Assembly (NCBI GenBank): GCA_030704615.1
Contig: CM060731.1
Location: 43,834,001 to 43,898,000, forward strand
Length of the DNA stretch: 64,000 bases
Source: Takakia lepidozioides
Taxonomy: Eukaryota; Plantae; Bryophyta
Direction: 5' to 3'
Shown: one piece after another, positions 1-64,000 of the stretch
Layout of the letters: every line of letters begins with the position of its first letter
Numbering within the stretch: the first letter of the stretch is position 1
The notes under the pieces: generated by a model
What the model was told of the DNA's origin: nothing
Database searches by the model: none
The model's input: the letters and a program-made list of their open reading frames with translations, nothing else
Made by a program: the position numbers and the translations under genes

Positions 1-2079
1 TTCTGTAGTGGGAACCTCACTAACAGCAAGGATGGAAAAGTCAAGTTGGAACAGGCAACCCTGATTTCTTTCCTGCACAATGGAGCCACAGAGGTAGAGT
101 ATCAGTCCTTTCGTGCAGCCTTGAAAAGTAGCGTTCTTCTCCAAACTACACATCCTTGGTGGGTGAGCTGGTCCTTATACATGTGAATGGAATAGAGCCC
201 ACCCCCCAAGGGGAGCAGTACCCACATGGGGAAGAGGCTTATTTCCTCTAGCTCCGGTTGGCGTCATATATATTTGTGTGTGCGTGTGTGTGTGTGAACG
301 AAAGAAAACTGGGTGATGGTGATTTCCTTGAGGTTCTAATTCATTGGAGGAACCAGGTGTACCGATCATATATACATTGAGAGACCACACGGATAGGTTG
401 GGAGAAAAGAAATGTGTGGCGTACCCCGTCTCCGAGGGTTCTCATTTCGACAAGCCAGAGCCTTACCCGGAGTAAAGATGCAGAAATTGCTTTCCTAAAT
501 ATTCGGGGGGCTCAATGGTCCAGATCTTCCTTCAAGAACGTAAGAGAAAAAGAAATGTAAGAGAAGAAACAAGGGAGCACCTTACAGATCTGTGAGGCCC
601 CAAACAACCTTAAGAAAACTCTGCCATTTGAGGCCCCTCAAAATACAAAGGAAAATTTCTGCATGTGCTTTACGGATTGAATTAGAGTATACATATCATG
701 ATCTGCAAAGGGAGGATTGACCATGATTTTGATCTACAGATGTAGAAAGAAGGAAGCATGCATTCAGTATTCATTTTCATCGGACAGTCTTTGGGCATTA
801 GACATGGCTTTGGCATTTCTTCTGGACTAATATTCAGATACTTGAAAATCTCTTCTACCCTTTAGCCTGTTTAACAGGCCGGTCTTGCTTCCAAGAAACA
901 GTTTATCTCAGGGTATCTGGTATTAGGCCTGCAATTCATCTCACCCCACCATATGAGAGAGAGAATGTACTCATAAGACATTGTTTGCCGTAGCCTTGTG
1001 GCCATTGCCCCCGCACCCAGTTTGAGCGGAACACAAAGGGACAGAACCTACCTTTGTCAGGGCTGACGCCGGTAGTATGACTTACCTTGGAACAAACAAT
1101 TGATCCGGGTTCTTCCAGATATCCTCTAGAAATTCCTTCACACAAGCATCAATCTGCTGTGTGTGGTTTGGCAAGGAAATTGTGCCTGTACCTCTGTTTA
1201 CCAACTTTGAAGTCTTGAAGGGTTAAAGGGCCTGGGCTTTTGGCTCAGCCTCAAGACTTCAAAGTTGGTAAACAGAGGTACAGGCACAATTTCCTTGATA
1301 GATTTGAGGAGAGCGTCTCTCTGGTGAGAGAACCCCGGACAATGAATCAGAAAATGAATATTGTCTTCAGGTTGCCCACACAACAGGCACTTGCACTCTC
1401 CCTTTCCTCTCTGCTTCTGTTTGCTGTTCAAAGGTAGGCTTCCCGCCCTGAGTTTATATTTCAGTCTAGTGCCGAGAGTGGCTAGACCCTTGAGGCCATC
1501 CATGATGTCCTCAATCATATGAGAGAGAGAACTCAATACTACTATTATCGTGCCATTCAAGTTCTGTTAGCAATCACCTTATTGCAGAAAGCCAGTCCTG
1601 GTCTCAGATCTTTCTCAGCTTCATCATTTGGCATCTCACTTGATCTCTCCAATTCCGAAGCGTACAAGAAATTCCCGGTCCAACTTTCTGCCCCTCTCCC
1701 TCACTTTTCTTATCTCTGTTTGACTCCATCTCTCTCCCTTGATTTTTCCCTGTCTCACACATGCACCAGTGACTTGTCAGAGGAAAATCTCCATCCCAGC
1801 CGATTATTCGCCCTATTATTGGTTGGTATTGGAACCGTTGGAGGGGGTCTCTTTCGAGATATGCTGTGGGCAAAGAATTCCTCTCCAGAGGCTATCTCCT
1901 CTCACCGAATACTATTTGACAAGGTGCAAGGTCTGAGGTCACATGCACAGTCGATTGCTACACATCTGCCTCTAGTGAAATGTCATTTTCATGCACACAC
2001 AAACTATAGTTTTTCCCTCTACCTCTCCCTCTGGTCCTACAATATGCCTGTGTAGCTCCCAAGAAGGCTGAACTTGTAG
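1..2079 (+). CDS. 3' part of an unidentified multi-exon gene. Exons 838-912, 1588-1661, 1770-1923 and 2056-2079, plus a probable upstream exon within 1-162.
   Basis: Four GT-AG bounded exons join in consistent phase: ILENLFYPLACLTGRSCFQETVYLR/KASPGLRSFSASSFGISLDLSNSEA/DLSEENLHPSRLFALLLVGIGTVGGGLFRDMLWAKNSSPEAISSHRILFDK/LPRRLNL*. Family not recognised. Confidence 0.6.
966..1515 (-). mobile_element. 5'-truncated LINE fragment (C-terminal zinc-binding region plus 3' end), intronic, family copy 1
   Basis: Encodes LKYKLRAGSLPL...CLLCGQPEDNIHFLIHCP. Flanked by 16-bp TSD CATATGAGAGAGAGAA (950-965, 1516-1531). Homologous to 21088-21592 and 43158-43838. Confidence 0.85.
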
Positions 2080-2931
2080 TTATACAAGAGATCAAATATA
2101 CACACGAAGGACACCGCCAACGAGTGGGAGCAGCTGCTGAAGTTATTCAAGACGCTACCCAGGGAAGTTTTGCCTTACAGTTTGAGCAAACTAATTCAAG
2201 GATGCCAAAATTTGAAAAGAAAAATAGGAAAAATCAGGAAAAATCATACAGAGCATGTCACCATTATCCAAGCAGTGTTGCCCTTACAGTAGGGCAAAGT
2301 CTGGGCCAGCTCAAACTGCCACTCCTCCAACATAACACAGGAATTGATGACACAACAAACCTGGGATGATGAATACAGTAATGGAGCACCAATAGGACAA
2401 CCACTGCGACCAGGGATGATGCACGACAATCCCCTCTTTTTCTGGTGCATTTCTTTCCATTCCTACATCCCCAGGCTCATCAAATACCTGAAAAAACAAA
2501 CATGGCCTTGAGAGCAGGCAGAGTGGTCGCAATTGGGGTTCCCTGGATACACACAGCAACTACGTCAGAGAAAACAACAGGAACCAAAAGTGAATATATT
2601 TCAATTACTTAGGTAGCCAACAAGGGTGCCTACTCTAAAACAATTATAATGTTTGTCATTTCACCACAGAACATGCTGAAGCTTTCCATTAGTCCACCTT
2701 CTCTAATGCATCTCTTTTTCTCTTCCATTGGTCGTGTTCTTTTCGTTTCGTGGACATACCCTTGTAGTTGTGCTCTTTTATTCTGCAAACAAGAGTGTGG
2801 AGTTTTGTATGAGTTTTGGAGCTTCAGATCGTTTAAAATGCAGATGTAGGGTGATTCGCTACCATACTATCTCTGGCTTCAAAATTGAGCTGAAAAGAAA
2901 TGCCTCCTCCATGCCTTCTGGGAGAAAAGGA

Positions 2932-2983
2932 TGTATTCATAAGATGGTGCTTGCCGTAGCCTTGTGGCACATAGACCCTGCGC
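2932..2983 (-). mobile_element. ~50-bp 3'-end remnant of the same LINE family
   Basis: tgtattcataag...ttgccgtagccttgtgg matches the family 3' terminus. Flanked by GGGAGAAAAG / GGGAGAAGAG in a GA-rich tract. Confidence 0.65.
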
Positions 2984-5252
2984 ATGAACAAGAGGGAGAA
3001 GAGAGAGAGAGAGAAGAAAAAGATATACTTGCTGGACTTCGCCAAACGGGTGAGAATCTCTCCTCTGCATCATGCTTTCGATTATGTTGGGAATGACAAT
3101 GGCTGTGCAATATGACCGTGGAATTTTTGAGGCACAGTCCTTGGCTGCCTATGCTGGGCGATATCTTAACCCATGAGGGGTACTTTCAAAATCACTTCAC
3201 ACAGAAGGATCAATGAATTCAGGTTCTGCCTTATCCTGCGTCATACTTAATTTTGAGCTTTAGTACATGGGGAAATTGCAAGCCTCTCCTACAGCTCAAC
3301 CAAAATATGTGAGGAGGAAGGTACCTGCAATCTCCTTTTTGCCTCGGTAAGGCTGTGTGAGCTGTGTGAGCTGGTATCAGTACAGGTAGCCATCCAAACA
3401 CCTGGGCCAACCAAAGGTTAGCTTCACTCTAGCAGTTATAGTGGTAATACTGGTAAAAAATCCAATGATAAGAAAACTGTTACTAAAGGATTGGAGACAC
3501 CTAGTTAGCAATACTCACCTTTAAGTCAATGGATGCTCTGGAGATGACTGCCACAGACGTGCGCCTCCAAGGGGACATTTTCAGTGGCTACTTGTCCTTC
3601 CATATCAGGCAAGGGCACCACCATTAGATCAGAAGGCTCACTCCAGGTGAGCTTCACCTCTGTTTATCCATAGGAGCACAGGACAAGGTGGTTTCACAGT
3701 AGAAATACTGGGAGTGCACAACAATCTTTCGACTTGCCATGCTTCTTAAGGGAAAGAGTGGCACTTAGCTTTGTAATCTCATGCATTTGCATGTCCTAAC
3801 CCAGAAAAGGACAGATGCTGGGGTTGAGCCTCATGGCATGTCGCCTGTGGATGGTCTTGCACAACCGCTAACTTTTTCTCTGGGTAAGCCGTGGATGGAA
3901 CAGTCATGTTAGAGAACAATCCTGGGGAGGTTTGTTTAAGTGGTCAACTTGCAGGGGATGGGGAAGACGTCTTTCCTGATAGAAACACTGGTAGCACACT
4001 TCAGAGGAAGAGTGGCAACATGTGCTTCCAGTGGGGAGCCTCACAAATGTCAAGAATGTTTCAGTCCACAGCTCTCCCTGATGTAGACTTCAGAACATAC
4101 TCCATATACAGGTCAAAATGACACCCTAATCTGCCTGCCCATAGCAGATGAGGCGTTGTACATTACATTACAAGTAAAATGTTGTAGATATGAGTTACAC
4201 TTCTCACAACGTCCCAGCCACCCTAGTTCCCATGAACACCGGGCGATTGGATTAGAGAGCGGCAAGGGCTAGAGAGTTGGGGGGGGGAGTAACAGCGATG
4301 CTTGTGATGACTCATCTTGGACCCAGACTACAACTTGGTAATAGATGGATTTTTCCCCCGGGTTGGAGAGACATGCAACAAGCCTCTGAAGAAGGATGTA
4401 TTAGTATGCCAAGAAAGACTGGTTATCGCAGATCTCACCTTGAGCTTCCAGTTCTTCCAGTAATAGCCCCCGGATGCTGGCAAGAAGAAGACTGCAAAAG
4501 ACTGAACTGTGTCACTGGCAGCAAACATACCCACTGACGCACATGAGAATTTCACACAATTCCAACTACACAGAACATTCCAGATAGTAGCAAATTGGAT
4601 GGTTTGCAGTTTAGTCCACTAGGGCAGATCATATCATGGAAGAAACCATGTTCCATGTCATCCCCAGTACAATTCTCCAGATAGCTTATCCTTCCTGATG
4701 AAGCATGTAACCAAACTGGACCAGCAAAGCAAGCAAGAACAGGTTGCACACATCAATTGAAAATCTAGTCAACCACGCTGTATCTAGTCAGCAAGAATTG
4801 TAACCAGACAAACATACAGAAAATGGATGCAGAAACGTGTGTCAAAGAAGCCAATTCCGTTCCTTGGCTCAATCCAATTTATTACTTACAGAAAAGTATG
4901 TGAAGGATGTCTCAACTGTGTATGAAACGTCCTCTACTATGGAAGGTCACCTCCTTAGTCTCTATACATGGTAGGTGCAGCGGTCTAATTCCAGCAATCT
5001 AATAGAAGAGCCCTCTTCGGATCCTACAGCTCGCTTGCGCTTCTAAAGATCGGGCCGGAGGCTGACACCAGTGAAAATTATGATCTCAGTACAGTTGTGG
5101 GGAGCCGCGGGCCTAACTCGAAATAGGCCTCATTTCAGATGCCATAGGCATTGCATGCTTTCATGGTGCCAGACATGGGATAAGGTAGCCGTGGTGTTGT
5201 GTAGATAGGGTAATCAAGAATGTCCTGGTCCTCAACCTGCTTGTGATGGAGA

Positions 5253-6951
5253 CTACAGGATGCTTCTCTTCTTTCGCAGTAGAAATGCTCCACCTCTCCC
5301 ACGTGCAAGGGAGCTGAGGGTAGAGCCCTTCACTTCAGCAAGAAGGGATACTTTGGTGCGTCTTAGCAGTTCACCGCACTGCTTCGTTTCGGGAGTGATA
5401 GGGCGTACGTCTCTCCAATGTAGACTGCAAGGGCCTTTGTGCGGAGATATGAAAAGGTCACTCATTTTCCTCTCGTAAGGCGAGAGCCACTTAGCGCACA
5501 TGTATTCGAGCGTCCGCCATGGTGGAAGATGCATGGAGTTCTGCTTCAAAGAGACTTTCGCAGCCTCAGACATGATTTCCAAAACCTGCTCCAGATCACT
5601 AGTTGTGCCGACGAAGACTGTCGGGAGAGGTTTCAAGGCGGCCATGTAATGCTGGGTGGGTCTGGCAATTTCGAACTGCGCTTGAAAGTCGACATCGACA
5701 ATCAATCGCTTCGCCACTTGGTCTCCATCAAACACGACATCAATGTACTCGTACTCTCCTGCACGATGAGCAAGTACAACCCGTGTCAATTACACACCCA
5801 AACCGCTTAAATCGGCAGACAACCACTCTCATGCGTAGCAATGACAAACTGGAGACGCAGGAACCGTTTTTGAGATGGAGAGGACCGAGTGACACCTCTC
5901 TCGGTACAATCCAATGTTTACGTAATGCAAAGATACCCAATTCATAGTTTAGGCACACAACTGCACCGCCATGCTAGCCGTTTAGCAAAGCCTAAAAACG
6001 ACGTCGATGATGTAGACCAACACGGATACAATGATAAAATGTAGAAACGAAGAGCGAAAAAGCCACCTCCAGGGACTCCGCCAGAAGATTGCCATTTCGA
6101 TTTGCAAACTGCAGCATTGTAGCCCGCAGCTCGCAAGTATTTCACCACAACTCGCTTGGTGCAACCTCCCTTGCATTCCGCCCCTTCAGCGGTGTTGCAA
6201 ACCAGATCGGTATCTTCGTTGATGGCCAGAACCAGAATTGTCACATTGCAGAGAAGGTCCCTCTCCAGGGATCCAGCAGCTGACGTCAAAACCTGGACCG
6301 ACATCGAACGATCTTGGTTAATCGGAGTGTGCCAGCAATCAAGGATAAATCAGCTTCTACATGCAACGGAACCGTTTGACCATCGACATGAACGCCAAAC
6401 TCTTAACTTCCGCCCCAATGTCTACACCCTACTGCAGGGAAACCAAGATTTTTATCACCTAACCAATACGAAGGAGAACTCGACGCGAGAATCAGAATTT
6501 CTTTGACAGGGTGATTTGAGGCTACCTGCAAGCGCTCGCAGAGCGCTGCAATGCTTGGAGATCCGCCATCACTGTCGCTACCATCGTAGAAGTCGTGCAC
6601 TGTATCACTTTCGATGAAGTCATGAACCATGGCCGCCAGGTCTTCACTGTCGTTACTACCGTTACATTGGGCCGAGTCATTACCGTTCATAAGCCATTGC
6701 TTTGGGCTCAAGAGACCGGCCTGTGGCTCCTCTTTGCCTTTCAGCATCCACCCAGCCTGAAGTTGCGGAGGGCGCCATGCTTTGTGTTTGTTGGGAACGA
6801 AAGGCAGAGCCTCAACCGCTGGTAACTGTACATGATTCAGATCTACAAAATCCCACGCATAATCTGTGTCGGGAGGCGTATACAGACCGCTGTGGTAAGG
6901 GGAATTCCCATGCGTACTGAAGGGAGGTCCCAAATAACGGAGGCCCGGCAT
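5253..6951 (-). CDS. DUF506 (plant PD-(D/E)xK-like) family protein. Exons 6951-6526, 6292-6067, 5758-5253.
   Basis: DUF506 motifs DLAAMVHDFIE, LRAAGYNAAVCKSKW, GEYEYIDV, RLIVDVDFQAQFEIARPT, LPTVFVG and MHLPPWRT..YM.AKWLSP. GT-AG introns are phase-consistent. Confidence 0.92.
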
Positions 6952-7859
6952 TCTGGAGACGGAAGGGCGCGAAATGGTGAACCTTTAAAAAATGGTTCTC
7001 AGATGGAAGATTAGCCTAGGAATCTCCGGCCTAAGATCGGTAAAGAAACCAACGCTATCGAACAAGGAGAGCAACGGATATCAAACGCTGCAAAACAATC
7101 ACCTAGATATAACTTACGCTCCTTTCCAATCTGTTCAAGATCAAGGTATCCTAACTTGAAATCTCCTCAAGATCTGAACCTCACACGCCCCGATCTCTCA
7201 CAATCGCATAAACGACCGGCAGGGGAGGGGAGGATTCACAGCAGCAATCTGCAAGATTACTTCCTCCACAAGCTTCAAACCCCAGTCTAGCAGATCAAGC
7301 AGGCAACTGATCAATGGTGATGAAAAACGGGTGAGTCATCTTCTGCTGCTCACAACTCCTCCTCTACACATCCGAAGTCGCTGCCGCCGCACAGATCGCG
7401 GACCTTACAGTCAAAATCAACCTACAGACTCTACGAGCGGCGAGTGGGTCCAAGCTTCCGTCAACCTCTACTTACACAACTCCCCTCTCCCTCTCTCTCT
7501 CTCTCTCTCACTCTGGCAGCAGCAGCAGCAGTCGTGCAGGCAAGCAAGAGCAGCGCACAAGCGATGAGGGAGGGGGAGAATGGCAGTGGGCGGCCATGGC
7601 TAATAAAGGGGAGGCCTCGCAGCAGCGAGCGAGCCAGGGAAAACGTACGGGGGCAACGGCAACCGGCTCACCCTAGGGCCGACCCGCCCCGTGCTTTCGC
7701 CGGGTTCCCCTACGCCACACATACGCTAGGGTACAAGGGTCGGCGAGCAAACCCGGGGCTATCATTGCGACCGGGAATCGCCAGAGCCGGCGAAACCCCC
7801 TGCAGAGGGAATCCGTGCAATCGCCAGGCGGGGGGGCAGCCCGGTTGGGGGGGTGTAAA

Positions 7860-10800
7860 GAGACACGTGGCGCGAAGCGATTGCGCATGAAAGCTACAGA
7901 CCCAATGAGCGCGCGGGCAGCCCAAGTTGCGTGCCTCCTTTTTACCGCCCGTCCAATCGGAGTAAATAGTAGATAGTAGAGGGCAAAGTAACCGCGGGTG
8001 AAGTGGGTGAGCTGCCCTCGCCTAACTGGGCCGTGGCTCTTGCTTACTTACCCTACGCTGCTTCCGCTGACCCGAGGAGGGTTATTAGTAAGTGGCTCTG
8101 ACCTCAGGTCGGCGGCAGTGTAACTTAACCCCACGAGGTGAGCGTAACCGGTGGTCACGGGGGATGGACAGGCGAGTAACCGCTATCAATTATCCGTTGG
8201 ATTTGACAGGTACGGTCCGTTGGTTAATTACAAAAGTACGTACGGCGGGGCTGGCTTTGTGAACGCGTCACGCGTGGCCTCTCCTCCCTCACTTGTTCTT
8301 TGCTCTACTATACGCTCCACACTACCCTCTACATCCATCGATCCACCCCCTGCACCCTATGGACGGGATGGAATGGGCCCGGGCTCGTCGACCATGCGAT
8401 TCTTCACGCTACGAACTCTTCAGTTTTGGTGCCACACACAAGCAAGCAAGGCGCTTGTTTGAGTGCACGTTCTAACTTAGGGTTTGCGCATCCATCCATC
8501 CATCCTAGTAGAAGGGAATACGAGTGAGGCATTCAAGGAAACGGAACGGTATAATGGTACGTAGCAAGGGGGTGGTACGATGCATTCGAGTGGGCAGGGA
8601 GAGTGATACGTTTGTAAAACAAGGAGTGTGGCCATGCAGCAAAGAATAAAATAAAACAAAGGAAAAGACGGGTGTGCATGGCATCTGGGTGGCACGTAGG
8701 CAGAGAGGTTGGGTAGAACGAGCAGGTGTAGTATGTAGGGCGTCCAACCGCAATTAAACGCAGATTTAATAACTAGATTACGCAACAGGGCCTGATAATC
8801 GCCTGGACACAAGTACCGTCGCCGTCACTGAAGTCCATCGCGTGCGGGCCGAGGCGACGGCGTCAGTCCGTCAGACCGCCCTTTTTCCTGCTGGGAACCG
8901 CACACGCTAACCAACCACTGCCGCACTAGAAAGGCCGCTAATCGCACTCACGCACTCGCATTAGCGCGATCAAAGCGCGGCTTGCTCGCTCGCAAGGCTA
9001 AGCAGGGGGGTATGACCCAAACAAATGTAAGGAAATGGTGCGGGAGAGAGTCGGGCAGTAAATTGCGGACCAGATCTGACGTCCAGATTCTGGTTTGCGA
9101 GCTCGGGAATGAGCCGTACGCTTTTAGGTGGGGCGACGCGTACGACGAGCTCATCACCACCTGCCCCGCTATCTCCTTTCCCCGATACTACACTGCCGCA
9201 CTGTAGTTTCATTCATCCAGGGAATCATTCATCCGCGCTGAATTTCGATATAAACCATAGGTGACGTCGGAGTTATCCGGGGCCGGATATTTACTGCCGT
9301 ACTGTTCCACGTGGAATCGGATGATTACCGCAGCGGCGATTGAGGCACTTGAGGCCGAAACCCGCAACCCTGGTTGATCATCATTCGGGTTAGGTACACA
9401 TATACTTACACATGGATAAGTAGCTCGAGCCCAGGTCGGCTATATTTACTAGGTATGTGCGTGTGGGAGAATTTTTAAAGTGTTTGGCGAATTGAAAGGT
9501 GTGAGGGCGAAGAGAATTTGTTAAGAGAGGAAATAAGAGCAGGGGATTTAAAAAAGAGATGGATTTGTGAGGAATCTGTTGCGTTGCGATAGATGAATAA
9601 ATGACGAAGGGTTGAATAATGGAGGGGAGGATATAAAACATAGCGAGTGGTTATGGGGCAGGCATGGCAGCAGAGTGGCGGACGTGAGAATGTGAATGTG
9701 GACCTTTAACTAGACCTCATCCCGTATTCCATTTATAGGGCTCACGTACATGCCGATAAGGCAGGGCGTGGGCGCGCGCTTTATTTACCCCACTGCCCCC
9801 TGCGAGCTTGGACTCTACTGCCCTCCACAATCATTACTTTATTCACGGGTGGGCCCGTCATATCCACGTCTACCCAGTCCCGACTCACCCTGGACTATTG
9901 TATTTTATTCCACGGGTGCGTTACGCGGAATATTGCATCGCTTCCAGACTCGAGCTCAGTGTGTCTTGCGCTTACTGGTCGTGAGACGTGCAAGTCTCCT
10001 CAGATTTATGTGGAGCATGTCGAGTGGTATTTGTGGATATGCAACCAGGATTAGAAATTACAACACTGTATGTATGCAATACTCGTGAGATGGACACAGT
10101 TACTATAACATCAACATACCGATCAGATATTCTATTTCAACCCTCAGGCTAGCTAAAGTTTGCCCTCTAAGGCTCTATCCTGTTTTAAATTTTAAATTGT
10201 TTAGCAAGTCATTAAACCGAGTGAGTACTTAGTTATGATATTACAGTTTAAAAAAAGTAAGAAAAAAAAGGTATTCTAAAAACAGAGACTTGTCACCCAG
10301 CTCAAGTAGAGTTATTTTGGGAGTAGTGTTGGGAGAGGACGAGATGAGTTAGTTAGTTACAAGTGAGGTGGATGTAACTTATGATTAGGTCTGGGTGTAT
10401 GTATGCCTTGGACGTAGCAACCATGCACTCATCATTTGCTACCTACCACCTCCAATGCTACCACCCATTTACTCTGTTGCATATCATACTTACTCCCACA
10501 GGTGACTCACCTTGGCCAATTTTGATCTTTTGTGTTTTTGATGCATGCAATTGAAGGTCTTATTACAAAAAACAATGAGTGTGCTTTGAAGGGCACTAGG
10601 GTTGAGGTCCCGGGCTCAAAATCCATTCAGATCTCATCAATGGTTAGGATCCGTCTCTGAGGAAATTCTAGTCTAGTGTGTCACTCCGTCTCAAAGGACT
10701 ACTGCCCCTTCCGTTGCAAGGTGGGTAGTTTGAACCCTAGATCTCCGAGATATGTCCGGGCAAAGGCACAAACACGAGACGATCACTAGGCTACTATACC

Positions 10801-13800
10801 GGCCCTAGTATACTATAAGGAGGGGTCGTAGTGAACCTGCAAATGATGGATACCTATATATGTATATGACGCCAACTAAAGTTGTGAAAATGATGGATAC
10901 TTTGTCACAAGCATAGTTCTGCTGTTGACAAATATTCGAGGAGCGGTTTTCCTAAAGGTTCCCAGGGGGAGGCCAGGGGCGGCTATCCGCAAGGGCCCAC
11001 GAGCCGACTTTCTTGTAGTGACGCTTCCGTAGTGTGTTTCTTTAGGAGGACTTCGCTTCGCTAAACAGTTTTGAGGCCCATGTACGACAATTCTCGATGC
11101 AACAAAGTGCGGACGTACTTGTTGGTGACAGCTTGTATGGGGGTTCTTGCCTACATTACACATAGTCCTTACTCCTTTTACATCACCGCTTTCTGGGGTG
11201 ACCCAGGTCGAGGGACTTTGGATGAGTGATTGGAGTACGTGTGGCATCCGGTCGTCAAAATATCTCCATTAGACCTCCATATATCCTCTCACAAATGTAG
11301 GTTGTTAAGATCTTCGCCCCAAGTTGCGGAATCGGAAAATGCCACAACTTGCAAGTGAAGCCCGAGCAATAGTCTAAAAAAACTAGTGGGGAGCGCACAT
11401 TCAAAAGGATGGACCAGCGAGAACGCCAAAGTGGGCAACGCCGCGCGTGCCCGGGCCACCCTTTTCACGTGGCCCTGCCCCACCACGCGACCAGGCGTTG
11501 TGTCGGGCCGCAGGAATATGAGGCACCGTCCGCCCGTGGCTGTGCGCCTTAATTCAGGGCACTCATCCCTGCCCCGCATTTCTGCCTCCCTATCACCCCT
11601 CAGATCACCGGGCCCCACCCTCGGGTAATATTTAGCCAAAGCGCCTGCGCCAGGACCCCGCAAATATCACGCCTATAAACCTGTCCGGGCCCCTCATGCC
11701 CGGCCGGGTCGGCTGTCCGGCACCCGACCCCACTATCTAGAGGGTGGCCCACCCTCTGCACGCGCCCCCATACAACCAGGTCCTCTAAAAATCATCAACG
11801 TATTTCTTACAATTTTCATGAATATTTGAGTTCCACTATTTGCTCGTCATCGGTCCCAACTTTCGACCTTGCAGGTGCCCCCGGACGGTTTTGTCAACCG
11901 ATTCTTCCCCCCATTAGGCCCGAATAATAGGAGTAGGAAGTTGGAACCCACTAAACAAAAGATTACACAAACTTCGGGCAAGATTGAGACCGGGAGTGAT
12001 CTTCGGCTGTGCAATTTCACGCTCTTCTTCGACTGGATTCTGCGTGCGGAACGTGTTCGTTGTATCTATGGACGCTTTAGCCAGCACGCCACGCTCAAAG
12101 ATGTTTGTCAACTAACACGTTTCTGTTTACTGTATATCCATTTTAGTTTTAGATTACACTTTCGGAGCGGAAACAAAACTAGTACACTACACTACACGGC
12201 ACTGGGGATCCATCATAAGTGAAAAGAATTTTTCGCCAAATGATTTGGTCTGTTTTTATTATCGGAATCCCAGGTTAGATTAAGTTCCATTAAGTTGGAT
12301 AATCACCCCCTCCCGAAGGGGGGGATTAGGTATGGGCCGGGTGCTCGCCCCCCCTCCCTCAAATACCGAATTTATGTCTATCACGGAATTTGCCTTCAAA
12401 TGATGTTTTCTGTTTTTTTCCCCTTAACCGGTAACGTTATCATCCAAAAGCGGAAAGGCACCGGATGACGGGACATTTGTCATCCATCTCCTGACGGACG
12501 CTTTATCGATCATGGAACCAGTCCCGCAGCGGCAGCGGCCACAGCGACAGATCGGCGAGGCCGACGGGGATTTTGTGAAATGATGTCGCCCGTCGCTGTC
12601 CCGCAGCTTTTGCAGAGAAATTCCCCGCGCGGGTGACGGCGGGTGACGCCACGCCCGCCCCTGCCCCCGCCCGGCCCGCCCTACGGCCGTCCCGCGGGGT
12701 GGCGTCACCCCGCCCGTCCTTCCGTCAGACGCCCTGTTGGCGCCATTGATGGCGCTGCCCCACCCGCGCCTTGCCTTTCCGACACCCCACGTGGGCACCA
12801 TCCGGACCGTCCCATGATGGCATCGCCGCATCTGGACCGCAGCTGCAAAACAGCGCGGGCCCACGCAAATCTACATCAAAAATGGTTTGAATATGCGTCC
12901 AAAATGTGGCAGTGCATCATCGTCGTCATCATTCTGCTATTTCACAATCATCACCCCCCTCCCTCCACCCTCCATGCCTTCTTTTACCCCCGCCTCAAAT
13001 TCTTCAGACGCAGTGGGCCCGAATCGCAGTAATGGACGGGGGTGCTGCTTACGCTAAACAGTTGGAAGGGTGGGCCCAGTTTAGCTGACGTCCGAGTTGG
13101 CGGACGGGGCACCGGTCAAAGTTAGCAGCAGACGGCGATAAATGGTGTAATGGCGCCCTAACTTTAGCCGACCCCGTCTGCTGTCGTGCCATTACCGCCA
13201 TCCCTCCCTCTATGTTTTGCCTCCCCAACTTTTCTTGCTCGATCGCTCTCTCTCAGACGGTAACATTAGTATTATGAGCGCCGAGTCGGGGTGGGGGACA
13301 CGCGCGGTTAGCGAGCATAGTTAAGTTAGCGGCAGGCCTTTGGCTTGCCCAACACGACTGCCGCGCCAGAGCGGCCTCATAAAGGGCCCGGCCGAGTGGA
13401 GCCACCCGGCCAGGTTCTGCAACTACCACGTGTCCGGCTCCGGCGCTGTACTCGTCTTTCCTGTACACAGTGGGCACACGGCATATACACTGCCGGGCCC
13501 ACGTGTCCCGCCAACCGGGGTCACCCGACACAACAGACACGTGTCCTGCGACTGATGCGTGGTAACCGGCGCTCCAGGGGCGGGCTATAGCCAGGTTTCG
13601 CCGGTCAAGGGCGAGGAGGCATTAGTTCCGCGTGGTTGCGGGGGGGGGGGTAGCGCATGATTACACTCTACGCTCCACGCGCCGCACATAACCGCGTCCC
13701 GTTTTTGTGCGTGCACTGTATATATTTACGTATTTGTGGGATTTGGTTGGTTGCCCCGTGACTCCAAACGTTGCTTTTGGCATTGAAGCGCGCAGGACAA

Positions 13801-14400
13801 AGAGGCGAGGGAGGGGGAAATCCGTTGGCAATACGGTGGCGTAAGTAGCGCAGCGTCGAAGCGTGTACGGCGATGTCGTCATACACGCTGTGCGTGCTCG
13901 TGCTCCTGCCGTGGTCACCGCAGGTCAGCGTGAGCCCGCCACACGCCCTCAACCGGCTGGCAGCGGTCGGGCAGGTCAGCCTAGACCGGCTGCAGCAGAC
14001 GACTCAGCAGTTTTGAAATGGTGCGCGACGAACGACTTCCGTCGCCAACATTCATTCCAAGGCGGTTGACTAATGAATGACGACGTTCATTCAATCATAC
14101 GTCTTGACTCTCGCATCCGCTTTAACCGACAGCACCCTAACACGTGGCGAATATCGGCTCTGCAGCAACTTGGCGACTTGGCGAGGCGCGGTCGCACGTG
14201 CCGGCGTAACCCGGTCCCTGCTCGTCATTATATGCCGACTGTGCCGACTCAGCCCCGCGCCCGGGGACTGCAGACAGCGTATCTAATAGCGTATCTATAC
14301 GCAGCGTGGATGAATGGATCCGGACGCGATGAATGAATGACCCGGGCCGGGGGCAGCACGTAAAGCGTGAACCCGTGATCTGACACCCTGGGCACGTGTC
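7860..14400. promoter_or_regulatory. Long GC-rich region upstream of the DUF506 gene with many G-box/ABRE-type motifs
   Basis: CACGTG cores at about 7865 (GACACGTGGC), 9308, 11467, 12788, 13427, 13500, 13538, 14141 (ACACGTGGC), 14195 and 14393. No credible CDS. Function untested. Confidence 0.35.
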
Positions 14401-16609
14401 GTACGCGTGTGCCGCATGGAGCGCATGCTCCAGACGTCGCAATCTACCCATCCGTTTCACCCCAACCCTTTTTACTCGGCCACGGTAACTCCACTCTTCC
14501 AAGCCTGAAACTTGGAATGTTAACGGTTTCCTCCAAAAAACAAAGAAAATGGATGAAGAAGAAATGGATGAAGCGAGCCGCGCGGTCTCATGCGGAAGAG
14601 TTAAGGAAGCGATATTCTTTCCGGTTGCCCGCCCGTCCGCGGCGACAGATACCGCATCTTCAAAAATAGCGGGCAGGGGATATTTTGCGGAGAAATGTCG
14701 GGCAGGGTTTGTGTCTAGAAGCTTCAGGGAATAATCGCGGGTATTGACACCCGCGATTTACTCCTCAACGCGCAGCCTCCGGTTACGCTAACCGTGGGAG
14801 GCAGTTATCGTAACCAGAGTGCGTGGTCGGGCAGCGCGGGCAGGCCTGCGCCGGCGGTTACTTATCTGAGCGCTCATAAAATATTACCGCGAGAGTACGG
14901 TACTGCCCGCGTAACTGCAGTACGATTAGCGTGCGGTCGTACGTAGGTTAGGGCATGAGTTAACCGGATGGGGGGGTTAGGGTACAGGGTAGCGGATGGT
15001 ATTGGCAGGGCGGGCATGATAGCGCGGTATGGGGGAGCGTACGTGTTGATTACAATCATCACCCGCGCTGCTTTTCACTTGCTCGTGTTTTTCTATGTTT
15101 CTCGCATATTATTATTATCGCACTGTAAAACTTTACGGCTGCCTCAGTGCGTCAGGCTCCCACTGCCTTGGAAAATCAAATTGCTGCTTTGCTTCCATTA
15201 TGTCTGTGTAAAAATAGCAGGCGGTTTGGGTCAAGCCTTGACTCGCTGAGGCAATGTCTGCCCCTCTTGAGCGACAAGTTAGCCTACAACTCTCCAGCGT
15301 TTGGGTTTCTAGGCTTTGTGTTGCAACGTTGTGATAAGGGAGTTGATAAGCAGGGTTTGGTTTTGCTGCTTTTGTGGTTTTCTTTCTTCCCATCTTTGAT
15401 GAATTGGGTCATGATTGCTTTGTGTTTTTGAGTTTTCTCGAACGTTGATTAGGGGTGACCTAGATCTTTGCTTGATTTTGTGCTTTTCTTGTTTGGGCGG
15501 AGACTGGAGAGGAAGTGTGCGAAGAGAGAGAGTGATAGTTAGTGGGGGGGCAGGAAATGATGCGTGAGAAGTGGAGAGCCGGGAGAGATGTTGAAAATCC
15601 AAGGGAGTGTCCGGTACAATAAAGCAGGGTCGTAAACACGAGTAAGAAATAGATCTAGGAGCTGGATTGGCATGCAAAATAGATTCGTAACGCTTGCTGT
15701 AATGCCAAGGAAGGACCCTCACTCATTCCTACACTTTGCTGGGTATTATTATTGTTATGACCATGCGTGCCATCATTCCTCTCCCCTCCCTCCATCCCTC
15801 ACTTGACTCGGCCAAATCCATGCGCTTGATGTTGTCGCTAATCCGTATCGATCACGCATTAACCTAAATTAAGCTCAACGAACTTGGGGAAAGCATTTAT
15901 ATCGCTCAACGCAAGGGGCCTTTACTCGCTTCTCAATGTGGGTTGCTGAGTTAGCGGCCGACCGAAGTACTGTTGGTGGCAGTGCTTCTTGAGCTTCTTA
16001 ATCCAGCCCCTCTTAATCTCGCTTAACTTAGCCCAGGCCATGACATCATGAGCATTATGACACCATTACTCTCGCACTCCATTCACCAACACAGGTTGTC
16101 TGGCAGGCAAGGCAAACAAAACCCCTACGTACTGCAGGTTCGCCTTCGACGAAACAACCATCATTGGCGAATCCACCCGAAAGCAGAGATTATCACAACC
16201 CCGTATGCCAAGTTAATGACTGCGCTCTTAAAACACGCCAAGAGACATGATGACATCATCCCGGATTCTGCAAGCATATGCCTGCACTCCTCTTGAAGGT
16301 AAATCCTCATTAGTCCCCAGGGATTAAAGCACGGCATTAACCCACACACTCTTACTGCCGCACTTTGTTCGCTTACCCACATCATCACACTTCACTAACT
16401 GCACAATTCCTAGCGTTAGCTCTCTGTACTAATCCTCCATTAAACCCAACTCCAAAGCCTGCCTTCAGTCCCTCTTAAATTCATTGTCTCCCTGCAACAT
16501 ACTACGAGTTTATACTCCAAGTACTACTGCTGCAAGCAGGGTATCTTGCCAGATACTCTGCCCTTAATTGTCAACCGGTCAATACTACTAGCCTTGAGAC
16601 CCTGGCAGG

Positions 16610-16780
16610 GATGAAACCCATTTCTCTTTCTCATGCCAGGAACTAAAACTCAGAAATGAAACCCATTTCTCCTTAACATGCGAGGAAGTGAAACTCACAG
16701 AGATGGAAACCATTTCTCCTTCTCATGCTGAACTGAAACTCACAGAGATGAGAAACTATTTCTCTTTCTCATGCTCGGAA
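16610..16780 (+). repeat. Minisatellite, 4 copies of a ~44-bp unit
   Basis: Unit approximately GATGAAACCCATTTCTCCTTCTCATGC(nnn)GAACTGAAACTCACAGA, repeated in tandem. Confidence 0.8.
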
Positions 16781-19022
16781 CCTCCATCCATCTCCAACAC
16801 TTGTCGCTGTGTTGATCCGAATGACCGACTCATCTCTTTAGAAAAGTGGGACTATTTGGGATGGTCTGTCTTTTGGAAAGGGCCCTGTAAACCAAAGGTA
16901 TTGATATGATGGAAAGGATACAGAAAAGGAGCACAGTTCTCTAGAAAGATGCAAGTTTGGTGGGTCAAGTGCATACACAGAGCTTTGCATGGATCCCATT
17001 TGTGCCCACATTGTTGGTTTTCTACAAAGCATTGTTGTTGTGTATGTCTGATTAAGGTCTGTTTACTGGGTCTCTATTGTACAACATTGACCTGTTATTC
17101 CAACTCTGTTGACCTTTTCTTTGGGTTCTCGTTAGAACAAGTCTTTGAAGATATCTACCCCAGCAAGCAAGGGTAAGGTACATTCATCCCATCATACAGG
17201 ATATTCCATCACGATATGCCGGAATATGATATGACTAGCATATATGTCAACAAACTAGCACTTGGTCGATTCCACTTGGATGTTGGATATACAAACAATC
17301 TATCACTGGCTACTAGACAAACACATTCATCCAAGAATCTAAGTTGGGTACAAACAATTATCATCGGATTTGACATATTCATCCAATCATTGGAGTGGAT
17401 AGATATGGCCATTCATCCACGAGACAGAGTCATCCAATCATTGGGAGTGGATAGACGTGCTCATCCACGGCCCCTGTCGGCAGGCGGCCGCGGAAACCCA
17501 ATTGTCGTTCCTGTTGTTGGTGTTATTAAAAATATGATTTACTATTATATGAATTCTAACATAATATGATGATAGGCGATAATTGATGGCGAAACCGTGC
17601 GCGGGTGAGCCCTTATCATTGCGTCCGCGCACAGTTTCGCGGCAGTTTCGCCCGCTGCTTCCTCTGCGTTGACAGTTGCGCGCTGACGCCGTGGCGAAAC
17701 CGGCGGCGATAGCGTGAAGGCATCACGATTCACGAGGGCGGGCCGGTGATGATAACGTATCACGTGCCAGGCTATCTGCGCCACGCCTTATCCGCCCACG
17801 CTCCCTCTCACTGTTTTCCTTTTCTTTTTTCTTACCTCGCACGATACCCTCGTTTTTGTTTGTTTGTTTGTTTCTTGGATGGGGTCGTCCAGTAAGTCGG
17901 ATGCTTGCTTCGTGCTTCCTGTGGTTCAAAGCTTTGGTTTCTTTCAAGTGTTGGTTTGTTGGCTCTCTTCTACAGAAGAGAGACGTTGCAACATGTTGAA
18001 GTTAATGGAGCAAATATGGTCAAACGACCTTACACCGTGTCAAGGCTCCCATTGGTGTGTTGTGCTGAGTCATCCCCCTTATTAATCTCACTTCCCCTTA
18101 TGTTCGGCAATTGCAAAAGAGCCCATTGCCGTTTGAGGCTTGCTTGTTTGTATGGTGAGCTAGGGTTCGGGCAACTCTCTCTTCCAGAACAAATACCTAG
18201 CAGGGAAATGGTTCCTACTTTCAGAAGCTCAAGTCAAGTTAGACAGGGGCTGGGCTGGGCTGTTGAAAACATTTCAAGCCTCAGCAACAGGACCGCAATG
18301 GTGCTCAGCATGGTGCTCAGTACAAGATGGTTGGTGTGCCTTTTCGAGGCTCACATGGTTGCCATACTTGCAAAATACTTTGATCCAGACACTCCTGGTG
18401 GGGGGCATCTCTGGAGCTTTCACTTGTGAAAAGTTCAGGTGGCCGTTTTTGGAGTAGAGAAGAGACAACTGTGTACTAGCAGTGTTCACATAATCTGTGC
18501 ATTTTGAGCACAATGTAGATGGAGCTGGATATTGGCGCTGATCTGAGGTGGTGGAGAAAACAAAACTGGGCTGTGTTTCACCTTTGTCAATTGCTGGCAG
18601 AACGAAGTGATGAGGGGAAGTTGGCTCATGGCACATGTTTTGTGATGTTTAGGAAGGAACTGAAAAGAGGGAAGAAAATGTCAAACTGGTCTGACTCAAA
18701 AGAATGTCAGCCACCCTTTCATATATACCAGAGATAGCATTGCACCATATCCTAACCTGGTCCGACTTGCCACCAGATCTCCTTGAGTAAAATGGGTAGC
18801 TAATTATCAACAACTACACGAGTATACCAGAACCCTACAATAATTACAAGTTCGACATTACACAGCTACATTTATGGACAAACATGTGCAAGAGAGAGAG
18901 ACCTTCCCTACAGAACATTGGCAGTAACCTTGTAAGCTCCATGGGATACTAACTCTTAGCAAGCTGACTAGGGCATCGGGGTGCAGAAAGTGACAGAAAA
19001 GGACAGTTGACAGTATCTACTA

Positions 19023-21607
19023 TCAGGAAATGTAGGCCTTCGCAAGGTCAGTGAAATTGCAAACAGCGCCAGTCCTTGGGCATGTCACTTTGCCTTGATT
19101 CCTCCTGGCCATGTCTTCCAATGCCTGCAGGTTGCGATGGATTTACCTCACAAGTACCAGGGCTGTAAAACAGTGCCAAATAAGCAGGAAAAACAGCTCT
19201 AAGGCATTCATAGAGAAACAAGTGACATCTTCTTGCACTGATATCCACTGTTATGGTACTCCTAACGTCACATACCTCCCACAAGTACAGCATCTCCCTA
19301 GGGTCCCAACTTTAAGGAGGCCCTGATAGTCCAGTACATCATCAGCACTGGGACTAACCTTGCGGCTGTACACATAACCATTGGGCAGCACCAAGGGAGG
19401 GTTGTCCTCGTTCATCAGCTCCTTCGAAATATAGCAGACAAGCTTACTATGGATATGCTTTGCAAACGGCAGGGGTTCTGCAAGCTGCCGAAATGTCTCC
19501 TGTGAAAGTGGGTCCTCTTTTGTGCACCCCTCCTCATAGCAAAATCTGCCATGAATTGGTCAAGGGCAAAATTGTAGACTGACAATGCTTGTTTCCAGGC
19601 AATGACACACCTGTTGTTATGTATATACACTAACCCATACATCTCACCCCTTCCCCACCACTCTGTCGTGCCAGCATGCTGCTCCCAGTTAGCCAAAAAA
19701 AATATTGCAGGACAGTGAGGAAGGCATGACATGCTCCATGCAGCCTGAAAGATTACAGCAATCCCCTCATGGGGTGTCTCATTTCTTTCTGCACTCTCTC
19801 GCTGTATATTTGCATATATCCTATATATTCTGCTTTCTCTTGTCCCCTAAGCTCTTTCAGCTTTCCATGAATGCTATTAAGTCTCTTTTCTTTCTTTCTT
19901 TCTTTCTTTCTCTCTTTTATCTCTCAAGGGGGGATACGGAGTCTTCAGAGCAGAGAGCCCCGCCTGGAGGTGGATGTTGAGAAGGGGTTCTAGTGTCATG
20001 CCATACAGCTTGTAGAATTCATGCTTGAACTGCTGTATCAAATTCTCCCATTGCTGTGCGTCAAAGAGGATCTGCATCCACTCAGTGCTGAGAGGTCAGA
20101 CATGTTGAGTTTCCCTTTCCCAGCTGGATTAATCCACTGAAGGGAGGCGGACAGCATACTCTTGGTTTCAACTGCTGCCACAGCCCAGCATAGGAGGGTC
20201 CTGAAATCCCAGGCTAACTCATTCTAACTCTACAGGAGGCCCAAGAGACACAAGTGGAACAACAGACACACAGAAAATACACAGTAGAACCACAGCAACC
20301 AAAGCTTCAGCATTGCATGGAGTGGAGATACAGGTAAGCTCCTAAACACTTTTGAGTCATCTTATCCTCTATAAGCGACAAAGGGAGAATGAGCAGGGAG
20401 GTACCTTGTAACCGGCGCAGTCTGTGTTGCTCTTGAAGGCCAGGGTGGCCATGGCCTGCTGCAATTCCTTCATGTTGGTGGCCCCCCATGATGCCAGGTA
20501 CTTGCGTGCATACATTATGGCATCCATCATACGCTCAGCACGCACGAGCTCTATGAACTCTTGCAGTCTCAGCTTGAACTCAAACTTACTCTGAATGCAC
20601 AGGCCACCACAACCCCCGACAAGCGAGAAGCCATGGGTATAGCACCATAAGGTTTGAAGTTAAACAAGAATAATGATCAGCCTACTAGTCCTCAACATTT
20701 CAGATGATATGTTTGGTTGTTTTTACAAATGCAGTCCTTCAGGTCAAAATCGTTGGCAATCAACTACTCAATCATACTGAGAAGATATTGAAAGCACCTT
20801 AGCCTTTTTTAGCTTTGACTTATTTTCAGCACACCATGCAAGTGCTTCAGAGCAGTCCTTGTTGCGCAGTGCCTCCACCACTTTGCGCGCATCCAAAAAT
20901 ATATCTATGTCCACTAGTTCCTGCAAACCACCCGTGTGAGAGAATGTACCCATAAGAAGTTGTTTGCCATAGCCTTGTGGCCATAGACCCCAGTTTGGGC
21001 AGAAAAGAGTGAACAGACACTACCTTTGTGAGGGGCTCACTCCAGTAGTGGGACTTACATGTGTGTGTGTGTGTCTGTGTGTGAGAGTGTACTCATAAGG
21101 CATGGTTTGTCGTAGCCTTGTGGCCATGGACCCCGCACCCAGTTTGAGCGGAACACAAAGGTACAGAAACTACCTTTGTCAGGGGCTGACGCCAGTAGTA
21201 TGACTTACCTTGCAACATACAATTGATCCGAGTTTTCCAGATATCCTTTAGAAATCCCTTCACACAAACATCAATCTGCTGTGTGTCACATGCCCAATAA
21301 CTGGACCCCAAAAGGGCCTGGGCTTTTGGCTCAGCCTTGAAATTTCAAAGTTGGTACACAGAGGTACAGGAACAAATCCCTTGATGGATTTGAAGAGGGT
21401 GTCTCTCTGGTGAGAGTACCCAGGACAATAAATCAGAAAGTGGATATTGTCTTCAGGTTGCCCGCACAACGAGCAGTTGCAATCCCCATTTCCTCTCTGC
21501 GTCAGTTTGCTGTTCGACGGTAGGCTTCCCGCACTGATTTTAAAGTTTTCTCCCTAACATCATTCTCATCAGACAATTTCCTGGCAACAGACTGTGCGCG
21601 CGCGCGC

Positions 21608-21650
<43 letters not shown>

Positions 21651-23564
21651 AGAAGGAAAAATAAATAAACTTCATAACATCCACAGGAATCTGAAAGAGA
21701 ATATGGGACAAAAGATAGTAGGAATATTACAAGTATTACGTCTGCAGAACGGCCCACCTAACCCAAGGCATAAAGAACAAAACAGAACCACAGAACTATG
21801 CGAGAGAGGTAGATACTGGGCAAGTACACCAGACACCGTGGCCTTACAAGACCAACCACATGAAATTAGCCCCTTCCAGTTGAGAGAGAGTTTTAGTATG
21901 GAGCTTCTCGGACTGAATCAAACAGCAACAGTCTGTTCGATGATTTCCAAGAGGGACGCTTCTTGAACATGTACAAACTACAATAATCAGGCTAAAAATG
22001 CGATTCTTTTTTCCCAGCTAAATTGATTCAGTTTACAGAGACAGGCAGATTACTGATAAGTTTGAACTTCAGCTTAGTACCCAACAAGGGGAGGCCCTAT
22101 AGGTTAGAGAGTCATTGCCATTCCCTCCTACTATGTCGGCGGGAGGCCCAACCCACGCGACACAAAAGAACCACAGAACAAACAAATAATAGAAGCACAG
22201 AAAAATTTGTACTCAAAGCTGAAGCATTGCACGAAGAGAGAGGACACGAAGAACGTCCACGTGTTGGGTGGGGGGTGGGGAGGGCCTTTAGGAAGAGTAG
22301 AACAACAATAGAAAATCACACCGAAAGACTCCCTCCTGCAGGTTAAGTTGCCAAGCAAGAAATCTATTATATCCACAAAGGCCCAGAGGGCAGAGGAAGG
22401 GAGACAGAAAGAGCAACCTGAAGATTATTGGACTGGGCAAGCTTGAGGGCCGTGTCATAGTACGAGGAGCGAAGCATATAGTCTACAAGAATACGTTCAA
22501 CGCGCATACTGTTCCAGCTGACCTCACTTTCTTTTCCTCCCATTCGCTGCAACATGCTTAAATGGTCCAGCCTGGCACGACACCTCTGCACCTGCACTTG
22601 CTCGCTCTTGTTGCTCTCATCCAGCTGCCATGCCAATAACCATTCCTTTTCATAATTTGCAGACACAGAAAAGACATCATTTCACCAGTTCTACCTCTCA
22701 AAGCTTCAGTGTGGAGATACCTGGGCTAAGCCTACAAGCCTACCTTCCGCTTAAGGCCTTGCAATCGTGAGACCAAGGATGTAAGATGTTGCACAGCCTC
22801 CTCTTTGGACATGTCCTTGTCTACAGCATCTGCAACTCCTGCCACCACAGCACTCACCTCCTTCTCCACCAGCCGTGTGCTGGCACGCATGGCCTTCTTC
22901 AAGTGCTCATATGGCACCTTCACCCATTAAACAAAAACAGACAAGTAGGTAACAAACCAGTCATCGCATTTCTTGGCTAGTCTGGCTCTGAATAAATTTG
23001 CAGCCATCAAGATAGAGAAACTCTTCGGCTGACAAAAATGCCCAGTATGCACAGAAATTTGCTATATCCCCAATGTTAATTGCTTGCAATCTTGCCTATA
23101 GTAATTGCCTTGACTAATCATGTTTTAGATGCCAAACTCTGGAGAAACAAACTCAGCATAAATTACAGAAGAAATAATCTAAGAAAGTTTACAAAGAATA
23201 ATCGATTCTTCCAAAACATGCAACCGTTTGGCGATAGAATGTACATCAGCTACTGAGGGAAGTTACAGGAGGAGAGGGCGTAGGGGAGGAAATGCTGACT
23301 GGAGGACCAAACTATGCACACTTGCAGGTAAATCAAACCAAGCATCAACCAATGGTCCAACTGCACCTCGGCGCCATCTACCACTGGAAAATATGATTGG
23401 CCCCCCAAGTATCCTTAAGTCATAATACTAACCTTCACCAGCTGGTGCTCGAGCTTGAGGGACTCAGACAAATGGTCATTGAGGCGCACCGCCGGGAGGG
23501 GTGCCACCACTACTGGAGGTGTTGTCGTTGTCCCATTATTTGTCACTGGGATATCAGTCTCCAT
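19023..23564 (-). CDS. MAEA: MAEA / GID9 / FYV10 homolog, CTLH E3 ligase subunit (~414 aa). Exons 23564-23433, 22917-22744, 22624-22418, 20920-20798, 20590-20405, 20071-19938, 19545-19359, 19124-19023.
   Basis: Motifs SLKLEHQLVKVPYEH, LisH (RILVDYMLRSSYYDTA), CTLH (EALAWCAENKSKLKK..SKFEFKLRLQEFIELVR), LQAGLSALKTP and a degenerate RING (HSKLVCYISKELMNEDNPPLVLPNGYVYS...VTCPRTG). All eight exons splice GT-AG in phase. Confidence 0.95.
20945..21058 (-). mobile_element. Short 3' fragment of the small LINE family in MAEA intron 3
   Basis: Family 3' terminus tgtacccataag...ttgccatagccttgtggcc. Flanked by GTGTGAGAG-type microsatellite on both sides. Confidence 0.75.
21088..21592 (-). mobile_element. 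5'-truncated LINE fragment of the same family, in tandem with the previous copy
   Basis: Encodes CSLCGQPEDNIHFLIYCP. Homologous to 966-1515. Flanked by (GT)n(GA)n on both sides (21061-21087, 21608-21648). Confidence 0.85.
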
Positions 23565-24496
23565 TCCTTCTTTTATTGCTTTTTTCGGTTGCCGGAAACC
23601 TTTGTGCATAAACTATCAAGTTGACTCTCCTAAGCGTCCATGCCCCTAGCAATTTGCTGGGCTTGCAGTCCCATCAGCGTGTGTGGCTTTCAGACCCACT
23701 GCAATCATACCGTCTGGTTAGAAGCATCAATATTGCATAATTCAGCCCTAGGGTGTGCCCTATCTTCCTTCTATCTGTTGAGGGAGAGGAGAGAGGGGGA
23801 GGCGTTAAGACTAGCTCTGCTTGTAACTGTAGGAACGTCAGCGAACAAAAACTTGGAAGACCTGAACGCCAACCCATCCAGAAAAGAAAACAGAGGCTCC
23901 GAGTATGTCCATAACCTGAAGCCCATGCAGCCAGATCCAATCACTCATTGCTTATGTTGAAGCAACCGGATGCTAATTGGTCTGAGTGCTACAACATTAC
24001 GAGACTCTGCTCTTCTGTTCTCTTCTCTACTCTCTTCTGTTCTCTCCAGTTTAAGAACCAGCGTATCCCTTCCACCACCAATTCTACCATACCTAGATTA
24101 TGTCCCTAGCACCGTAGCAACAGAAGGTTGACAGCCAGTGCATCTGTGCACCTCCTACTGCAAGTCATCGTGCAGGCACTACCGATCCAATCTCCTGATT
24201 CCTGTTCCAGCAGAAACCCTGATCCTTAAGCGTGCAAGACAAGCAATAATGTAATGAAACCCTAATACTCATGGCAACCTGCCATACCCTAATTCCTTTT
24301 CACGCAATTTCATGAGAAATGTGAGAGACCTTAGAAGGCCATGGCTTACCTATTTCTTAGGGAAGATAATAGAAATGAGGTAAGAACTTAATGCACACGT
24401 GCAACCTCTGAGAGGATGGTAGCCAGTATGTCAAATCTTCCCCACCCTCTCTTGAGACTGACATGGAATTGAAGGAATGTAAACTCATGTAAACTT

Positions 24497-24750
24497 GGGG
24501 TTACACAATGGGGGAGTGTAACTCCACTTGGGGTTACACGATGAGATGTGTAACTCCACTCGGGGTTACACGATGAGATGTGTAACTCCACTCGGGGGTT
24601 ACAACAAAATGGAGTCCACTCGGTGTAACTCACACTTGGTCTCGAATTTTTATTGTCCAAATTTGGCTAAGTATATAATGGACTAAGAAGAGTTCCAAGA
24701 GGATTGTCCAAATTTGGGTAAGTATAAAATGCACTAAGAAGAGTTCCAAG
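24497..24750. repeat. Tandem 31-bp palindromic units (x3 plus partial), followed by 2 copies of a ~51-bp unit
   Basis: GGGGTTACAC-GATGAGAT-GTGTAACTCCACT repeats, then TTGTCCAAATTTGG.TAAGTATA.AATG.ACTAAGAAGAGTTCCAAGA twice. Confidence 0.75.
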
Positions 24751-25361
24751 ATGCATTAAGAAAGTTCAAGAGACCAGGGTTAGAGAGGGTTACACCGATT
24801 GCGATACTGACTCCCACGTTACATTTCAATAGCCTCTCCATCAAAAATCGAACCCAAAATCTCACCACCTACATTGCAATCACCTTACCAACACGCTATC
24901 CACCATAGCTTATGATCCTAGATTCTTAAGTATTTAATAGTGAAACCGAGGTAAGTGGGGGTGGGGAGGATTTGACAGGGGCCCCACCGGAGGAGTCCAG
25001 GCTGCCCGAATCCGGCAAAAACGTTCTATCTCATTCCTATTTTCTTCCATAACCCGTCAGTTGTCAATTCTTTATCGAGAAAATTAAACAACAAAAAAAG
25101 GGATGACACCTCCCAAAGAAAGCATACTTTCTTTTCTTTTCTTTTTGAAGCATACTTAAGTTAAAGTAGTGTAGCCCTGCCTTTGAGCACACATCAAACT
25201 CAACTTGCTATTTTTGATGAATTTTAATGATAAAAAATATTTTATCTCCCACACCATAGGTCCACAAATTATGAAACCACCTTAATGCACCCCTTCAAGA
25301 ACTTTCCAATGTTATTAAGAACCCATACGGAGGCCTTGCAGTGTCATCTTTTATAAATACC

Positions 25362-25672
25362 AAAAAGAGCGACCACCATATGGTGGTCGTTTCATTTAAA
25401 ACAAATACCTAAAAGAGCGACCGCCGTATTGGCGGTCGCATCATTTTTAAAAAACGAAAAAGAACGACCGCCATAGGATGGTCCCTTCACTTCTTAGAAA
25501 AACTTAATAGAGCGACCGCCGTAGTGGCGGTCGCTTCATTTTTTTTTTAAACGAAAAAGAGAAACAGCCATAAGGCGGTCGCTTCATTTTTTTATAAAAA
25601 CAATTAAAGAAATTGAAAAAACAAATTGAAGAAAAAGTGAAGAAGAGCAACCGCCGTATGGCGGTCGCTTCA
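25362..25672. repeat. Array of six GC-rich palindromes separated by A/T-rich spacers
   Basis: Consensus AAGAGCGACCGCC-N(3-5)-GGCGGTCGCTTCA, six degenerate copies. Confidence 0.85.
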
Positions 25673-26499
25673 GGATTTCTTTTTTCTCTTTTTTTTCTTT
25701 TTTCCTTTTAAAATAAATTAATTAATTAAAATTACTATTTTTAATTTTTACCCTCCACGATTTCCTTATACAAGTCGTTGACCTATTTTAGTTGATTTTT
25801 TGCCAGCAAAACACAACATTGCTGCCGGTTCAAAAAAAATTAAGTAAAACAAAAAATAATTAAGCAAATACGGATTATTAAAGTGGAATGCGATACTTAT
25901 GTGAAACATGATAGATTTCCAATTTTTGGTTTGTCATGTCACCTTACATTGTTTTCTATGATAAACCACAATTCAATGAGAAATAAACTTATATAGGATG
26001 AGGTTGGTAAGCCACATATAAGGAAGTTCTATTGATTAACATTTTGAAGGAAAAATGCTTCAAAGTGTGATATGGATTGTGTCACCTAGAAATGTGACTA
26101 TTCACCTTAGGAATAAAACAAATTTGGCGACTGCAATCACATTAACTTTGTAAGATAAGATTATTCATAGTAAGTTGTTAGAGCATTAGCCATAAATTTC
26201 GATGTTCATACGGGTCCGGCGTATTAAAGATTAGAGGCGAAATCGGGTTTAGCCAAGCTAAATGGTGAATAACTAGGTTCATTAGACAATAGTCAAGGTG
26301 TATGCACGAATTGTAAAGGTCTTCATATACTGAAAGAAGTGGGAAAAATGGTCTTGTTTCTCACTGCCATCCCGCTACAGTATTTTTCTTTGTTAGATTT
26401 TTGTGATTCTTTTTCATATGCTTACAACTATGAATGCCTGTCTTATAGATGGCGTTTGATTCAATGGTGGAGTTGCCATAGAAGGTTGTTCTAGAGTAC

Positions 26500-27400
26500 T
26501 GCCATTGTTATTGTCCAATCTTCCAAGAGTTGAAGTCAATCCGTCTCTCAATGACGACTCTCTCTATCCTTTTGATTTTCATCTTGATATGTCTGATACT
26601 GAGACAAATCTTACCAACTGCATGATCCGAGCTCCACTGAGGTCAGCTCGATATCTCTTAACCATTTGATAATAAAATCTACTTCTTGTCAAGAGGTGGA
26701 TTGTGGAGTTTCCATACTCCTGGATCTTCAAAAGCTCTCTTAGGGTTTACATGACATTGATGCTACAGAAATTGAGACAATTTCTTAATGGTGGTGATGT
26801 GAACAACAACACTATGGATAAATGGTCTCGCAAGCATTCTGATATATAGAGGTTCATCCAAAATCTGCAAATACAAAAATGCATTAAAGACAAGTTTGAA
26901 AAAAACGTTGGGGAGCTGGTTGAACTCTTGACGGTGTTTTTCTGGAAGTTCAAAAAATGAAAGATGAACTTTATCCCAAAGACGTACGACGTCAAGCATG
27001 ACCGGTAACATGCAGTTATGTTTGATTAATTTTATCACTGTGATTTCTATTGTAGCTGTAATGATCTTGTGATCTATTTTCTTTTAACTAAGTTCTAGAT
27101 AATTCACCTTACAATTCTTTTGGGATCAAATAGTATTGCGGCTCTTTACATAGGCATACGACGATGCTTACGTGCTCGGATTGAGATGCGGGATGTCCAA
27201 TTAGAAGAAACGTTGATTCCATTTAATATAATCACATATGTTTGTTTCAAGAAGTCAATACTGGGCGTGAACAAGACCATATTGCGATCTGAGAAACTTG
27301 GAATTGGCAACAAGAGGAAACAATCTTTTTTGCTATAACATATGAAAATTACGTTGTCATGCTCAGCCAAGCATTCTTAAGTGTGACATATAGACCGAGA
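26500..27400 (-). pseudogene. Highly decayed possible hAT-like transposase C-terminal remnant
   Basis: Fragments RKHRRMPM*RAAILFDP and ISECLRDHLSIVLLFTSPPLRNCL loosely resemble the hAT 'AA.LL.P' and dimerisation 'S..ER.FS......LRNRL' motifs. Many stops and frameshifts. Confidence 0.3.
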
Positions 27401-28667
27401 AGCTCTACGTTGGTGGCTTATTTTTGTACTAGAAATTTCTTTATAAGAGGATATCATATGTTGCATGACCTTGTCGACTCTGATTTTACGTTTGGTGATA
27501 ATGAGCATGGACGATATGTGAGGTATAAATCGTTCTAGATGACATATTATTATTTAGCTTAAGGACAAAAAGTTAAGAGCTTATTCTCATAATACTGAAA
27601 CCGAAGTGTGGCCTGCTTGTAACACTATATAATATCTTACTTCAGAGCACAGATTTTGCTTTCCAGATTTAAAGAAGATGAGCTAATTCTCTTGGTTCCT
27701 GCAGCTCTCTCTTCTCTCTTCACACCATGAAATTCATGCTTTTGAGGTTTTTGCAAATGCAGTGAGATTATCAAATTAACACATATATGTACTAGTCATA
27801 GATCCCTACAGATGTATACCTATCAATCTAAAGAAAAGGCATTGAAACGCAAAATGGTTGAGGCTAGAGAACCAAAAGCCTGGGATATTCTGGAAATGGC
27901 AGGCACGTCCTCTGCATCACTATCATGATCATCCTTCTCTATCGAAATGACATCAGATCGGTATCTTTTGCCCTCCCAATAAGTGGCATGAAGATTTTAA
28001 GATTTCAACTTGCTGGGGACCAATATAAATATGGCACACATCACTTCCTCGACCTTCGCAATGAACCTCCTGCAACGCTGCAACGCCCGGTCTACTCGGG
28101 TGCATGGCTTCGCCGTCCTCAATGACCTTGACCAGAAGCGCATGAGTAAAATTGACATATCCGCGAAATCGAGAGAAAACTTCATTACGGTCATAATTAG
28201 ACCTGATAAATGTAAGACAATGTCATAGATAACCTATTTCTTACACATTCTTCTACTCTATATTTGTCAATTCTTTATCGATAAATCAAACAACAATAAA
28301 AAAAGATGACACCTCCTAAAAGAAGCGTCTTCACTGACGACATTCAAATTTGATACTAATGATCAAGTGATTGTTTTAATCTCGATGATGTATCTCGATG
28401 ATGTATCAACAAACTAGCTATCACATTTCATTCATCATCTTCATAATAAGGAGGGCTGGACCGACGTACTGAACACAGACATCCAACAATATAGTCTGAG
28501 CCATCCAGATTGGGAGACCTAGTTAACACCAGGCGTAGCAGGCCAAATCCGGTGACCAACCTCCCATCGCTCTACCCGGATAGTCCCCAAATTATTGCTG
28601 ATGTGTTTTGTGTTTGTTTATTTAATCTGTCAGATCTCATTTTAATTTTACTAGTTGTGGTTAATAC

Positions 28668-29740
28668 ACTTACCAGTCACGAAACACCGCACAGTTTCGC
28701 ACGAAGTATCCACCTCACATGCACAACAAACATCATCCCTCACGTTCTTGCTCATATTTGAAGTCGTCCTAGTGGGTTCAAAGGTTCTCCCTCCACCCTC
28801 CCTTAACCAAAATTTGAGATCTACTCTGAGCATTTCCAGAGACTTGGAAACGCCAACTTCCACAACAAAAAGCCAATCAGTATCCAGAGCACAAGAAGCA
28901 TTAGTCCAGCAGACTCATGGGCTAAGCCCACCATGAACTTGACAATCATCGACTCATCTGACTTATCATAAAGAAGAGAAATGTGAGGTAGGCTGCAGCT
29001 CCTACTCTCACGCAGGCTATCAATAGCCTCAAAATCCCCAAGCGAAACTCCAATATAGGAGGAGCGGGGGATATTACCTCAGCCGGTATAATTAGGGTCG
29101 CGACGGATATTTTCATGTCATTGTCTTCTCTCTTCCACCGTCATGGAACGTTTGGAGGGATAACTTGTGAAAGAAGATGAAGGCGAATAAATAGTAAAAT
29201 TGTGCGGAAAGAAGGGTAATTGCTTGTATTGTCTTTTGAATAGACATGCTAACAACCGACAACACATAATTTAGCCTCTTCAACAATATGGTCAGAAATA
29301 AATACTTTTGTTGGTCTTGTTGGCGATTTGGAAAGAGTTGATGCGGCCCTGGCAGCACCAGGGAAGGAGGGTGGATTGCGGAAACTGTTAGGCTGGTTTA
29401 GGACGTCGTTCAAGAGGAAACAACTTTTGCGGGAGAGGGAAGTACTTGTGGAAAGGGTTTCACTCTATGTTTTGCATACCTCTTTGGTGAATGCGATAGG
29501 GCATGGTGGGGCCACAAGCATCTGAATCTGCGAAGGTTTTGAGTCACATTGACAAGAAGCTTGATGACTTGCGTAAGTCTTTTGCTAGACGTAATGAGAT
29601 AAACCGCATGGTATTAAGGACTCACTTTGAACCCACTAGGACGAGTACAAATCTGAGCAAGAACGTGAAGGATGCTATTTTTTGTGCATATGAGGTGGAT
29701 ACGTCATGCAAAACTGTGCAGTGTTTCGTGACTGGTAAGT
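28668..29740. pseudogene. Head-to-head pair of paralogous exon fragments (28668-28783 on -, 29625-29740 on +)
   Basis: Both encode FEPTRT..N.SKNV.D...CA.EVDTSC.TV.CFVTG and end at the same GTAAGT donor. Product unknown. Confidence 0.55.
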
Positions 29741-32700
29741 TTAGATCATTGTAAATTTTGTTCATCCTATGATGTCTTGTACAAAAATAAACATTTTCAG
29801 TACAAATGACCAAATAAAAAGGAAAATGGTACACACATGTAATTGCATACTCTAGTTTGTTCAAGAACACAACGACTATGTCTTCAAGAACCATAGTCTT
29901 ATGACGGTCTGCTCACATTTGCAGTGGTGGTTGTTGGTGTGAATAGCTGGATGATATACAAGTACATCGATAACATATCAATTGCTGCAAAACCGCAAAA
30001 CCACTTGAGCTTTTAGCTTCTGATAAATCTGATGATCACATTTGATCTCCTCAAGAGCTCCTCATACTAACATTCACTGAGTCATTTTTATTGCATTATC
30101 TATGATAATTCTTAAGAAATTGATCATTTTTTTTTAACATGTGTTAGATTATTTTTTAGTGCAATGGATTGTTTATCATGACGTATTCATACTCTCAGAG
30201 AGCATGACCGAGGCACTTTAGGATATTATGCCAAATGGCTTGACCGAAGTGTAGGGATTTGTTTTTGGATATTTCCATTTATAATGCATCATAAAGATTT
30301 GTTTGTTTATCTTGTTCATAATCATTGGAGTGGTCAAATAATTCATCCAAAAATCCCACGAGACATTCGTCGCACATATTCATTGGCGGAAAGACGTACA
30401 CAGCCATGGCCAGAAAAAATCAACTCATTACTAATAATAAGTAATTAATTTAAAATGACTATGGTCATTGAATGGTTGCTATTCAATGTAAGTTGTGGGT
30501 TTCCAAAGACAGAGAAGAATAGCCCAAATATCACAAGGGCACTTAAAATCAGTCTCATTTGGGTTCTCATTGAACATGCCTTATTGACACCGAATTGGAT
30601 GATGTGACCTTACAAATATGCATCTAGGCGACTGTCATAAGGCACCCTCTTAGTGGGAGTCATAGAGGTCTCAATGTGAAGGATTTTAAGGTCTTTTGTA
30701 CCGCCACCCCCTCATTAATTAAATCAATCACTCAATCAATATTTGAAAAACAATAGTGAGGACCAAGGGAAGCATTGAAAACTATGAGCAACCCGACGGG
30801 TTCTCCATCTTCCTAGAACTAACTTGCCAAAAACAAGAAGAAAGGCGCACTTGGATCTTTATTTCGTATTCATTATAAGAACACCAAAGTATATAGTGTT
30901 CTATCACATTATGTCATGTGTGACTGACTGCCCATTGCCGCTATAAAATGATTCTAATTACCTGAAATATCATGTGTACCAGTAGAGTTTCTACGAGGTG
31001 GTTGGATGGGCAACGATCCCGAAATGTCGGAAGTAGTTGTGCCTCAGCCACCAAACAATAACTTCATGATGATAAACTAAATACTGATAAGCTATGAAAT
31101 AAACTATATTATGAAACAATCAACACCTATGTATTAATTTGGATCGGTGAAATTATTTATAACTGAAATGAAATATGTATCTATGTTTGTCTATGATTTG
31201 ATCATGACCAAACTCGCGTAATATAATCATTTATCTCCAAAGTTTTACAAAGGATAAAATAGACAATCTCGTACTAATATACAAATCGTAAGGTTGATTT
31301 CTGTTGTGAATTTATGTTATGATGGTAGTCATAAAATCAATATGCTTCTACAATATAACTTCAAAGCATCAACCATTCCAAAATCTTAGATAGTACAATT
31401 TTAACAACCGAGTGAAATATTCTTGATGATCGAATATGCTTATAAGATATTCGTCGCTCTTTGTGTTCCTCTATTTTCATCAATCATGTCTCATTTATTC
31501 AATTTTTCTGAAAAAAACAATGGGATAAAGGAAGGTCGATAGAGCCCTCAAAAAATTTTATTTTAAAATATTTTATGAGAAACAATTAAATTGTTGTGGC
31601 GTGAAGGTCATACACATCAAAGATAGTGCAAGGCACATCACTTGCGCAAGAAAAAAACAATATAGAAGCAAAAGCCCACTTGAAAGCAATTTTCAGACAA
31701 GGTTTGTTTGATATCAAAATCAGTATCCGCCGGGCGCTCTCGATTCATGCTGACATGAAGGCTAATCCATGACAACCAACTCACGAGATCAGTACGCCAT
31801 CAAATCAAGGGAGGTGGACCTCCTCTTGTGTGAATAGATGCAATGGCTTAAATTTGCTTTTATCTACAACATCAAAAACATTCATAACCATATCGAAAAC
31901 TAGTAGACATAAACCCATAACGACGGTCATTATAAAAGTTCGACTAAATGACCAAAATTTCTGAAGACAAAAATTGACCATGCGAAGACTGCAGCGCATA
32001 TCAAAAACTTCCCTCGGAATACATGATGATGGAGTTGTCCTAACAACTCTGTCACAGGCTCTGGTAGAGCCATCGTGGGCAAGTCTGTCAATTTCAATTT
32101 CTTACGACGTTTTCAAGGGCCATATGATAACCCACCTCCAAACCTATGTATTTTCATTAATTTTGTCATCCATATAGGCCAAATTTTGATTGGTCATTTC
32201 AATCCAACAGATGTGCCCGTTGATGGTAATTATATTAATGGGTGTGTCTGTTCAATTTTCCCTCAATGTCCCAAACACTTGTTTTTGCAAAACTGCAAAA
32301 AAACTTAACCTCCAACCACATAAAGGTTCACAACTTCCTGAATTTCTCATATCCATGAAATCCGACCGTATAGAAGATGAGTAATCTTGGTAAACATCAC
32401 CTCACAAAATTGCAGAATTTGAGAGATGACTAGAGTTCACTAGTACAAATACAAATAACATTTCTCAGAAGTTTTATGGTACCGTAAAAACGTAAAAACC
32501 TCCAAATATTTGTTTAGTGTATTTCTGGAGGGCCTTGAATTTCATAATTTCCCGCTTTTCCTGTTACCATAGAGCCCATCGGTTGGCCCATAATCTCAGA
32601 TTACAGGCAGATAGGCAGGTACCTTGTTTCTCACACAGTCTTACATGTAGGTTTTACGTGAGTTAGGCGTCACCTTTGAACAGATCTGAACCATCCAGAA

Positions 32701-32849
32701 AAAAGATCGAGGGTTTCAAAATATTTTGAGGTGTTTTACATCAGGTAAAGTCCTCAGTGCAAAACTTTATCTAATACAGAAATTCTGGTCTCTCATTGAA
32801 TTTCCTAAAATAAAAGTTTTTTCAAGCCTTAAGTTTTGGGAGCACAGCA

Positions 32850-33555
32850 TGTCGCGGCTCTTTGCCTTGAGGGCAGGGGGTCGGGACACAAGAGGGGCTG
32901 CCCCTGTGGTGGGGGCAGTGGCAACAATAGGTACGGGGGCTGAAGTACCCTTGAGTGCCCAAGGCACTCAAGGAGGCGAAGGCGCTCACTAGGTGGAGCC
33001 CCGCACACCGGGTTGCGGTGGGGGTGGTTCCATGAGGGGTGGTGGTAGCTTAGTGGGTCTTAGTGGGGGTGGCATAGGACTCACCATGGGGCGGAGACCT
33101 TGTGGTGGGAGTCGTGGGGAGTCTTGGGACTCATCACGGTCCATTGGGGCCATGGTGGGTGGGCTCACCGGGAGTCAAGGGTCTTCGTGGTGGTTCGCCA
33201 TAAAAGGACGGTGTTGTTTGTGAAACCTCCGCGGACAGTCACATAAGTATATATAAGGAGTAGTAACCCCGAGAACGGTGCAAACCCGTTGGTGACCAAA
33301 AACTAGTGAGTAAGCATGCGAGCCGGAATGCGACCAAGGTGTGGGGAGCTGTTCTGGACTGCCAACAACCAAAGGGAATTTCCACTAGGCCCAGAGTGAG
33401 CGAGGGTCTTGTGGAGGAGCAAAGGGGGACCGTTATGTCCCAGTGAGCAGCCGAAGCTCCGAGTTGGCCCAGCGGCCAGTTTGGGAGTTAGGCGCGCGGA
33501 TCAAAGCGAGTAACTATGACGTGAAAGGGAGCTTACCGAAGAGCGGTGCGCGACA
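32850..33555 (+). repeat. 5' LTR of the Gypsy element (706 bp)
   Basis: Begins TGTCGCG and ends CGCGACA (7-bp terminal inverted repeat). TATA-like TATATATAA at ~33248. Followed after 2 nt by the PBS. The 3' LTR is outside the window. Confidence 0.8.
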
Positions 33556-33557
33556 TT

Positions 33558-33569
33558 TGGTATCAGAGC
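33558..33569 (+). other. Primer binding site complementary to initiator tRNA-Met
   Basis: TGGTATCAGAGC immediately after the LTR end. Confidence 0.9.
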
Positions 33570-33610
33570 TTAGAGTTCAATACACGATCTTCCTTGAGAT
33601 TGGCCTCATC

Positions 33611-34308
33611 ATGGGGTCGAGCAAGACAAAGCGAAAGCGGAATGGCCCGAAAGATGATGATCCTGGTGAGCCCGGTGGGGGTGACGTGTCACCGAAGCGA
33701 CAATTGGAAAAGGTGATTCATGCTTCTGAAAGCGAGGCCGCTCAAGAACGGGAGGATTTTTGGGAGTCGGAGCCCAAGGACTTCCCAGAAGCTCCGCCAA
33801 ACCAACAGATGTCTCCCATGCCAGCAGCTTTTTGGGAAGGGTTGTTGGCGCAGTTTGGCGGGACGTTGAAAGACGCGTTGATGGCAGCTAATGCTACTTC
33901 CACTAAGGCAAAGTTTAAGGTGAAGCCTAAGGAACCCGGTACCTTTGAGGGCGTCCGAAATCGGAAGGCACTCAACACCTGGCTATTGGAGCTAGAGCAA
34001 TACTTTCGGGCGGCCAAGTTGAATGACAAAGATCAGGTGGAAGTGGCTCCCACCTATTTGAGGGGCTATGCTCAACAATGGTGGCAGCAACGCCTTCATG
34101 ACCAAGGTCCAAACCCAGAAACCTTGAGCTAGACTGGGTTCAAGGAACTTATGAAAAGATAGTTTGTGCCCCTCAACGCGTCTTGGCTTGCCCAAGACAA
34201 GAAGAGGAATTTGAAGCAAACGGATGACATTCGGGGATATGGTCAAGCTTTCAATGTGCTGTTGCTCGAAGTCGTGGATATGGCAGAACCTGAAGTGGTA
34301 TTCGAACC
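33611..34308 (+). pseudogene. Gypsy gag, N-terminal part (in-frame stops, interrupted by the TIR element)
   Basis: KPKEPGTFEGVRNRKALNTWLLELEQYF...YLRGYAQQWW...LKQTDDIRGY retrotransposon gag motifs. Confidence 0.85.
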
Positions 34309-36725
34309 TGGGGGGTGCACTCCAGCCAATATGTACCAGCCACGTGTGTGCACAGGAGGGGGTATTTTAAACCCCTCCATGTACAACCCTTGTCAATATG
34401 TATGTTAAGTGTCGAGCATCAGGGATGCTCACCAAGTGTTCAACAGAATGCCTCAATGATCTTTGATCATGTGGAATATTACGTTGGTCGAAGGATTTAC
34501 CAAGCATAGGTGTGGTAGGAATGTTTTGGAGACATATGAGCAAATGATATGCGAAGCGGTGAAGCCCAACCACATCACATTTGTTTGTGTTTGCAATGCG
34601 TGTGCAAGCCAGGGAGCTCTGGAAAAGAGGAAAGAGGTCCATAGTGACATTGTCAAAGACTAGAATTGTACCAGATGTCATCCTGAACACTGCCCTGGTG
34701 GACATGTTTGCCAAATGTGGGTGCATGAAGGATGTGAGGAGAGTTTTCAACACTATGGCTGAACGAGATGTGGTGTTGTGGAACATGATGCTTGCAGGGT
34801 ATGCATAGCAGAGGCATGAGATGGAGGCTTTGGAGACCTATGAGCAAACGATGGGGGAAGGGGTGAAGCCTAACCACATCGGAAGGCATTTTAGTAGATT
34901 CAGATATGTATGTCTGTCTCTTGCTTAAGTGCATCAATGGAAGGTCTGGAAGCTGGAAAGCAGGTGCATACTCACCTTATCCAAAGTGGATTCATGTCAA
35001 ATATTTTTCTACTCAACACCCTTGTCAACATGTATGTTAAGTGCGGGAGCATCATCGGTGCTCACCAAGTGTTCAACAGAATGCCTCAACGATCTTTGAT
35101 CACGTGGAATATAATGTTGGTAGGATGCAATGCGTGTGCAAGCCTGGGAGCTCTGGAAAAGGGGAAAGAGGTCTATGGGACATTGACAAAGCTGGAATTG
35201 TACCAGATGTCATTATGAACACTGCCCCGGTGGACATGTTTGCCGAATGTGGGTGCATTAAGGACGTGAGGGGAGTTTTCAACACTCTGGCTGAACGAGA
35301 TGTGGTGTCGTGGAACGTGATGCTTGCAGGGTATGCACAACAGGGGCACGAGATGGCTCGGCTTTGGAGACCTATGAGCAAATGATGGGGGGAGGGGTGA
35401 AGCCTAACCACATCGCAAGGCATTTCAGCAGATTCAGATATGTATGTCTGTCTCTTGCTTAAGTGCATCAAGATGGAAGGTCTGGAAGCTGGAAAGCAAG
35501 TGCATACTCATGTTATCCAAAGTGGATTCACGTCAAATGTTTTTCTACTCAACACCCTTGTCAACATTTATGTTAAGTGCGGGAGCATCATCGATGCTCA
35601 CCAAGTGTTCAACATAATGCCTCAACGATCTTTGATCACGTGGAATTATAATATTGTTGGCAGGATGCCTTCAGGATGCAATGCGTGTGCAAGCCTGGGA
35701 GCTCTGGAAAAGGGGAAAGGGGTCCATGGTGACATTGTCAAAGCTGGAATTGTACCAGATGTCATTCTGAACACTGCCCTAGTAGACATGTATGCCAAAC
35801 GTGGGCGCATTAAGGATGCAAAGGGAGTTTCCAACACTATGGCTGAACGAGACGTGGTGTCATGGAACGCGATGCTTACAGGGTATGCACAGCAAAGACG
35901 TGGTATGGAGGCTTTGGAGACCTATGAGCAAATGGTGTGCGAAGGGGTGAAGCCCGCGCTTTGCATTGCATGATGTTGAGGAAGATCTTAAAGAATTGTC
36001 TCTTTGCCACCACAATGAGAAGCTGGCCATTGCTTTTGCTTTTGCATTCTTTGCCAGCTGCGAGTCAGGTTGGACTCCAACAGTGGTAGCAAAGGTGCAT
36101 GAAATCTTTTCGGAGAGGAATTCTCAACAATAGGTTTTGAACATAATTGGACCTTGCGAAGGTTGAAACTGTAGAACAAGTTCAGAAACTGTCCTAGTTG
36201 ATGAACAAAGGTGCAGTGACTAAGGTCTTGATGGTCCTCAAGCGAGTCACTCTCTGATGAAAATACCCAGGACTGTGTATTAGAAAATGAAAACTTTCTT
36301 CTTGCACATTGGGCATTGACAATGTCCATTTTCTCTCTGCATCTGTTTATTCCAGAGTAAGACATTTGATATCAGCTTGACGATTCCATACCAAGTCTTT
36401 AATAATTTTATCGAGGGCAAACAATTTTTTTTTAATTAATTCATTAGTATTATGTTCTTAAATGAATAAAGTTGATATAATATAAAAAATATACATATAC
36501 ATATTTGAGGGTATTTCTTAATGATTGAAAAAAGAAATATACATATAGAAAGGGGTATTTTTTAAAGATCATAAATTTCTATATATTTACTGGAGGGGAT
36601 TTTATAATCTTCAAAATGTATGTACAGAGGGGGTATAAATGATCCAATGACCCGTATACATGGGGTTTTTTTATTAGGCGACGCACGCACGTGATACGGA
36701 CATTTTATAAAGAGTGCACCCCCTA
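34309..36725 (+). mobile_element. Non-autonomous TIR DNA element (hAT-like termini) carrying PPR/DYW gene fragments (Pack-type)
   Basis: Left end TGGGGGGTGCACTC (34309-34322) matches the reverse complement of the right end, TAGGGGGTGCACTC (36712-36725), at 13/14. Partial similarity extends ~40 bp, with subterminal GAGGGGGTAT-like motifs. No transposase and no TSD recognised. Confidence 0.75.
34385..36037 (+). pseudogene. PLS-class PPR fragments in three tandem blocks, ending in a truncated DYW-domain fragment
   Basis: NTLVNMYVKCGSII.AHQVF, NTALVDM(F/Y)AKCG...ERDVVSWN.MLAGYA and EGVKPNHITFV motifs, with blocks starting ~34385, 35015 and 35552. 35966-36037 encodes LHDVEEDLKELSLCHHNEKLAIAF. Stops and frameshifts present. 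Confidence 0.85.
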
Positions 36726-38784
36726 GGAAGGAAAATCAGGTGCGGCGGCTTATGGCGGACAGAAGACGACCTTCGATGGAGTGTGCTTTAATTGCGGGGA
36801 GCCCGGGCATATGGCCAAGAAGTGCGCGAAACCCCAACAATTGAACATGACTCGGGCGACCACGGAGCTGTCCGAAGATTCCATCAGCCGCTTGGTGGAA
36901 GCGGTGGTTGCCAAGACTTGCAAGGTAGGCAACTACTCTTGTGAGTTGTATCAGGAGACTAGCCCCTTGCGTAAAGGGAGTCAGTTAATGTTCGTGAGTG
37001 GGATAATTTCCGGAAGTAACGTGTCGTTGTTGGTGGACACAATAGCGTCGCACTCCTTCATGACACCGACAATGGCACGGAAGCTGGGGCTCCCGACAAG
37101 TGATGTGGGGGCGTTCTGCCAAAAGAGAACCACAACTGGCGACGAGGTTGGCGTTCGATGTTTCTCTTCAGCTCGGGAGTTGGGAGGGACGTGAGAACTT
37201 CACCATTTGCGAGATCGATGGAGTGGATCTCATTTTGGGAATGACCTTTTTGAGCAAATCCGGAGCGGTCATAGATGGCCACAAGAGAGTAGTCACGTTA
37301 CCGTGTGGGAATGGTGGCGAAGTTTTACGGGTGTCGGAAACGCCCAACCGAGTGGGAGGGCGAATAAACCTGCTGACAGCAAAGGAGTGGGCCGTGGAGG
37401 AGCCACACAAACCCCAATTTTTGCTTTACGTAAGACAAGTGGAAGGAGAAGTCAATAAGGAGCCAAGCCCAGATTGGATAAGGGGGATCCTGAGAAATAC
37501 CAGGATGTGATGCCGGAGGATTTACCAAACTGTTTGCCACCGCAAAGAGAAGTTGATCACAAGATAGAGGTGATACCGGGATCGGAGCCGCCTGCCAAGG
37601 CGCCCTACCGGTTGAGCCATAGAAAGTTGGTCGAGCTGAAGGCCCAGCTCAAGGATCTAATGTCAAAGGGGTACATCCGGCCGAGTAAGTCATCTTACGG
37701 AGCCCCGGTGCTATTCGCAGACAAGAAAGATGGGACGCTGCGGATGTGTGCCGATTACAGGGCTCTAAATAAGGTGACTATCAAAAACCGGTACCCTTTG
37801 CCAAGGATCGACGACCTCTTCGATCGGTTGGCAAAAGCAAAGTATTTCAGCCGGATCGATTTACGCTCATGTTACCATCAAATCCGAGTGGCGGAAGGAG
37901 ATGAGGAGAAGACCGCGTGTAAGACAAAATATGGTTCATATGAGTTCTTGGTGATGCCTTTTGGGCTCATCAACGCACCTGCGACCTTTAGCACGCTAAT
38001 GAACAGCCTTTTCCAAGAGTGGTTGGATGACTTTGTGATCCTGTACATCGATGACATATTAGTGTATTCGAAAACGAAGGAAGAGCACCTGGAGCACCTC
38101 AAAAGGGTGTTCCAGAAATTGCGGGAAGGGAAGCTGTATGCCTAAGCTTTGAAGTGCGAATTTGGGGTCACAAAAGTGGAGTTCCTAGGGCATGTGATTA
38201 CACAGGATGGGATCAAAATGGATGACAGAAAGGTGAGGGTGATCTTGGACTAGGAGCCTCCGACTTCGGTCCCGGGAGTGCGATCCTTCCTAGGACTCGC
38301 CTCCTATTACCGAAAGTATGTGGAAAATTTCGCCAAGATCACGGGGCTGTTGTCAGACCTTCTGTGTAAATCCAAGATATGGGTATGGAACACCTTTTGT
38401 GGCCAAGCTTTTGCCGAGTTGAAGCAGCGGATGGCGGAAGTTCCAGTCCTGAAAATCCTAGAGTTCGACCGTCCATTTGAGATTCATACAGATGCGTCGG
38501 ACTTCGCAATTGGGGATGTGCTCATGCAGGATGGACGTCCAGTGGCTTACGAAAGTAAGAAACTGAATGAAGTAGAGCGACGGTGGCCTATACACGAGAA
38601 AGAAATGAAGGCGGTGGTACATTGCTTTGAGCTATGGCGCCACTATGTTGGTTCCAACCCCGGTGAAGGTGTTCACGGACAATGTCACGGTGAAGTATTT
38701 TGCCACACAGCCTAAGTTGTCCCCAAAACAACTTAGGTGGCAAGACACTTTGGCAGTGTTCGACGTGGATATCCACTACAAACC
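36726..38784 (+). pseudogene. Gypsy gag zinc knuckle, protease, reverse transcriptase and RNase H
   Basis: CFNCGEPGHMAKKC; LLVDTIASHSF; [38 protein letters not shown]; HTDASDFAIG. Several stops and frameshifts. Confidence 0.93.
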
Positions 38785-40140
38785 ACATAGTAGTTCTTTT
38801 ACAGCTTCCTTCAAACCAGGGCGGAGCTCCGCTCTCCCACCACCAACCGCAACTAAATCCGGTAGCACAACAACAGATTGCGGCTATTACGTCTCTGTGT
38901 TATGACTGCAAATGCAGTCATGGAAGTCATTTACGACTTCCTGACTCTGCAGACGTAAAGCCCTAGTCAGTTGTGACATGGCAGATATGACTCTCTAGGC
39001 TGGCTGTGACGTGGCGCCAGAGCATCTGTGGGGGTAGTCATACACGCTGGCATTACAGAATGACTGAACGGACAGTGTAGTCCATGTCAGCCGCGGTGTA
39101 AGGCAGACACGTGCTAGCTACATAACATGCCACGTGTCAGACTGCGACGCATCCCTGACTGCCAGCTATGACAGCGAACAAGGGAACTAAACGACAGCAC
39201 GTGTCGCGTCGTAGAAGAAACGCGTGGTGCGACATATCAATGCCACGTGTCACTATGGGGGACGGGGCTTCGCAGTCACAGTCACATGTATGTCTTGATG
39301 GGGGGGGGGAAATTGGTATCAACACGTGGCAACATCTGGGGACACCACGTGCCACGATCGTGTGTGCCCACGTGCTGGACTTTTGGGAGCTGCGGTGGAT
39401 TCTTGCCAGTCATACCTACGACTGGCGCAGTACGGTATATTCCATGATCACCCTTTCCATGAGGACGTTGTAGTCCCACGTGGTGCCACGTGCACGATCC
39501 TCTAAACCTCACGTGCTGCTTCGTAGACATACATTTGACTGGACGTTTTGCATATGGAGTCATAAGACCAACTGCGCGGGGACCTTAGGGGGTCACGTGT
39601 CGGAATGTAATATGCTCATACACGTATCATATTGGGTTCGGTACTCATGGTTATGACTCTGGACGGACACGTGGATATGCCACAGAGACAGCCAATAGGG
39701 TGCCACGTGCATATGCCACACAACATCACAATCATGTATACAGCAAGACTTTAGGCACAGAAGTGGCACAGACGTAATTCTGAAAGAGCACAAATAGCAG
39801 CAACATCACCATCCAGCATCACCATTATCAACCACATTCTCCCAGCAGCAACATTACCAACCATAGTGTGTGCAATGGGGACATACAACCTACCACCACA
39901 TTGCTCATTAATGAGACATAAGTTTGCAACAACATGCATGAGGAAATCCAACATGTGGTTGCTATCAAAATTGGACAGTCAATTCAGAGAATATGTCACT
40001 ACTATAAGTTACCGTAGTTGCCAAATCCGGATGAGGCAGAGGTGGAAATCTGGATAGACAAATTGTTATTAGCTCATTGTAGACCTTGTAGACACAATAC
40101 TTTGCACGATCCGTGTTCCATAATTCTCATGCAATCTGCC

Positions 40141-40443
40141 ATGTTTGGGGTGGGATGGCAGTTCGTGGTGGGAGACCATGTCAAGCTCATAGACACTGTT
40201 TCGCGATCAACAACCGGATCTGGACGCATTGCTGGTCTCCAAGGGATGGAGGTGAGTGACGGGTACCCTGTCGTGCCAGAAGGCTATATGGTCATCCACA
40301 TTGATGATGTCCGCATTCCCAATGCCCCTCTACCATATCACAACAAATCCATGAAGCCTCATCACACTGAGTTGGGAGACACTGTAGGTTACATTACTGT
40401 GTGGAGTGACAAACTAGTGAAGACCTTGCAGACAAAGAGATGA
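40141..40443 (+). CDS. Tnp1/En/Spm (Transposase_23-like) domain exon within the CACTA
   Basis: GSGRIAG...VVPEGYMVIHIDDVRIPNAPLPY...TELGDTVGYITVW resembles the Tnp1/EnSpm C-terminal domain pattern. Confidence 0.5.
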   Translation: MFGVGWQFVVGDHVKLIDTVSRSTTGSGRIAGLQGMEVSDGYPVVPEGYMVIHIDDVRIPNAPLPYHNKSMKPHHTELGDTVGYITVWSDKLVKTLQTKR

Positions 40444-40705
40444 GGCAGGTCGGCACGCATTGTGGATTTCATGGGGAAGGGGAGAATAATAGATGCATAC
40501 ACTTACCCCATTCTGCGAATCAGGGATCAGTGGTGTCGGCTTCCTGAAAAGGTGAAGGTGTGCTGCCCTTTGACTTGGGGGGCCTCGTTCGTGGCCAAGC
40601 ACCTACAACCAACCAACAAGCACCAAAAATGTATTTTGGCATACACTGGGAACTCAAATGACAGTAACACAATAAGATGCACCATTCATTGTCAATGCCT
40701 GCAGT

Positions 40706-42001
40706 TCACACTGCGACAGTAATTTGACAAACTCTATCACAAGGTTGATTACTGCCACAACTTAAGCACAAATGAGGTTGGCAATGGCACAAGGGAGTTG
40801 CACAAAAATTCGACCACGGAGTGTACCACACTACAAAGTATGTTACCTGGCGAGGCTGAATGGCTCGAGGGCTGATAGCTTGTTGCCCAAATGTGGGTTG
40901 CCCTTTGAGATATTCTGGAATGCTCGGAGCCTTAGCTGCCCCTTCCAAGAAGGGCCATAAGATGGTCAGAAGAAAATTATCATTGTGCGCCTCTACAGAA
41001 CAACTTCTCCAAGGCAGTGGGAAATTGCGCTGTATGCTGGATTGTTCGACCCCTTGTGCGGGTGTGTCGTCAACAAGAAGAGTCGTTTCAGGATTCCAGT
41101 CACGGTTGCCCCGCCACACTGTAGATAGGTTCTTCAAAAACCGTGGTTTCATGGGCAGGCTCCCATCCATGTCAGTGGACTGCTCACAATATCCCCCATC
41201 CCACTTGAATGCAAGGTAACCGAGCCCATGGAAAAGCCAGTCCACTGTGGGTAGGAAGTTACATGGTTGCATACAAGACCATGCTGCCACTTCAAAGTGT
41301 TCAAAACACTTGTCCAAAAAAGCTTTGCAACCAGGCCTTACAACGACCATCTTGCTACCACATAATTTGTGCTCAAGGCCATTTGGAACCACAAACGCAT
41401 TACCGCTCCCGACATGGACGCACTCACACAGCAAGCCATTAATATCTAGGATGAGCAAATGCTTGCCCTTCTCCACTGTTCTGTGCACGACATTCTCCTT
41501 CATGAATTGGAGGTTGGGAGTGGAAGTGACAACCGTGGGTTGCTGGGTAATATCTGCCAGCGGGGAAACAAGGTCAATGTCCAGGGTTCTCTTAGATGCC
41601 CCCACCGCGACAGCAGCAGGCCGGAGTTCTGCAAGCGCCTCCACTACCGCACAGTGTGACAGAACTGCACGAGGACGCGTAAGTTCCTTGGTAGGGATGT
41701 CCTCCCCTCCACCTGGGCCAACATGCTCCACCTGCACATCATCCTCGAATGCATCAACTGGAGTGACGTTACCTGGTGACATGCCAGGCAAGTCAAACCT
41801 GTCCTCCAGACGTCTCGAGGCTGAAGGGCCAGCGATGCACGAGTTGTTTGCTATGGATGAGCCCACTAAGGCAGGTGAGGAAATGCTGATCCCAAATTTC
41901 TCTGCCATGGCCTTCTGGTACATCATCACATGCGATATTGTAGCCTTCAAATCCATTATATCTTTGTGTTGTGCACCCTGTGCTCTTTCCATATCCTCCA
42001 C
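40706..42001 (-). CDS. FCP1-homology (NIF/HAD phosphatase-like) domain ORF inside the CACTA, probably the last exon of the TnpA-like gene
   Basis: LLILDINGLL...VVRPGCKAFLDKCFEHFEVAAWS...FKWD...KPRFLKNLSTVW...TTLLVDDTP...FP...FGQQAI, domain at ~40873-41470. Confidence 0.8.
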   Translation of the reverse strand: MEDMERAQGAQHKDIMDLKATISHVMMYQKAMAEKFGISISSPALVGSSIANNSCIAGPSASRRLEDRFDLPGMSPGNVTPVDAFEDDVQVEHVGPGGGEDIPTKELTRPRAVLSHCAVVEALAELRPAAVAVGASKRTLDIDLVSPLADITQQPTVVTSTPNLQFMKENVVHRTVEKGKHLLILDINGLLCECVHVGSGNAFVVPNGLEHKLCGSKMVVVRPGCKAFLDKCFEHFEVAAWSCMQPCNFLPTVDWLFHGLGYLAFKWDGGYCEQSTDMDGSLPMKPRFLKNLSTVWRGNRDWNPETTLLVDDTPAQGVEQSSIQRNFPLPWRSCSVEAHNDNFLLTILWPFLEGAAKAPSIPEYLKGQPTFGQQAISPRAIQPRQVTYFVVWYTPWSNFCATPLCHCQPHLCLSCGSNQPCDRVCQITVAV

Positions 42002-43157
42002 TTTGGGAGCAACTGCTGAATACCCAGAGGTCCCCTCCTGCCAGGTCCACGCAAGTCCATGAACAACATGAGAACATCATGCCGTTGGTAGGGAAAATGC
42101 CTAGAACAAAATAATCGACAAAAAATGGGAGAAAGAATGATCTGCTCGAATCTCACCATCCGCTCGCTGGTCAATGTTCTGCTTACTGAACCTTCTTGGA
42201 TTTCATGCAACTTCGGCCTCGCTCCTGTGCCTGCATTGGAAATTGCCCAAGCATGAGTGCAGGCTAGTCTCCTCACCATCAAGGCATGGTTGAAACAATC
42301 AAGTGCAAATTAGCTCTTAATAATGAGTTTCATTCATTTGGGGAATGGCTTAATACAAATTATTGTGCCTCCAGAACTCAGAAAGCAACAATTTCATGGA
42401 GCTTCACAACTCTGCCAATACACATAATCTGAAATCAGAGAATGAGAGCAGCTCTCAGGCAACGACATCAACACAATATGTCTAAGCAGAAACTGGTGAA
42501 AATCACGTCGTCACATAGACCTCGCACTCCCCGAATATAACTTTCAAACGATTCTACTTGCCTTTCTTGATGAACATGAGGGACAACTTACATGAAGTTG
42601 CACCACTATCAATTGGAAGAAATACAGAAATGTAACCAAGGCATAACAAAATTGCAAAACTGGGTCTCTATCTCCTTCAAGAAGTCTGGCAAACTGTATT
42701 ACTGACCACTTGCCAGGACCAAGTAAGAAAGATTACCATTGTACTTGACGATTGCAACCTCGCCCAATTTTACAGATGACTACTACGTAGCACTCACAAA
42801 ATACTCCTTCCACAAAAAACAGTCCACAGTGTAATTCGCTATTGAAGTGACTCTTGGACACACCTCCACCCTTAAAGATGCGCTAGGTAGGGTCTCCCTG
42901 CAATAGAAAAGGCTAGTAGCACTCGGGAAACAAAGCGTAATTCAAGATACCTGCCTCCCCCCTTAAAGAAAAGCCTACAAGCACTTTCTGACAAGGTGAA
43001 TGAACACTTTAGTTCACTCCACAGGCAGCACCCCTTCAAGAAAACCCTGATTGCACTCCACATAATTTGGAGAATTCCTGGCCCAAAGCTTGGTGGCACT
43101 TCGTACTTCCCTCGTAACATGGTGTAAAATGGGGGAAATGGACACCCCATTATACAT

Positions 43158-43838
43158 TGTACTCATAAGACGTTGTTTGCCGTACCCTTGTGGCCATTGA
43201 CCCCGTGCCCAGTTTGAGCAGGAAACAAAGGAACAGAACCTACCTCAATTAGGGGTTGACGTTGGTAGTAAGACTTACCTTCATATAAAGAATTAATCCG
43301 GGTTTTCCAGATATCCTCTAGAAAACCCTTCACACAAGCATCAATCTGCTGGTGTGATTTGCACAATTCCCTTGATTGAATTGAAGAGAGCGTCTCTTTG
43401 GTGAGAGAACCCCAGACAGTGTATCAGAAAATGAATATTGTCTTCAGATTGCCCACACAACGGACAATTGCACTCTCCCTTTCCTCTCTGCTTCTGTTTG
43501 CTATTCAAAGGTAGGGTTCCTGCCCTGAGTTTAAATTTCACTATAGTGCCAAGAGTGGGTAGACCCTTGAGGTCATCCAAGATGTCCACCCCCATGTCAC
43601 TGACTGGAAACAAGTTCAGGGAAGCTCTCTGCCTAACTTCATTTTCATCACACAATCTCATGGCAATAGACATGGCTTCAGACACTACAGCCTCTAAGTC
43701 AGATTTATCCAGCAGGGTCAAGACTTGCGGATCCAGGTCCAGGTCCTTGAGAATCTTTTCTACTCTCTTCTGCCAGGACTTACCCTGTTTGACATTATAA
43801 ACAACAATCAGCCAAGGCAAAGAGGGCAAAAAGACTGG
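43158..43838 (-). mobile_element. 5'-truncated LINE fragment (same small family) in an intron of the CACTA accessory gene
   Basis: KFKLRAGTLPLNSKQKQRGKGECNCPLCGQSEDNIHFLIHC, with the same 3' terminus as 966-1515. Confidence 0.85.
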
Positions 43839-43851
43839 TGTGTGAACTTAC

Positions 43852-44620
43852 AAGCCGAGCCTCAACAGATGCCTTCCCACCACGTCCTGTTTTTGAAGGC
43901 TTCTTGATTGATGAATTTGCAACCTTCATGAGGGCACTTTTTGCGCTGAATCCTGCTATCTGCCAATACGATACCAGCCTGTCCCAATGAGCGTCCTTCA
44001 GATGCGCAGGCCTCCCCTCGCCTGCCTTGTACAGTGCATGGATCTCGTGTCTTTAAGGCAATGCCAAGTGTCTTCCTCATGTGCTCATAGTCAAGACCAC
44101 GTGGCATGTACGCAAATGTAGAGTTTAGAATCATGTATATTTCTTCAATGACAGATTCATCCTGCGCTGCAATATGCATTGACATGTCACACAAACGCCA
44201 CATCTGGCCTTTGAGGGCTGCATGCCAGGTATTGCGTGCTGGTCCAATGGGCTCTCCAGCTTTGTCAACCGGAAGCACTTGAGGGGGGAGTCCATCTTCT
44301 CTCGCGCATCATGGTTTCGGATTGCCTCTGCCCTGGCACGCTGTTCGCCCGCCTCAAAGCATTAGCTCGGTCCTTCTTGGTCATAGGGATGTCTTCCTTT
44401 GCCTCCTCAGGTGGTGGGGCAGCTGGGGGTTGCCATGGGGAATGGGGGGCGGGACGGTATCGCCCACCGTATGGCCCAAAAGGTTCGTATGGTGGACGTG
44501 TAGATGCCGGGTAAGCATATGGGTCTGGGAGGTAAGGGGGAATAGGCGGAGGAGAATGGGCCCACCTGGAGGGGGCTTGTATTGGATGTGCGGGTTGTAA
44601 GGGCCCGCAGCGCCATACTG
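43852..44620 (-). pseudogene. TnpA-like (Ptta/En/Spm-type) accessory gene exon of the CACTA, frameshifted
   Basis: A Pro-rich N-terminus is followed by GEPIGPARNTWHAALKGQMWRLCD...IEEIYMILNSTFAY and ...TGRGGKASVEARL, ending at a GTAAGT donor. Divergent from the transposase. Confidence 0.5.
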
Positions 44621-45004
44621 ATCGGGGGTGGGGTAGGCATGTGGGTAATGTGTGTACGGAGGGTACTGTGGAATAGGTCTCTAGCAAAACTCGTAAACCC
44701 AAAAGACAAGAACTAGGGCAATTCCAGGCTAAACGTATACCTCTAACATTTTTAAAGAAATGCCCTAATGACAAGCCCCTGCAATGCTCTCCTGCGAGAT
44801 AGCGGCCACAACAGTAGGGTGAGCCGCCTCTCAGTATACTCACAGTGGGTGCGAACCAAACAACTCCGCCTCAACCTCTTTGTTGCGAGCAATGCAGGTC
44901 TCCCTTAGCTTCATACGCAGTCAGGGACCGCACGGGGAGGGCCTGACCATGGCAGTCTGACATCAGCTGCAAAATACCCTTGCACACCCCCCTGTGTAAG
45001 TACG

Positions 45005-48000
45005 ATGTACACAACGAGAGCGGGGTTTTGGCTGAGAGCTCAACGACTCCGTGTGCGCAGGAAAGATGAGAAACTGTGGCGACTAGAGGAGGCGCATGCC
45101 ATTGCACAAGGGCACCGCAAATATTGTGCAACTGCAGAACTTGCCATGGAGGGATCCCGCAGTTTCTACCGATGGCCAAAAAACCTAACAAAGTATGGGA
45201 GGGACCCAACCTTCGACAGTGTACAGTCCCGGTACGCCTTGCACGATGTACGCACTCTGACATGCTCGCAGCACGCCCGCGCATGTCCGCATTTTTGGAC
45301 AGTCGTGGAGTGACTGGAGTCCGAACTACGTGTCGTTCTTCCGTTGGATGTATTGGAGTCATGGAGTCGTAGTGATGGAGTCATGTAGTTGGTAGTGCGT
45401 CAGAGTAGTCATGTCCATGACTTCATGACCGCGGATCATGGACATTTCAACTACGTGGTGTTCTTCCATTGGTTGTACTGGAGTCATGTAGTGAGGGTCA
45501 TGACTACATGGTCGTTGTTGACTGCCATGTCGGAAGCCTGGCCGCATTTTGGGCTTTGGTAGTTTGTTGCATGTGTCATGCCTTCAACGCACTGCCCACT
45601 TGGGCATATTTGTTGAGAGCTTTCACTTTGTCGGTATGTGAAGATAGCTGTCTGTATGTGGGGATGTCAATCTATCACAGAGGGTATGTTTGTTTTGTTT
45701 TCGATTCGAACTGTGTTCCTACTTTGCCATATTATATGAGAGTAGTTTTTCATTTGTCTTTGTGTGTGAGCTCCACAAGCTGCTTCAAAATGAAGACTGT
45801 GGCCGACCAATTTCGTCTCCTGATTCGCAAGTGCGGGGGAGACTTGCAGCATTCACCTCTATTGAACTAGTGCAATTCTACGTATTGTGTTTGCTTACAT
45901 GACAGTGTTTAAATGAAATTTCAGAGTCTGGGAGTTTTGAAAAAAGCCTATTCATCGTATCCCAATTTCTGATTTTCATTTGCGTTCACAGGGCTACATT
46001 ACATCCGACTCTGAAGTGGAGGCTGAATGTAGTGTAGAGAGTGTTGCAAACGACGTCAATTTGGAGGGACAAGACGGCAATGGGCTACGGGGCCAGATTG
46101 CCCGTGCTGTGCAAGATGCATTTGAAATATCAGATACCCTCCGGGAGAATCCCACACTGCCCAAATGCCCTTCACTTGGACAATGATGAGGCTGTTGAGA
46201 ATGGCGCAAATCCCTCTGAAATGCCTGATGGGGAAAATATGGGCGGAGAAGAAGCAGGCGCGCCAAATGATCTTCACCATGAAAAACTCATGCGAGAGTC
46301 CCAAATCCCCTTATACGATGGGAGCGTTCACAGCCGATTGACTGCCACATTGATGTTGCTCAATTTTGCGCCACTCACAGATGTACCAACGCATTTGTGG
46401 ATGAGTTATTTTCATTGTTGAGGCTGGAGATTTTGCCCAAACAAAACACCTTGCCCAAATCGCAGTATGAGGCCAAAAATATGATCGCCATGATGGGTCT
46501 AGGATACAAACAGATCCATGCCTGTGAGCGTGGATGTGTATGTTTCGTGGAGACCTGGAAAAGGCTGCAAATTGCCCCAAGTGCCACAGTCCTCGATACA
46601 TGGACGGCCGTGGGAAGGTGCCCAAGAAGGTGCTGCGACACTTTCCTCTCATACCTAGATTGAAACGGATGTTCCGAGTTAAGACGCTGGCAGAGCTCAT
46701 GAAGTGGCACAAACAATCATAGAAGTGCAGATGGCATGGTCCGGCATGCTGCAGACAGTAAGGCTTGGTGCCATATTGACAACACATGGCCGGATTTTGC
46801 TTCAGATCCAAGAAATCTGCGTCTTGGATTGGCACTGGATGGGGTCAATCCTTATGGCACAAAATGTGCGAGTTGGTCCACCTGGCCCATCATGGTGCTC
46901 AATTATAATCTACCTCCATGGTTGGTAACGAAGAATTTTTTTGTCATGTTAACACTCCTCATTCCTGAAAGGAATCTGTGACAAGTGAAAATGTGAATGT
47001 TTACCTGCAACCACTAGTGGAGGAGCTAACGACATTGTGGGTGGAGTTGCAGCCGTGGATGTGGCAGCCATTGAAGGAGAGCGGGCTTTTACCATGCGTG
47101 CAGTCCTCATGTGGTCCATACATGACTTCCCCGCCTATGGCTTGTTATCAGGTCAGGTTCACCAAGGGTACTCTGCTTGTCCAACATGTGGACCTCAAGT
47201 CGATCCCAGATATTCCTGATATTCCAGGGGCATCGACGGTATCTTCCCCACAATCATGCCTATAGAAGATCCAGACTTTTAATGGGCGCGAGACATGAGA
47301 CCTGCTCCACATACAGTGACAGCCACCGAAATCAAGGAGCGTGCACGACATTACAAACAATGGATTGATGATGGTGGGACTGTAGGCGCACAGAACGATC
47401 CCTCAAGCTCCATGGCGTAAAACGATTGTCCATTCTGTTTGACTTGCCTTACTGGGAGGTGCGATTACCACACCTGTGTTTTGGGAACATAACAGTGCAT
47501 TGTTTTTCATTGTGCATGATTGTTTGTTTACTGAACCTGTGCTTTTAACATCATTCATGACTACATTGCAATGTGCCTAATTTGTTAGACCACATGGTGT
47601 AGCATCTTATCATCCGCCACACTTTTGATACCATGCATTGCGAGAAGAACGTGACGGAGAACATAATGAAGACTCTTTTCGGGGAAAAGGACACGATGAA
47701 AGTTCGCCGCGATCTGGAATTGCAGGGCATTCGAAAGCCTCTTTGGTTACGACGCCATCCCACCAGAGTGGATACATTGGTAATGCCTGATGCGCCATAT
47801 GTGCTCACAAAACCAGAGCAGCGGGTGTTCCTGGAGATTATCACGAATCTGAAAGTACCCACTGGCTATGCCTCTGCTTTCAAAAAACATGTGGTCAAAC
47901 AAAAGTTGAGCCAATTGAAGTCACATGATTATCACGTGCTAATGCAACAGATCCTCCCACTTGCTCTACGTGGGTTGATGGCGCCTGGGGTTCGCAATGC

Positions 48001-49282
48001 CATACTAAGAGTGTCTCGTGTGTTTCGCAAGCTTTGTGCAAAATTGATTGATCCCACCGAGCATGAGGAATTGAAGAAGGAGGTGGCAGTGACTCTTTGT
48101 CTTCTGGAGAAAGAGTTCCCACCCTCATTTTTTGATGTTATGACACATTTACTTATCCACTTGGTGGATGAGCTGGATTTGTGTGGACCTGTAGCTTCTC
48201 GGTGGATGTACCCGGTGGAGAGAGCAATGAAGGATTTTAAAGGGTATGTGCAAAACTTGGCAAAGCCTAAGGTCAGTATGGCGGAGAGCTACGTGATTGA
48301 CGAGGCATTGGGATTTTGTACAGAGTACTTGTCTTCTGTTGATGCTACTAGGCGGAGAGTGTGGGATGCAGGAGAGGAGGAATCAGTGTCGGGCTGGGTG
48401 TTGGAAGGAGTTGTCGACCACGCAGGTTGACCGTCGAATTGTTGCAGCTTGTCCACGACTACGTCATTCACAACCATCCCAGTTTGAGCATTATGTTGGG
48501 GTAAGTGGCAAACGTGAGTGTATGTCACAGCTTCTGGTACCTGCTATGCATGGGTATGCTTTGTATAGGTGTGTGTGCAGTAGTTCTTCCATCGGCTGCA
48601 GGGGTTGCACTAGATAAATTGATGTGGTTGTGCGTGTGTTGGCAGGACCTATGAGGTGGAGAAATCCAGGTTGGAGACTGAAAATGCTGCTAACCAGAAC
48701 AGGATCCGTGCTCTCCCTCACTTTGCAGAATGGCTGGTAAAAGCAGTCCGCCAGCATGTGTCAAGTGTTGCCAACCATGCTACTGATTCAGCCTGCAAGG
48801 AATTGTTGGACATGTCCAAACCCCCATCATTAATCGCAACATCATACAAGAGCATGTCGGCTTATGGAAACCACTTCAAGGTTACTTCAGATGGACTCAA
48901 CAGCCCCTTTGTGACATATGACTCGGGGGTCTCTACTGTTTTCCAGCATGACTGTACTTGCATTTCAGGTGAGCAGGTGGTGGAAAGCGTACGGTATGTG
49001 GGTGTCATAAAGGAGATTTTAGAATTGGATTATGGCTCCACACACACCACGGTGCTATTGTGTTCATGGGTGCGTGCACAACATGTGGGCTCTCAGCCTA
49101 TGTCAATGAAGCAGGATGACTCTGGCTTCACATTGGTGAATTTCTCCCACTTGTTGCCTCCACTTGAACAGCCTTTTGTGCTCCCATCACAGGTCGAGCA
49201 AGTTTTTTTCTCTGAGTGTGTGAATGAACCGAGATGGAACGTGTCTATCTGGCAACGTGACATGACATTTATGTCACTATAG
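45005..49282 (+). pseudogene. CACTA TnpD/Tnp2 transposase (transposase-associated, Transposase_21, DUF4218 and DUF4216-like segments), with introns and frameshifts
   Basis: LCNCRTC...TKYGRDP; IHACERGC; PKKVLRHFPLIPRL; FASDPRNLRLGLALDGVNP; STWPIMVLNYNLPPW; DFPAYG; MHCEKNV; LKSHDYH; FPPSFFDVMTHLLIHL; RWMYPVER; YVGVIKEILELDY; PFVLPSQVEQVFF. Confidence 0.93.
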
Positions 49283-51407
49283 ACTTTGGAACGGCGTGCT
49301 GATTTACACATCAGTTTTGCCTTTGGGTACATTGTTGACAAAGTGCATGTGCCTTCCTGTTTACATTACATAATTGCCCCAGTGATTTTGTGGGTCTTAT
49401 ATTGGGCAGGCTCGTGTTTATGGACCATTGAATACCAGTGGAGTGCTTTTAAGCTTGGTCCCTACTTATCATGTTTGCATTTTTCCCCAAAAGAATCCGG
49501 CAATCCGCATAGATGATGCTTTGGCTGGTTGAATGGGTTCTTTGCGTAGATGCATTTTATGGGCAGTTTCTCTCATGCCCCAGCTAACACCATCTGACTC
49601 ACTTGTACAGTCCCCCATCTGTGAATGGCTCGAGCAGGGTGCAGTACATTCAGCACTACACTGCTGGTGCCCTGCAGGTGTTCCATGCCTTGCACCACAT
49701 CATTATTTCCTGATGTCATCCTGCTGTTGTTCTAGCTTGGGGCAGGTCATTGGGGATATGTACATTAGAGAGAAGAACATGAGCTGTTATCTCAGTTGTT
49801 TTATCATACAAGAAGCTTTCTTCATGGGCTCTCCCATTCTTAGAACACCCCCCATGGCAAAGTGGGGATCGAACAGCCCGTATTGCGAAGCTTCTATTCC
49901 AGTACCACACGGCGTGGAGCTCCGGGACGGCCTGCTACAGCGCAGATTGCACAAGGCAATATGTTAGAGTGTCTTGGATTTCATATTTTGTTGGTGTTCT
50001 TGGTCACTGGTCAAAGACTTTTGTTGAGCAATGTTTTGCATCACTGTCATGAGTGAAATCTATGATTTGCATGAATTTGCCTATCCCCTGAATGCATCAT
50101 TTGTTCGTCTGTCATTCCGCAGTATGAGGCTTGTTTTTTATGTTGTCCGCGATCAACAAACACTAAAATGCACGTCGCCATTTGAACGTAACGTCACAAA
50201 CAGATGCGGTTCCAGATCGCCTCTCTAGCATGTTGGCTTCACGTTCCATTCTTCTCCACAAAGCGCAAACGGCCTACTAATCTGCTTCGTGTGCAACCGT
50301 TCCCTTCACTTGCATCCCCCGCACCACAATATCAAAACCACTTAACCAATCATATGTAGACACCTCATAAGTTGTTCCATGTCACAGACTCTCCATGTCA
50401 TCACGACATGTGATGATCTGGCATAATGCATTAGAGTGGCAGTGATGAAGTCATATGTCCGTCTAGCAATATGCACACGTCATTCTAGTATGGGCATGAC
50501 CCTGACTGGTAGTCATATCCGCCATGGCAATATTCCTGGTCAAAGGGTGTTTGACCTGTGTTGCGCAAAGTTCGGAGTCATACAGTCGCATAAATGGCTT
50601 CGTCGTGATCTATGTTATGACTTCAAAAGGCATTTACGACTGCAAATGGCATATCTGCCACAAATTTGTCGTGACTGCGCACCCATGGGAGTCATAAAAG
50701 CCGCAATCTGTTGTAGTGTAGTCATGACTAATATTTAGGGATCTGCCATCTTACCGGTCCTGTAGTCTCATTTTTCTCAATTTTTAGCAATGCCGCTACT
50801 CTAACCCTTACTTTCTTCTAGCTACGGCACCCGCCATGGCGCGAGCTCCAACTCGTCGCGCAGCTACGCAGCTGCCTTGCTGCTCTTCTTCCTTCTACCT
50901 GCTCAGAAAGATCAACCTCTTTTCAAAGCTCCGTTTTAGCTATCTTTCCATAGTTCTCTCCTGTTGTTTTCTTATCCTCTTGTTTTCAATGGCTGTTCAC
51001 AATCGGCTATCCACCCGTCTGCATGCTCAACCCGCGTCCCAGGAGTCCTCTGTGTGCTACGACACCAAGCTACTCAGTTGGGATATCTCCCATCCCCCCT
51101 CTCTGTATCAAGCTTGGAGCCCAGCTTCGATTGATCTCCCTAAGGCGACACATCTTTACCATCGACCAGTTCAGGTTGCCAGCGAGCTCTATAGTGTGTC
51201 CTGGAAGACCTCGGGGCGCCTCACCCTTCAGCACCCAATGACAATCTGTACTCACAACGGGGAGGTTACTACCGCCCCCACGCACAACATATTCATTATC
51301 CCAAGTGGCGATCTTGAAAGTATGAGGGTTCTTTGCCCTTATGGTTCCTCCCACCGATTGCATGTCGGCAGTTTCACAACCTTTATGTTTCACTGCTATC
51401 ACTTTGA

Positions 51408-53021
51408 ATGCGGGGTGACTTCTTTTCATTACGGACTACTCCACCGCTGCTGCCTCCGCTTCAGGACTATCGCAGCCCCCGGAGGCAAGCATACAGACAA
51501 CACTTCAGGGTTACATTGCATGCCCACGCAGCTGAGAGCGCGCTTTTCTTGCACCGAGTGCTACCTACTTTTTGGCTCACGACAGCACCTTGGCAAGCTC
51601 GGAGGCTTCACCCCTATCTCTTGCGCCCTTTTGACCTTCAACCGACGAATCTGACTTCAAAGGCTACCCGCGTGAGGAGTTGGAGCTCGATCACCGTAGC
51701 TTCCCTCACCTCACACCACCTCCAACTAGCTACATGCCGTAATACCAAGGCAACATCCCAACAACAGGTCTTCACTCCTTCTTTGTTATGGGCCCATTAC
51801 GGATGTTTCAGGAGCTCCCCTACTTATAAACGACTCCTAATTACCAAGAACGCTGGAATTGTACCAACTTTCACTCTGAACAATACCCTGGTGGACTTGT
51901 ATGCAAAATGTGGGTGCATCGAGGATGCACAGGGAATGTTTGACATTATGGCTAAACAAGATACGGTGTCGTGGAATGCGAGGCTTGAAGAATCTGCTGC
52001 AGCTGTACCAAATGTCATTCTGCACACTACCCTGGCAGATTTGGACAAGGGCAATGAGGCCCATGGCGACATCTACAGAGCTGGAATTGTACCAACTGTT
52101 ACTCTGAACAATACCCTTGCGGACATGTATGCAAAATGCGGGTGCATCGTGGATGCAAAGGGAGTGTTTGACACTATGGCTGAACGAGATATGGTATCGT
52201 GGAATGTGATGCTTAAAGATTTTGCTGTAGTTGTACCAAATGTCACTCTGCACACTGCCCTGGCAGACCTGGAAATGGGCAACGAGGTCCATGGAGACAT
52301 CTTCAGAGCTGGAATTGTACCAACTGTCATGCTGAATAATACCCTGATGGACATGTATGCAAAATGTGGATGCATCGAGGATGCAAAGGGAATGTTTGAC
52401 TCTATGGCTGAACGTGATTTGGTGTCGTGGAATGTGATGCCTGCAGGTGTTGCTGTAGTTGTACCAAATGTCACTCTACACCCTGCCCTGGCAGATCTGG
52501 GAAAGGGCAAAGAGGTCCATGGCGACATCTTCAGAGCTGAAATTGTACCAACTGTCACTCTGTTGGTGGACATGTATGCAAAATGTGGGTGCATCGAGGA
52601 TGCAAAGGGAGTGTTTGACACTATGGCTGAACGTGATCTGGTGTCGTGGAATGCGGTGCGTGCAGGTGTTGCTGTCACTGTACCAAATGTCACTCTACAC
52701 ACTGCCCTGGCCGATCTGGGAAAGGGCAAAGAGGCCCACGACGACATCTTCAGAGCTGAAATTGTGCCAACTGTCACTCTGAACAATACCCTGGTGGACA
52801 TGTATACAAAATGTGGGTGCATCGAGGATGCTAAGGGAGTGTTTGACACTATGGCTAAACGCGATTTGGTGCCGTGGAATGCGATGCTTGCAGGTGGTGC
52901 TGTAGTTGTTCCAAATGCCACTCTACACACTGCCCTGGCAGATCTGGGAAAGGGCAAAGTGGTCCATGGCGACATCTTCAGAGCTGGTGCGCTAGAAAAT
53001 AGAAGCAATATTATCAAATGA
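51408..53021 (+). CDS. Open 537-aa ORF with five tandem 76-aa PPR-derived units, in the LINE 5' region
   Basis: Units start at 51852, 52080, 52308, 52536 and 52755 (228 bp each, one 219 bp). Consensus [74 protein letters not shown]. No stops. Confidence 0.8.
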   Translation: [537 protein letters not shown]

Positions 53022-53529
53022 TTTGGCTGGCCTGAGCTAACGACCGCCCGGGTGAATTATGGTATCGTGGGTACATTAAGGATTAATGACTCTCTCAATC
53101 GAGAACATCAACTCTCATCAAGTCAACTCAATCAACTTCACAGTCATGACGTCAACTCATGGACGAGACCCATTCTTCATCCAAAAATAGCGCGTGGATG
53201 AGCTAGTGAGGGTGAGATGGATGGATGATGGTGAGGTGCATGAAGCAGTTTGGATGAGGCAGGATACAACGGCCGTTCAACGGCGGCGGCCTGATCCCTC
53301 GTCTCAGGGATCTCTCTCTCTCTCTCTCTTTTCTTTCACTCTCTCATTTTAATTGGTGTCTACAAGACTGAAAGTAAAGACATAGAAAATGGCAACTGAT
53401 GAACAAGTCGCAAGCGAGAATAAAGATCTCAACGGAGATGACAAAATGGGGGAGCAAGTTGTTGGCGGATGATGAAGAAAATGAGGGGTTTATGATAAAT
53501 AATGAGAGGACTCAGTATGTGTACCACTC

Positions 53530-54180
53530 TTCCAGCCGTGGGAAAGGACAAATGTGTCCATGCTGACATAATCAAAGCTGGAATCTCACTTGATATCAGT
53601 CTGAAAACTGCCCTTGCTGATATGTATGCCAGTGCTCACCAGCTCCACCTGGAGGCTCAACCTCTTGTCATTGATTCTCATTATGCTTATGGCCCTCTAA
53701 GCAAAGATCTTCTTGCTGATTTATCCCTGCTTCTGCACCAGAAGCGGCAGGCCAGGTTGAATGGCCATGTCAAAGCTGGAATTGTTGTGGAGACCTATGA
53801 TCAAATGATGGGGGAAGGGGTGCAGCCCAACCACATCACGTGTGTGTGCATTTGCCATGCTTGTGCAAGCTTGGCAGCCCTGGAGAAGCGCAAAGATGTG
53901 CATGTTGACATCATCAAAGTTGGAGTGGTACCAAATGTTGTCTCCAGCCTCAAATTTGCACATAAGCTGCCAGGTATGTACACGTTCCCTGAATCATGTT
54001 GTTATCATCAAAGCTGGCATTATGCAAAATGTCAATCTGAAGACTGCCCTCTCTACCATGTATGCCAAATGCGGGAGCTTGAATGATGCAAGCCATGTGT
54101 TTGATGACACGCTTAAACAAGCTGGGTTCTCATGGAGTACAATGATAGCTGGATATGCTGAAAATGGATGCGGTACAATG
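53530..54180 (+). pseudogene. Further PLS-PPR fragments in the LINE 5' region
   Basis: VHADIIKAGI...TALADMYA; EGVQPNHITCV...ACASLAALEK; TALSTMYAKCGSLNDASHVF...SWSTMIAGYAENG. Confidence 0.75.
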
Positions 54181-56566
54181 GCTTTCTTGAACTCACGTCA
54201 TTGGAGGCCCTTGATAGAATTTCTTACAACTTATGAGCTCGATCACAGGAAGCTGATGGGGCAGCTACTTGATCGTGGTGTTATATTGAGAGATGGCAGG
54301 AACTCAGTTCTACCCATCATGTTCCATGTATGTCCCTCCCCAGGTTCTCATTATGCTTATGGCCTCTTGCTATGCATAACTGTTGCCTATACAATGCAAC
54401 CTCCCCCTCCTCTGTTTTCTGCCCCAGAGACCTATGCCCTGAATGCTGGCAATGAGGCCCTTTTAAATACACATAGCCAGGATTATGAACAGCCAGCCAC
54501 ATTACGCAGCCATACAAGCCCTTACTGGGATATGACTCGACCAGTCTTGTACGAGCACATTCTTGCTAAGGTAGGCTCCTGGCGAAAAGAACCTGGACAG
54601 GTCATGGTCGCATGCCATGCTAGTGCAAAAGACTGTGATATGAGCGGGGTTTGTGTCATCAAAATCTGCCTCCACATTCGAGACACCATCTCCAGCATTT
54701 GTCAAGACCTACCTAAACCCAAGGCTGCAAAAAGGTGGCCCAACTTACTGAAGAAGGAGGCCGGGCCACTGATCGGCCTTTGTCTATGATGAGAGCAAGG
54801 ATTCAAGCAATGAAGCAGTAGCATAAAGATCAAATATGCCACAGATCCGGACTGGGAGAGGTAGTTTGGAGAAGTGGGAGGGTAATTGCCCTGATCACGG
54901 TGCCGGCCATTTATGCCCCTATGTGTTGGATATATCAGCCAACACGTGACTACCTACATGTAACTCTCCATCATGCACCAACACCGCAAGTCAGACCATC
55001 CAGGAAAGTCACCTTACACGCTCTGTGTGCTGCCAACTTTACCACCCACTCCTATTGTCGAATGCCACTGTATGTGCTTGATACTTATAACATGAAATCT
55101 CAAACTCCACCTATGTTCCAGGAGCCTATACCTCCAATGCTGACATTATCCTGTCGACATCTGATACGACAACTATTGTTGTATGCGTCTGTGCAGCCGA
55201 CCACTTCTGCCACCAAGTGTTGCAAATATCCGCCAACAATCACCAATATGCCTACAATCTCCAGCCTGCACCAACACAAGGACATGCATCCAGGGAAGTG
55301 ACCTTAAATGCTCCAGTTGCTCCCTACTATAGATGTCAACTGTTGTTGTTCGTACTTAATACTGGTCCCATGAAATCTCACACTGCACATCTCTATGTCC
55401 TACGAACCTACACCCTCAATGCTGCCATCATCTTGTCAACTACTGGCTCCCTTTCCCTTCGCTTGAGAGAAAGCTACAATACTACCATCTACCCTAATTT
55501 ATGGTGCATTGTAAGGATGTCTGTACTGCAGCCCGCATGTGGATCACAAACCCCCGCCAACAATCAATTTCTGTTGCAAGCTGCTAGCCCCCTTCGACTT
55601 TGCCGATTGGAGTCCCTGCCTACCACCTTGCTCGTGTACTTCCCCGACTTGATGCGCTCCCTCACAGGCGCCAACCTACTGCGAAGCCCTGCGGCTCAAT
55701 TTTGCTGCACCGACCACCTATCAGATCATAGGCTTGTTAGATATTGAGCTACTGTTATCACTAGCTTATGTTGTAATTCCTGAGCACCCCCTCTGCTCAC
55801 ATTTATTCTTTCAATATGCCACAGCAAAGTCTTGGCCTCTCATCGTATCACAACGCTATACCCTTATTGGCTTCACTCACAAATCTCCATCTCTCATCCT
55901 CCACAACTTTAGACTCATCTTGTACTATATTTTTTCCAAATAAGCCCCCAACAAAGCTTCTCCATCTCATCGCAAAACGCCCCCTCAAGTGTCATATATC
56001 TGCCATATCTACACCCTCACATTTTCAGCCCCCTACCTCATCAATTCTTGTGATATCAAATCAATCACACGGTCTCTTCATCACCCCCTCTAGCATCCTA
56101 TTCCTGACAGCCATTTCTCCTCAACCTTCCCACCCTCTCAGCTGCCAAGCATCTACCACAATCCAGATCCACTTACCATCACCCAACCCTGCCACCACTC
56201 CACACTGTACCTCTATCCCACTATCTATATCAAGGCCCGCCGAACTCATTCATCCATGGATGTTGTCCACTTATCCTCTTTCCCCCACTCTAGTTAATTA
56301 TATACTCTCTACCCACCATACACCCATATTAAATTTTTATCCCCATCATGAGAGCTCATGTACAACAAACCTCCTTCATGACCCCTAGGCGAACCCACAC
56401 ACTAACCACAGGCAATACCTTCCCCCCACACACACAAGCAACTAGCTCCACTAGTACCCACTATGCTAACACCAACTCTACCCCCCTCATACACTTTCTC
56501 CACAACTATCCCCCATGCACCCCCACCCCTCACCTCCTCAAAATCACAATTTAACCCACTGCCCAC

Positions 56567-59500
56567 ATGGACGATATCACCAGAAACCCCTTGCAAAAAC
56601 ATTCCTCTCATCACCCACCATCCCACTTTGAGTCCTATCTACTTGCCTATGAAACGCTTACACTACTTCGCTGCGGCGACATCCACCAAAACCCAGGCCC
56701 CTATACCATCACTAACATCATCAACAAGCTTCCAAAGGATCATAAAGACAAATATGAATTATACTTCCAAACAGACACTATCACGCTTGTGCCTGCATAT
56801 CAACACCTTAGTGACCACTTCTCTCCATTTCTCCAACCCCTCCCAATAACCGTAAACCCACGCACCCAATTGCCACCTTTGGGCTCCCTACTTGCGAACA
56901 CCCATCCCTAGTCACTGCCACCCATAAACTTAGCACATACCCCCAACACCTACTACTCTCACTAATCGTTGTCATTTCTCCAATCCCTCAATATGCAATG
57001 ACTACTTTAGAACCCAACCAGACATACACAGTTTGCTACTACACCAATTGCATGAGCTACCCACACTACCTCATAGATACCTAGCACCCCCACACTACCT
57101 ACACAATCTCCACGAATCCCTTGACCTACTACAAGCCAAGCCCGGAGTAGTTCACAAGATTCTCGGCAAACACCTAGCGCACCCAGCTGCTACCATACAC
57201 AAGCTAGATACTCTCGCCAACAAATTCCCATTCCTTTCCAAAAATATTCTCACTACAACCCTCCATGCCAAGACAAGCATCCCTGGATATCAACCCCTTC
57301 CCATGATGCCGCCACCAATCATCACACATTGTTTGCCCCAACACACCAATGACCCACCTCCAACACCCCCTAGATCAACAGTCCCCCACACACCCCCCTC
57401 CCAGCAAGCACACGCACTCAACATACTCACCTGGAATGTAGGGTCACTTGCTACCAGCATTCAAAGCCTTATCCATCTAATGGACTCTACACCTCCGCAT
57501 ATCATTCTATTACAAGAAACTAAACTCAACAAACACGGCCCTAACAGCTCCTACATCAACAATCTCCTTCCAGCCTACTATTTGCTATATGGCAGTTCCT
57601 TCACAGCCGCACAATGCCTACTTAGACGCTCCGCGCCATATCATCCCACTCGAAGTGGCTTTTGGTATCCTTCGCACACATCACTCCCCTAGCACCACGG
57701 TCAAAATACCTGTTGCTCTCTCCTCCGATCACACCTTCAAATCATCAAACTACACCTCCCCGCTATCCTCCCCATTATCCTTATCCACTTGTACATGCCC
57801 TCACATGCCGAAGATCTCCCCCTGATCCCTGCTATCATCACCATCTCTAACACACTCACACAACCCTCCAATCAATCCCAGCACTACATCCTAGCAGGCG
57901 ATTTCAACAAGGACATTGCCCTCATGGGCCACACATACAATGGTGCTCACAAACCTCCATCCCCCGTTGACCATGAATGGGCAAAATTCACTCACTCACA
58001 CCACCTCCGTTATATACCAGCCGATCACCATTACTCTAGACAAGGTGGACTTAACTACTCATCCCTCAGTCTTCTTGATGGTTTCTACTTCAAGACACAA
58101 AATGACATCCCCTCATACCTCAACAGTCATGTACACATTAATAGTTTATGCAACTCATACCATTATCCCGTCTCAGTCACCATCCCCTTTTGATCTATCC
58201 CACCCATACATGTCTACTACGCCACAATCTAGAACGTATCCCCACTTCCCCACAATAACATAATCGCCTTTCTAAAACACTTCCAGCCAACATCCTTACA
58301 CTCAAGACCTCCGATATACCTCCAAAGCAAACCTCGCGCAGTCCCCTATCAAAGCATGGAACGACGCCGAGACCATACTCACAACTAATGACCAAAAGTG
58401 TGATTGCCACTTGTTCTGCCCCCCTTGAAATCCCACAACTGCACGCTCAAAAACAAATGGTGGCTACCTTACCCGTACTCAAAAACGTATATGGACATCA
58501 CATTAACACATACAACGATCAGGCGTGCCCTCGCTATTTATCCCACCATACCCCCCCTTCACCAGGGGAACAAATGGGACATCGGATCACGTATCACTTG
58601 CCTAAATACCTTAAAACGTGTCAAGTACTAATGCCACCACCTGCCATCTTCAAGATATTCCAAAATGGACAGCTGCTCTCCAAAGTTGGCAGAGATGCCA
58701 AAAAAATCGCTTACAATATTACCAACAAAAAGCTGTCGACAATCCAAACATTCGTCTCATCTTTTAACCAATGCTACGCGACCACACCCAAAAAGCTCAC
58801 AAAACCATCTTTAACCCTGCCTCAACCCACCCATTGACTGTCTCAACACAGACATGACACTTGCTAACCAATTCAACGGACATCAACCAAGAAATATGGT
58901 CACAAGCATCCTCATCATACACACAGTTCCAAACAAATCATCCCCGTCTCCACTCTGCCAATTGTATGTGTAAAGCTAAACTATCCGTGGCATGATATAG
59001 ATGGCGTCTCGATTGACAATAGAGGATCCCCCCAGAATCGCATCCTAGACTTATTCACAATTGATCTTTACGAATCATGTCTCAAAAACTATCAAAATCT
59101 AAAGCCTCGGGCCCCGATTTTATACCCAATGCTATACTTTGAGCATTAAACCCTCAAGTTCACTCCTCCTTTTTAAATTCTTTCAACTCTGTTAAAAACT
59201 AAAACGAATCCCACACTCCTGGAAACACAGCCGGACCATTTTACTCTCAAAAAAGGTGATCCTATAGAATCTCAGTATTACAGACCCATAGCACTGGCCA
59301 ACACCATATACAAGCTATTCACCAGTACGTCACCATAAGCTATCAAGATATGGCGCAACACCAATTCTCGTGACTCAAGAAACACATGAAGATGTACTTA
59401 AAGCAAGACATCTATCTTCTATATATCGATAAAAATGCATTTGCTCCCTAGATTACTTGCTATCATGCTTGATCGTGGTACCCCATGCCGATAATAGGAA

Positions 59501-62500
59501 GCAAACACCACTAGGACTGATAGGCGCACCTTGCCTACCTCCCCTTGTGGAACCCATCCGGTCCCCCCTGCCTACTCTTATCCCCTAGACTTCGCTGGCT
59601 TCCAAGCTTGGTCTCCTGCAAGACTCTATCTTGACCAGCTTCTGCATTAAAAAAAATCACCTGGCACCCATATTCCATCAGCCATCCCTATCCTTCGACG
59701 TTCACACAGTCCTCCCAACCTAGCCCAACACACTTCTACCCTTCCACAACTTACTACGAATACACATTAGCGGCTCGCACATCTATCTCCACAACTTAAA
59801 GCTTGCTCTGCTCAACCCCCTTCAACTTAATATCATTTCACTACCAAATGCTGTCCCCTTCCCTATAGCCCATCAAACTTGATAATTATCCAACATGTGT
59901 ACCTACCCACTAGCCCCCCCTCACCCAACTACCACCTCAACATTGGCAGCCATTAATATTAATCTCGCACATCCTCCCCATAAAAAAGAACAGCATCCCC
60001 TTCTTATTTTCGGGCCTTCAACTTACCTTGCATCTAAAACAATCCTGCACTTTCTCACTGAACCACAATACACTCCGCACGCACTACTACTCTGCGCCAA
60101 ATGAATTAGCATATCTGATCTGCTGACTATATCACCCTCATCATCTTAGAACCGCATGGCTTACAAGCCCTCTCTACACACAAATTTTTTATCCCAAACA
60201 AAGGTCCCTCTCACATATTTCAAAAAGACATCCCCACCTCACCCAACTTACGCCCTCACCAAACTATTATTGCCTTAAATTCCTGAGCCACGACCAAACA
60301 TCGCTATTACTCAACTTCGTCCTTCATCCCCCCGACCTATGCTACCATCGCCATCCATCTAAAACCCCTCCCTACAAAAAGAATTATCTCAAGTAACCCT
60401 AACAACACACCGCACCATCATCCCACCACCCTCAAAGGATCCCACACCCCCTAACCACCGCACCATCCCCCCCATCCTCACCACAATACGACGACAATAA
60501 CAATGCTTACATCATTGAAGCTATACTAGGAGTTAAGACCCAAACGTCCACTAATGTCTTTGGAGCCACCTGCATTGATACATACTATCACTGTCAATGG
60601 GCTGGGTACTCTTCCGCAGATAACACATGGCAGATAGAAGACGACCTCTTCGGCCTACATGACGATTGCGACCCTGAACACAATCTTGCCCTCCTCACCA
60701 ACTTCCATAAACAAACCAACACCAACTATCTAACACATATGCACCAACAACACACCACTCCCGCCCAACCTACAGATAACAGATATATACACCAACCACT
60801 CTATGCCCCCAACGTGCACATCTGCATAACTGAATGTAATCCTGACAAAGATGTCAAGCATGATCAACCTCTAATCCACATGGGCCCCCGCCTTTCCAAC
60901 ATTTACGCTCAACACGGCTGCTTCATTGGCCTCATCCCCAATACAAGACTAACATGGCTCTGGGAGAAATACTCTACTACTACCTCATCCCCACAATCGC
61001 TACAACCCCCGAAACAAGACTTTGCTACCGAGTTATATTGGCTGGTTGATCGCTACCTCAAAGACACTCCCCCCAAGAAACCGCGGTCCCTTACTAAATT
61101 GGAAATAGCATGTGCGCACCATACTATACCCCAAGATATTCTCTCCTTATTTATCAACACATTCCAACTTACTCACTCATATTACTCCAACCTACTGACA
61201 TGCCCTATGACATTGCCCACATTCTCTAGCCCGCACCACAGAGAGTGTATCTTTGGAGCCACTGGTACTACCACCCAACACACCTGGGAAGGCCGGGGCC
61301 TTGCCCACCCTCCACCTGGTTCTCCTTCTCACGAAGCTCTTCAATGGGCAAAATTTGCTTCGCACTTCTCTCCTACCACATCTACAATCCTCATCCTCAC
61401 ACAACAAAACACTCCTAATATCTCTCACCCTCTTCTACAACTCCCAGAAGGGGTCAATCTACTCGCCACAATTGACCCAAACCAACTTAAGTATATTCAC
61501 ACCCCTCCTCTTCCCAAATATCTCAAACGGAAAAAACCCACCATAACCCTGATTCTACACATCCAAAACCCTCGGCATACAACCATACCGCCATCTTTCT
61601 TTTCTTAGCTCAAACAATTGCTCACCATCACTCATAAAATAAAGGCCACCATCTATTATCCAATCATCCTCTCCCACACCCATACACCCACCACATTGTC
61701 CCGGATCAAAACCAACAAAGCTTGGAACATTGCGACACCACGCCCTTCCCAGGTCGCGCCAACAACCTCTACCCCCAATCCCTGCAATATATCAACAAAA
61801 CACCATCCTCAAATACCCACTGGCCAATTCACATTACACTGACGGATCCCTCACCAAACCTAATGCATGGTATGGAATCTATCACGCTGGCACCAGTCAA
61901 GGTGTTGCTCTCAGGCTCCCTGGCCCTGCTACCATCCTCCGGGCTGAACTCATGGCCATTTATGATGCCCTCTCTCTACTTGACACCTTCCCCCCCCCCA
62001 CACTACATCTTCACCGACAGCCTTACCTCACTATTCCTCATTCGCAACCACATCTCCCACCCCTCTACCCATCATCATCACCCCGACCGCAACCTCATTA
62101 CCGCTATTGTCCAGAGGGCCATCTCCCTAGGCCACCCAGTCCATATACTCAAAGTCCGTTCGCATACTAGCATCCATGGTAATGAAGAAGCAGACCTACT
62201 CACCCAACTCGGCGCCTCCCAACCCATAGTTGAACCCTCGATCGACCCTATTCACATCGCCCACACCCATCCCTTCTGGTTCATACACCCCATTCCGGAC
62301 CCCCCTGTACCCAGATCAGTCCGAAACCTCCTGACCACTCTGACCAGAGAAGCAAATAAACAAGCGGCAACCTCCATCAGCCATACCAAAGTACACATCC
62401 AAAAATGGACTCAATCCAATGTTCTGCACCATAAACTCTCCAATCATTTCTGGCTAACCAAAGCCACCACTGACGCACAAATCCGACAAACACTCAAATT

Positions 62501-63234
62501 CCGATATGCCCAATACATGGGCCACCAGCGCAAACACATCTTCTTGCCACATCTGTTCCCATCCCCATACTGCCCGTTATGTGCAACCACCCACCAAGCT
62601 CGTGACACTTGGCCACATCTCCTCAGCCAATGTACACACCCAGTTATACATGGTTTGCATATCACGCGTCATAACCAGGCAGTCTGGCACCTCCATAAGC
62701 TCTTTCTAAAACGTGCTGAAACCCGTTGGTTCTTGCTCATGAATGCAGGCACCTACCAGGGACGGCCACCCGATCACACAGTACTACCATGGCTACTACC
62801 ATGCATATGTACCCGATCACCATGCTCGTGCCCCGCTCGACTTTGCCCGGACATACTCCTCGTCCAAGGTCTACCTATCAACACTTTACCCCCCACCACA
62901 CCATCCCCACAACTCACCATCCATTTCATTGAATTCACATTTTGCCATGATCGTTATCCAAACGATTCAATCTTAGAAAAACGTCAAAAATATGCCCCGC
63001 TTATCCTTGCACTCCGAAGGCGTGGCTGGAAAACGGGCCCGTTAACCGTCATCACAGCCGACACTCGAGGTGGCATTCATAACGCCAGTATCATGGACAT
63101 ACACGATAACTTTCAAATTCCCATTCTTCCCATCCACAAATGTTTAAGAAATCCATCTCACGGCACTCCGTTCACTCACAACTATTATCACCAACAAACG
63201 CCAACTGGAATCCGGCACTTCAAATGCACCTTAG
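56567..63234 (+). pseudogene. LINE polyprotein (frameshifted): 2A-like motif, APE, RT, chromodomain, PCIF1-like segment, RNase H, CCHC, RLE
   Basis: LLRCGDIHQNPGP; ILTWNVGSL, ILLQETKL, YMP, LAGDFN; SGPD, WKHS.TILLSKKGD, YRPIALANTIYKLF, LYID; YIIEAIL..WAGYSSADNTW; YTDGS, RAELMAI, FTDSL, KVRSH..IHGNEEAD; CPLC..H....C; RHN, PDI, IEF, KRQKY. Confidence 0.88.
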
Positions 63235-63412
63235 GTCCCCCAGGATACCCCTGGGTACCTAGGGGTACCCTCGCCCCCTCTATTCTTAACGGTCACCTGG
63301 TGTCCCCCTGGACACTTTTTTGTTATAGGGCCCACCTCCGAAAAGGGGCAATAGCCGCAAGGTGAAGTGGCTCTTAGTTACGCCGGCCTCAGCCGGAGTC
63401 TTCTCTCTTCTC

Positions 63413-64000
63413 TCCACTACAAACCGGGACGGGACAACATGGTGGCCGATGCTTTAAGTAGAAAGCAGCAGCTCATGTTGGTGTACAGGGGCGAGACGGC
63501 GCTCCAAAGAAAGATCCGAAAGGCTTACCGGAAGGATGAGACGGCGAAGTCCGTGATGCAGGACTTAAGGTTGGGGGTTAAATCGCAGTTCCACTTGCAC
63601 AATGGACTGCTCCGGTACAAGCAAAAGCGTCTCTACATGCCGAAGGGAGGGATCAGAGATAGTCTCTTGAGAGAATGCCATGATAGCCTGCTTGTGGGCC
63701 ACGGTAGAGCCAAACACAACGCGACACTCTTGAAGAAAGAGTATTTCTGGCCCAAACTGATAGAGGAGGCCGAGGAGTATGTCAAGACATGCACCACATG
63801 CCAACAAAACCGGAGCGAGTATAAAAGCAAGCGGGGCTGTTACAACCCTTGCCGATTCCAGAGGGGTCTTGGGAAAGTGTCTCGATGGATTTCATGACTG
63901 CTTTGCCGCTGTCAAAAGGATTCGATGCAATCATGGGGGTGGTGGATAGGTTCAGTAAAATGGACCATTTCATTCCCACCAAGGAGACGAGGCGACTTTA
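63413..64000 (+). pseudogene. Gypsy RH-INT junction and integrase N-terminus, resuming after the LINE
   Basis: HYKPGRDNMVADALSR, the HHCC finger (CHDS..VGH...CTTC) and SMDFMT.LP...[12 protein letters not shown]. Confidence 0.92.

Follow-up and report, generated by a model that had tools for sequence, protein, structure and literature searches.

Ordinary land-plant L1 and RTE LINEs carry only an APE endonuclease, whereas Dualen/RandI elements combine APE with a restriction-like endonuclease (RLE). Dualen, described from algae, is intermediate between RLE-type and APE-type LINEs. Kojima and Fujiwara reportedly described the Dualen/RandI LINEs of chlorophytes in 2005.

Chlorophyte Dualen/RandI LINEs (PMC9977147, PMC8226300) end in a simple-repeat 3′ tail, not poly(A) (PMC3747384), and Dualen-4b_cRei is associated with duplications of median 900 bp (PMC9977147). 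The Dualen/RandI ORF2 of Haematococcus lacustris has a 2A-like peptide, a Josephin domain, and a PPR domain (bioRxiv 10.64898/2026.06.17.732966), and cryptophyte Dualen-1_GCr has a SET methyltransferase and a C48 peptidase (PMC5029228). PCIF1-clade methyltransferase domains are carried by DIRS1 retrotransposons (PMC4738411). We found no literature on land-plant Dualens in a search that had Kojima and Fujiwara 2005 and Repbase outside it, and the papers searched held neither a PCIF1-like domain named in Dualen LINEs nor a description of a structured 3′ end of Dualens.

We analyzed a 64,000-nucleotide stretch of the Takakia lepidozioides genome (the window). The LINE within it is, in our judgment, quite probably one single non-LTR retrotransposon insertion belonging to a land-plant branch of Dualen/RandI, and likely moved in trans. 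Its features are as follows.

38772–38784, + strand: left TSD, 13 bp, within the HYKP codons at the RNase H–integrase junction of a Ty3/Gypsy element
38785–38865, + strand: LINE 5′ end, with the motif GAGCTCCGC at 38824–38832
38866–50718, strand unassigned: nested CACTA-like DNA transposon with 30-nt TIRs, a TAG duplication, DUF4218, and DUF4216
50722–51407, + strand: LINE 5′ region, continued; multi-copy in DNA sequencing runs
51408–53021, + strand: 537-codon ORF with five 76-aa PPR-derived units (Pfam PPR, E 2e-24)
53499–54200, + strand: more scrambled PPR-gene fragments, ~78% alike to PPR-like sequence at 34500–35900
56642–56701, + strand: 2A-like motif ending in GDIHQNPGP, with H in place of the canonical E
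57417–58190, + strand: frameshifted APE endonuclease; N, E, Y, DxN, and H kept, SDH changed to SYH
59050–59620, + strand: partial RT with many small deletions and stops
60508–60651, + strand: chromodomain (Pfam Chromo, E 2.6e-6, above cut-off)
60820–61430, + strand: PCIF1/CAPAM-like segment of adenine methyltransferase fold; NPPF changed to HPPP, FASP to YYSN
61830–62210, + strand: RNase H; D, E, D, H, and D kept, one frameshift near 61980 (Pfam, E 0.008)
62571–63215, + strand: CCHC knuckle and RLE, open apart from one late frameshift
63323–63412, + strand: conserved, structured LINE 3′ end with a closing stem, short hairpins, a terminal hairpin, and a TCTTC-type tail
63413–63425, + strand: right TSD

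Ends of the element and its insertion site

Comparison of the flanks identified TCCACTACAAACC, the TSD, as the longest repeat common to both sides. Upon in silico deletion of the insert and one TSD, the interrupted Gypsy frame, FDVDIHYKPGRDNMVADALSRK, was regained. The CACTA-like element was inserted after the LINE and lies outside the LINE proper; with it subtracted, the LINE measures 12,772 bp, in agreement with the earlier note, which had proposed a 13-bp TSD around about 12.8 kb. We rejected the Gypsy HYKP codons as a specific target: TSDs of relatives were unrelated, and six TSDs (from the window and relatives) agreed in the first T only. Judged by these TSDs, the elements have no sequence-specific target.

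Four TSD-bounded relatives carry the 5′ motif, identical or nearly so, between +30 and +42 (control for motif sharing, 5/5000); it may represent an internal promoter element. When a 3′-end model built without the window was run over the 64 kb, its best match was 63323–63404 (E 0.002). Folded by itself, the window 3′ end was not better than shuffled sequences; it is the relatives and the model search that support the structure. Neither LINE end matched a ribozyme or other known RNA in Rfam. By these shared sequences, both ends of the window element are true family ends, common to TSD-bounded relatives, indicating that the PPR segment is internal to the element. The simple-repeat 3′ tail and variable TSD of Dualen/RandI are also present, although TSDs of the plant lineage are 9–14 bp long, unlike the duplications of median 900 bp of Dualen-4b_cRei (PMC9977147).

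Domain order and relationship to Dualen/RandI

Frameshifted parts were read through with X at the breaks. The N-terminal APE described in the earlier note was confirmed by its motifs, and Pfam pieces were detected at E 1e-4 and 9e-4, both below cut-off. The RT proved only partial: it keeps the N-terminal motifs and LYID but has lost the QEGF stretch by deletion and is damaged in the QGD region, and YADD was not found in the window RT. As assembled, the sequence thus lacks the intact ORF2 with YADD of an autonomous LINE; with 22 frameshifts in APE-RT, this copy is defective and not an intact giant LINE.

The 3′ part is better preserved. The CCHC lies at 62571–62633, followed by RHN at 62667, PD at 62847, E at 62931, and KxxKY at 62979–62993. 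By sequence, the RLE had no match in PDB; R2 was recovered by fold search only, in which the R2 RLE was the best match (Z 9.5, rmsd 3.0–3.2). The catalytic motifs and this fold bear out the RNase H and C-terminal CCHC/PD-(D/E)xK RLE claimed earlier, and the fold match answers the concern that the C-terminus might give no RLE match.

Colinear relatives from other samples (L001, L002, and L008–L010) share one order: 2A-like motif, APE, RT, chromodomain, PCIF1-like domain, RNase H, and CCHC-RLE. Single ORFs join APE to RT (P0315) and RT to PCIF1, RNase H, and RLE (P0361), so that APE-RT and RH-RLE form one unit instead of two separate elements. The relatives are TSD-bounded (9–14 bp), have ORF1, and lack PPR; their ORF1 is separate and was not found in long algal-type proteins. 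In a Josephin profile search, only the algal-type L017 matched, with no match in the window or in plant-lineage loci. At the 2A position, where the motif of ribosome-skipping 2A peptides is DxExNPGP, relatives have DIESNPGP, DIEPNPGP, or DIQPNPGP, and the window has DIHQNPGP; the canonical form occurs in L010 and L013.

Read from the sequence, the chromodomain has Y, W, and Y where its aromatic-cage residues are expected, and relatives have a chromodomain-like remnant at the same place; this domain may steer insertion toward heterochromatin. The window lacks both PCIF1/CAPAM methyltransferase motifs, FASP and NPPF. In the plant lineage HP replaces NP, whereas algal-type P0154 retains FASP and NPEY. 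The PCIF1-like domain was found in 25 of the 36 best Dualen matches and, by this count, is common across Dualens; in the window it is probably a non-catalytic nucleic-acid binder. DIRS1 polyproteins similarly contain a PCIF1-like domain with altered catalytic residues (PMC4738411), but DIRS1 are tyrosine-recombinase elements.

The RTs of relatives are 34–42% identical to those of algal-type Dualens, including Haematococcus P0294 (34–37% for Haematococcus). Intact relatives scored 279 bits against P0294 by BLASTP; in PDB, under different scoring, relatives scored 91–104 bits against R2, and L1 gave 59 bits or was not found. By similarity of the intact relatives, the RT is thus nearer Dualen than L1 or R2, the clades compared. 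In unrooted trees of Dualen-like rows only, with L1, RTE, and R2 rows left out, the window and seven relatives formed one clade (SH-aLRT 99) on a long stem branch, beside algal Dualen/RandI including Haematococcus. The window partial RT itself was placed without strong support. No outgroup RTs were found in viral contigs, and rooting with bacterial RTs was discarded, the sequences being too short or too long-branched.

Like chlorophyte Dualen/RandI, the element combines APE and RLE with RT, RNase H, and CCHC, with RNase H between RT and CCHC-RLE, and has a simple-repeat tail and no fixed target; unlike them, it has a land-plant host, no Josephin, and a defective copy, and its plant relatives have a separate ORF1. 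The presence of RLE separates it from plant L1/RTE, which have APE only, and the presence of APE from the site-specific RLE clades (R2, Utopia, CRE), which have a fixed target and no APE. R2 provided the best structural match of the RLE and the best RT match among solved structures, but R2 has neither APE nor RNase H and is 28S rDNA-specific, whereas these elements lie at unrelated sites. The N-terminal cysteine protease that chlorophyte Dualens have as Josephin was not found in the window; it is an accessory trait, variable across Dualen/RandI, since the protease of cryptophyte Dualens is of another kind (PMC5029228). Cryptophyte elements share the order APE, RT, RNase H, CCHC, RLE, with accessory domains at the front (PMC5029228); here the additions are a chromodomain, a PCIF1-like domain, and PPR-derived sequence. 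Colinear relatives, the RLE fold, and the clade together uphold the earlier proposal that this seed-free land plant carries an element of the Dualen/RandI type, continuous from APE to RLE. A lineage that combined RLE and APE independently, or an L1/RTE with a separately gained RLE, would fit the separate ORF1 and missing Josephin of relatives, the long stem branch, and trees without L1, RTE, and R2 rows, but the RT, PCIF1-like, RNase H, and RLE parts each match Dualen-type proteins and follow their order, and L1 RT scores are far lower or absent. We regard such a lineage as very improbable.

The PPR segment and the history of the copy

The PPR units have a 228-bp period, are 87% alike, and consist of an S motif, a truncated P, and a shortened L. 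The frame is open across all five (pooled pN/pS 0.74). The PPR part originates from PLS-type editing-factor genes of land plants; in this copy it is scrambled and out of frame with ORF2. In the loci compared, it is a trait absent from the wider lineage, whose members have ORF1 at that place; no ORF1 or Josephin remnant was found in the window 5′ part, and ORFs 50836–51651 (272 codons) and 55091–55744 had no Pfam or Atlas match. The Haematococcus Dualen likewise has a 2A-like motif before APE and PPR-like sequence upstream, but the window PPR is of PLS-type origin, scrambled, and outside the ORF2 frame; its capture was probably separate. The earlier suggestion that PPR, 2A, chromodomain, and PCIF1 form an undescribed combination must accordingly be narrowed: PCIF1-like domains are frequent, and 2A with PPR is reported in Haematococcus.

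Damage is concentrated in APE-RT: 22 frameshifts in 57500–59500, versus 3 in 60600–63230, and the older Gypsy has about 4 over 2.6 kb, indicating that the damage was not evenly acquired after insertion. Nineteen of the 22 are deletions, a bias resembling long-read errors.

In the preferred reading, scrambled PPR-gene sequence took the place of ORF1 in the sub-family of this copy, and APE-RT decayed with both end signals retained, making trans mobilization by the proteins of an intact Dualen most likely. By the general LINE mechanism, full-length RNA would start at the internal promoter near +30 to +40, its structured 3′ end would be bound by ORF2 protein, and after a nick the TCTTC tail would prime target-primed reverse transcription. 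The TSD would result from another nick 9–14 nt away, and RNase H would remove the RNA. The CACTA insertion followed. Speaking against this reading, contigs over the 5′ region are short, and none joins PPR to APE. Beyond it we tentatively envisage, as a possibility less probable than not, that seed-free land plants harbor a widespread, undescribed two-ORF Dualen branch, including, in this PPR-rich genome, a sub-family in which PPR replaced ORF1, moving as a 12.8-kb RNA, copying and shuffling PPR motifs and possibly using them as its own RNA-binding module.

The same Dualen-type element could instead be undamaged and autonomous, its N-terminal region, of PPR origin, binding RNA in place of ORF1, in which case the APE-RT damage would reflect unpolished long-read assembly. 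The excess of deletions, contigs with an extra single C at several sites in 55.2–56.4 kb, the open PPR frame with its pN/pS, and the PPR-fused Dualen ORF2s reported in Haematococcus all speak for this. However, losses of 20–40 codons and the SDH-to-SYH change are atypical of read errors, the 3′-terminal 2.6 kb of this element is almost free of damage, and most of the P motif is missing from the PPR units; we consider this reading unlikely. Quite unlikely, too, is a TSD-bracketed composite, in which a separate PPR pseudogene or repeat entered a 5′-truncated Dualen at a later time, between its 5′ end and ORF2, and was never mobile with the LINE. The 5′ region is indeed a mosaic, with depth at 53161–53357 much below its neighbors; no relative has PPR at that place; and PPR-like sequence is very abundant in the genome, also nearby at 34.4–36 kb. 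Against this, neither a TSD nor terminal repeats were found around the PPR segment, the non-PPR parts on either side are multi-copy at similar depth, and ORF1 is missing, not just interrupted.

Through the PPR capture, LINE mobility can be connected in a testable way with the expansion of PPR genes, although this copy is dead; a PPR-shuffling sub-family, if true, would show concretely how PPR genes could have spread by retroposition, as has long been proposed. The PPR units look degenerate, most of the P motif being missing. A land-plant Dualen branch with near-intact copies, defined ends, and short TSDs also provides test material for nick sharing between two nucleases. L100, L104, L106, and L098 are such recent, near-intact copies.

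Boundaries of the insertion and its nested elements

The 13-mer TCCACTACAAACC, present at 38772-38784 and 63413-63425, is the longest repeat common to both flanks. Removal of the insert and one TSD copy re-forms the frame of an older Gypsy through DIHYKPGRDNMVADALSRK, indicating that 38785-63412 in full is an insertion into that element. Subtraction of a nested CACTA leaves a LINE of 12,772 bp, confirming the earlier note's 13-bp TSD around about 12.8 kb without the CACTA. The annotated features were as follows:

5253-6951, minus strand: DUF506 host gene
38866-50718: CACTA-like element inside the LINE insertion, with 30-nt TIRs, a TAG duplication, DUF4218 and DUF4216

Within the CACTA, a minus-strand ORF (40706-42001) has a NIF/FCP1-type phosphatase domain (Pfam E 9e-12) bearing DINGL instead of DxDxT, and is possibly CACTA cargo. 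A different LINE-like element, with a zf-RVT-like knuckle, is represented by three copies of its 3′ end (43140-43829 on the minus strand, 948-1560 and 20927-21547); one of these lies within the CACTA, and a perfect 47-nt inverted repeat (1172-1297) occurs in one. An array of 48-bp units (25344-25672), each with a near-palindrome (GACCGCC..TGGCGGTC), lies near a 1.1-kb element with 119-nt inverted arms (28665-29743). An exon of the DUF506 gene (5253-5789) shares 62% identity with Sphagnum, 54% with Ceratopteris and 43-54% with angiosperms; the Physcomitrium match, at 66%, covers less of it. Taken with the PLS-type PPR sequence, these values indicate that the host is a seed-free land plant, probably a bryophyte.

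GAGCTCCGC or a near form of it lies at +30 to +42 in the window copy and four full-length relatives (exact in three; control, 5/5000). With this 5′ motif shared by the four relatives, 38785 is a genuine 5′ terminus of the family, which puts the PPR segment within the element. At their 3′ ends the relatives share a conserved RNA structure with a (TTC)n or (CTAT)n tail behind it. Across 12 sequences, 91% of cells in its three helices pair; sliding lowers this to 52% or less, and some of the changes are two-sided; the shuffle test of this RNA is inflated by the relatedness of the sequences. A covariance model built with the window excluded had its best match in the 64 kb at 63323-63404 (E 0.002), stopping 8 nt short of the TSD. 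Four relatives of full length (10.7-14.9 kb) and a 5′-truncated copy are each flanked by a 9-14-bp TSD, and their target sites are unrelated; the weakest TSD is the 9-bp one of L002, a locus from another sample.

Relatives and Dualen/RandI-type placement

An RH-RLE query matched 28 proteins at 38-47% identity; beyond these, more distant matches were long proteins of one ORF that combine RT, PCIF1_WW and RNase H, in some cases with Josephin. Colinearity with the window copy was found in loci from one ENA assembly and JGI metagenomes, several of the JGI samples being of peat or peat-moss origin. A preset test asked whether the APE-RT and RH-RLE halves form one element, as the earlier note had claimed, or two. 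Single ORFs of relatives unite APE with RT (P0315) and RT through RLE (P0361); the halves thus belong to one element.

RT identity among the relatives is 50-90%, and 33-42% to algal-type proteins, including P0294 of Haematococcus; against solved structures, their RT scored higher with R2 than with L1. The window copy and seven relatives formed one clade (SH-aLRT 99), separate from algal-type rows, in a quick, unrooted RH-RLE tree whose rows differ in composition and include no L1, RTE or R2. Judged by similarity and architecture, a Dualen/RandI-type placement of the window copy appears real. The 2005 Dualen paper reportedly mentions a sequence from Arabidopsis data. In the literature, Dualen is known from chlorophytes and cryptophytes, and of 16 papers found naming it, none had land plants as its subject by title.

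Several other loci and proteins were recorded. P0151 (1586 aa), a distant RT-RLE relative in which RNase H was not matched, has a different methyltransferase-like match (Methyltransf_9). A 320-bp palindromic, MITE-like insertion separates a relative's APE from its RT (L001:5866-6183). Window-lineage members form a tail-to-tail pair at L013:3971-11915, and at L100:1280-16781 a full-length copy starts 150 bp past another's 3′ end; such insertions are possibly clustered. An 892-aa ORF (L104:3677-6355) had no Pfam match; we take it to resemble rvt-type cellular reverse transcriptase genes.

Coding domains, damage and proposed mobilization

In the window copy, Pfam detected RNase H, PPR, an APE split into two pieces and a chromodomain, the last above cut-off, and frameshift-aware alignment against close relatives covered the order from APE to RLE. 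Catalytic residues are retained in RNase H and RLE. Among 48,161 chains, the R2 RLE was the closest match to the predicted C-terminal fold (Z 9.5, rmsd 3.0-3.2, 133-135 residues), upholding the C-terminal RLE proposed earlier; Foldseek likewise placed R2 first, but with E 0.01 only. The APE has SYH in place of SDH. The RT retains its first motifs and LYID, but QEGF is gone, the surroundings of QGD are scarred, and YADD was not found.

Damage is dense in 57500-59500 (22 frameshifts and 4 stops) and sparse in both 60600-63230 (3 frameshifts and 1 stop) and the older Gypsy (about 4 frame changes per 2.6 kb), so uniform decay after insertion is insufficient to explain it. The damage is either inherited from a decayed parent or assembly noise. 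Of the land-plant Dualen-like claim, the Dualen/RandI-type unit stands on architecture, RT similarity and RLE fold; the copy is defective, with 22 frameshifts in APE-RT and no YADD. Unit, ends, domain order and damage are shown for the window copy, which we regard as a real, defective, PPR-carrying derivative of a land-plant, two-ORF Dualen/RandI-type branch.

An internal promoter would drive its RNA, whose structured 3′ end would be recognised; target-primed reverse transcription may prime on TC microhomology, with two nicks about 13 nt apart. An intact Dualen could mobilise the copy in trans. The chromodomain may steer insertion to heterochromatin, in agreement with the Gypsy target in this one case.

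Accessory modules and the 5′ half

The chromodomain is similar to the Chp1 and HP1 types, and a weaker version in relatives is its homologue. In the 2A-like motif the canonical E is missing, but some relatives have it. The PCIF1-like segment weakly matched the CAPAM methyltransferase structure. Algal-type P0154 retains FASP and NPEY; in the plant lineage HP replaces NP, making methyltransferase catalysis by this segment doubtful. DIRS1 carries PCIF1-clade domains that are likely inactive (PMC4738411).

The accessory combination had been suggested to be undescribed. Its parts are less new than this suggests: our literature search found no paper naming a PCIF1-like domain in Dualen, but of the 36 best Dualen matches 25 carry that annotation, and 2A, Josephin and PPR are reported from Haematococcus Dualen ORF2 (bioRxiv 10.64898/2026.06.17.732966). 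Unlike that ORF2, the window copy has 2A-like and PPR sequence without Josephin.

The relatives' ORF1 spans several hundred codons and is weakly RRM-like; no PPR was found in their 5′ half, and neither ORF1 nor Josephin has left a trace in the window copy. The latter's own 5′ half holds five 76-aa PPR-derived units, with most of the P motif missing, and scrambled fragments. Pooled pN/pS over the units is 0.74, weak evidence for constraint. In DNA runs labelled as the same species, read depth marks the non-PPR parts of 50.8-56.5 kb as multi-copy and is comparable from part to part, except for a drop at 53161-53357; contigs there are too short to join PPR to APE. This half also contains a diverged tandem duplication (54902-55440; period about 294 bp, 67%) and one 20-mer recurring at 53675 and 54345. 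Immediately upstream of the Gypsy pol lies a broken PPR gene with internal duplications (34367-36365), whose similarity to the LINE's PPR pieces is about 78%; its segment 35988-36365 looks like a DYW remnant.
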